From: Ginglymostoma cirratum
Lineage: Eukaryota
Direction: 5' to 3'
Length of the DNA: 64,000 nucleotides
NCBI GenBank assembly: GCA_024137785.1
Contig: JAHRHZ010000274.1
Coordinates: 20,386,086-20,450,085, forward strand
Shown here: piece by piece, positions 1-64,000 of the stretch
Numbering within the stretch: position 1 is the first letter of the stretch
Layout: the number at the start of each line of letters is the position of its first letter
Notes under the pieces: generated by a model
The model's database searches: none
What the model was told of the DNA's origin: nothing
Seen by the model: the letters and a program-made list of their open reading frames with translations, nothing else
Position numbers and translations under genes: made by a program

Positions 1-538
1 CACCTCAAACACCGCTAATGAGGAATGGCTAGTAGGCCATCAAGTTGTAGATCTATCAGAGAATTGTTCCAAACTTTTATGAGTCACCCTAAAAATTACA
101 ATGGTGAGTCATTTTAGTAGCAGGGCATGGCATTTTTCTATTTTTATTGGCCAGGATTACATAGATGTAGTTACATTTCACCAGACATCCTGTACATGTC
201 AGGATTTAAGAGATCACAACCATCAATTAAACCTGTACTTACAATTTCAGTGCCAGCTTTCAAAGAACTGCTTAGCAATGTCTTAACAGATCATGTAAGG
301 CTCTTACCTAAAAGCAATAGTTGGACTCCATATATCTTAACAAGCATGGATAACTACAACAAGATTCCTTGAAGCAGGGTCATTGGGGAAAAAGTTACTT
401 CACAAATACTAGGAATGTTCCAGTGATTGGGATAAGGGAATTGCCTTCTTATTGTTTGCCATTACAGATGCCTCTAATCAGTCCACACATTCAGTCCTTT
501 TTAAACAGATATACAGGCATTAGATGAGAGCATTTCTT

Positions 539-581
<43 letters not shown>
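539..581 (+). repeat. (TCTG)n microsatellite, about 10 units
   Basis: Read directly from the sequence. Confidence 0.97.
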
Positions 582-2924
582 TTCATTAGAAACTTATAAA
601 CCAAAACTCAGAGACAACACTTTCCATCTGTCTGTCAAAATTTTGGAAAAAACTAACTAAAATGCATAAGCTAGCCAAAATGCATTTAATATGTCATCAG
701 ATAAAGAATATTAGAACAAATAAAATCTCAGCATTTTGTTGCTGGAGGGAAGCTGTTAGTATTGTACCTGTACCTGGCGAATGATTAAAAACAAGGCATA
801 AGTGAACCATATCAAATTGGAAGATTTGATAGTGATATGAATTATGTAGTGTCTGTTTCATACAGGAGAAAAATCACTGAATATATCATGTTAATATGTT
901 AAAGTGATGCTTTGACAGGAAGGATAGTTGGGAGAGAAATGTACTTACACTAGACAAAGAATTAGGGAGTAGGAAATAAAAATATCAGAATGATGCAAGA
1001 ACGAACAAGAAATTGATAATTTTGAAGTTGATCCTGTAGTAATCAGACTAGATGATCAGAAAATGCTTGAAAATCTAGATGAAATGTAATGCTATTTCCC
1101 AGAAACTATCAAAGAGACTTATAAAGGCATTACAGAGTCAAAAATTGAGTTGTATAAGTAAGCCAGAAGAATTGTCTTTTGCTACATGTAATGTTATTAT
1201 AGGGGATGCATTATCCACAAAGCAACATCATTACATACACAATCTGAAGACATTGGCTAAGTGACAGAGAGGATCAAAATCATGGCAGCCAATGACATTA
1301 TTACATTGAATCACAACAGCTGGAGTTCATCCATTGTGACATAACAAATGCAGTCACATTGATTGTTTATAGATTATTGTAAAATTTTATGCAATAATGA
1401 AGGCAGATTCATATCCAATTTCACAATTGGAGGATTGAGAGGAATGGACAAGCATGGTTTATTACAAAATTAACTTTTGGCAAGTATATTTGAGTGACAT
1501 AGCTGAATAAATATCAGCTTTTGTAATACAGAAGGAGTTTATCAATGTCATGGTATACCGCTTAGCATGAAAAAAGACAGCAACTCTTCAACAATTGAGT
1601 AACAAAATTGTTGAAGGATTATGCAACTGCATTGCAAATGACTTGGTTGTGATCAGCCAAGAACATTGACATCATTTGACTCAACTGTTCAATTGGTTAC
1701 AAAGAGTCAACTTGGTCATAAATTTGTGGGATCAGAACATCTCCCTTGAGTGGACAGGTTGAGACAAAACTATCAGTGGAATTCACACTTTCTGTCTATG
1801 AAATTACCAAAACTCAAAACCTATGTATTCCTAAACTGACTATCTCCAAACATGAAATTTAACAAGGAGAGCTGTTAAAGAAAAGTGCATTTATGCGAAT
1901 GACCTCTACCCTTTCTCACTGTAAACTAATGGTTTCTAACTTTGAGTCAATTGTGTAGGCAATAGAACTGTTGATCATGTGGTCACATGACTGAAACTAA
2001 TCTGACATTACAAATCTTAATTAATCCAGGAAAAACAGAGAGAAACAAGCAATCTGAAAATGAACAGAAGATCTGTGTGTCAGTCTTTCTCTTTCCAACT
2101 ACTCTTACAAGCTCAAACCTTGTTTGCTGTACTTTACGATCCATGTGAGACAGGCAAGGATATTTTTAAAGAACTCAACCGAGCAACTTAGTTCCCAGGG
2201 CAGTTACATTATCCATCTTTCTCTTTAAACTCCTTCAATGATGAGACTAGAAAGACCATCAAGTCCAGCACGGATCCACCCAATTCCTCAACCTACAAAG
2301 AATGTACAACTTCAACTTTAAAATTACACTTCAATCCATTCTTCTACTTTGTAAATTATTTTTTGCACGTGTGAACCTGAGCATGTGAGCATGAATGTTG
2401 GAGCATTTTTATTATTTTACTCAGACCAGGTTAAGTACACTTAAAGTGATCCTCTTTTAAGTAAGTTCGTGAAAACCTGTCTGTTTGTGTCTTTTAGAAA
2501 TTAAATATTTAAATACTCACTGAATTTGAAACCATCCTTTTCAAACATATCCTGCAATAGTGAAACAATGAGTATGAGAAGTGAACTATTACACTCCACC
2601 TCACCTGATTTGTAATACCAATTACGATACTTAATCAGTTGGATAAAGTCTCATAACTATGAATACTTTCTTATTATCATGTACCTTGAGGAAGTTTGTA
2701 AAATTTGAAAAGGAAGTGGAAATCTATACAGGTTCAAAAATCTCTAGCTCTTCTCACATTCCTGTAGCATTGCAATAAGAGTGTGGCAGAAAAATCAGTG
2801 AATAGACTAAAGCCCAAATAGATCAATCCTAGTCCAGCATGAGAATTTATGGATGGTCTGTTATGGGTGGAGTCAGAACATATCCCAAACAACAGCAGTC
2901 GGTGTCAGATTTACCTTAGTTGCA

Positions 2925-3300
2925 GAATTTAACTTCTGTGTCAGAAGGTCATAGTTTTCAGGCCTACTCCAAAACTTGAGCATATAGTATAGTATTGAGG
3001 GAGTGCTACACATTTGGAAGGCTTTTTTGGAAGAATTTTGGTACATCAAAATTCAGGTCAGTATGAAAGATCCCATAATTATTTCAAATTAGATAAAACA
3101 TGGTGATCAGGTTAACAACATAATGAATGTAATTAATTTTTTGTGTCATTACTGTCTAGTAAATTGCTATGTGTAAATTGACTACCTCATTTTCCTAGAA
3201 TACAACAGTATGAGCGATTCCAAAAAGACTGATTGTATTTGGAAAGTGTTTAGAACATTCTTAGATCATAAATGTGCTATATAAATGCATCATATATCAT
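2925..3300 (+). mobile_element. Old tRNA-derived SINE, SacSINE1/DeuSINE-like
   Basis: TCAGAAGGT...ACTCCA.AACTTGAGCA, GTATTGAGGGAGTGCT, AAAGATCCCAT, TGTG.AAATTG.CT.CC and a GCTATATAAATGCA tail. Family assigned from recalled consensus. Confidence 0.6.
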
Positions 3301-6300
3301 TTTATTGATTAGCATAAGTTGGGGGTGGTGAAAAGGTCAACGGTTGTCATGCTTCCAGCTCTTTATGGCAGTCCTTGGTTGATGAAGAACTAATTCAGTC
3401 ATACCATTGTATCAACAGTCAGGGATTAATGCAGAACTACATCTGAAATCTATGGTAGAGAATGTTTCATTCTGACTACCCAATTTAAAAACTTTTTTTT
3501 AATCATTGCCTCTTATTATTGTTTCTGATTAGTTCTAGACCTAAGTGGTTCTAGCACAACCTTAATCTGAGGGCAACATTTTATTCTTCTCCTTGGGGTT
3601 GACTGGAGAGTGGGGGAGTACATATATACATTTACTCAGATGGGATGCTGTGAGGGGAGGTCCCATTGCCTTATTGAGTCTCCTCAGTGAAGCTCCAATG
3701 GTGAAGAATTGAGGTTAGTTTACCCTCCTGGAGGCAAATTGAAGCACTCAAGTTGCCATTTAAAGGTCTCATTCCAATGCCATTGGTGTTTTAACGGCAC
3801 TGGGTAAAGTGATGTCCAATCTGACTAACCTCAAAACAGACCATTTTGTGGGTTGTCTACAGCGTTATGGGGTCTACAGCCTTGTTCTCAGATATCCTGT
3901 GCCTGATTGAGGAATTGGCATCAGGAAGGGGGAGGGACAGTCCACTGGAAGCCAATCTCCTTCCCTTCTATCAAGCTGCTGTCTCACCGTGCCTTTCCTT
4001 GGGATCTGTGCTCCTAGGACTCTCCTCTCTCCTAGGACTCTATCATCGATTTCAGGCATAGGGTCCAGAACTGGCAGTTGCCACTGTGCTGGGTGATGCA
4101 GTTGTTACGAAAGAGTTATTAGGTTTTAGTTGAACAGCAGTTCTCAGGGTTGGGGTATCCTTCCAACACTAGATATAATGGCAATTTAATATGATCAGTG
4201 AAGCCCAGGGCTCCCCGTACCCATTGGGCACTTGATTCCACTGGGTTCCTGGAGGTCAGGTTGGAAGAGAGTCACCAGTTTTTGTTGGCCACTATAATGT
4301 CTGCCCTCAGTGGCAGTGGGCAGATTATTGGCGAGTAGCTGTGGTTTAATGACCTGATCAATGACACAATACATCATTTTTGCTGTTGATTGAGGAGGAG
4401 TTAACAGCTGAGGGAAGGAATTGGCTTCATTAGATTTTGCTCTGTTTTGTGAATGAACATAACTTGGCCATTCTCCACACTACTTGCAGGTGCCAATGCT
4501 AACTGAGCTGGAGTAACTTAGTTATGAGGTGGCTAGTTCGACTGTGGAGGTCTTCAGTATAACAGCAGGGATGTTGGCAGGGTCCATAGAAGTCTTCATG
4601 TCTTGTGAACTTAGTTACTTCTGAAGTGAAGGAAGGACATTTGAGAAAAGGCTCAGTGAGCTCAATTTATTAGACAATTCAAGCTGAAATGTTTGTAAGC
4701 ACCTCAGCCTTGTTCAGGTCCGCTGTTCCACGAAAGTCAAGGGTTAGGATGTTTATGATATTTCTTCCTGTTTGTGACTTGTTTATTATCCAATGGTTGT
4801 GGTAAAGCTATTGAATTTTGTTTTCATCCTTCTGATGTGGGACTGATTAGCTTTGTAGCTTGATTTTATTTGTGTTTAGAATGAAGATGGGCCTGTGCTG
4901 TTCCTTCATTATCGGTGCCTCAGTCTAGGTATGCCAAGTGTTGTTCCTAACACCCACATGAAAACAAAGTTCATTTTCCAAATCTCCTTAGGGGACTCTG
5001 AACACATTTAAAAAGAAAACTTTGTTCTGTGGTCATTTTTAAAGATGCAAAGAGAGAGCCTCCTCAGTCATCGATTGGAAGTAAATGATGCCCATTTCTG
5101 TTAATTCCCCATTGGGCTCAAAGGAAAATTCAAATTTTAATTGATGTTGGACTAAAATTTTGTCCTGAATGAACAACACTTGAAATTACAAAATATAAAT
5201 TCTGGTAAGGGAATTACGAGGAAACTTCAAAATATCTAAAAACTAGGTTTAACCATATACAATCTGTACTTAAGTAAGATAGTGTAGCATATCGGAAAAT
5301 GTATTGGAAGGAGTTGGTATCAAATCAAAATTAAACAAAAGAGTGGGTTATGTTAAATTCTTGGAACTAAATGAAATGAAATGAAAATTCATATATTTCA
5401 TTCAATTCCTAAGAAGAATCAATTTTTATTTGGAAAGTTAGTTATTGGAACCTTGCTCGTGTTAAACGTTGTTAATGTCATGACTAAAGCAGGTTGAAAA
5501 ATGAATATTCTGTAATGTGGTGGGAGAACTGCAAAACAATGGTCTTGGACACAGATCACTCGACAGCAGTTCTGAGTTTTCAGTGTTGGCTGTCACTCTG
5601 ACCTCAGCTCAGTGAGGGAGTCATCTGGAATGCACAGTAATTTGTTATACAGCTTAGAATGAAAGGGCTCGTCACATAAAGATAATATTCTCTTTTGCAG
5701 ATTTGCATCAATGAAAATATCAAAGCACAATTAATCTGATTTTATGCAAACCCCAGCTTCTATTCACTGAACCTTTGAGGATCCACAAGCTTGCCTATTC
5801 AAATGTTCAGCGAGGGGACTGTTTAAAACAATTTTTATAATAAACTCTGGTGTTACAAAAATAGTTTGCTGACTGAAATGTTAAAAGAATTTGATAGGAC
5901 ACGGATACAGCAAAATTGCTTCCTCCAGTTGGAGAATCAAGAACAAAGAGACCAAATGCCAAAATTGCAACTAGGCCATTCAGCTGTGAAATCAGCAAGC
6001 ACTTTGTCCACACAGAGTAGCAGAAACTAGGAATTGTTTCCACCAAAAGATTGAGGGCACAATTGGAGCTTTAAGACGATACATTCTTGTTGGGCAAACG
6101 TAGTAAGATATATGGAGCAAAGTCTGGTAAATGGACCTATGGAATAGTCAGTATCCTGCACAGAACTGGACTTGAGGGGCATTCTCCTTTTTTTCTAAAT
6201 GTATACTGATGAAGTAAGCACTATGTTTCCGACTTTTAAGTTGAACTATGTTTGGCTGTGCTTAATCAGATTTGAGGAATATATGCAGCTGATACTTGGT

Positions 6301-9123
6301 GCTTTAATGAGAACAATCTTATTCCTTAATTTGGACCCCTTCTACCTGCTGCTTCAGAGATTATCTGGTTTCTTCTTTGTCCTTCTTGAGCACTTTCACT
6401 ACAGCATCATCGTTGACATTTATTGATGACAGGATGTCTCCATGAGTCATTTGCAGTTCCTTGGTGTGTGCTGTCTGCATCACCACCTGGCTTTGCTGGA
6501 CTGTCATTTTCTCCAGCATTGCTTTGGGCTCAAGCTGATGTTTCTGTAGCTGGTCCTATGTATCTTGATCTGTTTAGTCTTTGGGCTAGTGCACTGTCTT
6601 CGCCAATGGTGTTTACTGGTATATGTCTTGTAAAATTATTTGTAAGTCGGGCATTTCCTTGTTGCACACAGAAGCCATATTCCATGTGAGTTACTATGTT
6701 TGGGTATTCTAGTGATTGTGACAACTGTCATGTTGGTGCTGAGGTCCTGTACACTTCTTCAACCTGTGAGGAACACTTCATACTTTTGGCTGTCTTTTAG
6801 TAGCTCTTTGATTCCTAAGTTTTTGATCTTTCTAGCATATCGTTCTGAAAAGTTTCTCTGGGTGTGGAAATGATCACCAACCCAACAAATCTGTCTGATG
6901 GAGTTTAGAAGGATGAGGGAGTTCTATTTGAAACTTAAAGAATACGGAGAAGACTGGATACCAGGTTTTTAATTGGCTTGGATTCCACCATTGGCTATGA
7001 CAGGAATCAAACCCAGAACATTACCTGGGTCTCTGGATTACAATACAGTGACAATACCCCTCGGTAATCAGCAACTCCCCAAGGTACTTTTGTAATTGAA
7101 TTAAGCTAATCTCTCAATAGTGATTTTTCTGCTTACCAGCAAGCACTGTTTCCAATATTCTCACCGACACTATAATGAAAGAAACATTGAGGATTGTTTC
7201 ACACACTTCAGCATGATTTAAGACTCTTGATCATGTGTTTCACCTGTAGATTACATGTAGATTGCGTGCTTGGTGAAGCAAGATAGGATTTGTTAGGATG
7301 ATGCCATTCACCATGTGATGTTCATGATAATGAACTATCCATGGATACGTTTATTGAAACAGTCAAACACATTACATGCTATAAAGTAGACATTACGGTA
7401 AACGAATCCAACTGAGGTCTGTGTGTGCAGTTTGCACACTCAAAGCAGACCAGGCAGAGTCACAACATTGTATACTCAAGACACTTGTAATTCTTACAGA
7501 TAATAAAGCATACACACAACAGAACAAGCTTGATAGTCCCCGACATAAGACTACCTTGTTCAGTTTTTATGCTGGCAGTCAAGCAAAAAATAGCTTTCCC
7601 CATATGAATTTGACAGCAATCTCCCCCACTCACACTCGCTTACTGACTTTCCTCACTGCCAGCAACCTTAATACCTAAAATTCCTTAAATAACCTATTGA
7701 CATCCTTGCAATGTGTCCCACCCTTATTGCTGGACAGAATTGTACGTTGCTGCTCACCAACACTTGGAATTAACAGTTTCATTGATGTTACCAGACATGG
7801 ATTGTTGACTTGTTCTGTGCAAAAAAGTGGATGCTATAGTGAATTTCGTTGCAGGATACGAGAAGCACCTGGATGTGTGGTATGAGTCATGACCTATAAG
7901 AGATTGTTGTTACGTGGTGACACATTCAGGCTAGTGGTGCAGTTGGTGGAATATGTTGTTTGGAGATGAATTCACTGACTTTGGCTATTTATATGACGTT
8001 ATTCAACTTCTTGAGGACCTGCATGCCGGTGCCGGACTAGATTTCTGTCATTGGCTACCATGGCTATCTGCCTCACTTTCTTCACACTGTTCGCCTGAAG
8101 GGCCTTCCGGTGCCCTGTGCATCTGAGGATCATTGACCTGTGTTCACTTCCTCCTCCAAGGTGTCTAAAGCAGAATCAGAGAAGGTTGAAACATGCTCTC
8201 TGCCCTATTGAGTCATAGTTCAATATTCCTCTTGTTTGGGGTAAAAATGTCACCTCTTCTGCGAGTCGCCCAGGACTAGGTAGGGATCCAATGCTCAAGG
8301 GTATGTGACATAGCCAATGGTGCAACCGGTAAATTTGCAGTGGTGATGGTGGAAGAGCTGGATCCTCGAGTGACAATTGTTTACAGCAAACTGTTCTTCA
8401 TGAAGGGGACTTGTGCTTCGTTTAATTACACATGGGAAAGAAAATAGGAAACCACCTTGTATTCTTTTCCCGAATCATTACTGATTCTTATGAGCAACTG
8501 AAAAGGAAAGCACAAGACTGTGGAGTGTGGAGAAATGAACAGAGGATCTTCATTTCTGCAGGATCACCACCATTTGCTCATGTTGTCTTCTCCACACAGT
8601 TTCAGTTCCTGCTTCAACTGGAATACGTTGCCCATTTAGAAGGACCTCAAATGGTGCAGGCCAGCCTTACATAGTTGTAAAGCCTTGCATAAACTTGCAC
8701 AGGCTGGGACACCCAGCTGAGCGATGTGGTCGCCTTAATAGAATGTTAAAATCCCCATTGTGCAAATTAGCAGCCAGCACAAAGTTTGCAGGCCGCATTG
8801 GATGCGCTAGGAACAGATTAATTACGGATTGTGAAACTTGGGCTGTTTTCAGCCCTTGCTGAATTCTCAGACAAAATGACCTACATTTAACACCTCATCG
8901 CATTGCAGGATAAGTTAACCAAATGCGCTGCTAATCTCACATGAAGCTTGTATTTAAACAATGCACATAATCCCTTGACATTGACGTCTGATGGCAGCAG
9001 CAACAGCTATGGTCACATGTCCATCAATATCCTCAGGAACCAGTGATTATTCATTAACCTACTTTCATGCATTTCAGCTGAATTAAATTCAGGTGACACC
9101 CTGAAGTGGGTATTTGAAACCCA

Positions 9124-9157
9124 TTTCTGATGAAGGATCTAGGCCCGAAACGTCAGC
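9124..9157 (+). ncRNA. Minimal hammerhead ribozyme motif, family A, with one stem II mismatch
   Basis: TTT CTGATGA A GGAT CTAG GCCC GAAA C GTC AG. Confidence 0.6.
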
Positions 9158-9221
9158 TTTCCTGCCCCTCTGATGCTGCTTGGCCTGCTGTGTTCATCCA
9201 GCTCTATACCTTGTTATCTCA
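9124..9221 (+). mobile_element. 98-bp Penelope-like pseudo-LTR fragment (family A) starting at the hammerhead motif
   Basis: Matches 33007-33101 and has an exact 13-bp TSD, TATTTGAAACCCA (9111-9123 and 9222-9234). Confidence 0.85.
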
Positions 9222-9686
9222 TATTTGAAACCCAACCCACTTTACAAGAAACTGATACAGTCATCTCTTTTACACCCAGAAGTGAAAGGGGAGCACATAA
9301 AACAAGTAGCCAATATGATCATGCTGGGAAAGTTAGATTATGTAGAGTTATGTCATGTTTCCCCAATATTGAAGTTGGGCACCTAGAAAGGAAAGAAAAT
9401 ACTTATTGTCATACTTAATGACACACCTCTTAATTAATATACTTTATTTACCCAAACAGAATTGCCTAAGATGCATTGGATAGCTTTTCTAATGCTAATG
9501 ACTCTATTGCATTAGCATCATTGTATGAGTACACATTTGAATTTTTGGTTCTCTCAAAATGTGACCTATGTCTACATGTCTACCGGAGATTACTTTTACA
9601 GATATAGCACCATTTTTAATAGGTGAACACTGCTTGTCCCTGTGAGTTTGCCTTGTTCCACAATACTGACCTGATTCTCAGTAACT

Positions 9687-9926
9687 TACAAAAAAGAAAT
9701 TGCTGAAAAGCTCAGCAGGTCTGGCAGCATCTGTGAAGGGAAAAACAGAGTTAATGTTTTGGGTCCGGTGACCCTTCCTCAGAACTGGTTCTGAGTTCTG
9801 AGGAAGGGTCATCGGACCCGAAACATCAACTTTGTTTTTTCCTTCACAGAAGCTGCCAGACCTGCTGAGCTTTTCCAGCAACTTTGTTTTTGTTCCTGAT
9901 TTACTGCATCCGCAGTTCTTTCGGTT
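9687..9926. mobile_element. 240-bp palindromic pseudo-LTR mini-element (family B)
   Basis: Inverted arms, each with a hammerhead-like motif, and a 12-bp TSD, TTCTCAGTAACT (9675-9686 and 9927-9938). Confidence 0.88.
9793..9832 (+). ncRNA. Minimal hammerhead ribozyme motif, family B, mutated in stem III
   Basis: GAGTT CTGAGGA A GGGTC ATCG GACCC GAAA C ATC AACTT: 5-bp stem I, 5-bp stem II and intact core boxes. Confidence 0.6.
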
Positions 9927-12900
9927 TTCTCAGTAACTGTTGCCTGGCTTACTCTGAGGTTTGGAGTACTGTAGGGTTTTTATACTTTATAAACTGAATG
10001 GATACTGTTGTTGTCCTGTGATATCATTATCTTCTGCTCTCAGGATTTCCTGTGAGTCTTTCTGTTTTCTACTTCCAGCACAATCTGAATAGTTTTCTCC
10101 AAAGTCAAATTATCTTTGAATTGTAATAAATCTGTTGAAAGATTATCAGTAATTCCAACAATAATTCTGTTTTATACATTCAAACCTCTATTAGCACAGT
10201 TTCCACTAACCTTTAAAAAGAAGTTAATTATCTAATCTACACAACCCCCAAACCCTTCTGTTAAATCTTGCTTTTTTGTGCATTTTGTTCGCTCTCAGAT
10301 TAAAGTAACTGCCACAAGCTTATAGAGTTAAAAAGCAACTGTGTCTTTTTTATGACTTGATGAGCCAGAACTCAACCAACTGTAGGTCCTATTGAGGGCA
10401 ATAGTCTGTTCTCTTGTTCGGCTTGTGATTAAGTATGTAGCTTGGAAGTAATTCCAAATTCTGCAGTATTTCAATGTTGCTTTATTCTCTTTCCCAAGTA
10501 GAATGTGACTTCTCCAATATAGCAATGTTGTTTAATTTTCCTTGCCTTGAAGGCTTTTAAATGCTGCATTATAAAAGGCTTTTATAATGTGACAATGCTG
10601 CAACTCTGTAATGCATGTATTGATTTTCCTGGCATTTTCGTGTTCAAAACATAAGTTTCTCACTTTCAGTGCCTATTTGTGGGTTCCGTGTCTTCTGCAG
10701 GTAAAATGGAGCATTATCACTATTTATGTGGACAAAATGGATTATTTCCTATCTTTCATGGTAACAGGGATTTTAATCTCACTCACGGAGCTCCCTCTTG
10801 CTTCCCAATGAAACCTGTAAATGCCAAGTGACTAGCTTTCAGCTCACACTTGCTTCTACACTTCTCTTACCAGGTCCAAGGAGAAAAAAAGACTTTACTA
10901 CTAAGTGCTGTTCTTTCGTTGACCTTTCCACGGGTTTGTCTGCAAATTGTTTGACTGTTTAGCTGTTGCAACTGCTGACTGTCTGCATGAATAATTCTTA
11001 AATTTGTAAAGTCTTTACAGCTATAAATGTACAGTAATGCTTTGGGTTCATTGGAATTCTCCTAGTGGTCGTTAAGGAATGTACGTACTGTGATGTTAAA
11101 CATTACTAGCTTGTCACTAGTTTGTTTTCTGCTACCATCCTCTTTCCTTGACTGGGTCTAAATACCTGCCTGGTTTACACTGGAACAGAAAAATCAGTCA
11201 TGTGTCTTAATAGAGGGAGGACATGCCTGAAAAAAGGTGTGGTTTGTTACAGAGTAGAAATCACGTACAAGTTACTTTGCAAGTTAGCCATTGTTCCTAA
11301 GGCCATTGGGAGACTTATGGATAATGGTGTTCATCCTACAATCAAAAGATTTGTTGCATCTTAATACAGTCTTCAGAACCAATTCAGAATCAATATCTTA
11401 TATAACAACAAAGATGTTTTGTATGGGAAATGCAAGTTTTACATTGGTGCATTTCTGATGCTGAAGTTAAGTATTAGGTTTTGTGCAGACTAAAGAAGAA
11501 CTTGGAGTTTGCCATATTTTACATTAAATATTTGAACATAAAAATATTCTACAAATATGAGATCAGGGAGAAATTCTCAGATTTTTTTCATAATTGGTGT
11601 TGGTTTTGTTCTAGTTTCTCAACTTATCTTGAACTAAATGCTTCAGTAGTATGTATCAGGATGACTTAGTACTTGTACCAATGTGACACAGAATAGATAG
11701 ATCCGTAGATTTTTTTTCAGCTATTTGTACGTACTTAAGAGTATTATGTGTAAATAGAGGATAAAATGCAATGTATCATTTGCAAGACAGGCATTAAATT
11801 GTTAGAAGCACACATTGCTATAAATGATTCAGAATATTTTCCCACTATAAAACAGAATCATTATCATTCAGTGGTAGGAAAATTACAATTCTTCCTCTTG
11901 TATTTAACACCACAAATCACTGCGTGGAAATGTCTCCCTTGTCTCAGCTGTTCCCAACTTTGAAAGTCTCCTCAAAAACAACTTCTTTGATCTCACATTC
12001 AGTCACCTCCCTAACCTTGCTTATCCTTTCTGTTCAGTATTCAATCTTCTGCTTTTGTTATGCCACAGATTTGGTTTTAACAATAAAACGAAGGTTCATT
12101 ACAGAAATGAAATTAAGATAATATGGAATAACCATATCATTTACATATCACACAGGTTTAAACATTTTGAAACATACAGTAAAATACAATCATAATAATC
12201 CCAAATGCACTCCTTTATAGTATTCACACTAGAGAGATCTCCCTTCTCTTTCATATCTTTAGGGCTTAATTTGACTATGGCTTTAAATCCCCATTTTGGG
12301 AATTTAGTAGTCTCTCCCTGGAGAATTCTTAAAACTTAGCTTAGATTTTCTCAGCTTCAAATAAATTCTACAGGGTTGTAACCAAACACTTCTGGTCTGG
12401 AACTTTTAACCTAAATTGTTTATACTGAAGTAGCCTATTTCTTACTGATTCTGAACCTATTTTGTCATGTGCAATTTGGCTATTTATCAAGATATCACAC
12501 AGACAAAGAATTATTTAAATTTTATTGCATGTAACAACAAAAATAAGACCCCCCAAGTAAGCAAGTTATACCTCACAACCCAACTTAGCTATTACCTGAT
12601 TAGTGATGGAATTTAGCTACAATTTGAACCAACAGCATCTATCTCTGGGTATGTCCAGTGTTCAACCCTTGTTCAGTATTGTTCTCTGGAATTCTGCTGC
12701 TGAAGAATCCCAAAGCTGAATTCTTATAGGATTTTTAATGCAACATTATTAATGAGACTGTAGTTTTCTTATTAGGAGTGAAAGCCAGCTTCTGTCAACC
12801 TGGCTCTGTGTTCCTTGTTACATTCGGTGTTAGCTGCCTATTCGAAACACAGCCTATCTTGCCATTCACCCCTTAGTTATTTCTGCAGACAATCATTTGT

Positions 12901-13524
12901 CAATGTGGCATAAGGCAACCAGTTGTTAAGCAGTTGGTAAAACAGTTTGTTATGTAGCTTTGATTTTTTTTCCCCCAGGCATGGCCATGAACAGTTATTA
13001 AAGTTCTGAAGTTTACATTGTCACAATTTCCTTTCATCAGGAGCAACAGTTTCGCACATCCAGCTTCTAGCAAGACTTCTGTAAACCTGCTACACTGAAA
13101 CCCAAAAGCTATTTCAAAGCTATGGAAAATCAATGTGTGAGCTTCTAAACTGAAAGTCTGATGCACAGATATTTATTTTCCCACAAAACTCTCCCAATTA
13201 CACAACCCCATTATGCACAGGAACACTCTCCTTCACTGTATTTTTAGAAAACAAATTGTCATGGCTACAGAAATACCTATAAGTTAATCATTAAACCCCT
13301 TCACATACAGAACAAAACACATATGCCAATAGATCCAATTCAAACTCTATAATAAATTGTATTAAAATATATAGAAATCACACAGCTTACTTCGTACTTC
13401 CTTGTGAAGTGCTTTGAAATGATTTGCTACGGTAAAGATAAGTTGCAGTAGGATAAAGATTAACCTTGAAAGGAGAGTATACTAGAGCTGCAAAAATTCC
13501 AAATGGTAAAAATATTTACCTATT

Positions 13525-13775
13525 ACAACACATGTACAAAATAGGAGGAGGGGTAGACAATTCAGCCTATTGAAATTATTGCACCATTTGACATAATGAA
13601 GGCTGATCTGATTGTGACCTCAACTCTAATCTCTGTCTACTCCCTATACCTTTTAACATTTCTACATCTGCTTTGAAAATATTCAATGTTGCTGCCTCCA
13701 TTACTCCCTGTGGAAGAGGTACCTACAGATCCAAGATCCTCTGAGAGAAAAAAAAACCTCCTCACTCCGTCTTAA
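13525..13775 (-). mobile_element. Old CR1-type LINE 3' fragment
   Basis: AATAGGAGGAGGGGTAGACAATTCAGCC...GGCTGATCTG, similar to 36269-36700. Confidence 0.55.
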
Positions 13776-15818
13776 TGTATTGAAGGTACATACCTCACCT
13801 GCTTAAGTGTCTAATTTGTTCCTGATAAGCAAGTGTAGTTCCCTCAAATTTATAGGTTGCTAAGCTTAACATTTACTACCCTTAAATGTCAGAGACCAAA
13901 GGGTACTTTAATGATGACTTCTCCAAATAAAGTGTATACTTTTGTTGCAAGATCTTAGTTTTCTGAAGAACAAGAATCATGAAGAAATAAAAATACCTAA
14001 CAAACTATGAAAAGGGTAGGCCGTTATACTTCAATAAATATTGATATATGTGTTCATATATATGTTTCATAATAGGCAAGACCCTATGTTCTGTGTAAAT
14101 ATGAAAGAAGTTGCAATCCAACCTAGTTGTTCTCACAATTCTTGTGCCCTAGCATTCATCAAGATTCTGGTTGTATTTAAGCTTCTATTTTAAAAAAGAG
14201 AACCTAAGATATAATTAATTGTACAATTCCTATAATATATATCCCTAAGGGCCAAGATACTGGCCAATAGCCATGACTAATAACTCCCATACACCCTTCA
14301 CTCAAATCTGCGCCAAAGAAAATGCCATGTGAACTGTTTTTAAAGCAATAATTCATCTAAGCACTAGAATTGCCTTGTTTTCGAATATTCAGCCTGACAA
14401 ATGCTACCATTTTTCAAATAAAAATGAAATATTTGTCAAAGAAACCATGACTTTGTTCGTATATAATGAAAATACCTGTATAATGTATGCAGCCTCCAGC
14501 CAATTTACTTGACTTTAAAGCCAATTTGACTGTAGACCAATAATAATTAAAGATGTACATTATTTGTGTCTTAGTGCTTTTTCATAAAAAAAAATCATAA
14601 ATTACTGCGCTTTTAGTTTAAATTCACTTTAAAGTCTGGAGCTAATTTCACATAATGTCTTCCATTTGACAGAACCATTTAGATTTGAAATGGTGGTTTT
14701 AGCTAATCTGTGTTTAGCTCATCTCAGCACTACTTTTCCCTAATGAAAAAGAAATGAAAGATTGCTACTCCTATTTTTGCATTGTACACAATTACTCATT
14801 TCTGCCAGTATCCATTTAATAAGAGCTTGGGCACTTTACGCCATGTTTTTAATATACATTTGTTACAATGGGCTCCATACAATTTTGTCCTTTAATTGAG
14901 ATCATATTGCTGAAACATGTATGGGAAAGTCAGCTTATTTTTACATCTGGGATCCATTTGCATAGCATTTTGTCCTCACCACCCACACAGCACATTGTAA
15001 ATTATAGCACTGAGTTTATAAGTTTATTCCTGCTGCACAGCCAGCATTAGATTGCCATTTACTTTGATAGGAGGGGAAAGAGTATATGCAATCAGCATTG
15101 ACTACATGACAATACCAGTCATATAGAACAGGAAAACTGCTACAGTGTTATCAATTAGTAAGCTACTACCTTGATTGGCATGTTCAGACTTTTTATGTGA
15201 TCCACTGAGTATGGAATACCCTTCATATCTTTCAAAATATCGATCTTCTTTCTGTCTTGTTATAGCTGCAAACACAGTTTTCAATAAGTGTTCTGAACTG
15301 TATTTTTGTTTATAAATAAGAATATTGTTACACCTCTTAATTTTCAGATATCTTGATTATAATGAAAAAATATTTGATGAAACATCCAAATCATGTTTCA
15401 AACATTGGACATCATGTCAGTGGACAGCAACAAACTAACTCCGAGTGGTAAGAAGCATGTACACCCTTGTGAATTTTTAGTGTGCGCCACTGTTGGTTAT
15501 AGGTTCAGCCCATGAGTTAGCATCATGCCTGGTTTTACTGTGTGACCTGGCAAAAAACTCTTATGGAACGTGAAGAAATCCAGCTCCAACCTTGTGTCAA
15601 TGTTTTGCATAGATCATGTGAGACAATTCTACCTGTCATGGACTGAGTGGCTACCTCCATCAACATGGGTAGTGGCAGCCATTATACTGGATGGTGTGAT
15701 GATGACTCTAAAGGCTTTCATGGCGGCAGGTCATTCAGATGGCTGACAATTTGGCTGCTGGGGCTATGTACCCTTGAAAAAGAGAGAGCGAGGTGCTGCT
15801 GGGGAAGCATAAGGAAAA

Positions 15819-16217
15819 CTGAAAGAACCGCAGACGCTGTAAATAAGGAACAAAAACAGAATATGCTGGAAAAGCTCACCAGGTCTGGCAGCATCTGTGA
15901 AGAAAAAATCAGAGTCAACGTTTCTCTGGTTCCTCTGGCTCTTCCCTGGTCTTTGAATGACTACAGCCCCATTTCTTGAAAGGGAGAATAATTTCCCAAC
16001 ACTTGGAGATAATACAACAATTTTTTCCTTATGCTCAAAAACAGAAGTTGCTGGAAAAGCTCACCAGGTCTGGCAGCATCTGTGAAGAAAAAAATCAGAG
16101 TTAACATTTCAGGTCCGGTGACTGAGGAAGAGTCACCGGACCTGAAACGTTGACTCTGAATTTTTCTTCACAGATGCTGCCAGACCTGGTGAGCTTTTCC
16201 AGCAACTTCTGTTTTTG
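15819..16217. mobile_element. Composite family-B pseudo-LTR insertion containing an inverted copy of its own right flank
   Basis: Three pseudo-LTR arms and a 13-bp TSD, AGCATAAGGAAAA (15806-15818 and 16218-16230). Segment 15931-16035 is the reverse complement of 16218-16322. Confidence 0.85.
16122..16156 (+). ncRNA. Hammerhead ribozyme motif, family B, with the 5' strand of stem I lost at the inversion junction
   Basis: CTGAGGA A GAGTC ACCG GACCT GAAA C GTT GACTC. Confidence 0.5.
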
Positions 16218-16334
16218 AGCATAAGGAAAAAATTGTTGTATTATCCCCAAGTGTTGGGAAATTATTCTCCCTTTCAAGAAATGGGGCTGTAGTCATTCAA
16301 AGACCAGGGAAGAGCCAGAGGACCTCTAAATATT

Positions 16335-16485
16335 AGAAAAAAAAAGGACTGCGGATGTTGGAAATCTGAAACAAAAACAAAAATTGCTGGAAGATCTCAG
16401 CAGGTCTGGCAGGATCTATGGACAGACATCAGGTTTAGCATTTTGGGTCCAGTGACCCTTCCTCAGACAATTTCTGTTTTTGTTA
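16335..16485 (-). mobile_element. Degenerate family-B pseudo-LTR fragment
   Basis: Contains GCTGGAAGATCTCAGCAGGTCTGGCAG and GGGTCCAGTGACCCTTCCTCAG, shared with the other copies. Confidence 0.75.
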
Positions 16486-16713
16486 TGTAATCATTAGAAG
16501 TCAGTTTGTTACAATTCAAAAGATTGAAGCAAGTTTGGAAAGGGCACTGGAAGACTCACCTCACTGTGGCAAAGAGAAGGGACTCCACTTTAAAAGTTGG
16601 ATGGGGATTTAGACTTTATCTAAATGGTCACAAATAAAGTATAGTATAATGTATAACATCATCAGATTGGGATTTTGCTTGTGTTAATCAGTTAATGAAG
16701 AAAGCACCAAAGT

Positions 16714-16929
16714 TGTATTCATATTTTAAGAGTTAGATATACTAATAAGACAAGACCAGGATGAAACCATATGCCCAACTGCCATGTGCAGTCCAGCAGA
16801 AGCATGATAGAGTCTGGATAAATACATAGCTGTCTGTAAGTGCAAGCTGTACTCAGAACTGTTAGGTAATAGAGAGGCGAGGCCAAAGACTCATATGGTG
16901 TGGACATGTGTTCAAAGCCTATCACAACA
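16714..16929 (+). repeat. LTR-like repeat (TG...CA), second copy at ~21365-21510
   Basis: Shared blocks TTTTAAGAGTT.GAT.T.CTAA and TGCCATGTGCA.TCC.GCAGAAGCA.G.TAGAGTC. Confidence 0.55.
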
Positions 16930-18165
16930 AATGGTGAAATTTGAATTCATTTAATAAATCTGGAACTAAAACCTAATTTAGTGGCAACCTCAAACTATTG
17001 TTGAATTGAATTATTGAATTGAATTAGCTTTATTGTCACATGTACTCAAATATGTGCAGCGAAAAGTTTACAAGTTGCCTCTTAAAACGCCATCTTCGGT
17101 ACAGGTACTTAGGTACTGACTTTTCAATGCAAGTTTTTCGGAAAGAAAATTAGAAAAATAAAGAAAAAGAGAAGTCCAGCATTACAGATCATAGGAATAA
17201 ATTAAAAAATAGAGAAATAACATTAAAAATGCATTGGTGCACTAATATTCTACAAGAAAGGAAAATCTGCCCTCTGAAATGGCCTAGCAAGCCATTCGGC
17301 TGTATCTAACTGCAACAAAGTTTGATAAAAGAAATGAAACCAGATAGACCATCTGGCAGTGATCAGGGCACCAAAGTCAACAAGGGCAAACCCAGCCTAG
17401 TCGACCTACAAAAGTCCTCCTTTCTAACATCTGGGGCCTTGTGGAGAAATTGGAAGACCTGTCTTGCTCACTAGTAAAGCAACAGCCGGACATAGTCATT
17501 CTCACTGAATCATATCTTACAGGCCATGTCCCAGATATCACCATCACCATCACCGTACATTGGTATGCCCTATTCCATTCAGGACAGTACAGGTGAAAGT
17601 ACAGTGGTATACAGCTGGGAGGGAGTGACTCTGGGAATCCTCAAAATTGGATCTGGACCAATGAATTCTCATGGTATCAGGTCAAATGTGAGCAAGGAAA
17701 CCGCTTGCTGATTATAACCTCCCCACTTAATGCACCAGTACTCAGGTGGGACTTCAAAGACCAGTACCAAGAATATCTCAATAGCATCATAACCAACTGA
17801 GCTGGCTGAGTCCTAAAGGGTACAGCTGCTAGAGACGGCATGCGGAGGTGTTGAGAGAATCAACAAAAGGGAGGAATATACTTGACCTAGTGATCAAGAA
17901 TTGACTGTAGCAAATGTATCTGTCCATGACAGTATCAATAAGAGTGATCACTGCACAATCCTTGTGGAGATGAAATTCTTCCTTCTCACTGAGGATATTT
18001 TCCAACTTGTTGCATGGAATGAATACTTTGTTGAATGGATAGATTTCAAAAAATCAAACAACTCAAGACTGGGTATTCGTGAGGCACCATAGGCCATTAG
18101 CAGAAGCAGAATTATACTCACCCACAATCTGTAACCTCATGGCCCAGTATCTCCCCCAGTCAACC
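16930..18165 (+). mobile_element. Decayed 5' part (APE endonuclease region) of a CR1/L2-like LINE
   Basis: Broken motifs NIWGL, KQQPDIVILTESYL, GDF, ILDLV and SDHCTILVE. Confidence 0.65.
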
Positions 18166-19624
18166 AATAATACTATAAAGAGGGTAGAAATGTTGCTGTA
18201 AGGCACTGTGCTACATCAATGTCACACCTACAGTATGTACCGGCAGCTTACACGGCAAATGTTCCTCATGTGCTTCAGCCAAATGGCCATGTCTCAATGT
18301 TGGGGAATCAGCAGCAGTCAGGGAGTTCTCTCACAGTCAGTCAAGGGTAGAATCCAATCTCAGTCCAGCAGCTTGGACACAGTCAGTTGGCTACTTGAGG
18401 TAGTCTGGCTCAAGTGTTCTGTATCACCACAGTCTGCTCCACAGTGAGTCCTACAGGGCCAGAGCAACCAGGCATGGAGCTGCATGGAGATCTGTCAGGG
18501 GCCTGGTCATTCATCAATCAGGGCTGTCTGTCCAAGACAGTCAGAGGGCTGGAGTTCTACTCAATTAAAGTCAATGGGGACTATTAAGATCCTGCTGTGG
18601 TAGGGAACCTGGGTAAGCCATTTGTGGAGCTTAGAGGCAGCATGCTGGACTGAAGAGGTGACAATAATTGGGAAGGGGGAAACTGAACATATAAAGGATG
18701 GGAGATGACAGTGCATTGGAGGACTGGATTAGTGCATGAGGAATGTGTCCAACCATCTTTTGAAAGTGCCACAGTGTAGCTCAATGATTGATTTAACTAA
18801 GCTGTAGATACAGGGCTCAGGGGGTAATATTGGTAGTTGAAGGCTTAAATAAAATCATTATGTGGGAGAGTGTAGAAGCTCAGCACTGATGGGATTGAGA
18901 GTGAGTGAAAGGAAAGAAGGAACATAGAGGTTTGAGGGAGTATTATGGTGTGGGTTGAGTGCGGGGATCTGTGATTACCAGGCTGAGCCTGCAAGTGAGG
19001 TGCAACCATCCTCATCTGAATCGTAAATGTGCAGTGAAGGTGGAAAGTGGCTGCAACTATAGTTGGAGTGAGTGGATTAAGTGTTTTTCAGTCTGAACAC
19101 ACTGTTCCTCTTTATGAATGATGTGAGGTTCTTCACTAGGCAATTGTATTAATCAGGCACATCTACTGCACAGGTCGAAAGCATCTATAATCATGGTGCC
19201 CTGCGTGTGAAATGCATGCAATGTCCAACTGCGTGGGATAGAAATCCTCATCACAAACAGTCTTGACCATGTCATTGGTCATTACAAATTGATCACAGTT
19301 GTCTCTGTGAAGCAGAACTTATCAAAGGCAACCTTCCTTTGTGGCTGCTGTGGGCCACAATTCACAAAGATAATCCAAGGACTGATAGGGTGCATAACGG
19401 CATGAAGCTGAATTCCTCTCAACTTTTGCATATTTCCAAAAAGCTCTTATATGCAATGCTGCTTTTATGATGATGTGTGGTAGGGCAATATTTCATTAAT
19501 CCTAACATAATCGCAATCTCCATTGTATTTGCATTGCATGGCTTGGTTGCTTGCATCACTGTGTCAAAGGTCCATGGAAGGCATTTTGCAGCATGTAACT
19601 CATCTCCTGACTTCTCAAACGTTT

Positions 19625-20135
19625 CCACCACGAAATATTGGGAATCTGTTGGAATATGCTTAACACCTGGATGAGTGCAGTTGCAATAACATTGAAGAAG
19701 CTTGACAACATTCAGCACGTAGCTACCTACTTGATGGGCGCTCCATCTGAAGGGTTCAATATTCACTCCATTCACCCCTTATGCACATTGACAGCAGTGT
19801 GTACTGTCTGTAAAACACATTGTAATAACTCATCAAGGCTTCTTAGAAAGCACCTTCCAAACCTGCAACCTCCACCATCCAGAAGGATAAGATCAGACAA
19901 TATATGGGAACACCACAAACTGCAATTTCTCACTGAGCTATACATCATCCTGATTTGGAGTTTGCCTTCATTGTCACTTAGTCAAAATCCTTGCGCTGTC
20001 TTTCTAACTGCACTGTTGGTCGTTTTACACCACATAGACCTTAGCGGTTCAAGAAGGTGGTTCACTCGTACCTTCTCAAGGGCAGTTACTGTGGGCAGTG
20101 CTTAGCCAGTGCTGCACCAATCCCATGAATAAAGA
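19625..20135 (+). mobile_element. Decayed 3' end of a CR1/L2-like LINE
   Basis: WMSA..ITLKKLDNIQ motif and an ATCCCATGAATAAA tail. Homologous to 22430-22880. Confidence 0.65.
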
Positions 20136-20214
20136 AAGAGAGGATTTTGTGTTACTTACAAACAAAGAGCTAAGACATGATGATCAGCCCTGGGAACATT
20201 TCTTCAATATCATG

Positions 20215-21510
20215 GCAGTGACGCAAACTTGAAAACCACAGAGAAAGGTCTCAGCCAGGAACTAAGCTTGGGAAAAGTTACATTTACACTGGGATCTAGA
20301 AGAAAAATAATCAGAAGAGTAGGTGGTGAAAAAATGATTTTGTTGTACTTTCTGGTTCATCTATCAGTCAGAGTTTGTTCAAGCAGCAAATGGAGAGAAT
20401 TACAGAAAGTATTCATGATTTTGTGATGGCATTATGATGACCAAAGTTAAAGAACACAACCAAAGTCTGAACTTGTTGATGGTGGCAGCTTACCATGAAG
20501 GTCATGTCTTCAATAGCCCCAGAAGTCCCAAGAGAATGTAGATCCGGTCAAAATTTTTGGGTCCATCTAGTCAGGTTATGGGATCCATCCTGACTTAGGC
20601 AAAGATGAAGATATTTGATCAATTTCTACTCTGTAAAACAAAGAAGACCTGCACAGATGTCTTGTATCTTCTAATTTCTTAACATATTACCAGGTGGTGA
20701 ACCAATTGCATTTGGACCTGGCAGCAACTGCAGCCTAATTATTCCAAAATAGAACATGAAACACAATTAGGAAAACTGTACCAAACCATTTCTCAACATT
20801 TTCAGAGATACACGAAAAGATCTTTGAAAAATAATGGAGAATTGAGATGGTGCGTGATCAATAATAAAATGCAACCTGTCTAACCTGCAGTTAGGATAGG
20901 AAGTCAGAGTCATACATCCTCATAAAGGGAACATTGTTACTAATGAATGTGTCCAAAGTAGATGGTTAGCCTAGTTCTAATGAAGATACAACACTGAATG
21001 AAGCAACATTGTAGAGGAACAGAAGAAAACTTTGGGCACTGTACAACACCAAGTTACATGCCAAACACACAAATATAGGATCAGATCATGAAGATGTTAA
21101 AGACTATGGGGACAATAATCAATACTAAACAAAAACCCGCGAGACTCCATCATACCAACAGGTCAAGAATGCCCAAACATGAAGTCTGAATCTCCAGGTT
21201 ACAGCATCACAAGATCTGGAAGAATTGTGAAAAGACCTGTATGTTATACAGGCTCTTAGAGACTCTACTCTTAATGTTTTCAGTTCTTATTTCTCTGTAC
21301 ATATTTTTTGTCAGTGTGGGTATTTTTATCTTGGAAAAATAGTGAATGTAATTGCTTTAAAAGATGTGTTGTTTTAAGAGTTGGATTTGCTAACGAACCA
21401 AGAAACCACCTGACTAATTGCCATGTGCACTCCCGCAGAAGCAAGCTAGAGTCCAGATACATAGTTATCTGCAACTGCAAATTGTAGTCTGAGCTGTTAA
21501 ATAAACCTCT
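20215..21510 (+). mobile_element. Decayed Gypsy-type LTR retrotransposon remnant (integrase C-terminal region plus LTR-like segment)
   Basis: RNRRKL (~21015-21032) and ITRSGRIVKRPVCY (21206-21247) are followed by a TG-starting segment at 21365 that is homologous to 16714-16929. Confidence 0.5.
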
Positions 21511-22429
21511 GGATGAGATTTTCAAGTAATCTGCATCCACCCAGCTGCATGTCTGCCACCAAGTTATATTGGCACAGACTAAAACCTAGTCCACATGATT
21601 CCAATTCAACAGTAAAAGGATATATTGTGATAGATATGGGTCTGTTTCAGGTTTTGACCAACATAAAAATTTGAATTTCTTGAATGGACACGCGAGCACT
21701 TCTTTCACAAATGGGCACTGATCGGAACAGGGTAAAGAATTTTACCTGAGAGTTGTATCATTGCAGCAGAATTTTAAACATAACCCTGATCCTATCATCT
21801 GCTGGATTTCTTTTCACTCTGAGTCCTAAAATACCAAACGGTTCTACCAACTCATGAGATCGCTGACATTACTGAGAAAAGCATGGCATGTGTCTTTTTA
21901 AAAAGTATAATATGCCTTGCTGTTTGAGGGTGTTCTGATTATGGGCCCATTCCTTAAATTTTTGAGATTTCCAAAAAGCCAAGAGAGATCAAACCTACTG
22001 TGTTCAGGTTTCATCCTGAATTTTGCATTACCTTTATTAACTCAAGGATTTTTATTTATTATCAAATCATTTAAAATATTCATCTCAAACAGAAAAGAAA
22101 ATATAAGAGTTTAGGACTGCATAATTGCTGCCCTGTTTAATATTTTATCAAGTTATAATGGTTATTACAGACTGGGAGATCATACCTATTGTAGGTGCTA
22201 TTTCCTGAATTAGTCCTCAGAGAGAAAATTATTCTCAAGGAACTTTCTCTATACATAAAGGGAAATGCATATCTGACTTATTGGTTTCTTACCATTGTTT
22301 TTCATTATCATCAATGAACTGGAAAACCCATTAGCATCGGAATAGAGTGGAGTTTTGAAATTCTACAGAGTTATTAACAGTAGCTAATGGGCACCCACAT
22401 CACTATCAATTAAGGTACTGTGTCCATTA

Positions 22430-22880
22430 GATGGAGGGGAATATTGCCTGTTTGAATACAATTTCAACAATATTCAAGAAGGTTGACATTATCCAGGCCA
22501 CCTGATGTCCACCACCCTCAACAATCATCCCTTCATCACCAATGCATGGTGGCAGCAGTGTGTACTATTTACAAGTTGCACTTCAGTAACTCACCAATGC
22601 TTCTCTGAAGCCGCCTTCCAAACCTGCAACCATCTACCTTGTACACCATTAGAAGGACAAGGGAGGCAGATACATGAGAACACCACTAGTTGCAAGGTCA
22701 CTTCCAAGCCTCATACCAATCTGATTTGGAATTATATTGTTGTTCCTTCTCTGCCGCTGGTTCAAAATCCTGGAACTCCCTTACTAATGGCACTGTGGTG
22801 TACCTAGATCTCAAGGATTGAAGCAATCCAGGTAGGTAGCTCACAGCCATTTTTTCAAATGCACTAAGGGACGGGAATTA
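22430..22880 (+). mobile_element. Decayed 3' end of the same CR1/L2-like LINE family
   Basis: Shares CAAGAAG.TTGACA..AT.CAG, CAGCAGTGTGTACT and CCTTCCAAACCTGCAACC with 19625-20135. Confidence 0.65.
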
Positions 22881-23280
22881 ACAAATTTAAAAAAATGTAG
22901 GAATGTAAAGCAATGGACAGATATTTGAGGCAGACTCACATGATCCAACAAAAAGTTATACAGATGGTGTAAGAGGAATTCTTCTCAGGAGGATGTTTAC
23001 AATCTAGCCAAAGATTTGTTAAGCATGACAGTCAAAGAACTTTGAAATCAACCAGAAACAATCATGTGGGTCCCCCTTCTTGTGGCTGACAAAATGTTGT
23101 GATAATCAGAGGTATAACTAAGTTAGATTCAATTGGGCATATATATACAGATGAAGCAAAATTTTCAACCTTCTCATTGTTAATTGTTTCCCGGTTTAAT
23201 TTCTTATTTATTTCTAAATATATTACCTCAACATAATAAAACACAGGAACATGAATTGACAACTTCAATTTTTATTCTCA

Positions 23281-25128
23281 AACAAAAACAGAAATGGCTG
23301 TAAAAGCTCAGCAGGTCCAGCAGCATCTGTGGAGAGAAATCAGAGTTAATGCTTTGGGTCCAGTGACCCTTCTTCAGAACTGATTGTAGGTAGGAAAAAG
23401 TATTTTTATGCAGAAGATAGGGTGGGGGGAGGGGGTGGAGAGTAAATGATAGGTGGAGATGGAGCCCACAGAGAGAGAAGAGCAGGTGGACAGACAAAGA
23501 AGTTGGTAATGGTCAGATTAGGGCAATAAGTTGCTGCTAATTGGGACTGTTAGTGGCTAACAATGGGTTGTGTGTAATAGCAGACCATGTGATAACAAGG
23601 AACAAAACAAAGTTACTGGAAAAGCTCAGCAGGTCTGGCAGCATCTGTGAGGGAAAAAACTGGGGAAGTTCTGAGGAAAAGTCACTGGACCTGAAACATT
23701 AACTCTGTTTTTTCTTCACAGATGCTGCCAGGCCTGCTGAGCTTTTCCAGCAACTTTGTTTTGTTCCTGATTTACAGCATCCGCAGTTCTTTCGGTTTTT
23801 ATGTGATAACAAGGCCTGGTGTGTGGGGGTTAGGGCAAGGACATGGGAGAAGGTGCCTCAAGTCCTAAAATTGTTGAACTCAATACTAAGCCCAGAAGGC
23901 TGCGGAGTTCCCAAGGGAGAATGAGGTGCTGTTCTTCCAGCTTGTGCTGAACTTTGCTGGAGAACTGCAGCAAGCCTGAGACAGAGATGTCGGCCAGGGA
24001 ACAAGGTGGTGTGTTGAAGTGGCAGGCTATTGAAGGCTCAAAGTCTTTTTTGCAGACAAAACATAAGTGTTCTGCAAAGCAGTCACCCAGTCAATGTTTC
24101 GTTTCCTCAACATAGAGGAGACTACACTGTGAGCAGTGACTATAGTAGACTAGACTGAGTGGTGCAGGTAAAGCGGTGCTTCAGCAGGTGTGCTTGAGCC
24201 CTTGGACACTGCTTTCTGCCACCTCCAGTAGGAATCCACCAACAGAATCATATCCCCCTTCCCTCCCATCCCTGTAAGTCTTTCACAAGGACTGTTCCCT
24301 CAAGGATGCCCTAGTTCATTCCTCCTTCACTTCCAACAAACCCCCACAGCCCCACAGTACTTTCCCCTGCAACCACAGACGCTATAACACCTGCCTGTTT
24401 ACTTCCTCCCTCCTCAGTATCTGAGGGCCCAAACGCAATTTCCAGGTAAAGTAACATTCGTTGCTCATCATGTGGTCTCCTCGACATTGGGGAAACGTAA
24501 CATAGACTGGGTGACTGCTTCAGAGAACACCTATACTCTGTCCACAAAAAAAGACCCTGAGACTCCAGTTGCCTGCCACTTCAACACAGTACCTTGTTCC
24601 CTGGCCAACATCTCTGTCTCAGGCTTGCTGCAGTTCTGCAGCGAAGATCAGCATAAGCTGGAAGAACAGCACCTCATTTTCTGCTTGGGAATTCTGCAGC
24701 TTTCTGGACTTCATAACGAGTTTAACAATTTTAGGGCTTGAGGCACCTTTTCCCTATCATTACCCCCAACCCCATAGCCAGGCCTTGATATCACGTGGTC
24801 TGCTATTACACACTACCCATTGTCAGCCATTAACAGTTCCCATTTGTAGCAATACATTCTCCTAGTCTGACCATTACTCACTCCTTTGTCTGTCCAACTA
24901 TTCTTTTCTCTCTGTGAGCTCTATTTCTACCGATTGTTTACTCCCTACCCTATCTTCTGCATAAAAACCAACTCTTTCCTGGCTACCATCAGTTCTGAAG
25001 AAGGGTCACTGGACCCGAAGGATTTAGCCCTGATTTCTCCCCACAGATGCTGCCAGATCTGCTGAGCTTTTCCAGCAACTTTTGTTTTCATTTCTGATTC
25101 CCAGCATCTGCAGTTCTTCTGGATTTTT
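23281..25128. mobile_element. Older Penelope-like element, family B, made of two inverted 3' halves (degenerate GIY-YIG plus pseudo-LTR)
   Basis: The right half (+, ~24211-25128) encodes PVACHFN...GLLQ...KLEEQHLIFCLGILQLSGLHNEF. The left half (23281-~24210) is its diverged reverse complement. A possible degenerate TSD is TTCAATTTTTATTCTCA / TTCAGTTTTTGCTCA. Confidence 0.85.
23601..23800. mobile_element. 200-bp palindromic pseudo-LTR mini-element (family B) nested in the larger Penelope-like element
   Basis: Inverted arms and an exact 14-bp TSD, ATGTGATAACAAGG (23587-23600 and 23801-23814). Confidence 0.88.
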
Positions 25129-26427
25129 ATTCAGTTTTTGCTCATTTATATTGAATCCATTTGCCCCTCATAATGAATCTGATTCAAGTTAAAACTTTAG
25201 CTGATAGGCTAATGGTTACATTTGGTTGCATGCCTGGCTCATAAGACCTCTCGAACATAAACACCTGCTAGGTTTCTTCTAATTCTTTCCTTCATTTTCA
25301 TAATGCAGGTGCTGAACAAGCTAACACCTCTACTGAAACAGCAGGGGACAAAATTTTCACATTTGTATATTAAGTGTTCATTCACTAGTATCATGCATCT
25401 CAATTTCATCGCTTAAATGTTGCAAATTCCTGTTGAAATAAAAGTGGCGTTACAAGTTGATATACGTGACTTTACGTAATTTAATAATAATCGTGAACCA
25501 TATAAAATAACTAACAGAGGCAAAAGGATTTTTAAAACAATATCTGCCCTCTATATTTCTTATGAAATTGATCACCAACAGTGGTTCAACATGTTGGGTT
25601 CTTGGTAAATATTGTACATCATTTCATCAGATAACTCTCCAGATTAGACAGAAACTTTCACGGAGATCCTAGCATTGAGGATTTCTAAGAGTAATTCCTT
25701 CAGGATGTGCTACAGTGGGGATTCTGCAGGGTCCCCATGTGCAACATTTACATTTGCCAATATAATGACTCTCTGGCCAGTGGAAAATCTGCTCCACCAT
25801 GTCTTGTGCCAAAAGCACACTTAATCTCATTTATTTTGCATATAGAAATATGTGAATAAATCTTTGGCTGAAAGCTTTCAAGCTGACAGATTTTTATTCT
25901 GTTGTGCAATAAGATTACTTGCCCTGAGCAGATATTTTACTGAAAAAAAATTCGAAATCATTACTTTCCAAAGGTCTGTACACAGTAAGAGGTTTATGGA
26001 GAGAACACAGTAGAACATGAAATCAAGTGGACAATTGCATATGTAATTTGATGTGAAATTGCTTTCAGTATGTGAGAGAATAATATACTTGCTTTACCAA
26101 CATCATTTTACTCAGCCATATGTATTCATATTAAAGGCAATCTTAATTTAATTTTAATAGTAGATACACAGATAAAGCCTTTTCTAAGTATTCTAAAGGA
26201 TACGTTGTTTCAGTGCAGAGGGAGCTTGATCTCTTTCTGTCTGCAATGTGTTCTAACTAAAATGATGTGGCAAATTTTAACTCTTTCCAGAGGTAGCTTC
26301 CATCTTAAAAAACAGTTCTTTAGAACTGAAACTCAAAATTAGGACGTAGTGAATTATATGTCAAATTACAATGATTATTTCTGGGTAGAACAAAGATTTA
26401 TGAAAATAGAATGGCAAGGCTGACACT

Positions 26428-26822
26428 GTTTTCCTTCGAAAAGACAAGGTTGAGAGGAAGTTTGACTGAGGTGTTCCAAATAGTTAGGTCTCTAGAGTGA
26501 GCAGAGGGGGTAAATGTTCTCATTGGAGCGAATGAGAGGGCATCCGTTTAAGGTAATTGGCAGAAGAAGCAATGATGAGAACAAACTTTTTTTTGCATTT
26601 AGCGGTTAATGATTGAATGCACTGTCTGGTAGTGTGACAGAGGCAAATTCCATAGTGTCTTTCAAAAGGGAATTTGATAATTATCGAAAGAGAAAACAAA
26701 TTACAGGGCTATATGGAAAGAACATGGGAGTGAAACTTTCTGAGTTGTGCTGACAGAGAGCCAGCATGGAGATGATGAGCCAAATTGCTGCCTCTTGTGT
26801 TGTGACCACTATATGATTCTAT
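26428..26822 (+). mobile_element. Old CR1 3' fragment
   Basis: Degenerate FS.EK.RLRG.L.EVF.I coding motif and a CTATATGATTCTAT tail. Confidence 0.7.
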
Positions 26823-27249
26823 AACGCGAGCTCAATAACTGATTGAACTGGCAATATGAGAAAGGTGAATGTGAATTGAGGAGAGTCTAAGAAGTTTTTC
26901 CATGCTTCAATTCTGGGACTCCAGGAGCTACTGAAGAAGCATTTCCTTGTTGTCACTGTCAACAACAAAAACATTTCACATTTTTATAGCACTTTTCACA
27001 TGTGGATAAATATCTCCAAGTGCTTTATAGGATAATGGAAGTCTGGTCGGTGCAGGGCAGGAGCAATAAAAATATTTAGAGTGTACACCAATAGTATTTC
27101 CAACTGAGGCCAAGTTACCATGCTCAAATATGTTTTGACGTTTTTAATATTTAAAACTTTAATGATCCATAAATCAGGATATTCAAATTAGATCTGCATC
27201 ACATTATTACATTTGACTCTGCCTCAGCAGCCCCAGATGCACCTGCAGA

Positions 27250-27630
27250 TATCAGATTGGTCTTTCTGAAAGTCAACCCAAGGAAAGCGATGAGCCTGGA
27301 TGGAGTCCCTGGCAAGCATTTAGATCCTGTGCGTACCAACTGGCGGAGGTATTCACTGACATCTTCAACCTCTCCCTCCTACAAGCTGAAGTCCCCCCGC
27401 TTCAAGAAGACCATCACCATCCCGGTACCTAAGAAAGCACATTCAACATGCCTTAATGACTACTGCCCTGCAGCTCTGATCTTCATAATCATGAAGTGCT
27501 TTGAGAGGCTGTGCATGGCCCACATCAACTCCAGCCTCCCAGCCTGCCTCGATCCACTGCAATTTGCCTACTGATGTAACAGGTCCAAAGCGGACACCAT
27601 TTCCTTAGCGATGCACTCATCCCTGGAACA
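27250..27630 (+). mobile_element. Rex1/Babar-type non-LTR retrotransposon RT fragment
   Basis: VNPRKA...DGVPG, FKKT.TIPVPKK...CLNDY.P.AL..IIMKCFERL.MAHI.SSLP..LDPLQFAY, with a frameshift and a stop. Confidence 0.8.
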
Positions 27631-28634
27631 ACTGCAGTAGGTATGGAATTGATGTCTCACTGTGCTGTAGAGTAAGATATCCATCCCTTACTGATTGCTA
27701 CTGAGAAGCATGACAACATCCCGGCTCGATGTGGGTGTTTTTGTCTGATGCTGAGCTTAGAAATCAGCAAGTGGGTCCAGTCGTCCAGTTGTGCAGTGTC
27801 CATAGTACGATGCTGACAACTCAGAGTTTGTGACTTCAAACTAAATAGGGTCACCATTTCCTTTCATGGAAAAGAACATCACACCATACCTTGTTTAGAC
27901 CTAAAGCATATCTTTGGCTCTCAGTGCCCTCTGGTATTGCTTAGCAATACTCTGTTGTACAAACAATAGCTCTGATGCATAATTAGAGGAATTGGAGATG
28001 GTTAATAAAGGCAGCATTAGCAATGTTGCCACATACCAAAACCAAATTCAAAAAATGTTTTACGTATTGAAACACTGCAATCCAATGGGAATGTCCATGT
28101 ATGTCCTTGCAAGTTTCGGAGATGACCGTAGAGACGGTGGCAGAGGATTTGCTCTGTCAGATATGCAAATATGTAAGCACGCCATGGAATTCCTGGTGTC
28201 TTCTTTCATACAAGATATCTGAGTGCATTTTTAAAATGGCATGGCATAATAAACTGTGATTCTCTTAGCAGTTTTTCTTTCTGTACCTTTTAAAGAGCAA
28301 AAATGATCTGTGCCACTGACATTGAATCGAGAAAAAGGGAAAAAGCTGGGGTGAATGGTGCAATTATTGAGAAGTCATTATACACGCACTGATATGCAAG
28401 ACTGACTGCAACAAATGTCCATGCTCTTTGACATCAAAGAAAAACAAAGAATACATCTATGTAGTTCAAATCACATTTTAAAGGCATAGATTAAATATAT
28501 TGGTAAGCCTTACATTCCCATTGATAGGCAAAAAACATAGATTAAACTATTTTGACCAGTGCATGATTTTTTTTCACAAGGCGTATAGAATAAGTATCAT
28601 TTACAAAGGATCAACAAATCCAGCAAACCCTGGA

Positions 28635-30069
28635 TGTCCAGGAAACTACAGGCCTGTCAGTAAAATCTCAGTGGTGGAGAAACTATTGGAAGCAATTCTG
28701 AGGGACAGAAATAATCTGCTCTTGGAGAGGGAGAGATTAATCAAGAACAGTCAGCATGGTATTGTTAAGGGGAGGTCATGTCTGACTAAATTGACTGAAT
28801 TTTTCGAAGAAGTGATCAGGTGTGCAGATGACAGAAATGCATTTGATGTAATCTACTTGGACTTCAACAAGGCTTTTGCAGAGGTTCCACATGGAAGACT
28901 GATAGTAAGAGTCCATGGGATCCAAGGAAAGTTTGCAAAATGGCTGGATGGCAAATAAAGAAGCTTTATGTGTCTGGAAGCCCATGTCCAGAGAAGTTCT
29001 GCAGGGATGAACGTTGGGGCCTTTGCTGTTTGTGGTGTATATAAATGATTTAAACTTGAAAGTAGGAGGGTTGATCAGTAACTTTGTGGATTACACAAAA
29101 ATTGTTGGGGTGGCAAATAGTGAGAAAGACAGCCTTAGATTACAAGAGGGTACAGTCAATCTGGACAGATGGGCTGATCAGTGACAAATGGAATTAAATT
29201 CTGTTAAGTTAGGGTTAGGGCTAGGGTTAGATTTAGGGTAGGGTTAGGGTTAGGGTTAGTGTTAGGGTTAGGGTTGGGTTAGGGCTAGAGTAGGGCTAGG
29301 ATTAGGATAGTTTAGAAGTGATGAATTTGGGCAGGACAAACAAGGCAAGGGAATACATGATGAACGGTAGGACCATGGGAAGCACTGAGGATCAGATGGA
29401 CCTTGGTGTGCATGTGCATTGTGCCCAAAGGTAGCTGGATTGGTAGATAACATGGTTAAGAAGATATATGGGACTTTTGCCTTTGTTAGCTAAGGCATAG
29501 AGTTTAAGAACAGGGAGGTTATGCTGGTACTGCGTAAAGCATTGATTAGGCTGCAGCTGGAGTATTGTGCGCAGTTCTGGAATCTGCGTCAAAGCAGGGA
29601 TGTCATATCACTTGAACGGGTACATTGAAGATTTACCAGGGTGTTGCCAGGTGAGAGAGTTTTAGTTACAAATAGAAATTGGACAAACTGGGTTATTTTC
29701 CTTGGAGCAGAGGAGCCTGAAGGGGGATGTGATTCAGATGTACAAACTTATGGAGGGTATAGATTGGGTAAACAGGAACAGACTTTGGAGGGATTAATGA
29801 TCAGAAGCATAGATTTAAGTTATGGGGCAGGAGGTTTAGAGGGTGGTGGGAATCTGGAACGCATTCCTTGTATGGGTAGTAGAGGCAGAAACTCTCATAA
29901 CATTTAAGAAGTATTTAGATGTGCACTTGTGATGCCAAGACATAGAATGGTGTGGGACCAAGTGCTGGGAAATGGCATTAGATTAGTTAGGTGCTTGCTT
30001 TTAATTGGGACAGACTCAATGGGCTGAAGGGCCTTTTTCTGGGCTGTAGATCTCTATGACTCTGTGACT
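28635..30069 (+). mobile_element. 5'-truncated, decayed CR1 LINE (RT domain to 3' tail)
   Basis: PGNYRPVS..SVV.KLLE.ILRD, SQHG.VKGRSCLT.L.EFFEE and DVIYLDF.KAF..VPHGRL motifs, with frameshifts and stops. Ends in a CTCTATGACTCTGTGACT tail. Confidence 0.92.
29209..29314 (+). repeat. Interstitial telomeric repeat (TTAGGG)n, degenerate
   Basis: About 18 units, 8 of them perfect TTAGGG, with variants such as CTAGGG, TAGGG, TTAGTG and TTAGGA. Confidence 0.9.
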
Positions 30070-30574
30070 GTATTGTGAGAGATCAAGTTAATTGAAATTA
30101 TGCATTGTGCCTCATGCATATGAGAAATGAATTAAGTGCTTACAGATTTTTAAAATGTACCTTTGTTACAGTTGCTGGACTTGGAGTAAAATTTCTTCTG
30201 GCAAATGAAATATCACTGGTCTGTTAATGCATGCTTAATTATATGTTGACATTGTGTTTGTTAAATTAAAAGCTTTAAAAAAGTGAATTATTTGTCACTG
30301 ACTTCTTTCATTAAGGATTGATTGGGGATTCCTTTATTTTCGCATCACTGGTATCTATAACAAAAAAAAACCAAGAAATATCAAGCAACAAGACATTTTC
30401 TTCTGCCCAAATCAGGAGATTGGGGGATGGTTGCTGGAGGTAGCAGCTGAAGCTGTTTTGTTTGGTTCTAACTTTCCCCAGAAGGTGAGAGTAATTCAAA
30501 ATCAGAAAATCACTAGAGGCATCACAATGAGGTAAGTGGTATTCTAATGCAATCAGCCCCCCTGGGCTTGGGCA

Positions 30575-30730
30575 TTTTGCTATTGCTGTGTGCAAACTGG
30601 CTGCCACAATTTTTACTTTCCTACAAGTGACTACACTACAAAACATACTTCATTAGTTGTAAAATGGTTTGAGACAACATGTGGTTGTAAAACATGCCAC
30701 ATAAATGGAAGACTTTCTTTTCATTCTTTT
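30575..30730 (+). mobile_element. 3' part of a SacSINE1-like SINE
   Basis: GCTGTGTGCAAACTGGCTGCC...AGTGACTACACT...TACTTCATT.G.TGTAAA...ATAAATG.AAG.CTTTCTTT. Confidence 0.6.
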
Positions 30731-31626
30731 TTGGACAGAGCAATCATCATATTAAAAAGAAACCAGCCTGGGAAATTCTTATCCAGTGCATTAAAGATAT
30801 ATACACAGTGTAATGTACTTATTGTGAGTTCCCTCAATTCTTTTTCACACAATAACAATGCCATAAAAGCATATGCAATAAAGATAACAAGGAAATTCAG
30901 TGCCTTGGACAGCGCAGACGGAGAGTTTGAACAGAAAAAATAAATTGCCAATCCCTTCATTATCAAGACTCTGTCTAAAGCAGAAGGCTTGAAGCTGCAG
31001 GTAACTGGATCACTCCTGTTCAGATCAATCTAAATTGAACAGAAGAAAAAGTGAGTTGAGTCCATTTGTTTGATGACATCCTTTCACATCTGGGATTAGG
31101 GGTTGATTCCAATTCATAGACACCATAGAACTTTTCTCTCTCTGAGACATGTTAAAGACCAGAAGTGAAATTTATTTGGACAGCTTTAAGACATGGCCTG
31201 GTGGGATTGGAATTCACAGTATTAAGTGTTCTTAAGATTAATGTTAATCAGCAGTGTAAAAAACAAAATTGATGGGAAGTTATAGTACCATAGTACAGCA
31301 TTAAGCCTGTTAGAAACCATTAAATCTACAGCACATTAGAGAAGTCATAATATCTTCATGCAAATGATATACACTTTTAAATTATTCTGATAAAGTTAAT
31401 AACAAAATTAATTTAATAAAATACAGCTCAAACTATGAAAATATAGTGTGGAAATAAGTGTTAAACACCTGTGATTTAATTCCCTCTACGATTATACATA
31501 GGCTCAGTTTGCTAAACACATAATTGCTCTAGAGATGAAAGGTACTGCAGATGCTGGAGAATCCGAGATAACAAGCATGGGGCTGGATGAACACAGCAGG
31601 TCAAGCAGCATCATAGGAGCAGGAAA

Positions 31627-31660
31627 CTTGACGTTTCGGGCCTAAACCCTTCATCAGAAA
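31627..31660 (-). ncRNA. Minimal hammerhead ribozyme motif, family A
   Basis: Exact reverse complement of 33007-33040. Confidence 0.75.
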
Positions 31661-31875
31661 TGGGGGAGGGGAAGAGGGTTCTGAAATAAATAGGGAGAGA
31701 GGGGGAGGCGGATAGAGGATGGATAGAGGAGAGGATAGGTGGAGAGGAGGCAGACAAGTCGAAGAGGCGGGGATGGAGCCAGTAAAGGTGAGTGTAGGTA
31801 GGGGGGTAGGGAGGAGATAGGTCAGTCCAGGGAGGACGGACAGGTCAAGGGGGCGGGATGATGTTAGTAGATAGG

Positions 31876-32275
31876 NNNNNNNNNNNNNNNNNNNNNNNNN
31901 NNNNNNNNNNNNNNNNNNNNNNNNNNNNNNNNNNNNNNNNNNNNNNNNNNNNNNNNNNNNNNNNNNNNNNNNNNNNNNNNNNNNNNNNNNNNNNNNNNNN
32001 NNNNNNNNNNNNNNNNNNNNNNNNNNNNNNNNNNNNNNNNNNNNNNNNNNNNNNNNNNNNNNNNNNNNNNNNNNNNNNNNNNNNNNNNNNNNNNNNNNNN
32101 NNNNNNNNNNNNNNNNNNNNNNNNNNNNNNNNNNNNNNNNNNNNNNNNNNNNNNNNNNNNNNNNNNNNNNNNNNNNNNNNNNNNNNNNNNNNNNNNNNNN
32201 NNNNNNNNNNNNNNNNNNNNNNNNNNNNNNNNNNNNNNNNNNNNNNNNNNNNNNNNNNNNNNNNNNNNNNNNNNN
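31876..32275. other. Assembly gap (400 N)
   Basis: Run of N between the inverted arms of the Penelope-like element. Confidence 1.
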
Positions 32276-32754
32276 CCACACCCGGCACTTTTCCTTGTAA
32301 CCGCAGGAAGTGCTACACCTGCCCCCACACCTCCTCCCTCACCCCAATCCCAGGCCCCAAGAAGACTTTCCACATCAGGCAGAGGTTCACCTGCACATCT
32401 GCCAATGTGGTATACTGCATCTGCTGTACCCGTTGTGGCTTCCTCTACATCGGGGAAACCAAGCGGAGGCTTGGGGACCGCTTTGCAGAACACCTGCGCT
32501 CAGTTCGCAACAAACAACTGCACCTCCCAGTCGCGAACCATTTCAACTCCCCTTCCCACTCCTCAGATGACATGTCCATCCTTGGCCTCCTGCAATGCCA
32601 CAGTGATGCCACCCGAAGGCTGCAGGAACAGCAAATCATATTCAGCCTGGGAACCCTGCAGCCCAACGGCATCAATGTGGATTTCACAAGCTTCAAAATC
32701 TCCCCTCCCCCAACCGCATCCCAAAACCAGCCCAGCTCATCTCCACCTCCCTAA
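32276..32754 (+). CDS. C-terminal GIY-YIG endonuclease domain of a Penelope-like element ORF (5' part hidden by the gap or truncated)
   Basis: Uninterrupted frame with CNRRKCYTC (Neptune-type Cys motif), NVVYCICC...LYIGET.RRL..RF.EH, PVANHFN and EQ.IIF.LGTLQPNGIN. Confidence 0.88.
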
Positions 32755-33006
32755 CCGGTTTTTCCTCTCACCCCAAGCCACACCCCCATCTCCTATCTAC
32801 TAACATCATCCCGCCCCCTTGACCTGTCCGTCCTCCCTGGACTGACCTATCTCCTCCCTACCCCCCTATCTACACTCACCTTTACTGGCTCCATCCCCGC
32901 CTCTTCGACTTGTCTGCCTCCTCTCCACCTATCCTCTCCTCTATCCATCCTCTATCCGCCTCCCCCTCTCTCCCTATTTATTTCAGAACCCTCTTCCCCT
33001 CCCCCA

Positions 33007-33040
33007 TTTCTGATGAAGGGTTTAGGCCCGAAACGTCAAG
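33007..33040 (+). ncRNA. Minimal hammerhead ribozyme motif, family A
   Basis: TTT CTGATGA A GGGT TTAG GCCC GAAA C GTC AAG: conserved core boxes, stem II, loop-less palindromic stem III (ACGT), GUC cleavage triplet and a 3-bp stem I. Confidence 0.75.
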
Positions 33041-33939
33041 TTTCCTGCTCCTATGATGCTGCTTGACCTGCTGTGTTCATCCAGCCCCATGCTTGTTATC
33101 TCACATAATTGCTCTAGGTCATTGAGTTTATAAAATCACACTGATGTGCTTACTTACCAAGATTGACACTTCCCCTTGCAATAATCTATAACTTTCATGT
33201 GCAAATTTCGCAGAGAGTAATTTGCATTATTTTTCTATCAAACTAATATTTCTGTCCTCTGATGTAATGCAGCTGAATCTTATGCTATTTTGTCTAAGAG
33301 TCAACTTCACTGAGCTTCATGGATGGTTTTTCCCCTTGAGGCCTATCAATACATCTCACCATGTCATCCCAAATTCACCTCATTAAACACCTGCCATGCT
33401 CCTTTGGCTACCCTCTCATTCAATGGAAGCCCATTCCCCCAGTCACCATAGCCAAAAGAACTCACCATTGCTAGGATATCCCGGAAGAGATTGGTGTCCC
33501 TGGCTCCAGGACATCTTTGAACCTTAGTTGAACATCCAGCAAGCACTGGAAATGCAGGGTAGCCCTTCACAAGCAAGGTCCCAGACACATGCTGCCTGCA
33601 GCACATAGCTGCCATGGCTGACATTTCCTGGCATGTTCAGCTCCACTTTCTTGACCCTGACACTGTTTAACCACCAGGTCACACAGATCATCTATCCATA
33701 ACCACTTCTTACCCTCTCTATGTCCCTGCTATTCTGTCTCCAATGCCCCCTGTAGACCATATTTTATCATTATCTGGGGGGCCACAACACACAGGTATGC
33801 ATTTGGACAATTCCAAAGCTGAGCTTTTATTTTCAGTTAAAAATAAATTGAAACAAAACTAATAGAAGCATCTACAATGCAAATGAAATGCTGTCATGAT
33901 GACCAATAACTATTCTACATTCTCCTGCACCATCTTTCC

Positions 33940-34720
33940 AGCCACTCATTCGTTTGAACAAACGTCCTAATTCTATGCTGAGTAGCATGTGGCACCAGCA
34001 GTAATCTAGAGATCACTACCTTCAAGGTCCTGTTTTCAAATCTACTTCCCAGCTCCCTAAATTCTGCTTGCAGAACCTCATCCCCTTTTCTACCTGTCTT
34101 GCTGGTACCGATATCTCTGTCTGTTTGCCTTCCCCCTTCGGTATGTCCTCTAGCCGTTCAGTGAGATACTTGACTCTGGTACTGGGGAGGAACGCACCTT
34201 CCTGTAGTCTCTTTTGTGACCTCAGATTTGCCTGTCTGTTCCCTGTATAACTGAATCCCCTATCACTATAACTGTGCCATTCTTCTTCCTCCCCTCTTGC
34301 ACAGTGGATCCACCCATGGTGTCATGTAGTCGCCTCTCATTGTTTTCTCTTACATAGTCATCTTCCCCAAGGGAATCCAAAACAGTATGTCTGTCAGAAA
34401 GGGGGATGGCATCAGGGGAATCCTGCACTACCTGCCTTCCTCTACTCTGCCTGGTGGTCACCCATGCACTTTCTGCCTGTTTGGTCTTTACCCATGGAGT
34501 GGTTGTGTCACCGAATGTGCTATCCATGACGTACTCAGCATCACGGATTTCCACAGAGAATTCACCTATAGCTCCAGGTTTGAAATGCTGTTCGTCAGTC
34601 AATGCAGTTTGACACACTTCCTGCATGCATGGTCACCAGGAACGATCAAAGCTTCCATGCTTTGCCACATAGCACAGCAGGAGCATATCATGGGTGCCAC
34701 CTCTGCTATCATGACCCCCC
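33940..34720 (-). mobile_element. Decayed CR1 ORF1 (Cys-rich N-terminus plus SGNH/GDSL esterase-like domain)
   Basis: The minus strand gives ICSCCAMW...PGDHACRKC, WVT.RQSRGRQVVQDSP.AIPLS.R.TVLD and VIVIGDSVIQGTDR. Confidence 0.75.
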
Positions 34721-36268
34721 TTTAACCCCTTAGTTACACTCTTCTTATATTAGAAAATCACATTTCCAAATGTTTGCTTAAGCACATTATAAAGGCTCTG
34801 AATATTTAATCTAAAAACAAGTCAGAAAAAGTAAAAGAGAGAAATACTCACTTGCAAATCATTTACTGATGATGGTACACAGGAGTGTTCACTCAATGTT
34901 GCAGGATGTGGTTTATCTCCCAGCTCCTTTCCCTATAGTAGAGCAAGAACCAGTTCCTACGGGGCAAGATAGGTAGAAGAGCAAAAGCAAATGCAAAGAA
35001 ACAAATACCTTTTTCTCAAGTCATGTAACCCCTCACTAATCAATCTCGATCTTCAGCTGCATTAAAGTTCCCTCATTTAAACCTTGCTGCTTCAACATAA
35101 CTGGTTTAGTCAAGACAGCCGGGTACTATTAAGCTTACACAGAGTGAATGTGGTCACCCTGCCTAAACCTACAATTAATTTAATAAAAGAAAATAAACTC
35201 ATTCACTTGAACAGTACCTTCCAAATGCTTCTAATTACAAACTACATTAGAGTTAAGTACAAAGTTAACACATTACCTCCCCACTGACCAAACTCCAGAG
35301 GCTTATACCCAATCTTCGGCTGCACTTGTTTGTACGTGTACAATTTCGATGTTATCTAACCTGGCCTCCCATACATAGGATCTCTCACTTTTCCCACTCA
35401 ATTGAGTTGGGCCTTGAGGCCCACACTTCCCGATGGTGTAACTTTACAGATCTCCTTTTCAATTGACCGATCAACAGCACTTAGTTGATATGAATCTAAA
35501 CTCTTCATCACACCTGAGCTGGTCATACTGTATTGGGATTCACTTCCTTTTAGGTTGCTGTTACGTCAATTCCCTGAGTGCTTCTGGAGGTCTGTTTTCC
35601 TTCTTATTGTCAAAAGAAAATGACCACTTCATACAGAGTTTTGTCTGTTTATCCTCACATGAATTCTAAGTTCTGCAACAAGCCTGTTGCAATACACCAG
35701 GCAGGAATGCAATGCCACTCCAATTAGCTTTAATTAACATTTTGTTTATTTTTTGCCCTCCGCCAGACTTCAATTTGTTAGAAGTGAGGTCATACCCATG
35801 AAATCCAATTATTGCTAATTTCCAAAGTTTCCTTTGGGTTTAAAGGGATATCTCAGAAATATAAGTTCTTCATCACACATACAATTGCTTATACTTTACA
35901 AATAATTTTTCAACCTTCTTTTCCAACAATTTTACTCTCTAGATCTCATGTGGATCTCACCAATCCCCAGTGCTATAGATTCAAACAATTTGTTTGATTC
36001 CTTGGTTGTTGTTACATTCAATGAAGCTCTAGATCTGAATCCCACTCTGTGACTTGATGACCATAGATGATGCACTTACAGTGTGGACAAATAGGTTGAT
36101 TTTAAACATGGAAACTCTTTCAATACACCAACTAACAGGCAGTGACAATGTGAAAATCTCCTGGCTGGTAAGAATCCCACATGTGGTAGCTGCAGTGCAA
36201 CAATCTCCTGATGCTAAAAGGCTATTGCCATGGGCTGTATTCCTTGACAAGCATCCACTGCATTTGGG

Positions 36269-36700
36269 TGAACATGGGAACATAGGAAGAGAGGTAGGTC
36301 ATTGAGCCCATTGAACCTGCCCTGCTATTCAATATGATCATGGCCAATAAAACATTTTAATGCCTTTACCCACCCCCATAACCCTTTACACCACTGGCAA
36401 CCAGAAATCTATAAATCTTTACATCAAACATTCTCAAAGACTAACCTTCCACAGCCCTCTGAGATAGAGAATTCCAAACATTCAGAAACTTCTGCGTAAA
36501 AAAAAATCCTCTTTACGGACCTAAGTGGCTTCTCCCTCATTTTTAAGTAATACCATTTGGTTCTAGACTCCAAACCAGGAGAAACATCTTATCCGCATTT
36601 ATTGTATCTATCCCTTTGAGCATTTTGTAAATTTCACCTTTGAAACTCTAGAGAATACAGGTCCAATTTGTCCAATTTCTCTTCATAGGAAAGTCCCATC
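36269..36700 (-). mobile_element. Old CR1-type LINE 3' fragment
   Basis: Begins GAACATGGGAACATAGGAAGAGAGGTAGGTCATTGAGCCC, a reverse-complemented CR1 tail. Related to 13525-13775. Confidence 0.65.
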
Positions 36701-36719
36701 AACACTACCAAAAGAAGCA

Positions 36720-37070
36720 TCTCCCTGATGTAATATGTCCTCCAAAGTCCCCTTTGTGCAGGATACCCTCCAGTAACCCTGTTGAGTTGCATGTCCTTTG
36801 ATATTCCCCGACTGTATTAAATTTTCTGATATCCCCCTTTAGTGTCATATATATTCTAAAATCCTCCTGCTGCAGTACATAATTTACTATTCCCTGGTGT
36901 AGTATGTCTTCTAATATCCTACCTATGTAGTATGTGCTCTAAAATCTCCTCCAGTGTTGTATAACCTTTAGTATCTTCCTTGTGTAGTATTTCCTGTGAT
37001 AGCTCCCGAGTACACTTCATTATCTACTTGTCCCCCAGTGCAGTATATCCTCTAATAACCCCCTAGTACA
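36720..37070 (+). repeat. Highly degenerate minisatellite, unit about 26-29 bp
   Basis: Roughly 12-13 recurrences of CCC(C)nnTG(T/C)AGTATnTCCTCTAATA-like units. Confidence 0.55.
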
Positions 37071-37734
37071 TTTCATTATCCCTCAAATGGTTTTCAAAGG
37101 GATTCTTGGTCACAGTGAGGAGAGGTTAGAAGCTACAACATTCATATTTTCTGAAGTGCCTTTTCATTAAAGATTTCCATTATTTCATGTTCTTACTGCT
37201 GTGAATGCTACAAAAAAAATCCTTGTTGCTGAAATTTACTGCTGTCTTTCACTCCCAATATTTCTATTCCTCACTAACACTTAGCTAACCTGTTGGATTT
37301 CCTACCACCTGAATTGTGAACTGTCTATAAACATTTCAGCCAGCGCTAGTTGTTCACCTCTCATGAGGCCTGGTCGCATGGATTGACCAGGCTTCCTGCT
37401 GACTGATTTGTTTAGATGCTTTGTCTACTGCCCACCTGACCTCCGCCGTCAATTAAAAGTCACCTCCATTCATTTGTACTGCAACGAATGATGTGTATTG
37501 GGAATAGGAAGGTTTGAAGTTGACAAGAAATAAAACTGGAAGTGATTATATAGCTATAAAAGTTCAAAATCAGAATCAAGACACATTTCTTTTCACCATT
37601 GGACCATCAAGCATTCAAGTGATTGCCTCATCAGTGGACCATCAAAAATCTAACATAATTGTACATCACTGAACAGCGAAAGCATATTCATTGAAATGTC
37701 ATGGCCACAATGTTTGTAATCACTGGCAGCTCCG

Positions 37735-38135
37735 ACCCTCTGCTGTTATGAAACTGTTGTTGAGAAGAACATTAATCAGAGCAGTGCTCTACTGCTTTCT
37801 GAAGAGGTATAGGCACAAGGCTGCACAAAAAGCAGTGAGACAGGCGATGAGATAATCTGCTTTGGTAGAGTTTGTTAAAGGGTAAATGTTGCCTATGTCT
37901 TCAAGTGGCACTGTGGGATCTTTCACATCTTCTGAATAGACATAGCGGCTTTGTTTAATATTTCATTCAGAAGAATCTACCACCATCATTTCACTTTCTC
38001 TCGTTCCTATGCTGCAGTGCCAGCTGAGGCTCAGGCCAAGGGGTTGATTTTCACTGTTCCCACTGTGTGTAAACAGACAGCAGAGGGCTTGTTCTTTCTC
38101 TCGCCTGATTTTCAATCCCTTCCTAATGCTAATTT
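37735..38135 (-). mobile_element. Old SacSINE1/DeuSINE-like SINE
   Basis: Reverse-complement blocks GTGGGATCTTTCACATC and TTTAATATTTCATTCAGAAGA. Confidence 0.5.
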
Positions 38136-39849
38136 CCATTGAGGCCATCCCTACAATCCATGGGTTATGTGTGCTTCAGTTGTCAGAAAAACACTAAAAA
38201 TCCATTTGTGTTTTTAAAGCATTTCTCAAGCATACCAGTTTCATAACTCATTGCAAATTCGGTCATGGGAAATTAACTTTGGCTGAGGATACCTCAGCTG
38301 GACATTACCAGTGATCCAGGCACTGGCTTAATGTTTCATTCATAATCTGGTTTGCAGTTGACTGATCAAATTCTCAATGATGAGAAATAATCCTTAAAAA
38401 GCATGCAGTGACTAATGCTGCAGAGAGAAACAAATCTTGGGAAAAGCAAGGACTAATTTTTTTTTCAAATATCAAGATAAATCATGTGCATAATTGTACA
38501 AGAATTTTTAAAAAATGACACCAGAATTGGAATTGATGTTGTTTGTATAACTTAGCCTATGGAATGTGACAAGTAAGTGTGGGAAATTGACATCATTGGT
38601 TAAAATAACAAATATTGGACCATGTGCAAAGGGACACCCTGAAATGATCAATCATTCCTGATGTTTATTATTCTGGGATTTCACTTGCTCGGTAATTTGG
38701 AATCATCACTTCCTACGGATGTGCTATCAAACTGCACTGGCAATCCACAAATGAGAGTACATGATATACAGAGCTGCCAAGGCCTCTTCAAGTCACTTAC
38801 GCAGAGCAAACGCCTGTAAATGTTTGGAACACTCTGCCTTGTAAGTGTCTTCACCCTTCATTTGCCCTGCTCTTTCAAATTGAGACAGAACGTTAATAAA
38901 TATTTAATTGCATTATGGCGAATGTTTAAATTGTGAATGGCAATGGGGGTTATTTTGACCTGCTGAAGTGAACTGGATGCAGAGAACAGTGCTGGTGCTG
39001 GTGCAGGTGATCTGAAGGTTTGTATGAAATTGGGCCTTGGGCCTCACTAAAATCAAAATGGTGAGAAGCAGGTGCACTTCCGAAAACATCCCCAAGCGCA
39101 GCAGATACAAGCAGCATAACAGTCCTCATGTCAATCCAGGCTGGGCATTATGATGGCTAGTGAATTGACAGAGCTCTCATACTCCTCCTGGCTCCACAGG
39201 ACAGACTTCATTAAAAATTGTTCCTTTCACAACTTGACTTTCATTGGCAGCTTCTGGGGCAGCCCCAGAATCTTGCATCCAATGCCTGCCCTCTCTGTTT
39301 GGCAGCTAACTTTGAAAAGGGATCTTTCAATCTGACATTACATTTATCTTTAATAAATTTCATTGGCCATTAATTTAGAAATGGAAACAATGTTTGTGTA
39401 GATTGGGTACAGGCTGTCCCAGAGTTAAATTGGCATGCTTGGTTCTCGTATTATGTCTGGCTACCCAATACATACCCTGGCCACTATACAAGTGCTACAC
39501 ACCTTGCCACCTGATATTCCTTTCCATCCCAGTCAATGGAGAGAAAATTCAGGTTGATCCATTACTGCCTTTTTTTATCACCACTCCCCCCATTCCCAAT
39601 GATCCATATTAAAGTTAACCTCAAGCTTATCTTGTAATTTCAGATGGAAAGTACTTTCATACAATGGTTTGCATCTTCAGATCATTTACCCTTTGATGCT
39701 ATATGCTCTTTTCCAATTCAATTTGTGATCATTTGCAATGTTATTTTTGCTTGGCTGCAGGATTAACAGCAAAGCTTTTCCTACTTGGCAAATTTTGTGA
39801 TCTCTCAGCTTTGACTTAAAAGTTTGTATGTCCAAGCTCTGCCCACTTG

Positions 39850-40195
39850 CTCGCCGAGACTTTAACATGCAGTTAGGCTGACAGACCATTGCAATGCTGC
39901 AAAGGACGTGCTGGATTTTTGAAAGTGTGTCCATTAGCTGAGGCATGAAACCAAATTCCTGTACACTTATCTCAGTGGCTCAGGTCAGCTTTAAAGATCC
40001 CATTGCCATGGTTTGAAGGGGGTTCTGTTCATATCCTGATCAATATCCCTCCCTAAGACTTGCTCAGTGATAAAAATAGTTGACGTGTTTGAATTCCTAG
40101 CAATGGATACTGAATTTCAAAATTATTCACCGTTGTGATTGGAATGTTTCTGTGCACCACAGTAAGGTGATACAGAAATGTAAGCTTTTCTCATT
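39850..40195 (+). mobile_element. Old SacSINE1/DeuSINE-like SINE
   Basis: TTAGGCTGACA, AAAGATCCCATTGCC, TCCTGATCAATAT and a GATACAGAAATGTAAG tail. Confidence 0.5.
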
Positions 40196-41499
40196 GGTTT
40201 TGTTTTCCATCAATAAGGCAGTTCACTCTGAACTCTGAAGGTAAACTCTGCTCCTTAGTGTGATGAAAGATCATACACAGTTGATGGTGATTCACTTTTC
40301 ACTGTATTTCCCGAAATATGTGTGACAATAAATCATCATTCAAATCATTCATTATGCTGAACATTTCATCACTGCACAAAACAGCAGGTCTGTACAAGCA
40401 GACAAAATGCAGAACAATATTCAAACTGACACAATTTGCAGGTCAGCTTAAGAAAGGCATAAAATCAAAAGAGTCAGGAAAATGAAAACAATATCAATTC
40501 ATTTTCTCACTGTTGTAATATGCAAGGGCAGAGCTGAAAGTAGCAAGAACTGTTTCAGATAAAGCTTTATTGATCAGAAGAGTAATTAAATGAAACAAAA
40601 ATACAAATTGTTCCCTTTCCTTGTGTACAATTTTACATAGTTACAGCACATCTCGATTAAGGGTTGCATTAACCACACCCATCTTTGTAACCTTTCTGAG
40701 AGGAAATAAGATTCAGCACAACCTAATGTCCCTATCATTGTAAAATTGAACAGTTAATTAACTGAACTGCTATCTTATACAACATGAATGTAATCTACTG
40801 GCTGTGTCATATCCATCTAAAACTGGCAACTGAAAATATTGTTGGATTCTCCAAAGAGCAGTGTGTTGGGTACTCACCTCAATGATAATACTTAACAATA
40901 CTGGGTGTTACATTTGCATCAGTAGTAACACTGGACACAGCATTACGGAGGTTGGTGGATCTATGATTGGGACTCATTATGGCTCCAGTCATTCTGTGCT
41001 ATGGCCATTTCACTGCCCCACACTGGGGAAAGCAGCACACACAGGGTTCCCCTGCATGTCTCTGAACTGGTGCTATCATGATGTCACTCAGCCCAACCAG
41101 TTGATTTAACGTTGTATTTGCCAAATTAAATCATCTGGTTTTATTCAAAGTTCTGTCACTCACTGATTACTCACTAAAATTAATGCATTCAGTGCCATTG
41201 TGGAGGTGGGGGAGGCACTCAGTATTAATGCTATGTAATCAACCAGACAACAACTTACAATATCTGACTTAGCTCTGCTTTGGCTGAGTATTAGGTGCTG
41301 CATTTTTGAAGGTACATTTTGAGAGGTCAGAGAGGATGCAGGAACTGCTGACTGAGGCAGAGGGGCTATGGCTGTCTCTTCATTTGCAGCATTGGTCTAT
41401 TTAGGGGGGAGGCTCTGTAAAGATGTAGGAGTGGGAGGACACTCCACAGAAGACCCTGCCTCCAAGGGTTTGGTAGAATCAGTTTTCATATTACACCTG

Positions 41500-42450
41500 T
41501 CTCAGGAAGTTCATCAGGGGGTGATCACAGAATTGAGTCACCTCGTACAATCCAATTTGAAGCCTCACATCAAGGTGGGGTCAGCAGCACCAGTGTCAAT
41601 GAAGGTCAATAGTGTCTTAACTGTTTTAAAGTGGTCTAGTCATTCCAGGTGGGAGCCTCTCTAACACATCTCAGTAAATCATTCATCAGTACAATTGGGA
41701 AAGCTCACCAAGACCATCAGTTCTAGACTAGAACAGAACAACACCTTCTCATTCAGAGGAAGTCAAGGAAAGGACGGAAAGAATGAAAAGGTACATGGCT
41801 TTGCCAGGATGGTGGGATTCTGGAAGTTGCATGGAGCTACAGTTGACACTTAAACAACTCTGTTGTTTCCAAATGTCAATGTTGAGGATCTTCAAGGATT
41901 ACCATTCGATCCATGTGCAGTTGCTTTGTGGCCATGCCAAGTATATTATATTGGCAAATGCTCAGTAAGCTAGCAGCAGCTATGATACATTGATCCTTCA
42001 CCAGTCAGATCAACCTACCATCTTCTGGTCTTCTGTTGAAGCCAATTGAAGGAAATGGTTGCTTGGGGACAAAGGTGACTCTGTCTACATGGGACAGATG
42101 ACCATACAGTTCCCCGGCTCACCAGACAGGGAGAGCGTATACAAGCCACAGATTAACTCAGAAAATCATTGAGCAGCCAATTGGCCAGTTGGTAGTAAAG
42201 GTTCACTACCATAACCACTCAGGGAAAGTCCTACAGAACACACCAGAACATGATTTGAAGACTGTTGGCGTGTGTTGCATCACCCACCACATCACGACGA
42301 CCTCAGTGCAGCCAGTACTTCAAGGAATCTGGAGGTCATCTTGAGAGGAGGAGAGGAGGAACAGGATGACTAGGAAGCATGGAAGAGACGTCCTGAACCC
42401 TTATGACCTGGCCAGGGATGTCAGAGAACGCAGTATCAGATTCTGTTTGC
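41500..42450 (+). mobile_element. Decayed PIF/Harbinger transposase (DDE_Tnp_4/HARBI1-like)
   Basis: KDYHSIHVQLLCGH...ANAQ*ASSSYDTLIL and WLLGDKG match the Harbinger K..HS.N.Q..CD, PGS.HD..IL and WLLGD.GY motifs, with stops and frameshifts. Confidence 0.7.
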
Positions 42451-45400
42451 AATGACATAAGAACAGGGAGGCACGTCAGGCAGTAACTAGAAAGTGAAAC
42501 AAAGTTCTACATTTCAGGTCAGTGGCCTTTCATTAAATCAGTGCTATCTGCAATTTCACTTCATGCCAAGTATAGGATAAGGGTGAGGAGCGAGTAGAGA
42601 AAAAGAACCAGGCAGTCACTTACCATCATGTAATTTCTAACTCACTAACTGAGGAGAATTGGTATCTTTAAGAAGATTCACGATCCCAAGGAGATTGAGA
42701 TGATCCACTGCAATGCCAACTACATCAAATTTGATATATCATCATTATAGATTCTGTCTTTTTGAATTTTAACAATGAATGGGAGGGCATTATGATATTA
42801 TTGATTGCAACATTTGGTAGGTTGGTTCATGGATAATCATTGCAAGATATTTTACTATCGTGATGTTATGCCTTTAAGATGAGGTCTCCCAAAAATAGGT
42901 TCCCTGTGCTGTTCTGTTAGTCATCTGGAAACTACAATATAAAATGTCGAGATCACATTTCAAGCCTGATGCTTGTGTAAAGCAGGAAAGTGATGTCATT
43001 TTTTTTCGCAACAAGATATTTTAATTAACTGGGGTCCAAAGCTTTCATCCTGCTGACTTCAGCAAAATACAATCATTACCCAAGTTCCACATGAACGTTA
43101 GTAAAATTGGCTCAGAGCTACATTTAATTATTACTTTCACTGCAGGCCTTTTAATTTATATTGATTCTGGTTTGAAAGGCCTAGCATAACTGAGTCTTAT
43201 ATGTCTTAAGCCATGTCTGCTTCTAGTATGAATATAATCACTGTCTTCAATTCAATTGATAACAAATGAAATATTGCATCCTCTTATTGTCCTACAAATA
43301 ACATTTTTTCTCAAGCAGATACATAATTATGCTTATAATTTTGTAATTCTTGTGATTGACAATATTGCTGCAATATTTCTGATCTGAAACCTACAATATA
43401 AAAGATAATGTTAGAGAGAAAAATTAAACCTAGTATTGATTTCTTCTTCTTTCCAGCTTTCCAGCGTACAACAATCTCTGTAATGTGTTGGAGGAGCACA
43501 AAATCTACAACTGCCCTACCTAGGCACAGTGTTTAATGTTTTAGAAGCTGTTCATGCCTTCCTAATTGAGATTAATGTTAATAGCAAGCATGTCAAGCAA
43601 TTTGCCCAAAGTGGGTGACTGCCAATGAGAAGAATGGGCAATCTACCTGGTGTGAACTGTATATGCTGCTGTTTCACACGTGACACCAATGTCTAGTTAT
43701 TAACCTTAATCCTCACTTGCTCAGGCTGTAAAATACCTAGCACCGGAAACAGAAAGATTATCAGGATTAAGAATGTGAAGCTGGGTGATGGAAAATATTT
43801 TTGTTTTTTTATCCAGTAGAGGAAATTTAATGAAGGTGTACTGTTTGATCAGTCACTGTGGGTCAAGCAGAGATTGAGGTCAGGTTATGTAAATTAACAA
43901 TAAAACGTCCGGAGCTGAAATGTAAAAATAAACACTTGTAAAATTTATCAGAGGCTGCGCAAATATTGATAGTCTCCTCTCATATTCAAAGTAAATTTAA
44001 GAACAGTTTAATTGGGAGAAACTAACACAATCTGCATCAATACCTGGGATTGACTAAAGCATTCAGAATTGGCAGGAAATTCTTCAAAGGTTTGGTAAAG
44101 ATGAGGAGGTCTATCACCAACTACCATCATTAGGCCCACCTTAACCCCAGCCATTAGCTCTTCCAGACAAAGAACCCTCCAGTATACCCATTATGGTACC
44201 AATCCCATAAATCCAGGGTCCACTTCTACCTAGCTCAGATGTCCATTCCAAATACTCAATCCTGCTTGTGTCCTGCTTCTTGACAGTGATGCAAAGTTTG
44301 CATTTCACTAGAGTGGACCTGCAAACACACTGCATATGCATCAAGCAGGCAGCCATCTCTCAAACTCTTAGGGGTGAGCCTTTACAAAAGTCCGTGGAGG
44401 TGCCTGTCAGACAGAGGGTCCTGGCATAGTGAGTCAAGGCAGCCTCCTATATAACTCTAAGGATTGGCCACAGTTAGGTGTCCAGTCAGGGTGATCTCAG
44501 TCGGGGGTCCATGTCTCTGCAGTCTGGAGAGTGTGTCACAGTCCATCCCATAACTCCATAGAGTCCAGTCCAGGGGACAGGGCTAACATGGTCAGGGAGT
44601 TGTACGGCCACCTCTGAGGACACTTCGCTTGGGGCTGTCTGGTTAGGTTACTCAAAGGGGTGGGGGCCTGTGGAAAAACAAGGTGTGTTGTTGCCATAGG
44701 AAACAGACTTGGGGACCCATCCTTTGGGATGGGGTCTTCAAGTCGGGAGCAAGTGAGGATGATAATTGTGAGAAGGGGCAACAGTATCTGCAAGGGGGCA
44801 GACATGGTAGAATGGATGGAAGGAATCATACAGGAGGATGGTTTGTCCATAGTCAGTAACACCCTGGCTTTGAGGAGGGGACAGTGTATAATCACACCTG
44901 GTAATGGTCACCTCATGCCACAGGCTAGAGGGAAAACCTATGGGGTTCACCGAAAGGACTACTAGAAAGATGTTCTAATTATTTGGGGCTCCACCAATAC
45001 GTAGAGGTGGAGGCTGGAGGTACTGTCTGAAGAGCATTCACCATCATCTTCCATCACGCTCAGAATCCAAAGTGTGCAATAGGAAACATAATGGTGGAAA
45101 CCAACCTCGGAGAGAGCAGGGTTAGTGACTCTATTCTTTCTGACTGCATTTGGTTGGATAAACACGCTTTATGTTTGCCATCTAGGCAGCTGGTGTATGC
45201 TGTACGTTTTCAGTTGATGTTTGGTGTGTTGTACTGCAGGACATCACCCTCCTGCTCCTCCCGCTTACTGTCCTCACTGTCATGCAGCCTGTCTGTGGGT
45301 TTGCACAAAACAGTACGTCAATACAACATTACTGTGAGCCTTTAGACTCAGGCAGAAATTCCACTGCACTACCAGGCATGACACAGCATGGTAAAGCAAA

Positions 45401-48400
45401 GAAAGGTAGGGAGGTTGCAAGAATGCAGTTAGGTGCCATTTGACTGAGCGCTAAGAGAACAAGCAAGCAGACCTCAAATGTAGCTTGATTCAGTCATGAG
45501 CTGGGCTCCTGACTCCTTCCAGCAGCCTTTCAATGACTGTTGCAAAGGAAATGCAATGCAGGTGGATGTTTCCTAAGCATCCTGCAAGTGAATTGGAGAG
45601 GAGTCACAAGGATCCTGAAGGGCTGGCAATTATCAGATGCCAATGCATGTCATTGCATGAGATGCACAGGGCTGGTGCCCATGGATTGGACCCTGACATA
45701 CTAACCTGTGGTGACCAACATGGAGGCTTTTTGGAGCCAGCCCCCTTGCAGAATCTAGTCTGGATGGCCACAATTTAGTTAAAAGATGCAGTGAGTTGTT
45801 CTTGATGTTGAGATCGGCCTCGTTGGACTTCTTATGTGATGTGCCACATTTCTTGCCATAGCCCATGTTGTTCAGGCTGCTATAAGATTTCACCCTTGGA
45901 TCCACTTGTAAGTCATTTTGAAGAATGACATAGGACCAATGATAGGGAAAGACATAGGATTGGAAAATTTCTTACTGACCTCCTCAGGCTGTTAAAACAT
46001 GCCTAGCAGATTGTCTGGACCACATTATCTATAAAGGCACTTACTTTCTACATGATGGAATCACTGCACTGGTCTCAAAACATATCGGCTCAACTTTTAG
46101 GGGATGCAGAGAATCAGCATCTGTCTCTTAGGATGACTTGTTTGCACTTTTCTTTAATATTAGTTGGTGAGACCAATGCGTGAGCTGCAGACTGGCGCAT
46201 ACAGAAAAATTGGGTCACTGTGATGGTAGTGTCCCTCACACCAGCCAGCTAAACAATGTTTTTGTTCTATTGTAAATTCTTCAATTAATGTTGGTTTTCC
46301 TGGTGATTTTGTAGAGAATTTGTTTCTGTGTAGATATTCCTTGTATGATTTGCTGCCCAAAACAAAAGAAAATCATTACATAAAAATAAAATATGAAAAG
46401 TAATAAAGAAATGGAAAGAAATGTTAATCAGCCAATAAAGCCTGTAACCCATCACCAGCTCCATAGTGCAAATAGCTTCACTTTAAAGCCAGATAAACAA
46501 ATGGATTGTATAGCAAAATTTAATCTTGAAAGCAATGATGATTAAACTCACACCTATTTTCATTTGAACCGCAACCCACATGAAACATGCCCTAAATAGG
46601 AGATCACAAACAGTCCCAGTCAAGCACAAATTCCATGCAAATTCTCCCGCATATTCACCTCATCCTGGAAGGTAGGTATGAGGCCATTGGCTTGAATATA
46701 TACCCTCTGTTTCTTTCATAGATATTGAAATGTACTTTGTGAATCAAAACAAAAGTGAGCAATCAGAAGCCAAAAAAAAAGCTTCAACATTCTTTGACCC
46801 GCTGCAATGTTTACTCCTCATTGAACCTTGAAAGCAGTTCCTGCCAAAACACCTGAGTGACATGTGAAAAACAGACCAAGCCCCATTGTTGTTGTAATTC
46901 ACAAATCTTCCAGCCTTCTTTGATATCCCTGTTGCTTTAATTGTTGCTGCTGTCTTATCTTTACATGTATCGAGTTAATACCAACTTTAGCCAGCACACA
47001 TCTGCCAGTTTGCAGGATGTAATCAGATCACTTTTTCAACTTCTTACACTGGCTTTCTACCTTACAATATAAACTTCATTTTACAAAAAACTCACCTTGA
47101 ACGGGAGTAAAAGAATGGCCCATCAGAGGCATATTTCACACTTTGCTCAATTGTGTTCAATGGAAAAGGAAATATACCACCACAGGTTTGTGCTCCCGTA
47201 AGAACAATCTGAAAGAGATAATGAAAGAGAGGCTGCTGCCACAAGCTCCATCACTGGTGCCATCAACAAAGAAAGGCTTTCCTGATGGTGCTGGCAATGA
47301 TAGCAGTAGCCTCAAGAGTCACCAGTCACTTTGCTGCACATTCTCAGAGAGGGACCTTACAACGTTAACATAGATATGTTGCACCTCAATGAAGGTTCTC
47401 AGTCTATCAACATGTGACATCTTCTAACCCATTTCTCTTGGTTCTCTCATGTTCTCTGAATCAACCTCAATTGTACAGTCTAATTTCTCTCCGCTTGCGA
47501 AGAAACAACTGTTAGATGAGCTGAAAATGTGTAATCATTGGCCCTATATTTGTGGGGAGGGTGGAGTTATTGTAAACTTAATCATCACCACAGCTCATCA
47601 TGGTGTAAGATCCACCTGATAGATTTGCCACTAACAGATTTGCTCATCTATCAGTTCAACTGTAAGAAGAAATTAGAATAACAACTCTACAGGAAAACTT
47701 AACAGAATAATAGATTATTATGACTATTAAACAGTGAATGTTCCAATATAGTAACATCTCATAATCACACCTTTGGCAAAGGCAAATTCGGTAAAATAGA
47801 TTGTCTCACAGGCAATCTCTCGTCCAGGAGGAAAAAAAATCAAGAGAAAACTCTGAGAGAGAGAATAGCATGGAGAGATGTACTGTAGCTTCCAAAACCA
47901 GCTTCAAGACCCCAGCAAGTGCTACTAAAATATAAAACTAAAAAATCCGGCTCTGGGGGAGCTTGACCCAACCTATTTTTCCAACTTTTTAAAAAAAACT
48001 GAAGGCCTGACAAGTTGTTTATTGGATTCAAATGGCCAGCTTGGCACTTCAGCCTTAAAACCTCTCTTCAAAAAAAGGGGACTAAATATACCTCTTAAAG
48101 CCAAATCACCTACTTTCACTTCCATTAATATCTATCTCTCTCTCTCATTTCAGGAGTAAAACAGTCCACAATATTGCGGAAGGAGTCACTGGGTGATGGT
48201 TAGTCCAACATTCAGCTCCTCACCTCTTACAGAGAGAGAATTGTGACTCTGATCACCCCTGGCAGCTGATTGACCAAGTCCAAGCCCGTTGGGGTGGTAT
48301 CGGAGGCTGCCCTTGACTTACTGTGTCAACAGGAGGGTATCTTGCCTGAGGATAACCTTGATAGTTTCCTGGCTTTGTGTCTGCGCTAAATGGCAAAGCA

Positions 48401-50477
48401 AGCCAACAGTGTTCTGAGCCTGATATCTCTGGCTGAGGGACTCAGCTTAAAAAGGCAGGACTGCTGTAAGCATCCAGGTTGGCTCAAAGTGAGTGAGTTC
48501 TATTACTGCAAATAGACAGTTCAGAGATGCAGCCTGGTTCAGCCTGTGTGTGGGTACCTGAGGCACAGTGTCCTTGCTATGGCTTTACATTGATAATTGA
48601 TGTCTTGTCCCTCAGTACTGCATTGAAGTGGATTGGATCAGAGATGTTCCTTGAGGATTGTTAGAACATGTTGGATGCCAATGTCCATGGATGTGGATTG
48701 GGGGTCGTGTGGCATGCCCTGAGATGTTGGTGCCCGATATTGGACATGGCGATTTTCTGAGGCAAGCGGCAATCCGAAGCTGCGAGTAATCCACTCTGAC
48801 TTCTGTGTCAACAATTCTCAGCATCTAGTTTGCTCACGGTGGGTGGTAGGATTGGAAGCTGCATATTAATGAAACAAGAGGTACATTTAATAAGGTCATT
48901 AACAAGCAATAATTTCCCTCTTAATTAGTATCTCATGCTCTTTAGCAAACTAGGCAGTAATGTGACAGAGAGGATCCCTGCCCTTCAGGTAACCTACAGG
49001 ATATAATTTCAGTGAGTTCATGGAACCTATAAAAGATTGTCACTGCATTCTGTTCTGCCATATTGCTGCTCAAGCCATGAAGATAAAATCTTCATTTAAC
49101 CACTTCACTATAATATTTCCTGTCAGCTGATCCTGGAGACGTCCAGTCACAGTACAAGAAAAATGTGTAAATAACACTACTTCAATTACCTGAAATGTTA
49201 AGCTTGTCTTCTTCAAGATTTAATGATTTGAATCAACCACTGGGTAAAGACCAACTCCCTAAAGTCACAGCATGCTATTAATTCCTGAGCCACTTCAAAA
49301 TCTGTAATAAATTTACTCGAAATTTGGCAACCCACAGATTAAAAACAGAGTAATACACTACTTTTTGCAACCAATTAGTGGCAGTAAAATCAGATCCACA
49401 TTCATTTGAAAGTGAGAAATAAAGGCCTCTGTATATACAAGAAGGCAGAGCAAGAATGGAGAGGCTGAAAGTGGATGAGGATCTTTGCAATACCAGAAAA
49501 GCAGAGGTCCTGCTCTTGTATTTTACTTGTGGAACATCATTATCATCTTGTAAACTCCCAGCAGGTCTTACGGTAAAGTAACACCTCTATTTCCGAGGCA
49601 GAACCTCTGGATCAAAGTTCCACCCCAGGACTTGATAGCCAAGAAAGATGCTGTCATAACTTGGCCAAGGGCAGGTGATAATGGAGGGAGTTACTCTCAG
49701 CTCATGTGATAGAAAGTGGTTGGAGTCTCCAGCTGCAGGCTATAATATCCATGTAAAAATATATGTTACCAAAGCAATATGGATTTTGCGGGGTCGGGGG
49801 GAGGTGCTGTTGGTGGCAGCAGGTAGTTGACTCGGTTGGATGGCTGGTTTTGATAATATTGTTACCACGAACATAAGGTTTGACCCCTGTCCTGGCTGGG
49901 GTGGGTTCAGAACCTGCTTCCTGACCCTACCCATGCTGGAGGTCATGGCATTATGGCACGGGAGTTACAAAAAAGAGAGGAGCCCTCTTTCCCTCCTTTC
50001 CAGGTCATTAAAAAAGGGGACAATGACCTTAAATGGATCAGCAATTGGGAGAAAGAAGATTAATGCTCTTGCAAGTACACACTTCAACCATTCATCTCAT
50101 TGGTACATTGGTCCTCTATTGGGGTAGTCAGTGGGGTAGAGGGCTCCACAGTGAGAAGCAGTAGATACTGAAGCAGGGACAGTCCAGTAAAGTTGTTGTG
50201 CAGTCAGAGATGAGAACTTCAGACACCAAGCAAGAAAACTGCCAGCCTTACACAAGGTTTTACATTGACTCACTAGAATTTGTAACACCAAGGCAGGATT
50301 TAGACTCTGGTTCCAGCCTTCAGCAGTATCTACCATTCATAATGTGGCCATATCCCTGTGATATTGCATCTGATCCTCATCAATTTTGCAGCAAGTGGAA
50401 GATTAAACAGCCAATCATGCACACTTGTCATCCAACTTGCATGAATTTATGCATCAAACGGATTGAGGCTTTTCAAA

Positions 50478-51111
50478 GAATCGTAGTCAGACAGCACGGA
50501 AACAGACCTTTCGGTTGAACCAGTCCATGCTGAACATAATCCCAGACTAACTAGTCCCACCTGCCTGTTCCTGGCCCATATCCCTCCAAAACTTTTCTAT
50601 TCATGTACTTATCCAAATGTCTTTTCAATGTTGTAATTGTAACCACATCCACTACTTTCTTAGGAAGTTCATTCCACACTTGAACCACCCTCTGCATAAG
50701 AAATTTGCCTCTCGTGTCTTTGTTAAATCTCTTTCCTCTCACCTTGAAAATGCATCCCCTAGTCTTGAGATTCCCCATACTAGGGAAAAGACAGCTACCA
50801 TTAACCCTATCTATACCTCTTAGTATTTTATATACTTCTATAAGGTCACCTCTCAACCTCCTATGTTCCATTGAAAAAAATCCCAGCCTAGCTAGCTTTT
50901 CTTTATAACCCGACCTTCCCTACCCCATCCTGGCAAATCTCTTCTGAACCCTGTCCAGCTTAATAATGTCCTTCCTATAACTGGGAGACCAGGACTGGAC
51001 ACAGTATTGCAGTAGAGGCCTCACCAATATCCTGTACCTCAATAACCTCAACATGATTTCCCAATTCCTATACTCAAAGGACTGAGCAATGAAGGCAGGC
51101 ATGCCAAACAC
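50478..51111 (-). mobile_element. CR1 LINE 3' fragment
   Basis: LVRPLLQYCVQ.WSP.YRKDI.KLDRVQKRF and RRLRGDLIEVYKILRGIDRV...TRG..FKV motifs. Confidence 0.92.
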
Positions 51112-51558
51112 ATCTTCTGTTGTCTGTACTTCCTCAGATTAGTGTAAGTGATGAGCACCGGCCACATGGGAGTGGAAATAGCATAAAGGAGCAGTACATG
51201 TTGACTACTCTCAGGATGCCAGCACACTTACCTTTCTGCCACAGTCTCGCCCAATGTTACTCTGGTGCCAGCAAATCAGTTGGACCAAACATACAGTGCA
51301 CGAGTTTCAGCAGTCTCCAGTCAGTCCCTCACAAACACAAACCTCCAGGAGAGAACAGCTATAGCCATTTCGGCATCCCAACATAGGGAGGAGCTGCATT
51401 CCATCTGCCTTGTTCAGTCCTCATAGGAATAGTGTAATGAGCCTTCTTTAAAGAAAAGTACTATTGATTGATTGTTAGGGTGAGAAATGATTGTCAGGCA
51501 ATTTGGTGTGGAGCTGGATGAACACAGCAGGCCAAGCAGCATCATAGGAGCAGGAAAG

Positions 51559-51592
51559 CTTGACGTTTCGGGCCTAGACCCTTCATCAGAAA
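51559..51592 (-). ncRNA. Minimal hammerhead ribozyme motif, family A
   Basis: Exact reverse complement of 51734-51767. Confidence 0.75.
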
Positions 51593-51733
51593 TGGGGGAG
51601 GGGAAGAGGGTTCTGAAATAAATCGGGAGAGAGGGGGAGGCGGATAGAGCTCCACCTATCCTCTCCTCTATCCATCTTCTATCCACCTCCCCCTCTCTCC
51701 CTATTTATTTCAGAACCCTCTTCCCCTCCCCCA

Positions 51734-51767
51734 TTTCTGATGAAGGGTCTAGGCCCGAAACGTCAAG
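51734..51767 (+). ncRNA. Minimal hammerhead ribozyme motif, family A
   Basis: TTT CTGATGA A GGGT CTAG GCCC GAAA C GTC AAG. Confidence 0.75.
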
Positions 51768-54080
51768 CTTTCCTGATCCTATGATGCTGCTTGGCCTGCT
51801 GTGTTCATCCAGCTCTACACCTTGTTATCTCAGATTCTCCAGCATCTGCAGTACCTATTATCTCTGTCAGGCAATTGGTTTGGCATTAATCAGCTTTATT
51901 ACATTTTGACTTTGATCCACAGTTTAATAGCAACTTCTGGATCTGCTTTGTAAGAATATCATTGATCCAGATGCTGTTTAAATTGCTTCGAGGTTCTTCA
52001 CTGCAGAAAGAAAGGGGTCAAACTGGGCTGTTGAAGTTGTCAGATTGGGTGCAATTAAGTTAACGGAGTTGCTGATCCCTCATATTTGATGCTGCAAGCT
52101 GTTTATTCTTTGCTGCTGCTCATGGTCCTGATGTCAGCCTCTGTTATTTAAATCAGGTCCAGAAGTTAAATAGCCTGTGCCTCACAGAGTTTCCTTTGGG
52201 GTGGCTTTCCTCAGCCTGTAAATTGATGCCTATTCTGAATGTACACCTCAGTTGAAATCCATGTTGATATATTCTTATCAAAGCCACTTATTTTATTCAT
52301 CTTAAGTGTTGTTCTGTCTGCTTCTGCTCAATGGCTGTCTGCTCCATTTGGGAACTGGTTATGTAAGCTCTGGCAAGAAGCATTCACAAGCAAAACCATC
52401 CTACCCTTGTTCCCTGGAACGTGGAAGACATACAGATTATTCACATCCTAGTACTAGAAAGCTTTAAAAACTTAACATCTTAGGCCTGAGACACGTAATG
52501 GGTTTCACACCATAATGCCTCTGTATTTCACTTGTACATTCGTGATATCTGCTACTTTGAGGTTTTTTTCCTAAGCTCTAAATATTCCTTTCCTCAACCT
52601 TTGTATCCTTGCAGTTTTAAAAATCAAAGTTCTATACATTGTTTCCCAGTCCAGTTAATCTTACTGAAGATTCATGACCATGGGACTCTAACTCCCTCAG
52701 CTGTCTTTTGTAAAGTCATAATTTTAAGATCCAATTTTGGTGTCATTTGCTCACAATGCCTCACTTCTCCTTCTTGTCACTTTTCAAACTGAGTGGTCCA
52801 ATATTTTGTCAGGAGGTTATGAAAATAAGTTAAAGGTTTCACTGGCAGACTGTTTACTTACACAGTTGTTCAGCCAAGAAAAAAATTCTCTACAAAAAGA
52901 GTTCTGAGAAGTGCAGAGTAGTCACAAGACTTCTCATGTTATAGAAGAAAAATAGTGATGAAAAGCTTCAAAGAAAACACCAGAGTCAGAACTGTAGCAT
53001 AGCTTGTTTATTTTTTTTAAACTTTTTTTGCATAGGGAAACATATTCACTTCCAGTAATTGTATGTAGTATGAGCAGCTGCTAACAGTAATGGCTGAATA
53101 CAATGGTTATAATCAAATGTCAAGCTGAGTTCACACCAGTTTAAAACGAGTGGTGATTTAGTTACGTATATACTGTACATCTGTGTACAAAAGCAGCAGG
53201 AAAGATGCTGGTCTTTGTACAAGTGTCCCTTTACATAATTAGCTAAAAATCAAAAGACAAATACAATCAAAATAAATGATTATTTTTAGTTGTTGGAGTA
53301 GAACTGTGATCATGAAAGATTTTATTTTGTCAGAAGTTTGCATCAAGCAACTAAAGAGCCACAAGTTTGTCCTGGTGTGTAGTGTGTGTATGTCTGTGCA
53401 GCAAGCAAGCGGTTAACTACTGTGGTAACTACCGTAATATTCTAAAATATAATGAAAAACCCTCAGAAATAACACGGTCTCAATGCGTTCTCAGAGAAAT
53501 ATTCTCTTCCCAGAATATGTGCAATGTAATACATATGGAATTACAACAGTGATGTTCAAAGGACATTTGTCATAGAGCCTGTGCAACAAAGACATAAAAA
53601 AAAGACAAACTGTGAAAACCAGGTCTTGCAAAGCAAAATTGAATCCAGCAGTTGACTATCAGGCACTGCATTTATTAAAAATGTTTTTGGTACTTTTCTG
53701 CTGGCTTGTTAAAATTGCTAGAAATAACTGCAGAGAATAATGCAACTGCTTATCAGATCATTGCCCTCTATATAACTATGATCAACATCAAAGCTCAAAT
53801 TTGCAGAAAAAAAGGAAGCTGAATTTATTCCTCCTTTTTTGCCGCTACTGTCATGCTAATCAACAGATTACTCCCTATGGGCTATTTGCAGAAAATGTGC
53901 TGCATCGATGGATCTTTTGCCTGTTTTCCTGTTATTTCATACAGTAAAGTTCAGTGCAGATGGATCAAAGCACGCGAAGCATAACCTTGCTTACATGGAG
54001 CTGCCTCATTTGGGTTCTGTAGATGGATTAAGGCTTTGAAACATATTTCCTTTGGTTACTGACTTGCAGTAAAATATAAT

Positions 54081-54243
54081 AGTCATAGAGTCATATGTCA
54101 TGGAAGCAGACCCTTCAGCTCAACCATGCCAACCATGTTCCCAAACTAAACTAGTCCCACCCATCTGCATTTGGCCCATATCCCTCCAAACCTGTCCTAC
54201 TCATGTACTTATCCAAATGTCTTTTAAATGTTATAACTGTACC
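54081..54243 (-). mobile_element. Short CR1 3' end fragment
   Basis: Similar to 50480-50640 (CTAGTCCCACC...GGCCCATATCCCTCCAAA...TACTTATCCAAATGTCTTTT). Confidence 0.85.
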
Positions 54244-56379
54244 TTAGGTCTATTATAGTGTACCTACTGAATTGTAATAATGTCTAAATAATAAGCTTCA
54301 GAATATTGAAGTAATTAATACTTGAGTGTATGCTTCTGTGCAAAAATAATTTTTTGAACATGCATTTCCACTGATCTGATTGTACTGAATGAACAAACAG
54401 ATCTAGAATACCGGAAATACAATATACTATTTAAAGGAAATGCATTAATTATTTACAATTTGTAAGTAAAATGTAATCAAAACTTTCCAATTTAAAAAAA
54501 ACTCCTCTGACAAACTTGTGGTACAGAGCAAACAATATTGCCCAGAAATTCAATAACTGTGAAGATGATATGCTATTTGTACAAGAGCCTCTTATTGTGC
54601 TGAGCAATTCTATCACCAGCATTCTTCAATGTTTAGCAAAATGACTGTCAAAGAAGGTTTGGCTGTGACATTGTCTTCTGTTCATGACATTAGTCTCTGA
54701 GAAAAAGTAACCAATTTGACTTGTATGAAATTTTTATCATTGAATTCTGAGGACATTGGTTGCATTGCTGGGCTATTTAGATCAATGGGATCAATGTCAG
54801 ATCAATGTTTTTTTCTTCCTAGCTGCCAGTCTTCCTAATCCTTTTTTTAAACTGTACATTGTTGTATGGGAGCATAAGTGAATTGCAGTGCTTCTTTTAC
54901 TGCCTAATTCTCCTGACCTTCTCCTTTGCAGAGCTCGGTGCATCCTAACAACAGCTTTTGGGCTTTGTATTCTGACCACTGAACTTTTCAACTGGAGACA
55001 TCCAGAATTTGGAATTGTATTCCTAATATTATCATTGGTATGGGTACAGGGTTTGAGTCAATTAAAGACTGGGAAGTATTTTTTTTGTAGAATATAAAAG
55101 ACTCTAAACAACAGTTAATAATTTTAATATCAAAAAGATGTAGATGGGGGTACAGTTCATAAAAGGAGATTTTAGAAGTAAAATTATCTTGTTGAAGGTA
55201 ATCTGAAAACTTCAGTTAAAATGTGCAGGGATAAATACTGGACTCAGCAAAGTCCACATCACACAGAACCCAATTAACACTCACCTACCATGTAAACAAG
55301 GCTGAGACCTTCTCAACCTGATCAACAGAGATGGAAAACTGAATTTCCAAAAATGCTTTGTGCACTAACACATCAACAAGAACCTTCACAAACTTTCTTG
55401 CAATTCAGAGTTTTGCACAGCCTGACGAAAATGCCTTTACAATGACAGGCAGTCAGGTGTCTCTTTAGCTGTCCTTGAGAACTCATGTGTTTCCTTTCCA
55501 CTCACTGTCTTTCAAAGAGACTTCCAGAGACCCAGTTACAGATGTTCAGATGAGCTGTGTATGTGAAACAACAATACCAGTATATCTACTGCTTTCTACA
55601 AAACGTAATCTGGCTGCTTAACGTGTGTCATTGCGCATTGCTGCAAAGGAGCTGCACAACAGAGAAAAAAAGAAATGGAAATTGTGATGGAATTTGCATA
55701 TTCCCTTCAGGCTAACTGAAGCAACTGGCACATTTTGCAGGGGGTTAGATAAAACCTTAGAAAAAATATATCTGTGGTGTAGACCTAAGAATGGTGTTGG
55801 CTTTACTAATGCTGTGACTAATGGCAATGTCAATGGCAGCTTGTTCCGTTTCAGTCCCTGCCTCGAGTTATTGCAGAAACGGAAAAGGTGAAAGATGTGG
55901 AGCAGTGCAAATTTATCCAGGGTTTGAGGAGGGAAATAAATTTTGTCAGTTCCTGACTGGGTGTCTTGACATCTAGTGCATGCTATCTTACAACACAGGT
56001 TTTGCAGGTCTTTACTATGCAGACTGAATACTGAGTTGAGCTGTTAGGGGGAGTACAACTGCTTTATCCTTGAGAGCATTGCATCAGTGAAATCAAAGCA
56101 GTAGTAGTTAGGGGACATCAATCACCTAGATCAGCAATGCTCTTTGCTACAGCAGATTGTTTTAACACCCATTGTTTCACAAAGCTCAAAATTTATTGGT
56201 ACCTTTTAGAGTTTTAGTTTTTAGAAACTTGGGGTATCTCTAATGAAAATTTTAGTTAGAAACTTCATTGAACAAATTTTATTCATCACCTTGAACATGA
56301 CTATACTTCGGACTCTAATTGAAAATTATATTATTGAGCGATGCTTTACATATCCATCAACCGTTCATCATGGAAATTA

Positions 56380-59300
56380 TAAATTCAGTGATACATTTTA
56401 TTGAAAATAAAAGTAATGGGTATTAAGCACATTTCATTCCATTTTTAAAAAATGCTTTTCCATCTGACAGGTAAAAAACTGAAGTTTCAAAACTGCCAGG
56501 ACTTAAAAATATTAAGGTCTGTCATAAATTTTAAAAGTATACTTGGAGAATAGAGGCATCAGGACCCTTTTTTAAAGAGAATGTGGGAAGAGTTTTATGT
56601 GTGTTGCATTAAGTGGTGAGTCAATCATCTGTAAAATGGAATGTTAGAGGGAAAAAAATGCTGATGAGGTGACCGTAAATATTTAGAATGTTCTATCAAA
56701 TGCGGAAGGGCTAGATGGTTAACGAAAATTTCTCAATTAAAGGGACAAAGATCACCTCATCGTCTGCACCACATATAACTATGCCTGCAAAACTGCACTA
56801 GTGACAGTGTTCACCCTACGTTTCCCAACAAAAGTTATCAGCCAACTCATAACCCCTTTAGGAATAATATAATAAGTCACATGTTTGACTGTGGCAGCAT
56901 TCTATCCTGCTTGAGAGTCTGAACGATGGAAGAGAATTCCCTAAAGGAATTCTTAAACAAGGATTTCACGGAGCATGCAGTCAGCCATTGCCAAGGGTTG
57001 GAATACACATGTAAACAATGTTTTCTGTCCTGCCTTAAAAATAAACTAGCTACCAGCATTGCATTGTCCTTTGCACAAACAATACTGTACATTGCATACA
57101 ACAATTTGTTGGGCTCCCTTGCCCTACAAAGAGTACACATAATCTGTTCTACTCCCACCAGTTTAGCACTTGAAAGTCTACAGACTTTTTTCTTTAAAAC
57201 AGTCAAAGAGACTACAATGACAACACTCCTTCTTAAAATTCCAAGTGTTTCTTACAAGTTTGACATAATTACTCTTCATAAAATAAAGCATTTTTTCCAT
57301 TTACAATGGCTCTTTTACACCAGAAGCCTATACTTTTAAAGTATAGGAATATGCAAAACCATAAAAATGAGGACAATTACCGTATTTAAATACAATAAGG
57401 GTAACAGGAGAGTTTAACTCAAATCCAGTTCCCATGGAGGAAGAATACTCTACAAATGGTATATAATGCTGAACATTCTTAATAAGCCAGTGTAATGAAA
57501 CTTTTTTTTTGTACTTTTCTCATTACAAAAGTCTTTGCCTTATAAAATAGGGTAGATTAAGTAAAACATACTTAATAAAACTATACAGCTTACAAATTAC
57601 ACAGTCTGCAAAGAAGGCAGCTAATGTCCAAGACAAGGATGTGACAAGGATCAAACTTGCTGGCATTATTCCCCTATTTCTTGTCCCCCTTGTGCAGCAT
57701 CCCAGTTAGCATACCAAGTGTCAATCAAACACAAATTATTAAAGCTCGGAGACATTAGTAGGGTCTTGAAGCAGAGCTATATATGTCTTGGTTATCATTT
57801 ATCATTCCACCTTTGTGTAGATGGCAATTTTGTTGAACAATGCTACCATGCCAAATTGACACCCCACAACTATTGCTTTGTGTTATTCGTTTTTTCAATT
57901 CTTTATGTACAACTTTAGTTCATGGTTTTTCATATTCTGACTAGAATAGAAGCTTCCCCTTGAAGTTCAGGCCAGTTGACAGTTTAGGCTGTGAAGCATT
58001 TAGGGCCTGGCCGAATAGTGCACATATCTATAGAAATGATGTGACCTATTTCCTTTTCGAACCAGATTCTGGTACAAAGGACAACAGAAGTACTGCTTAC
58101 CAAGTGCTGTAATCAACTTAACAGTTTTTTTAAAAAGTAGCTCAAAGGAATCCTATCTTTAGTCAAAATTAGTGATTAATGCACTGTTGAAATCCAAATC
58201 TCCCGAAATAACATGCAAGAAAAACATTTACTTGATTGAAAACAGTTTGACATTTTACAACTTATAGAGGCTTGTACCACACTAGGTCAAGATATTGGGC
58301 CCAGTGGATTTACTACATTAATTGCCTGATCAGCTGCCACTGTATTTTGTGAAATGGAGCCTGTCCAGTTTACTCTGATTAAGGAAATTATAATCTAGCA
58401 TCCAATGCTTTAGCCACCAGAACACACAGGAAAATAAAACAAGGCTAAACTTGTTTTTATAATGTGTTGCCAGTGTGGTGCTTCACAGCTGTACTGTAAA
58501 TATACATACCCACCCCCCAACCCCATTTTCAGCCTTCCCTAATCATGCATCAAGCATTATTTATAACAGGAGAAGGACCTATTTTTCTTTCTGTATAGAG
58601 AGCAGCACCAACTTTGGTCAATTAAAACAAAATTAATATTTAAAAAAAATAGAAAAGTATGATGTTGTAGTTATCAAGTGTGCTAACTCAAAATGATTAA
58701 ACAAGCTAAATGCTCTATCACTATAGACAAGACTGGTATTGCATATTTTCCAAAGATTCAAAATAAAAGGAGCTGGAAGACGCAAGTAGGGAGAATCAAA
58801 AGTGAAACACTTTCCATTAAAGTATTAGTGACAAATAACGTCCAAAAGCAATGTTCCTACATGACCGCAAGATGAATATATTCTATACGAAAGTCCACAG
58901 AATCACTGGAATACTGATAATTAGTGCTGTTACAATGTCCTATGAAGCAAAAATCATAAACCCTTACATTTTTACCAATGGCAATTTTTTTTAATGACAA
59001 GCAACCATACATGCAGCCAAAAGATTGTGCAGTGATACCAACGATTTTTTAAACATTTTTTCTCAAAGGCAAGGCACATAATGTGGTATAAAATTCCGTG
59101 CAAATTAGGAAAGGATTTTGTAGGGAAAAGAGTGAAGCCCGCACATAGTTGCCATGCACGTCAGAATTCAGCAATTCAGCTGATCTTTTTTTGCTGGATC
59201 ACAAAGTTTACTATCAAAGCACCATGCATAACTCAGCACCTTTGATGAAAAAAAAATGTCAATATAAATACGTTTAGAGTTTGCCTCACTGTTGCTGTTT

Positions 59301-61532
59301 ACACTCGTGAGGTTTGGATGCCAGCATTTAGCTCAGGGAAAGCTGTACCTAACCAAGAAATATAAGCTTACACGGACAGAAATTTGTTCAGATGCAAGCT
59401 ACTTTTGTCAAAAGCATTCAGTTGTGAACAGAACTAAATTATGCCAAATATTGCTTTTGATATGTGTCAGTTTAACGAATGATATTCTGTGCACAAGTGC
59501 TGTCTTTTTAATTTTATGAGAGTGCGGCTGGCTACCCTCTGATTAAAAAAAAATAAGTAACATACTGACTAAGGCATTTGTGTTCACCTGTGAAAGGTGG
59601 GTGGGGGAGGGGGTTTGGGTGCACTTTTGTGCCACAGTCGCCTAGCGACAATTTTCCCCTGTTTACAGTCCTGGGGTACAAGGACAAGTTACAAAGAATC
59701 ACTAAGATACAAAATTGTTTCCTTTCAATTGCACTTGCCTCTTAAATCTTTTCAAAAGATTTTTTTTTGTCTTTGCTTAAACAGGCAGTTAACCTGTTCC
59801 TTTAAAAGCAACCACTTCCTTTATTTCCCCAACTTAAAGTTGATTACTGATTGGACGTTAGCTTCCCAAGAATGAATTTGAAACCAAGTTAGACCTTGTT
59901 CAATTCTGCTTCTGTTCTTTTGTGAAATAAGCTACTGGCAGAAAAGTGTGATTACCTGGGGAGGGGCGGAGGGCTGAATACATTGTGTTTAACTTTACAA
60001 TTTAAAAAAAACACAAAAATATTGATCTTGAAACAATTTTCTACCCTGCTCCCAAAATGTATTCCACTAAGCTAAAGATACTCTGAGTTTGCAGCTATTT
60101 GTATGTTTAATTTTGAAAATAAATGCAACCTGCAGCTAGGAGGGAAAGGTAAAGTATGTATGCTAACGTGAGGCCTTGCACTTGCATTGTGTATGAAGAA
60201 CTTCCCCACACTCAATCTGTAGCCACCCTTTGCCTCCCAATACTATCAATAAAAGCTAGGTATGTATTTTATGGTGTATGGCATGCATTAGTGAAGAAGC
60301 GACAATAACTAAAACCGATAAAACTACTGCTCTGGTAGATGAGCATCTGCATCTGCGCTATTAGCTACATGCAAAAACTAAGTAGGGTGGGAAAATTGTA
60401 ATTGAGAAATAGTAGCAACATTACTGAATGGTTTGCTTTATGGTATGCTGTGATTAAATAATTCTGAAAATGTGTTTAAAGTTTTAGGTAAATTAAATCA
60501 TTCACCGACCAACCTGTGGTGCAGGAGGTTTCTAACACTGAATCGATTCATTATCTTCTTTAGTTTATAGGCAACAGAACAGAATTTGCTTCATGATGTT
60601 CCCAGTAATTGACAGGGTAGGGCTAGGAAATATTGCCCTGGTTAACTTGACCCGCAACGTTGGTACCAAGGAACTGTCTAATTTTAAATATGTCAGTCTG
60701 AACAATTGATTGATTTGTTACCATTGCATTAAACACATTTATTTGTGTAGTAGAAAAATATCCTTTCTTATGTTTAGCTTGCCCAAACGTCTGAAATAGA
60801 AACAAGGAATATAACTTGATGTCAAGCTAATGAATTAGCCATATTGAAGTGATGGTCTCCAATGTGTAGGCTTCATTAGTGCATGTTTTTATGATGTTTA
60901 GAACTTTGCAATAAAGTTAGTAAACAAAGACTGATCACAACGATTATAATCAAGAATGATTTAAATAAATGTGAAGAATTGTCTTAAACTGTGATCACTT
61001 TTAATTGACCTCAGGTATTCCAATGCACAGATACACTCATTCTGTGCATTTCAGCACTTGAAGGCTAAGTTTGGGTGACTTCTAAATGATTATGCACAAT
61101 ACTGCACATCCATCCTTTGTGTAAATAATGCTACCTTTACTCTTTAGAAAGGAGAAATCAAAAGAAAACCATAATGTAACTTTGAATAATGTTCGATTGA
61201 TGAAGGTTAATTTTCCCACCCTTTCGAAAGCAGATTTAGTAAACTTTGTTCTGAATTTTTTTTTAAGAAATATAAAGGCTTATTTGCATAAAACAGATGG
61301 GGAAACCTCAGGCTAAGCTTCAGCCAATGGAAGAAGTGAATTGCACCCATCTTCGGAACATGTTGGTAGGATGATAGTGTTTCTGACTTTTCATTTTCTT
61401 TTAAAGGCGAGTCGATAAATAGTCTTCTCCCTTGTTTCTCTCTGTTTTAAACTTGAAACCAAAGTTGACGCTCGACCATGTTTCTGGAAACATGATTAAA
61501 TAGCTTCTGTAATACTCGAAAGGGGACTTCAA
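56380..61532 (-). other. Long (~5.1 kb) 3' UTR of the NFI gene
   Basis: It follows the stop codon, is AT-rich with U-runs, and has no recognisable transposon fragments, unlike the rest of the window. It ends at a minus-strand AATAAA. The 3' boundary is inferred. Confidence 0.6.
56397..56402 (-). terminator. Candidate polyadenylation signal (AATAAA) of the NFI transcript
   Basis: Plus-strand TTTATT lies at the distal edge of the UTR-like tract. Other AATAAA hexamers exist, so this one is not proven to be used. Confidence 0.4.
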
Positions 61533-61550
61533 CTATCCCAGATACCAGGA
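61533..61550 (-). CDS. NFIB: Terminal coding exon segment of a Nuclear Factor I (NFI/CTF) transcription factor, reading SWYLG-stop
   Basis: The minus strand reads TTTTTATTTTTTCACAG|TCC TGG TAT CTG GGA TAG, a strong splice acceptor followed by S-W-Y-L-G-stop. This is the characteristic last-exon C-terminus of vertebrate NFIA/NFIB/NFIC. The family call is firm. The NFIB call rests on my recollection of 3' UTR motifs (AGAGGCAAGTGCAATT, TAGTTTTATCGGTTTTAGT), not on a search. Confidence 0.7.
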   Translation of the reverse strand, partial: SWYLG

Positions 61551-62470
61551 CTGTGAAAAAATAAAAACATAAACATTAGGAACATTAATGGCTTAAAATA
61601 AGAAAATAAACCAAAGAGCACACACCAACCTTGAGCATGGAAAAATATTTCAACATTCAGGCACTCAGTAAATAATCACTATGCCAGTTTAATAACAGGG
61701 TGTATGCAGGCTAATAATGGTTACCCCTCTCCAGTCAAAGTATGTAACAAATTGCCACAATTAGGCCCTGGACCCTACCTTAATAATTATGGCAAACTGT
61801 GGGTGCCTGCCATGGCCTGCAGCTCTCCAGAGGCCTTGCCAGTAGAGACAGGGAGATAGATCCTTCACAAGTGTGGGGGCAGGGAAGAGAATGGGGGCTG
61901 GCAGCAACAGATCAGCAGGAGTCCACAAGCATGGTCCACATGAAGCCAAGTTTACAAACAACTCCCTACTGTACAGAATACCTGCATCAGTGCTTTGTAT
62001 ATGATCGGGTCAGAAGCGGTGTGAAAAATGGACAAACTGAAGAATTATGCCATCCTACTGGCTGTAATTCCTTGTACAATTCTAGGCCTTCAAGGGAACA
62101 CCCCCAATACCCAATAATTGAATTAAGAGAAACAGACACACTCCTTGTCCTAAAGACATATATGATCATTGTATCCCTTGTCATTTTCCAAGAAGGAAAA
62201 TTAACATGTAAAAATGTTTAACTTGAACCAAGATTACTTGCTAGGTTCAGCATAATAATACAAATTTGCTGTTCGTCTTTATTACTGCATTATTAAAAAT
62301 TCTTTGTGAACAAATCTGTTTAATGGCTTAACTTATAGTTTAAACCATGACCTTTCAAATAAGAATGAGTGAAATATCTAGTGAGCAATTAAATGCCAAG
62401 GTTTCTGTTTTCCATCTGATTCCTTGGCACACCACAACTACAACAAAAACCAATCAGTTATCCCAAACAG

Positions 62471-62686
62471 AAAAACCAAAGAACTGTGGATGCTTGAAAT
62501 CAGAAAGAAAAACAGAAATTGCTGGAAAAATTCAGCAGGTCCGGCAGCAGCTGTGAGAAAAAGCGGAGTTATCATTTCAGGTCCAGTTCTGAATAACAGT
62601 CACTGGACCTGAAACATTAACTCTTGCTTTCTCTGCACAGATACTGCCACACCTGCTGAGTTTTCCCAGCAATTTCTGTTTTTGTT
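62471..62686. mobile_element. Degenerate palindromic pseudo-LTR mini-element (family B) in the last NFI intron
   Basis: Inverted arms, ACAGAAATTGCTGG...CCAGCAATTTCTGT, with a decayed hammerhead motif at the centre. Confidence 0.78.
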
Positions 62687-63232
62687 ATTCTCATGTCCTG
62701 CCGTGCAAAGACACTTCTGCTTGATAGATAGTGAGGGCTTGCTGACACCAACAGTCTAAGCATAAGAGAAATGAGGTAAAGATTGAAAAACATCATAAGC
62801 ATTGCACACTTAGGAAGAAACAGACTAACCATTTGGGTCTGATTGACAGGGAGCTCTGAGATCTGAACTCATGTCGTTTTCATTGGAAGTCAACCGCTCA
62901 TCAACTGGAACAACTATATCACATTACACCTTGAGAAACTTGCTTCAATCCAATCATTTAGCAGGAACAGTACTTTTTCTCCTTCACTGTCACATTCATT
63001 TTTATATAAACATTAAAATAATTTGTATAACATACCCCTGGGAATTACTGTCAGTGATGACATTGTGCAGATGCTTAAAATGAAAGAAGTAATTTGCATT
63101 TACATTTTCATACCAAACTCCTCTCTCTGTTGTTTTACTGGATGCACTTTTGGGTCAATGCCATAGAAATAGTGAAACGGAATTTGTTACAAGCACATTG
63201 CATTCGAAAATCACTAACAAACATTTGCAGCA

Positions 63233-63345
63233 AATAAAAGCAGAATACTAAAGATGCAGGAGATCCGGAAAAAAGCAAAATATGCTGGAGAAACTCAGCA
63301 GGTCTGGCAGCATCTGTACTGACAGAACAGGTGACGCTTCAGAAC
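63233..63345 (-). mobile_element. Degenerate pseudo-LTR fragment (family B-like)
   Basis: Contains GCTGGAGAAACTCAGCAGGTCTGGCAGCATCTGT. Confidence 0.7.
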
Positions 63346-64000
63346 AATTTGTACTATATGTTTTCTCAGAGAAATTCATTCTGAAATGCCAGCTTCCAAC
63401 TTACAAATTTTTTGGTGTAATGCTTAGGAGGCCTGTAATACGTATTGTTTTTATTGAATAAAGAAGTGAGTGAGAAAACTTTATGCAACTTCTTTTAAAA
63501 TATGAAATATGCTGGTTCTAGTGACTTTTTGACTGGAGAAGCTGAATATACTGTGAATAGAATAAACAATGTAAACATTGTGTGAGCTCTCCAACAGTTG
63601 TATTTTTGCCTGTCCACTTCATCTTTCAACAGCTGCATGTTTGATTTCCAGGGAAATATTTCTCTTTGCATTTATGGATAGCTTTAAATTAATGATCTGA
63701 GCTTGTACAGCTCTCTGTATCACTGTTTATCTCCTTTTCACAGTAAACTTAATACATTTCAACACACTTGACAGATGGCACTGCCATCTGTCTGCCAACT
63801 GAGCAGCTTTGTTTCACTGCTGTAAGCAGGCAGCTGCACAGTAAGCAGTGCCAATTCTTGGATATTTATTGTAGTGTGTCTAAACTCAGCAGCCCAAGGC
63901 CATTGGGAGGGAACACCATTAGCAGAATGCTGTCAGCTAAGTGGCACACAGCATTCAACTACACAGAAGGTAATTAACATAGGTAAATCTGGAGATTACT

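Follow-up and report, generated by a model that had tools for sequence, protein, structure and literature searches.

Minimal hammerhead ribozyme motifs in a Neptune-type Penelope-like element of Ginglymostoma cirratum, and where its copies begin

Hammerhead motifs in the genome of the shark Ginglymostoma cirratum are minimal type I hammerheads located in the terminal repeat (pLTR) of Neptune-type Penelope-like elements (PLEs). Motifs of this kind are already known; what is new is where the copies begin. The positions of the copy ends indicate that the RNA of the element probably begins, capped, at the first base of stem I and that most short copies are likely run-offs of uncut RNA.

We analyzed a stretch of 64,000 nucleotides (the window; contig JAHRHZ010000274.1, positions 20,386,086 to 20,450,085). 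All 13 motifs reported in a preliminary description were present at the positions and on the strands given there; they derive from 9 insertion events, mostly head-to-head pairs. Counting as intact only motifs with both core boxes, the CG palindrome, a stem II of at least 4 bp and a stem I of at least 3 bp, we retained 4 of the 13 (31657 and 51589 on the minus strand, 33010 and 51737 on the plus strand); none of the 8 family B copies in the window passed, nor did the family A copy at 9127. The window contains 18 pLTR ends in total, including 5 truncated ones missing from the earlier list. Its features are as follows.

9122..9225, plus strand: solo hammerhead and box unit of about 104 nt, beginning at the initiator; core at 9127, stem II damaged; TSD TATTTGAAACCCA
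9688..9928, no strand assigned: family B fold-back pair, both arms starting at the initiator; cores at 9782 (minus) and 9798 (plus), both decayed; TSD TTCTCAGTAACT
15815..16217, no strand assigned: family B complex insertion; plus arm with a decayed core at 16122, truncated minus arms at 15815-15923 and 16036-16122; TSD AGCATAAGGAAAA
16337..16467, minus strand: solo family B unit of hammerhead, box and tail; core at 16466, decayed; no TSD found for this unit
23285..25127, no strand assigned: older family B head-to-head insertion; cores at 23377 (minus) and 24995 (plus); broken GIY-YIG remnants at 24233-24771 (plus; tblastn E 1.6e-24) and 23917-24156 (minus; E 1.7e-14)
23598..23801, no strand assigned: family B fold-back pair with its core at 23671 (plus), younger than the 23285..25127 element and inserted into that element's left arm; TSD ATGTGATAACAAGG
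31531..33102, no strand assigned: head-to-head family A1 insertion with a 16-nt TSD, CACATAATTGCTCTAG; left arm with tail (core 31657, minus), right arm without tail (core 33010); 311-nt arms 100% complementary, with a 400-N gap (31876-32275) between them
32278..32754, plus strand: end of a Neptune-type ORF, C-terminal GIY-YIG endonuclease (PF01541, E 5.4e-06), with a C-x4-C-xx-C linker and, between its GIY and YIG boxes, a CxxC; an RT and endonuclease ORF elsewhere in the genome matches it at 99% identity
32975..32981, plus strand: TATA-like box (TATTTAT) of a predicted promoter, with the initiator A 31 nt downstream
33006..33041, plus strand: intact family A1 minimal hammerhead, core from 33010; 5' arm of stem I coinciding with the initiator motif (A at 33006), extra A at 33017, stem II at 33018-33029, GAAA at 33030-33033 followed by the CG palindrome; cut predicted after C33037, in agreement with the preliminary description
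51509..51866, no strand assigned: head-to-head family A2 insertion; cores at 51589 (minus) and 51737 (plus), both intact; TGTCAGGCAATT common to both flanks (by eye)
62471..62686, no strand assigned: family B fold-back pair; core at 62589 (plus) decayed, minus arm truncated inside stem II
63236..63317, minus strand: family B box and tail remnant without a hammerhead

These are not chance matches: a minimal-hammerhead descriptor matched 18 times in a first sample (the window and six 200-kb regions, of which three consisted of N throughout and were dropped) versus 0 times in each of 5 shuffles. Genome-wide, one exact family A pattern matched 65,903 times and another exact pattern 7,678 times, each with 0 matches in the reversed control, which upholds the expectation of a genome very rich in hammerhead motifs. 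The proposed density of one per ~5 kb fits pLTR ends, of which 955,343 non-N bases hold 242 (one per 3.9 kb), but not intact motifs (27 in the same bases, one per 35 kb). Among the genomes compared in the papers cited here, this is one of the most hammerhead-rich of vertebrates; against its 65,903 matches to one exact pattern, coelacanth has ~4,000 and Xenopus ~9,000 (PMC4209133), figures not strictly comparable because the descriptors differ. An Rfam scan at E<=10 returned 35 matches, none from a hammerhead family; its miRNA matches correspond to long inverted repeats. A first metagenome scan gave no matches, and Pfam gave none for seven other ORFs in the window.

The attribution to Penelope-like elements of a shark-type genome was confirmed by the upstream coding sequence. 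ORFs of 641-961 aa combine RT and GIY-YIG domains, the motif lies in the same orientation some 260 nt past them, and the closest named proteins are those of carpet sharks (78-92% identity). More distant protein homologs are found at 50-55%. Each element is organized as a single ORF, with RT followed by a C-terminal GIY-YIG domain carrying a CCHH finger and a DKG motif, and then the pLTR, hammerhead, conserved box and an optional tail of ~35 nt, the hammerhead keeping its pLTR location in sense to the RT-endonuclease ORF. The translations also contain, as C-x4-C-xx-C, the CX2-5CxxC linker between RT and endonuclease, which PMC8557442 gives as common to Neptune and Nematis and absent in Penelope/Poseidon; assignment to Neptune rather than Nematis is suggested by the motifs together with the host group. 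The same ORF features characterize Neptune elements in Craig et al. 2021 (PMC8557442) and Arkhipova et al. 2013 (PMC3846280), as do insertion units with partial tandems, an inverted 5'-truncated copy, a 30-40 bp tail at one end and TSDs. A first look with an endonuclease piece yielded 133,107 candidates genome-wide, of which the 150 scored were 99-100% identical; the shark Neptune element is very young and abundant.

Families A and B can be told apart, as the preliminary description had it, yet they are subfamilies of a single lineage rather than separate families, sharing the downstream box and the tail; at least A1/A2, A3, C, B and D are present. Across five subfamilies, identical columns numbered 13/14 in the core, versus 1/8 upstream and 2/21 in the linker, so that the core is indeed more conserved than the neighboring sequence; the downstream box (15/22) and tail (15/23) are conserved as well. 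The CG palindrome occurs in 27/28 A1/A2 copies. The covariation proposed between A and B stems amounts to very little: stem I pair 3 changes from U-G to G-C (a double change) and stem II pair 4 differs by a single change, most copies being decayed. Every subfamily has G-C at stem II pairs 1-3. Three double changes occur among the five subfamilies, with stem I pair 3 forming a U-C mismatch in A3 and C; in an alignment of 28 related copies chosen by hand, in some rows of which stem I is out of register, double changes affected 7/19 pairs (1 of 500 shuffles). At distant PLE loci, the core was kept with unrelated but pairing stems in 18/80 cases (0 in controls). A possible helix between box and tail (GAUGCUG/CAGCAUC) has 92% of its cells paired with almost no variation, which leaves it unproven.

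The architecture of the motif follows that of metazoan PLE minimal hammerheads, described in 2014 together with their opposite-strand pairs (Cervera & De la Pena 2014, PMC4209133). The core boxes CUGANGA and GAAA, followed by NUH, the extra base between 9 and 10.1, the G10.1-C11.1 pair and the palindromic CG at 15.2/16.2 without loop 3 were all found, as were the short stem I, the pLTR site and the mostly solo or opposite-strand arrangement. The extra base after A9 and the palindromic helix III noted earlier are therefore present, but they are standard traits of the class (PMC4209133), and their novelty had been overstated; the extra A is the PLE consensus, and we rejected the idea of a viroid-like peculiarity. 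Stem II, at 4-5 bp, is shorter in the shark than in the hammerheads of that study. Cartilaginous fish do not appear in the accessible part of its Fig. S3, nor shark terms in its searchable supplement.

The preliminary description had missed that the ribozyme's first base is the start of most precisely ended copies. Counting a boundary wherever none of the three bases before it agrees with the element, we found 9,028 genome-wide at C3-3 and 3,372 at C3-4 (12,400 together), against 209, 89, 189 and 236 at four control positions. In a sample unbiased by the core, 5' ends lay no more than 7 nt upstream of C3 in 30/100 A/C copies, 38/94 B copies and 3/4 D copies, and of the five long copies in the region whose 5' end is readable, two (L298 and L303) start at the position of the pile. 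Comparison of the flanks and the TSDs ruled out divergence of upstream sequence between subfamilies as the source of the pile. The hammerhead edge is not a splice acceptor in general, AG being present in B and D and absent in A and C. Ends inside the core or stem II were found in 26/100 family A/C copies, about a quarter, which run-off does not account for.

An initiator A lies exactly at C3-4 in all 11 long natural copies (A1, A2, A3, C, B and D), and a TATA-like box lies about 30 nt further upstream in 8 of them, 3 lacking it; these copies are interrelated and both motifs are low in information. Among the first 100 C3-4 ends listed, 53 carry a G immediately before the initiator A (scored by eye), compared with 23/100 one base further out and 19/100 before the cut-site boundary (P 2e-5 and 8e-7); an excess persists without ATG rows (39/86, P 0.002). 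Such a G is expected from copying a cap, as the untemplated 5' G of L1 has been read (PMC9341517). The pile of 5' ends, the initiator, the TATA-like box and the extra G together point to an RNA that likely starts at stem I. Raw reads of the one deep RNA run, from an unstranded polyA library swamped by short units, contain the repeat and the unique 5' region but show no pile of read ends anywhere.

A different origin of the pile would be DNA joining or RT stalling, the motifs being as known and the RNA starting elsewhere: cDNA ending in AAA could anneal to T-runs of AT-rich targets or fold back there, or RT could stop at the edge of the upstream C-rich tract. An extra T accompanies 82 of the first 100 C3-3 ends listed, the PLE endonuclease favors AT-rich, ATT sites (PMC11167929), and the sequence directly upstream in family A is a long C-rich tract, all as such a by-product would have it. 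The pile nevertheless recurs in B and D despite different first bases (AGTT, AGTC) and upstream sequence, an AAA-start control yields only 209 boundaries, and T microhomology leaves the extra G unexplained; we consider this origin unlikely. The short hammerhead and tail units could also form a SINE-like non-autonomous family that inherited its 5' end from a few short masters. Short units are the commonest class, with about tenfold the RNA depth of the upstream pLTR, and non-autonomous PLE derivatives, the retrozymes, are known (10.64898/2026.07.22.740005). However, a unit that starts at the initiator no longer has the TATA-like box, every subfamily shows the boundary, as do the long ORF-bearing L298 and L303, and it varies by 1-3 nt with varied extra letters, which makes inheritance from such masters highly improbable.

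The preferred start at stem I has no counterpart in PMC4209133, where the motif is not related to a transcription start, a link that the shark copies suggest; nor are a sharp 5' boundary at the hammerhead and an extra G described in the accessible parts of PMC8557442 and PMC3846280. In Drosophila virilis Penelope, transcription starts 46 nt upstream of an intron ending at helix I, from an internal, TATA-less promoter (PMC2377424, PMC4209133); since this layout differs, an initiator at the hammerhead is not universal. Among distant PLEs, an initiator-like motif lies no more than 12 nt upstream in 8/17 (background 7.4%) and is lacking in 9/17, its A falling 5-12 nt upstream and not at 4, within a range chosen after looking.

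If the RNA starts capped at the first base of the ribozyme, the short units of ~100/135 nt are likely reverse-transcription run-offs, and their insertion pattern can be read in this light. The 3' ends of copies lie at two positions, some 65 and 100 nt past the cut site. Solo units are independent insertions, given that TSDs of at least 7 nt occur in 11/49 (0.5 in shuffles) and upstream flanks have almost no similarity (5 all-versus-all hits, 3 of them within one trio). Head-to-head pairs hold 134/242 ends (67 pairs versus 38+-4 shuffled), neighbors within 4 kb comprising 67 head-to-head, 46 inward and 38 direct; 3' ends within pairs are one long and one short in 41/61 and match in 6. For 21/36 gap-free pairs, the partner ranks within the nearest 10% of copies, a figure that does not separate one RNA from two. 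Non-LTR retrozymes, reported in one chondrichthyan genome, resemble the shark units in being PLE-derived, non-coding and equipped with a type I hammerhead, but form head-to-tail tandem arrays (10.64898/2026.07.22.740005), whereas the shark units are solo or head-to-head with TSDs; no head-to-tail hammerhead array was found in the window.

The element of Anolis studied by Frangieh et al. 2024 (PAc, PMC11167929) belongs to another clade, Poseidon, and shares with the shark element, as read here, two RT start sites that set the tail, priming of both strands and a hammerhead near the ORF start. The PAc ORF starts at stem II, whereas the first ATG of the long shark ORF lies about 145-165 nt past the core; cleavage of PAc was shown to need protein (PMC11167929).

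Whether the hammerhead cuts was approached through ends at the predicted cut site, which number 602 genome-wide versus 89 at -2 and 189 at +2, an excess that amounts to 1.8-2.9-fold relative to the highest controls, according to how the counts were cleaned up. This excess may record rare cleavage in vivo. Cut-site truncation as the main class of ends was rejected by both local and genome-wide counts. The fold might instead be kept for protein binding or RNA pairing and never cleave in vivo, cut-site ends then marking an RT pause at its foot. Ends at the uncut 5' edge are at least 20 times those at the cut (12,400 versus 602), the local sample lacks a cut-site peak (4/100 and 6/94 ends within 3 nt), core mutants of the anole PLE had no effect on insertion in vitro and the RNA reads of this one biochemical study gave no sign of cleavage, none ending at the cut (PMC11167929), and hammerhead-less Naiad PLEs thrive according to PMC8557442, which calls the role of PLE hammerheads unclear. 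Against a fold that never cleaves, conservation is highest in the columns of the catalytic core, which distant PLEs also retain, the excess sits on the exact predicted bond, and cut-site ends lack the cap-like G, one long copy (L314) starting exactly there. We regard the absence of cleavage as a serious possibility, if somewhat improbable; it is compatible with the proposed start site. In folding calculations, which omit core contacts, the active dimer lay 12-30 kcal/mol above the best dimer fold. Full AACGUU pairing would join A14 to U17, which are unpaired in the active hammerhead core.

The favored account, with a capped start at stem I, would run as follows. Pol II would start at the initiator A, which would limit stem I to about 4 bp. 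The element's RT would prime inside the RNA at one of two tail sites, as the RT of an anole PLE does in vitro (PMC11167929), and extend to the cap, the upstream tail site yielding units of 100/135 nt and the downstream one long copies. Priming of both DNA strands of one target, one per site, would give head-to-head pairs with one tail. Cleavage by the hammerhead would be rare and protein-assisted, in a dimer held together through ACGU. Falling 32-35 nt from the 5' end, it would take off the cap; in a read-through tandem RNA it would trim units. A more far-reaching version, which we offer tentatively and think rather unlikely, makes the stem I arm a Pol II initiator and the hammerhead a protein-gated self-decapping switch, with ACGU pairing two templates for double-headed insertion and the copies recording both capped start and rare cleavage.

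This young family offers nearly 90,000 near-identical ends with countable boundaries. If our reading holds, the 5' end of the RNA is fixed at the ribozyme, which would explain why stem I is short and why 100/135-nt units are so numerous; cleavage would be predicted to remove the cap, and from the counts cutting would be estimated to affect only a small fraction of templates. Were the most far-reaching version true, the genome's copies, some 100,000 in number, through their extra G and their ends at C17, would constitute a genomic record of PLE ribozyme activity.

All 13 hammerhead motifs claimed for the window in the preliminary description are present at the positions given, and they are accounted for by 9 insertions, 6 of which showed target site duplications (TSDs) by script and 1 by eye. 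The descriptor used for scanning (both core boxes, stem II of at least 4 bp, pairing 15.2/16.2, and stem I of at least 3 bp) was passed by 4 of the 13 (31657-, 33010+, 51589-, and 51737+), while all 8 family B copies failed it; it gave 18 matches in the first sample and none in 5 shuffles. The motifs lie in pseudo-LTRs (pLTRs), the terminal repeats of a Neptune-type Penelope-like element (PLE), of which the window holds 18 ends. The coding remnants and other features of the window are as follows.

32278-32754: GIY-YIG frame (PF01541, E 5.4e-06), ending 256 nt before the 33010 core
23917-24771: broken GIY-YIG remnants flanked by family B copies
31876-32275: assembly gap within a head-to-head pair; 9 of the 61 sampled pairs hold such gaps
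31565-33102: head-to-head pair with 100% identical arms; assembly across the hairpin may partly explain the identity
15931-16092 and 16161-16322: inverted duplication of 162 nt (99%) that takes in host DNA on either side of the 16036-16217 fold-back pair; the insertion thus seems to have copied neighbouring DNA
28482-28958: piece of another LINE reverse transcriptase (RT; PF00078, E 2.9e-08)
27173-27574 and 50551-50919: further LINE RT pieces, CR1/L2-like by eye
56923-57339: open frame of 138 aa with Cys/His and no Pfam match, possibly a host exon
29208-29306: 17 GTTAGG units in a degenerate array, an interstitial telomere-like repeat

Genomic copies elsewhere carry RT plus GIY-YIG frames of 641 to 961 aa, some crossing N gaps, and the motif follows the frame on the same strand. 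The protein carries a DKG motif and a linker of the form C-x4-C-xx-C, and a CxxC lies between its GIY and YIG boxes, features that PMC8557442 assigns to Neptune/Nematis. Its nearest named homologs, found in Rhincodon (92%), Stegostoma (88%), and Chiloscyllium (78%), make the host a shark. In one long copy (L303:645-1500), the ORF starts ~145 nt past the core (MPTLKK...) with an Ala/Thr/Pro-rich repeat region ahead of the RT, and the full protein exceeds 1,000 aa. Families A and B, initially described as two repeat families, are subfamilies of one lineage with a common downstream box and tail, alongside A3, C, and D.

Exact patterns matched 65,903 times genome-wide for family A, 7,678 times for family B, and 89,729 times for the A1/A2 sequence directly after the cut, with no match to any reversed control, in an assembly of 4.36 Gb that includes long N stretches. 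For finer analysis, 8 regions of 200 kb were sampled; 3 consisted wholly of N and were set aside, leaving the window and five regions (955,343 non-N bases). This sample is not strictly random, as two regions were chosen as sequence-bearing and one adjoins the window. A tail-only profile found 242 pLTR ends in it and none in the control. The proposed density of about one motif per 5 kb therefore suits pLTR ends (one per 3.9 kb), but not intact motifs (one per 35 kb, n = 27).

In 28 copies picked from 72 with a recognisable core, 13 of 14 core columns agree across five subfamilies, against 1 of 8 upstream and 2 of 21 in the linker, bearing out the expected conservation of the core boxes; the box (15 of 22) and tail (15 of 23) also agree. 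Double changes between subfamilies number three: the covariation suggested between A and B comes to one of them, at pair I.3 (U-G to G-C in B), and subfamily D has the others, at I.1 (U-A to C-G, 2 copies) and II.5 (A-U). In A3 and C, pair I.3 is broken by a U-C mismatch. Minimal hammerheads with unrelated stems occurred in 18 of 80 distant metagenome PLE loci (the best 80 of 358 confirmed) and in no controls. A more canonical hammerhead, whose palindromic helix III has 4 bp and which lacks the extra base, lies 3' of a distant PLE ORF (metagenome contig position L267:4247).

For six copies, nearest-neighbour folding places the active dimer 12 to 30 kcal/mol higher than the optimal dimer fold, so that cleavage is expected to be weak without protein. 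In the A2 prediction, stem II instead pairs between the two molecules as a 12-bp duplex; in family A, stem II and its loop are a self-complementary 12-nt word (51745-51756), and the predicted duplex may act as a further contact for pairing or trap the dimer in an inactive form. In the box and tail of the 51737 copy (51755-51850), GAUGCUG of the conserved box can form a helix with CAGCAUC of the optional tail, enclosing a GCUG-N8-CAGC hairpin. With 92% and 97% of cells paired and almost no covariation, this is a candidate RT-binding or priming structure, and its tail strand is flanked by both 3'-end sites.

Those sites lie ~65 and ~100 nt past the cut (103 short, 104 long, and 35 other ends; n = 242). 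Within 4 kb, 134 of the 242 ends form 67 head-to-head pairs, compared with 38 ± 4 after strand shuffling; of the 61 same-group pairs, 41 combine a long end with a short one, 6 are matched, and 14 include an end of another kind. The 5' ends were scored in the 198 of 242 copies with at least 82% identity and not adjoining a gap. For 30 of 100 A/C copies, 38 of 94 B copies, and 3 of 4 D copies they lay at most 7 nt upstream of C3, the first core base. In A/C and B copies, respectively, 26 of 100 and 21 of 94 ends lay within the core or stem II, and 4 of 100 and 6 of 94 no more than 3 nt from the cut. Among 70 copies ending at this edge, 21 had a directly adjoining inverted partner; the other 49 had mostly unrelated flanks, with TSDs in 11 (0.5 expected). 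Among 30 loci with the N-terminal part of the ORF, 7 reach the upstream pLTR; of these, two (L298 and L303) start at the edge, L314 starts exactly at the cut, L294 and L308 run on into a further upstream pLTR, and two enter gaps.

Genome-wide, boundaries at which all three preceding bases are unlike the element numbered 3,372 at C3-4 and 9,028 at C3-3, and 209, 89, 189, and 236 at -7, -2, +2, and +9 from the cut, the edge patterns being anchored in the hammerhead and the others past the cut and thus drawn from somewhat different populations. All 11 long natural copies, which represent six subfamilies, have a YYANWYY initiator with its A at C3-4, the first stem I base, and a TATA-like box lies 29 to 32 nt upstream of that A in 8 of them. 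By eye, G directly precedes the initiator A in 53 of the first 100 ends listed (39 of 86 without 14 ATG rows that may derive from the partner arm), compared with 23 of 100 one base further out and 19 of 100 before cut-site ends; in L1, an untemplated G is read as cap copying (PMC9341517). An extra T, found at 82 of 100 C3-3 ends among the matches listed, is compatible with slippage on UUU where the RNA ends or with annealing to targets rich in T. In distant PLE motifs, an initiator-like A lies 5 to 12 nt upstream in 8 of 17 (background 7.4%; interval picked after inspection). Unlike the shark element, Drosophila virilis Penelope has an internal TATA-less promoter and starts 46 nt before an intron ending at helix I (PMC2377424). 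No link between the PLE hammerhead and an RNA start was found in the literature covered, which excludes most subscription journals.

The cut itself carries 602 boundaries, including indel variants (~15 of 100) and AAA rows (16 of 100), an excess of 1.8- to 2.9-fold over the highest controls depending on clean-up. The excess coincides with the predicted bond and shows no extra G; it may record cleavage in vivo, or RT pausing at the foot of the hammerhead fold. In polyA RNA, 43,517 of 12.9 million reads fell on the pLTR stretch, with inversion joints gathering at the hammerhead edge and the unique 5' region covered; no pile of read ends on the stretch was reported among these reads.

Earlier reports already describe the minimal motif, extra base, and palindrome, opposite-strand pairs 100 to 700 bp apart, low dimer activity, and ~4,000 motifs in coelacanth and ~9,000 in Xenopus (PMC4209133); inverted truncated copies, tails, and TSDs (PMC8557442, PMC3846280); and internal priming by the RT at two sites, with both strands extended, cleavage aided by the protein, and insertion that does not need cleavage (PMC11167929). 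A retrozyme preprint (10.64898/2026.07.22.740005) includes one chondrichthyan. The motifs are thus real, of a known kind, and new for this host, although shark motifs may already appear in Lunse et al. 2017 or in supplements. The counts for start site, cap G, and cut site speak to a question about PLE hammerheads and make it cheap to test.

Follow-up and report, generated by a model that had tools for sequence, protein, structure and literature searches.

The window, which was the whole 64,000-nucleotide stretch of Ginglymostoma cirratum DNA that was analysed, contained four short palindromic elements beginning at 9687 (A1), 23601 (A4), 51504 (B3) and 62467 (A6), which an earlier note had described as ribozyme-bearing mini-retroelements. 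The palindromes were real. Comparison of each element with its own reverse complement gave inverted arms at 9688-9893 (87% match), 23598-23768 (82%), 51505-51821 (91%) and 62505-62686 (80%), and strong RNA folds were predicted for A1, A4 and B3 (-174, -109 and -303 kcal/mol; z of -24, -12 and -29, respectively). A1, A4 and A6 belonged to one family (family A) and B3 to a second (family B). All four elements (4/4) had head-to-head arms and a one-sided tail, and the unpaired outer tails were 33, 32, 43 and 38 nt long according to the self-match coordinates. The description of one arm as 30-45 nt longer than the other was correct at the outer end (32-43 nt) but not at the inner ends, which were far more unequal (60 vs 134 nt in A4). 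Since both copies in the hairpins were only 60-215 nt, no ORF was left. Exact TSDs were present as claimed at 9675/9927 (12 bp, A1), 23587/23801 (14 bp, A4) and 51492/51865 (12 bp, B3), but the same search found none of at least 7 bp for A6 at 62467-62686. A match of at least 12 bp occurred in 4 of 2,963 random position pairs used as control. The TSDs were not all of unrelated sequence, as the TSD of A4 (23587..23600) was part of an older family-A copy, A5 (23276-25125), whose other arm showed the A4 target site once and served as an internal empty site.

Positions within the arms are numbered from a predicted transcription start (+1) that is discussed below. A1 was flanked by the left TSD copy TTCTCAGTAACT (9675..9686, plus strand) and the right copy at 9927-9938. 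Its left arm (9687..9786, minus strand) was a family-A end without a tail, with the inner end at +1 (or -1), followed by 7 nt of filler (9787..9793) that partly repeated the first bases of the right arm. The right arm (9794..9926, plus strand) started from +1 and carried a minimal hammerhead (9794-9831), the core end at 9893 and the tail at 9894-9926. For A4, the 14-bp left TSD copy on the plus strand (23587..23600; right copy 23801-23814) was followed by a left arm without tail or hammerhead (23601..23660, minus strand), 6 nt of filler (23661-23666) and a right arm from +1 (23667..23800, plus strand) with a hammerhead of weakened stem II and a tail at 23769-23800. B3 had its 12-bp TSD at 51492..51503 (plus strand) and 51865-51876, a left arm (51505..51649, minus strand) with the inner end at -56 and the outer end approximately 10 nt short of the usual core end, and a right arm (51650..51864, plus strand) with the inner end at -83, a hammerhead at 51733-51770 and a tail running to 51864; a 6-bp palindrome lay at the junction. 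A6 (62467..62686) was a decayed family-A hairpin with the tail on the left (62467-62504), a right arm from approximately +1 and arms joined via a shared CAGT.

Six other copies of the two families were found in the window. B1 (9124..9221, plus strand) was a single family-B arm from +1/+2 to the core end with a 13-bp TSD (9111-9123 and 9222-9234), which was confirmed by the empty orthologous site in related organism A. A2 (15819..16217) was a complex insertion with a 13-bp TSD, in which a tailed inverted arm was followed by an inverted segment copied from the right arm and approximately 100 bp of the element's right flank, and then by the right arm itself; the fold-back was at hammerhead stem II, with approximately 190 nt copied in reverse, 100 of them flank, round a 7-nt loop. 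A3 (16335..16485, minus strand) was an older family-A insertion consisting of a tailed arm ending at approximately +2 and approximately 17 nt of opposite arm, and the TSD search gave nothing above chance for it. A7 (63233..63345, minus strand) was a decayed tailed family-A arm also ending at approximately +2. The remaining two were long head-to-head copies: the old family-A copy A5 (23276..25125), with GIY-YIG remnants in both arms, the tail on the right and a 10-bp TSD, and the young family-B copy B2 (31534..33101), with arms 99.7% identical, the tail on the left, a 16-bp TSD and a 400-N gap inside. Overall, TSDs of 10-16 bp were present at 7 of the 10 loci examined.

On these sequence features, the hairpins are the 3′ ends of two Neptune-type Penelope-like (PLE) families. 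The longer copies A5 and B2 carried GIY-YIG sequence of both families in the same head-to-head, one-tail and TSD arrangement as the hairpins. A C-terminal PLE ORF fragment with a CX4CX2C linker and a GIY-YIG domain was identified at 32278..32754 (plus strand), with a match to PF01541 at 32278-32751 (E 5.4e-06), and a shark protein 94% identical to this family-B fragment carried RVT_1 and GIY-YIG. The linker before GIY-YIG read CNRRKCYTC and CTRC in family B and CNHRRYNTC, decayed, in family A; the CX2-5CxxC linker and CCHH motif that mark the Neptune/Nematis clades were both present. The RT domain of neither family lay within the window, and the Neptune-type placement is by the linker motif. 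EN+ PLE insertions have been described with an inverted pLTR and a 30-40 bp tail (Arkhipova et al. 2013, PMC3846280; Craig et al. 2021, PMC8557442). The same anatomy was found here: GIY-YIG fused to RT (via the 94%-identical protein), an inverted 5′-truncated copy with a one-sided tail of 30-40 bp in the four hairpins as well as in A5 and B2, TSDs of variable length (10-16 bp), and a minimal hammerhead motif in the pLTR, predicted from sequence. The proposed origin from Penelope by retrotransposition was therefore supported by the TSDs, the GIY-YIG-bearing copies of the same shape and the B1 empty site. Unlike those EN+ PLEs, both copies in the hairpins were cut to 60-215 nt and family-A arms ended at a fixed base, a hotspot not described in the sections of these papers drawn on here. 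No protein beginning with the reading frame of the arm was found among 28 candidates, so that a start site at the 5′ end of the ORF is borrowed from other PLEs. No host exon was recognised, and none of 97 frames of at least 75 aa had a Pfam match (97 of the 110 frames listed were scanned, the remainder being frames scanned separately or other frames over B2), and pattern scans gave no matches in viral or metagenome contigs.

The ribozyme claim held for a minimal hammerhead motif, with both core boxes (CUGANGA and GAAA) intact in just 4 of 8 arms. An Rfam search returned 20 matches at E≤1, which were sub-threshold miRNA-hairpin matches with no hammerhead among them. In the hammerhead model 86.5% of cells paired compared to 55% or less in slid controls, and covariation was not above shuffles (28-285 of 500). 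The motif resembled the metazoan PLE minimal hammerheads of Cervera and de la Pena (2014, PMC4209133) in its CUGANGA box, bulged base, stem II, GAAA, palindromic minimal helix III and 4-bp stem I. That study also reported pairs of minimal hammerheads in Schistosoma, located on opposite strands at a distance of 100-700 bp, and found most motifs to be solitary ones derived from truncated PLEs; its main text does not include shark families, and the shark motifs are known here from sequence. In a consensus fold of the start-site region, the ATG region was predicted to form a helix with the tail, which covariation did not support (term +1.07).

Junctions were compared among the window copies and the contigs of related species matched to approximately 200 bp of the arms. 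The earlier note had offered truncation products and a self-propagating class as alternatives, with identical junctions at many loci as the mark of the latter. No two window copies shared a junction. Among the 15 joints listed of 430, with some joints uncounted, the best-supported inversion junction was found in 8 of 92,126 contigs in X1 and 15 of 142,872 contigs in X13. Contigs merge identical copies. The best joints had approximately 19-20 depth per contig compared to a flank depth of approximately 8 (X1) and 19-22 (X13), and depth across the A1 centre was 4,066 compared to 2.6 million on the adjoining arm (X1). Recurrent opposite-strand joints among those listed were many and thin, with numerous different coordinate pairs and a depth close to that of a single copy. 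In addition, the arms of young elements were each other's nearest neighbours and shared private variants. Arms within an element differed at 2 of 50 columns in A4 and 3 of 50 in A2, compared to 8-10 between A4 and A2, while B2 arms were identical at 143/143 positions and matched B3 at 135-136. The arms of A1 differed at 7 of 50 columns and so need not share one template, which is suggestive of a two-template origin. Truncation-type formation, independent at each insertion, was supported by the differing junctions and private variants; plain random truncation was incomplete as an account, as family-A arms end at a hotspot.

The hairpins are very probably dead-end insertion products of the two PLE families, made anew at each site. 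By analogy with PLE biochemistry, the GIY-YIG endonuclease would nick both strands 12-16 nt apart, and RT would be primed by each 3′ OH, beginning on the element RNA at either of two internal positions, the core end or the tail end approximately 32-38 nt further 3′. The outcome would be the pattern observed, arms that face outward with just one of them tailed. The cDNAs met at variable inner ends and were joined bluntly, by microhomology or with a few filler bases, and in one case (A2) a cDNA folded back on itself. For PAc (Poseidon of Anolis), nicking and extension of both strands were reported in vitro, with two internal RT start sites whose spacing equals the tail, approximately 110-120 nt into the ORF and beside the hammerhead, uncleaved RNA as the template and a predicted dimer (Frangieh et al. 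2024, PMC11167929). Two 3′ end classes recurred in relatives, core ends running into unrelated DNA and conserved tails, which matches the two RT start sites and the both-strand nicking of that study. For family B, core ends at 9219-9221 were joined to unrelated DNA in 1,095, 1,286 and 1,433 contigs (X13) with agreement <0.4. PAc belongs to a different clade, and the main text of that paper describes neither inverted mini-insertions nor run-off at the RNA 5′ end.

What is new here is that family-A arms stop at a fixed base, inverted copy, tail and minimal hammerhead being published PLE anatomy. Seven of 11 short family-A arms ended within -1 to +5 (post hoc binomial p ~1e-5 after 17 bins), or 6 of 10 without the fold-back arm (p ~1e-4), and the hotspot base lay four bases before the hammerhead CUGA box. 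Of the joints listed, 9 were opposite-strand, and each of these had one side within 9784-9787. In X1, 581 and 422 contigs had loose ends behind 9785 and 9786, respectively, with agreement of 0.33-0.34, and in X16 the true upstream sequence departed at 9787. An initiator YYANWYY at the hotspot A matched at 7/7 positions in 6 of 6 long arms against a background of 1.2% of positions; this match was looked for once the hotspot had been noticed, its sequence also forms the 5′ strand of hammerhead stem I, and its six matches are not independent because families A and B are homologous. The predicted family-A core promoter in A5 (24960..24995, plus strand) consisted of a TATA-like box, CATAAAAA, at -31 (7/8 match) and the initiator match with A(+1) at 24991, just 5′ of the CUGA box; both motifs together occurred at 0.03%, and TATAAAAG was read from the loose-end consensus of X16. 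In family B (32975..33010, plus strand, predicted) the TATA-like TATTTATT at -31 was weak, with a 6/8 match at background level (17%), and the initiator match had A(+1) at 33006. The contig evidence on the hotspot concerned family A, while family B was seen through B1, which started at the equivalent A, and B3, which did not. In its sequence context the hotspot base resembles a transcription start of the element, as inferred from contigs, which cannot reveal an RNA 5′ end. The rotifer paper (PMC3846280) noted motifs similar to TATA and Inr in a pLTR, and in D. virilis Penelope is transcribed from an internal promoter without TATA whose start lies 46 nt upstream of an intron, a layout unlike that of family A.

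We lean slightly towards the view that many family-A arms are complete rather than randomly truncated, produced by RT run-off at the first base of the RNA. RT would start at the start-site copy near the transcript 5′ end and run off at the initiator A, giving arms of approximately 99 nt without the tail or 133 nt with it, and two such cDNAs primed from opposite nicks and joined would form a hairpin. Run-off arms have no TATA-like box, and the hammerhead and RT start signal are buried in the hairpin, so they should not re-transpose. B3, with ends at -56/-83, is an ordinary truncation.

It is possible, though doubtful, that the arms formed independently but that the hotspot comes from RNA structure or processing, with RT stalled or released after the hammerhead, or with a CAG|TT splice acceptor and an exon 1 of a few bases. 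Predicted stem I has its 5′ edge at the hotspot, the opposite sides of the listed joints fell at +33 to +49 around the stem I 3′ strand and U-run, a pyrimidine-preceded CAG is present at the hotspot in A5, and PMC4209133 places the end of the D. virilis intron at the start of helix I on its 5′ side. However, a structural block should halt RT 3′ of the fold and not after it has been copied through. A retained exon 1 predicts a conserved loose end, whereas the observed agreement was 0.33-0.41. With an AG| acceptor, ends would be expected at +3 and not at +1 and +2, where the listed loose ends lay. Family B has no AG there, yet B1 begins at this position. The hotspot was also considered as a splice acceptor or as a result of cap copying, and neither could be demonstrated.

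Formation of the hairpins mainly by cDNA fold-back (self-priming) from one nick is unlikely. It was seen directly in A2, self-priming has been proposed for PLE inversions in PMC3846280, and the palindrome at the B3 junction would suit it. However, when a core-primed cDNA folds back it copies flanking sequence, as happened in A2, and no tail can result; ends without a tail occurred on single TSD-bearing arms (B1 and thousands of contigs in relatives); and in A4, A6 and B3 the inner ends were unequal and one arm contained sense-only sequence, for which the RNA must be read a second time.

The self-propagating class, a retrozyme-like or SINE-like non-autonomous element using the PLE protein in trans, is very improbable. 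The copy number of both families is very high, near-A1-type and A4-type junctions recurred in several contigs, one joint reached a depth of 690, and non-autonomous PLE derivatives of head-to-tail form were reported in Chlamydomonas (PMC8557442). However, no junction dominated in relatives among those listed. Hammerheads on opposite strands leave one per transcript, paired inside the hairpin, the hammerhead cores of 4 of 8 arms were broken or absent, and recopying from the core or tail start would lose or alter the outer end in each round. Metazoan non-LTR retrozymes (Cervera and de la Pena 2020, PMC7229834) are likewise non-coding, with 170-400 nt, a type I hammerhead and, when present, long TSDs, but they consist of direct tandem repeats whose hammerheads lie on the same strand and which release monomers that circularise, whereas the shark hairpins are single inverted pairs continuous with a PLE ORF. 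MITEs or assembly artefacts can be practically dismissed: despite short non-coding sequence, inverted ends and TSDs, MITEs are refuted by asymmetric arms continuous with GIY-YIG/RT sequence and PLE ORFs, in place of symmetric TIRs matching a DD[E/D] transposase family, and by the variable TSD length, and despite the N gap between the near-identical B2 arms, artefacts are opposed by diverged arms elsewhere and by similar inversion joints in independent assemblies of related species.

The joint 9750 to 9718 (+37/+69) was an exception, with a depth of 690 in X1 and 64 in X23, and the region 9738-9786 averaged 54 per contig in X13; some junctions may accordingly be multi-copy. Head-to-tail joints of +1-to-core arms were found in 3 and 5 contigs of relatives among the joints listed. 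There is only a slim chance that a minority of promoter-start-to-tail units now replicate on their own, beyond the run-off model, and the +37/+69 joint and the head-to-tail tandems are long-shot candidates. If so, head-to-tail tandems would carry two hammerheads in the same orientation, from which a circle could be released, and retrozyme-like or hairpin non-autonomous elements would be born from abortive PLE cDNAs in shark genomes.

The relevant sections of PMC8557442 and PMC11167929 still treat as unresolved how PLEs generate tails and inverted copies, and the shark families are abundant enough for mechanisms to be tested directly by junction statistics. Should transcription indeed start at the hotspot, the genome would record in vivo both RT start sites and the first base of the RNA. 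Internal initiation would then often be wasted on the 5′ copy of its own signal, which would explain why most PLE hammerheads are short solo motifs, and the ribozyme would be positioned at +5 of the message, so near the cap that cleavage would take it off. Family contigs were present in two sequencing runs presumed to be RNA, in which unique flanks had little or no coverage; these runs have no bearing on expression. Finally, the suggestion of the earlier note that the hairpins are dsRNA, ADAR or Dicer substrates is plausible from the predicted folding and Drosophila precedent, and hairpins in transcribed DNA could be a large source of dsRNA.

Ten insertions of two homologous families of Penelope-like elements (PLEs) were found in the window, seven of family A (A1 at 9687, A2 at 15819, A3 at 16335, A5 at 23276, A4 at 23601, A6 at 62467 and A7 at 63233) and three of family B (B1 at 9124, a single arm, B2 at 31534 and B3 at 51504). 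Self-comparison of the window bore out the head-to-head inverted arms that the earlier note had described for A1 (9688-9893), A4 (23598-23768), B3 (51505-51821) and A6 (62505-62686), with arm identities of 80-91%. One arm had been said to be longer by about 30-45 nt, and the outer unpaired tails measured 33, 32, 43 and 38 nt, respectively. Exact target site duplications (TSDs) of 12, 14 and 12 bp were present at A1, A4 and B3 (control: at least 12 bp in 4 of 2,963 random position pairs) and no TSD of at least 7 bp was found at A6 in the same search. These duplications had been described as unrelated sequence but that of A4 is a piece of an older same-family copy, the other arm of which has the site once. 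TSDs of 10-16 bp at 7 of the 10 loci agreed with the proposed origin by retrotransposition.

The Penelope-like origin was upheld by a long copy of the same head-to-head shape with endonuclease sequence in each family. B2 showed a GIY-YIG frame (E 5.4e-06) with 94% identity to an annotated Rhincodon protein, which also carries RVT_1, and 87% to a Stegostoma protein, while A5 had GIY-YIG remnants in both arms. A 400-N assembly gap (31876-32275) between the near-identical arms of B2 hides its inner junction. The CX4CX2C linker in the endonuclease sequence of the window families is indicative of the Neptune/Nematis type in the sense of PMC8557442. An inverted copy with a tail, as in the window hairpins, is the standard PLE anatomy (PMC3846280, PMC8557442, PMC8969392).

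The elements had also been called ribozyme-bearing. Both hammerhead core boxes were intact in 4 of 8 arms of the four named hairpins and the named stems were paired in 86.5% of cells, but no hammerhead was among the 20 matches of an Rfam search and stem covariation was no higher than in shuffles. The inverted arms resemble the opposite-strand minimal hammerhead pairs 100-700 bp apart of PMC4209133. Retrozymes are direct tandems yielding circles (PMC7229834) and the window elements are inverted pairs, which does not fit a retrozyme identity. RNA folding predicted long hairpins (z -24 for A1, -12 for A4 and -29 for B3), and the idea that they would give dsRNA has precedent because siRNAs arise from inverted Penelope copies in transgenic Drosophila (PMC3681739).

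The hairpins are very probably real elements of an ordinary class, members of a known PLE kind, formed independently at each site. The inner junctions in the window all differed, with a 7-nt filler in A1, a 6-nt filler in A4, a shared CAGT in A6, a blunt joint at -56/-83 in B3 and a fold-back in A2. Private variants were common to both arms of young elements; A4 and A2 had 2 and 3 differences per 50 columns within the element compared to 8-10 between them, and the arms of B2 had 143/143 identities compared to 135-136 with B3. The arms of A1 differed in 7 of 50 columns. The differing junctions and the private variants speak against the earlier suggestion that the hairpins propagate themselves as a class, which is unlikely. 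Contigs from 4 of 24 sequencing runs (X1, X13, X16 and X23) were aligned to 8950-9815, which spans B1 and the A1 left arm, with 92,126 matching contigs in X1 and 142,872 in X13. The two organisms concerned are relatives, since only 16/465 and 28/464 flank letters differed from the window. Among the 15 joints listed of 430, nine were opposite-strand, and the best supported had 8 contigs (X1) and 15 contigs (X13) with a depth of about 19-20 per contig (flank about 8 in X1 and 19-22 in X13), counts in which contigs merge identical copies and some joints fall outside. The bin of the adjoining arm reached a depth of 2.6 million, the A1 centre one of 4,066. In favour of self-propagation, one joint averaged a depth of 54 per contig, and the joint of 9750 to 9718, with one letter between, reached 690 in X1 and 64 in X23 and is possibly a multi-copy junction. 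One X1 contig passed from 8950-9110 directly to 9222-9686, an empty site which confirmed the TSD of B1.

Many short family-A arms had a fixed 5' end. Counting from +1, the A four bases before the hammerhead CUGA box, 7 of 11 short family-A arms ended within -1 to +5 (ends judged by eye, excluding both long arms of A5 and the copy made by fold-back; post hoc p about 1e-5, or about 1e-4 for 6/10), and all 6 short family-A insertions had one arm ending there. In the relatives, all nine opposite-strand joints listed had one side at 9784-9787 (+3 to -1). Loose ends behind 9785 and 9786 comprised 581 and 422 X1 contigs (agreement 0.33-0.34), among the 24 listed of 1,121 loose ends, and in X16 the true upstream sequence departed at 9787. 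B1 starts at the same A, and B3 ends away from the hotspot. Arm lengths from +1 were 99 nt without the tail and 133-134 nt with it. TATA scoring used TATAWAWR, a variant of TATAWAAR; BBCABW is a further motif consensus. A5 had CATAAAAA at -31, at about -29 the loose-end consensus of X16 showed TATAAAAG, and family B matched at background level only. The printed TATA consensus is TATAWAAR (PMC4581360). The +1 A matched YYANWYY (taken, with its positions, from Table 1 of PMC4581360) 7/7 in 6/6 long arms of both families, with 1.2% of window positions matching; this match is also stem I of the hammerhead, and the families are homologous, so the matches are not independent.

The simplest reading of these sequence features, somewhat more probable than not, is that transcription starts at +1 and the hotspot arms are complete run-off cDNAs. 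The reverse transcriptase (RT), having begun at the start signal's 5' copy, would copy to the first RNA base and run off. Against this reading, the protein search found no protein starting in the arm reading frame, and the predicted start differs from the promoter layout of D. virilis Penelope (PMC2377424). In the literature searched, mostly open-access main texts, no paper was found that describes these shark families or an initiator-located 5' hotspot. What merits further study here is the run-off explanation for the hotspot. The A1 junction filler (within 9787-9801) duplicates bases from the start of the arm, in agreement with the CA that opens the loose-end consensus past 9786 in both X1 and X23. 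At this one locus the filler might, as a guess, have arisen by RT re-alignment at the template end, a telomerase-like slippage.

At the 3' side, family-B contigs in X13 stopped at 9219-9221 before unrelated DNA (1,095, 1,286 and 1,433 contigs) or ran on at 9225 into the conserved tail (816 contigs), among the loose ends listed. In vitro work on a PLE protein showed nicking and extension of both strands, with uncleaved RNA as the template and RT starts at two internal positions, 111-118 nt within the ORF, the spacing of which equals the tail (PMC11167929); the two start sites there resemble the two 3' end classes here. Two primings from opposite nicks, each using one start site, would produce exactly the head-to-head, one-tailed anatomy. 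Self-priming has been proposed for PLE inversions (PMC3846280), and A2 (15819-16322) is a direct trace of it. A 7-nt loop at hammerhead stem II separates about 190 nt, 100 bp of them flank, from their reverse repeat; one cDNA folded back, copied itself and about 100 bp of flank, and then joined the other arm. Self-priming thus does occur, but cannot alone explain the usual hairpin shape because flank was copied and no tail was made.

In both relatives, some contigs linked the 3' end of family B with an inverted 3' end of family A (9203-9221 to 9705-9712; up to 10 contigs per joint among those listed), which suggests that one PLE family inserts at the end of the other. The A4 TSD at 23587 resembles the family-B 3' end without the tail. 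Other features of the window were a LINE-like frame without a Pfam match (27173-27571), a retroelement fragment with an RVT_1 match (28482-28955, E 2.9e-08), an interstitial telomere-like array of 17 copies of GTTAGG with 80% matches (29208-29306), a pair of retroelement fragments with 78% identity (50495-50641 and 54099-54241) and a faint decayed family-A arm (42471-42533, E 2.3e-4).
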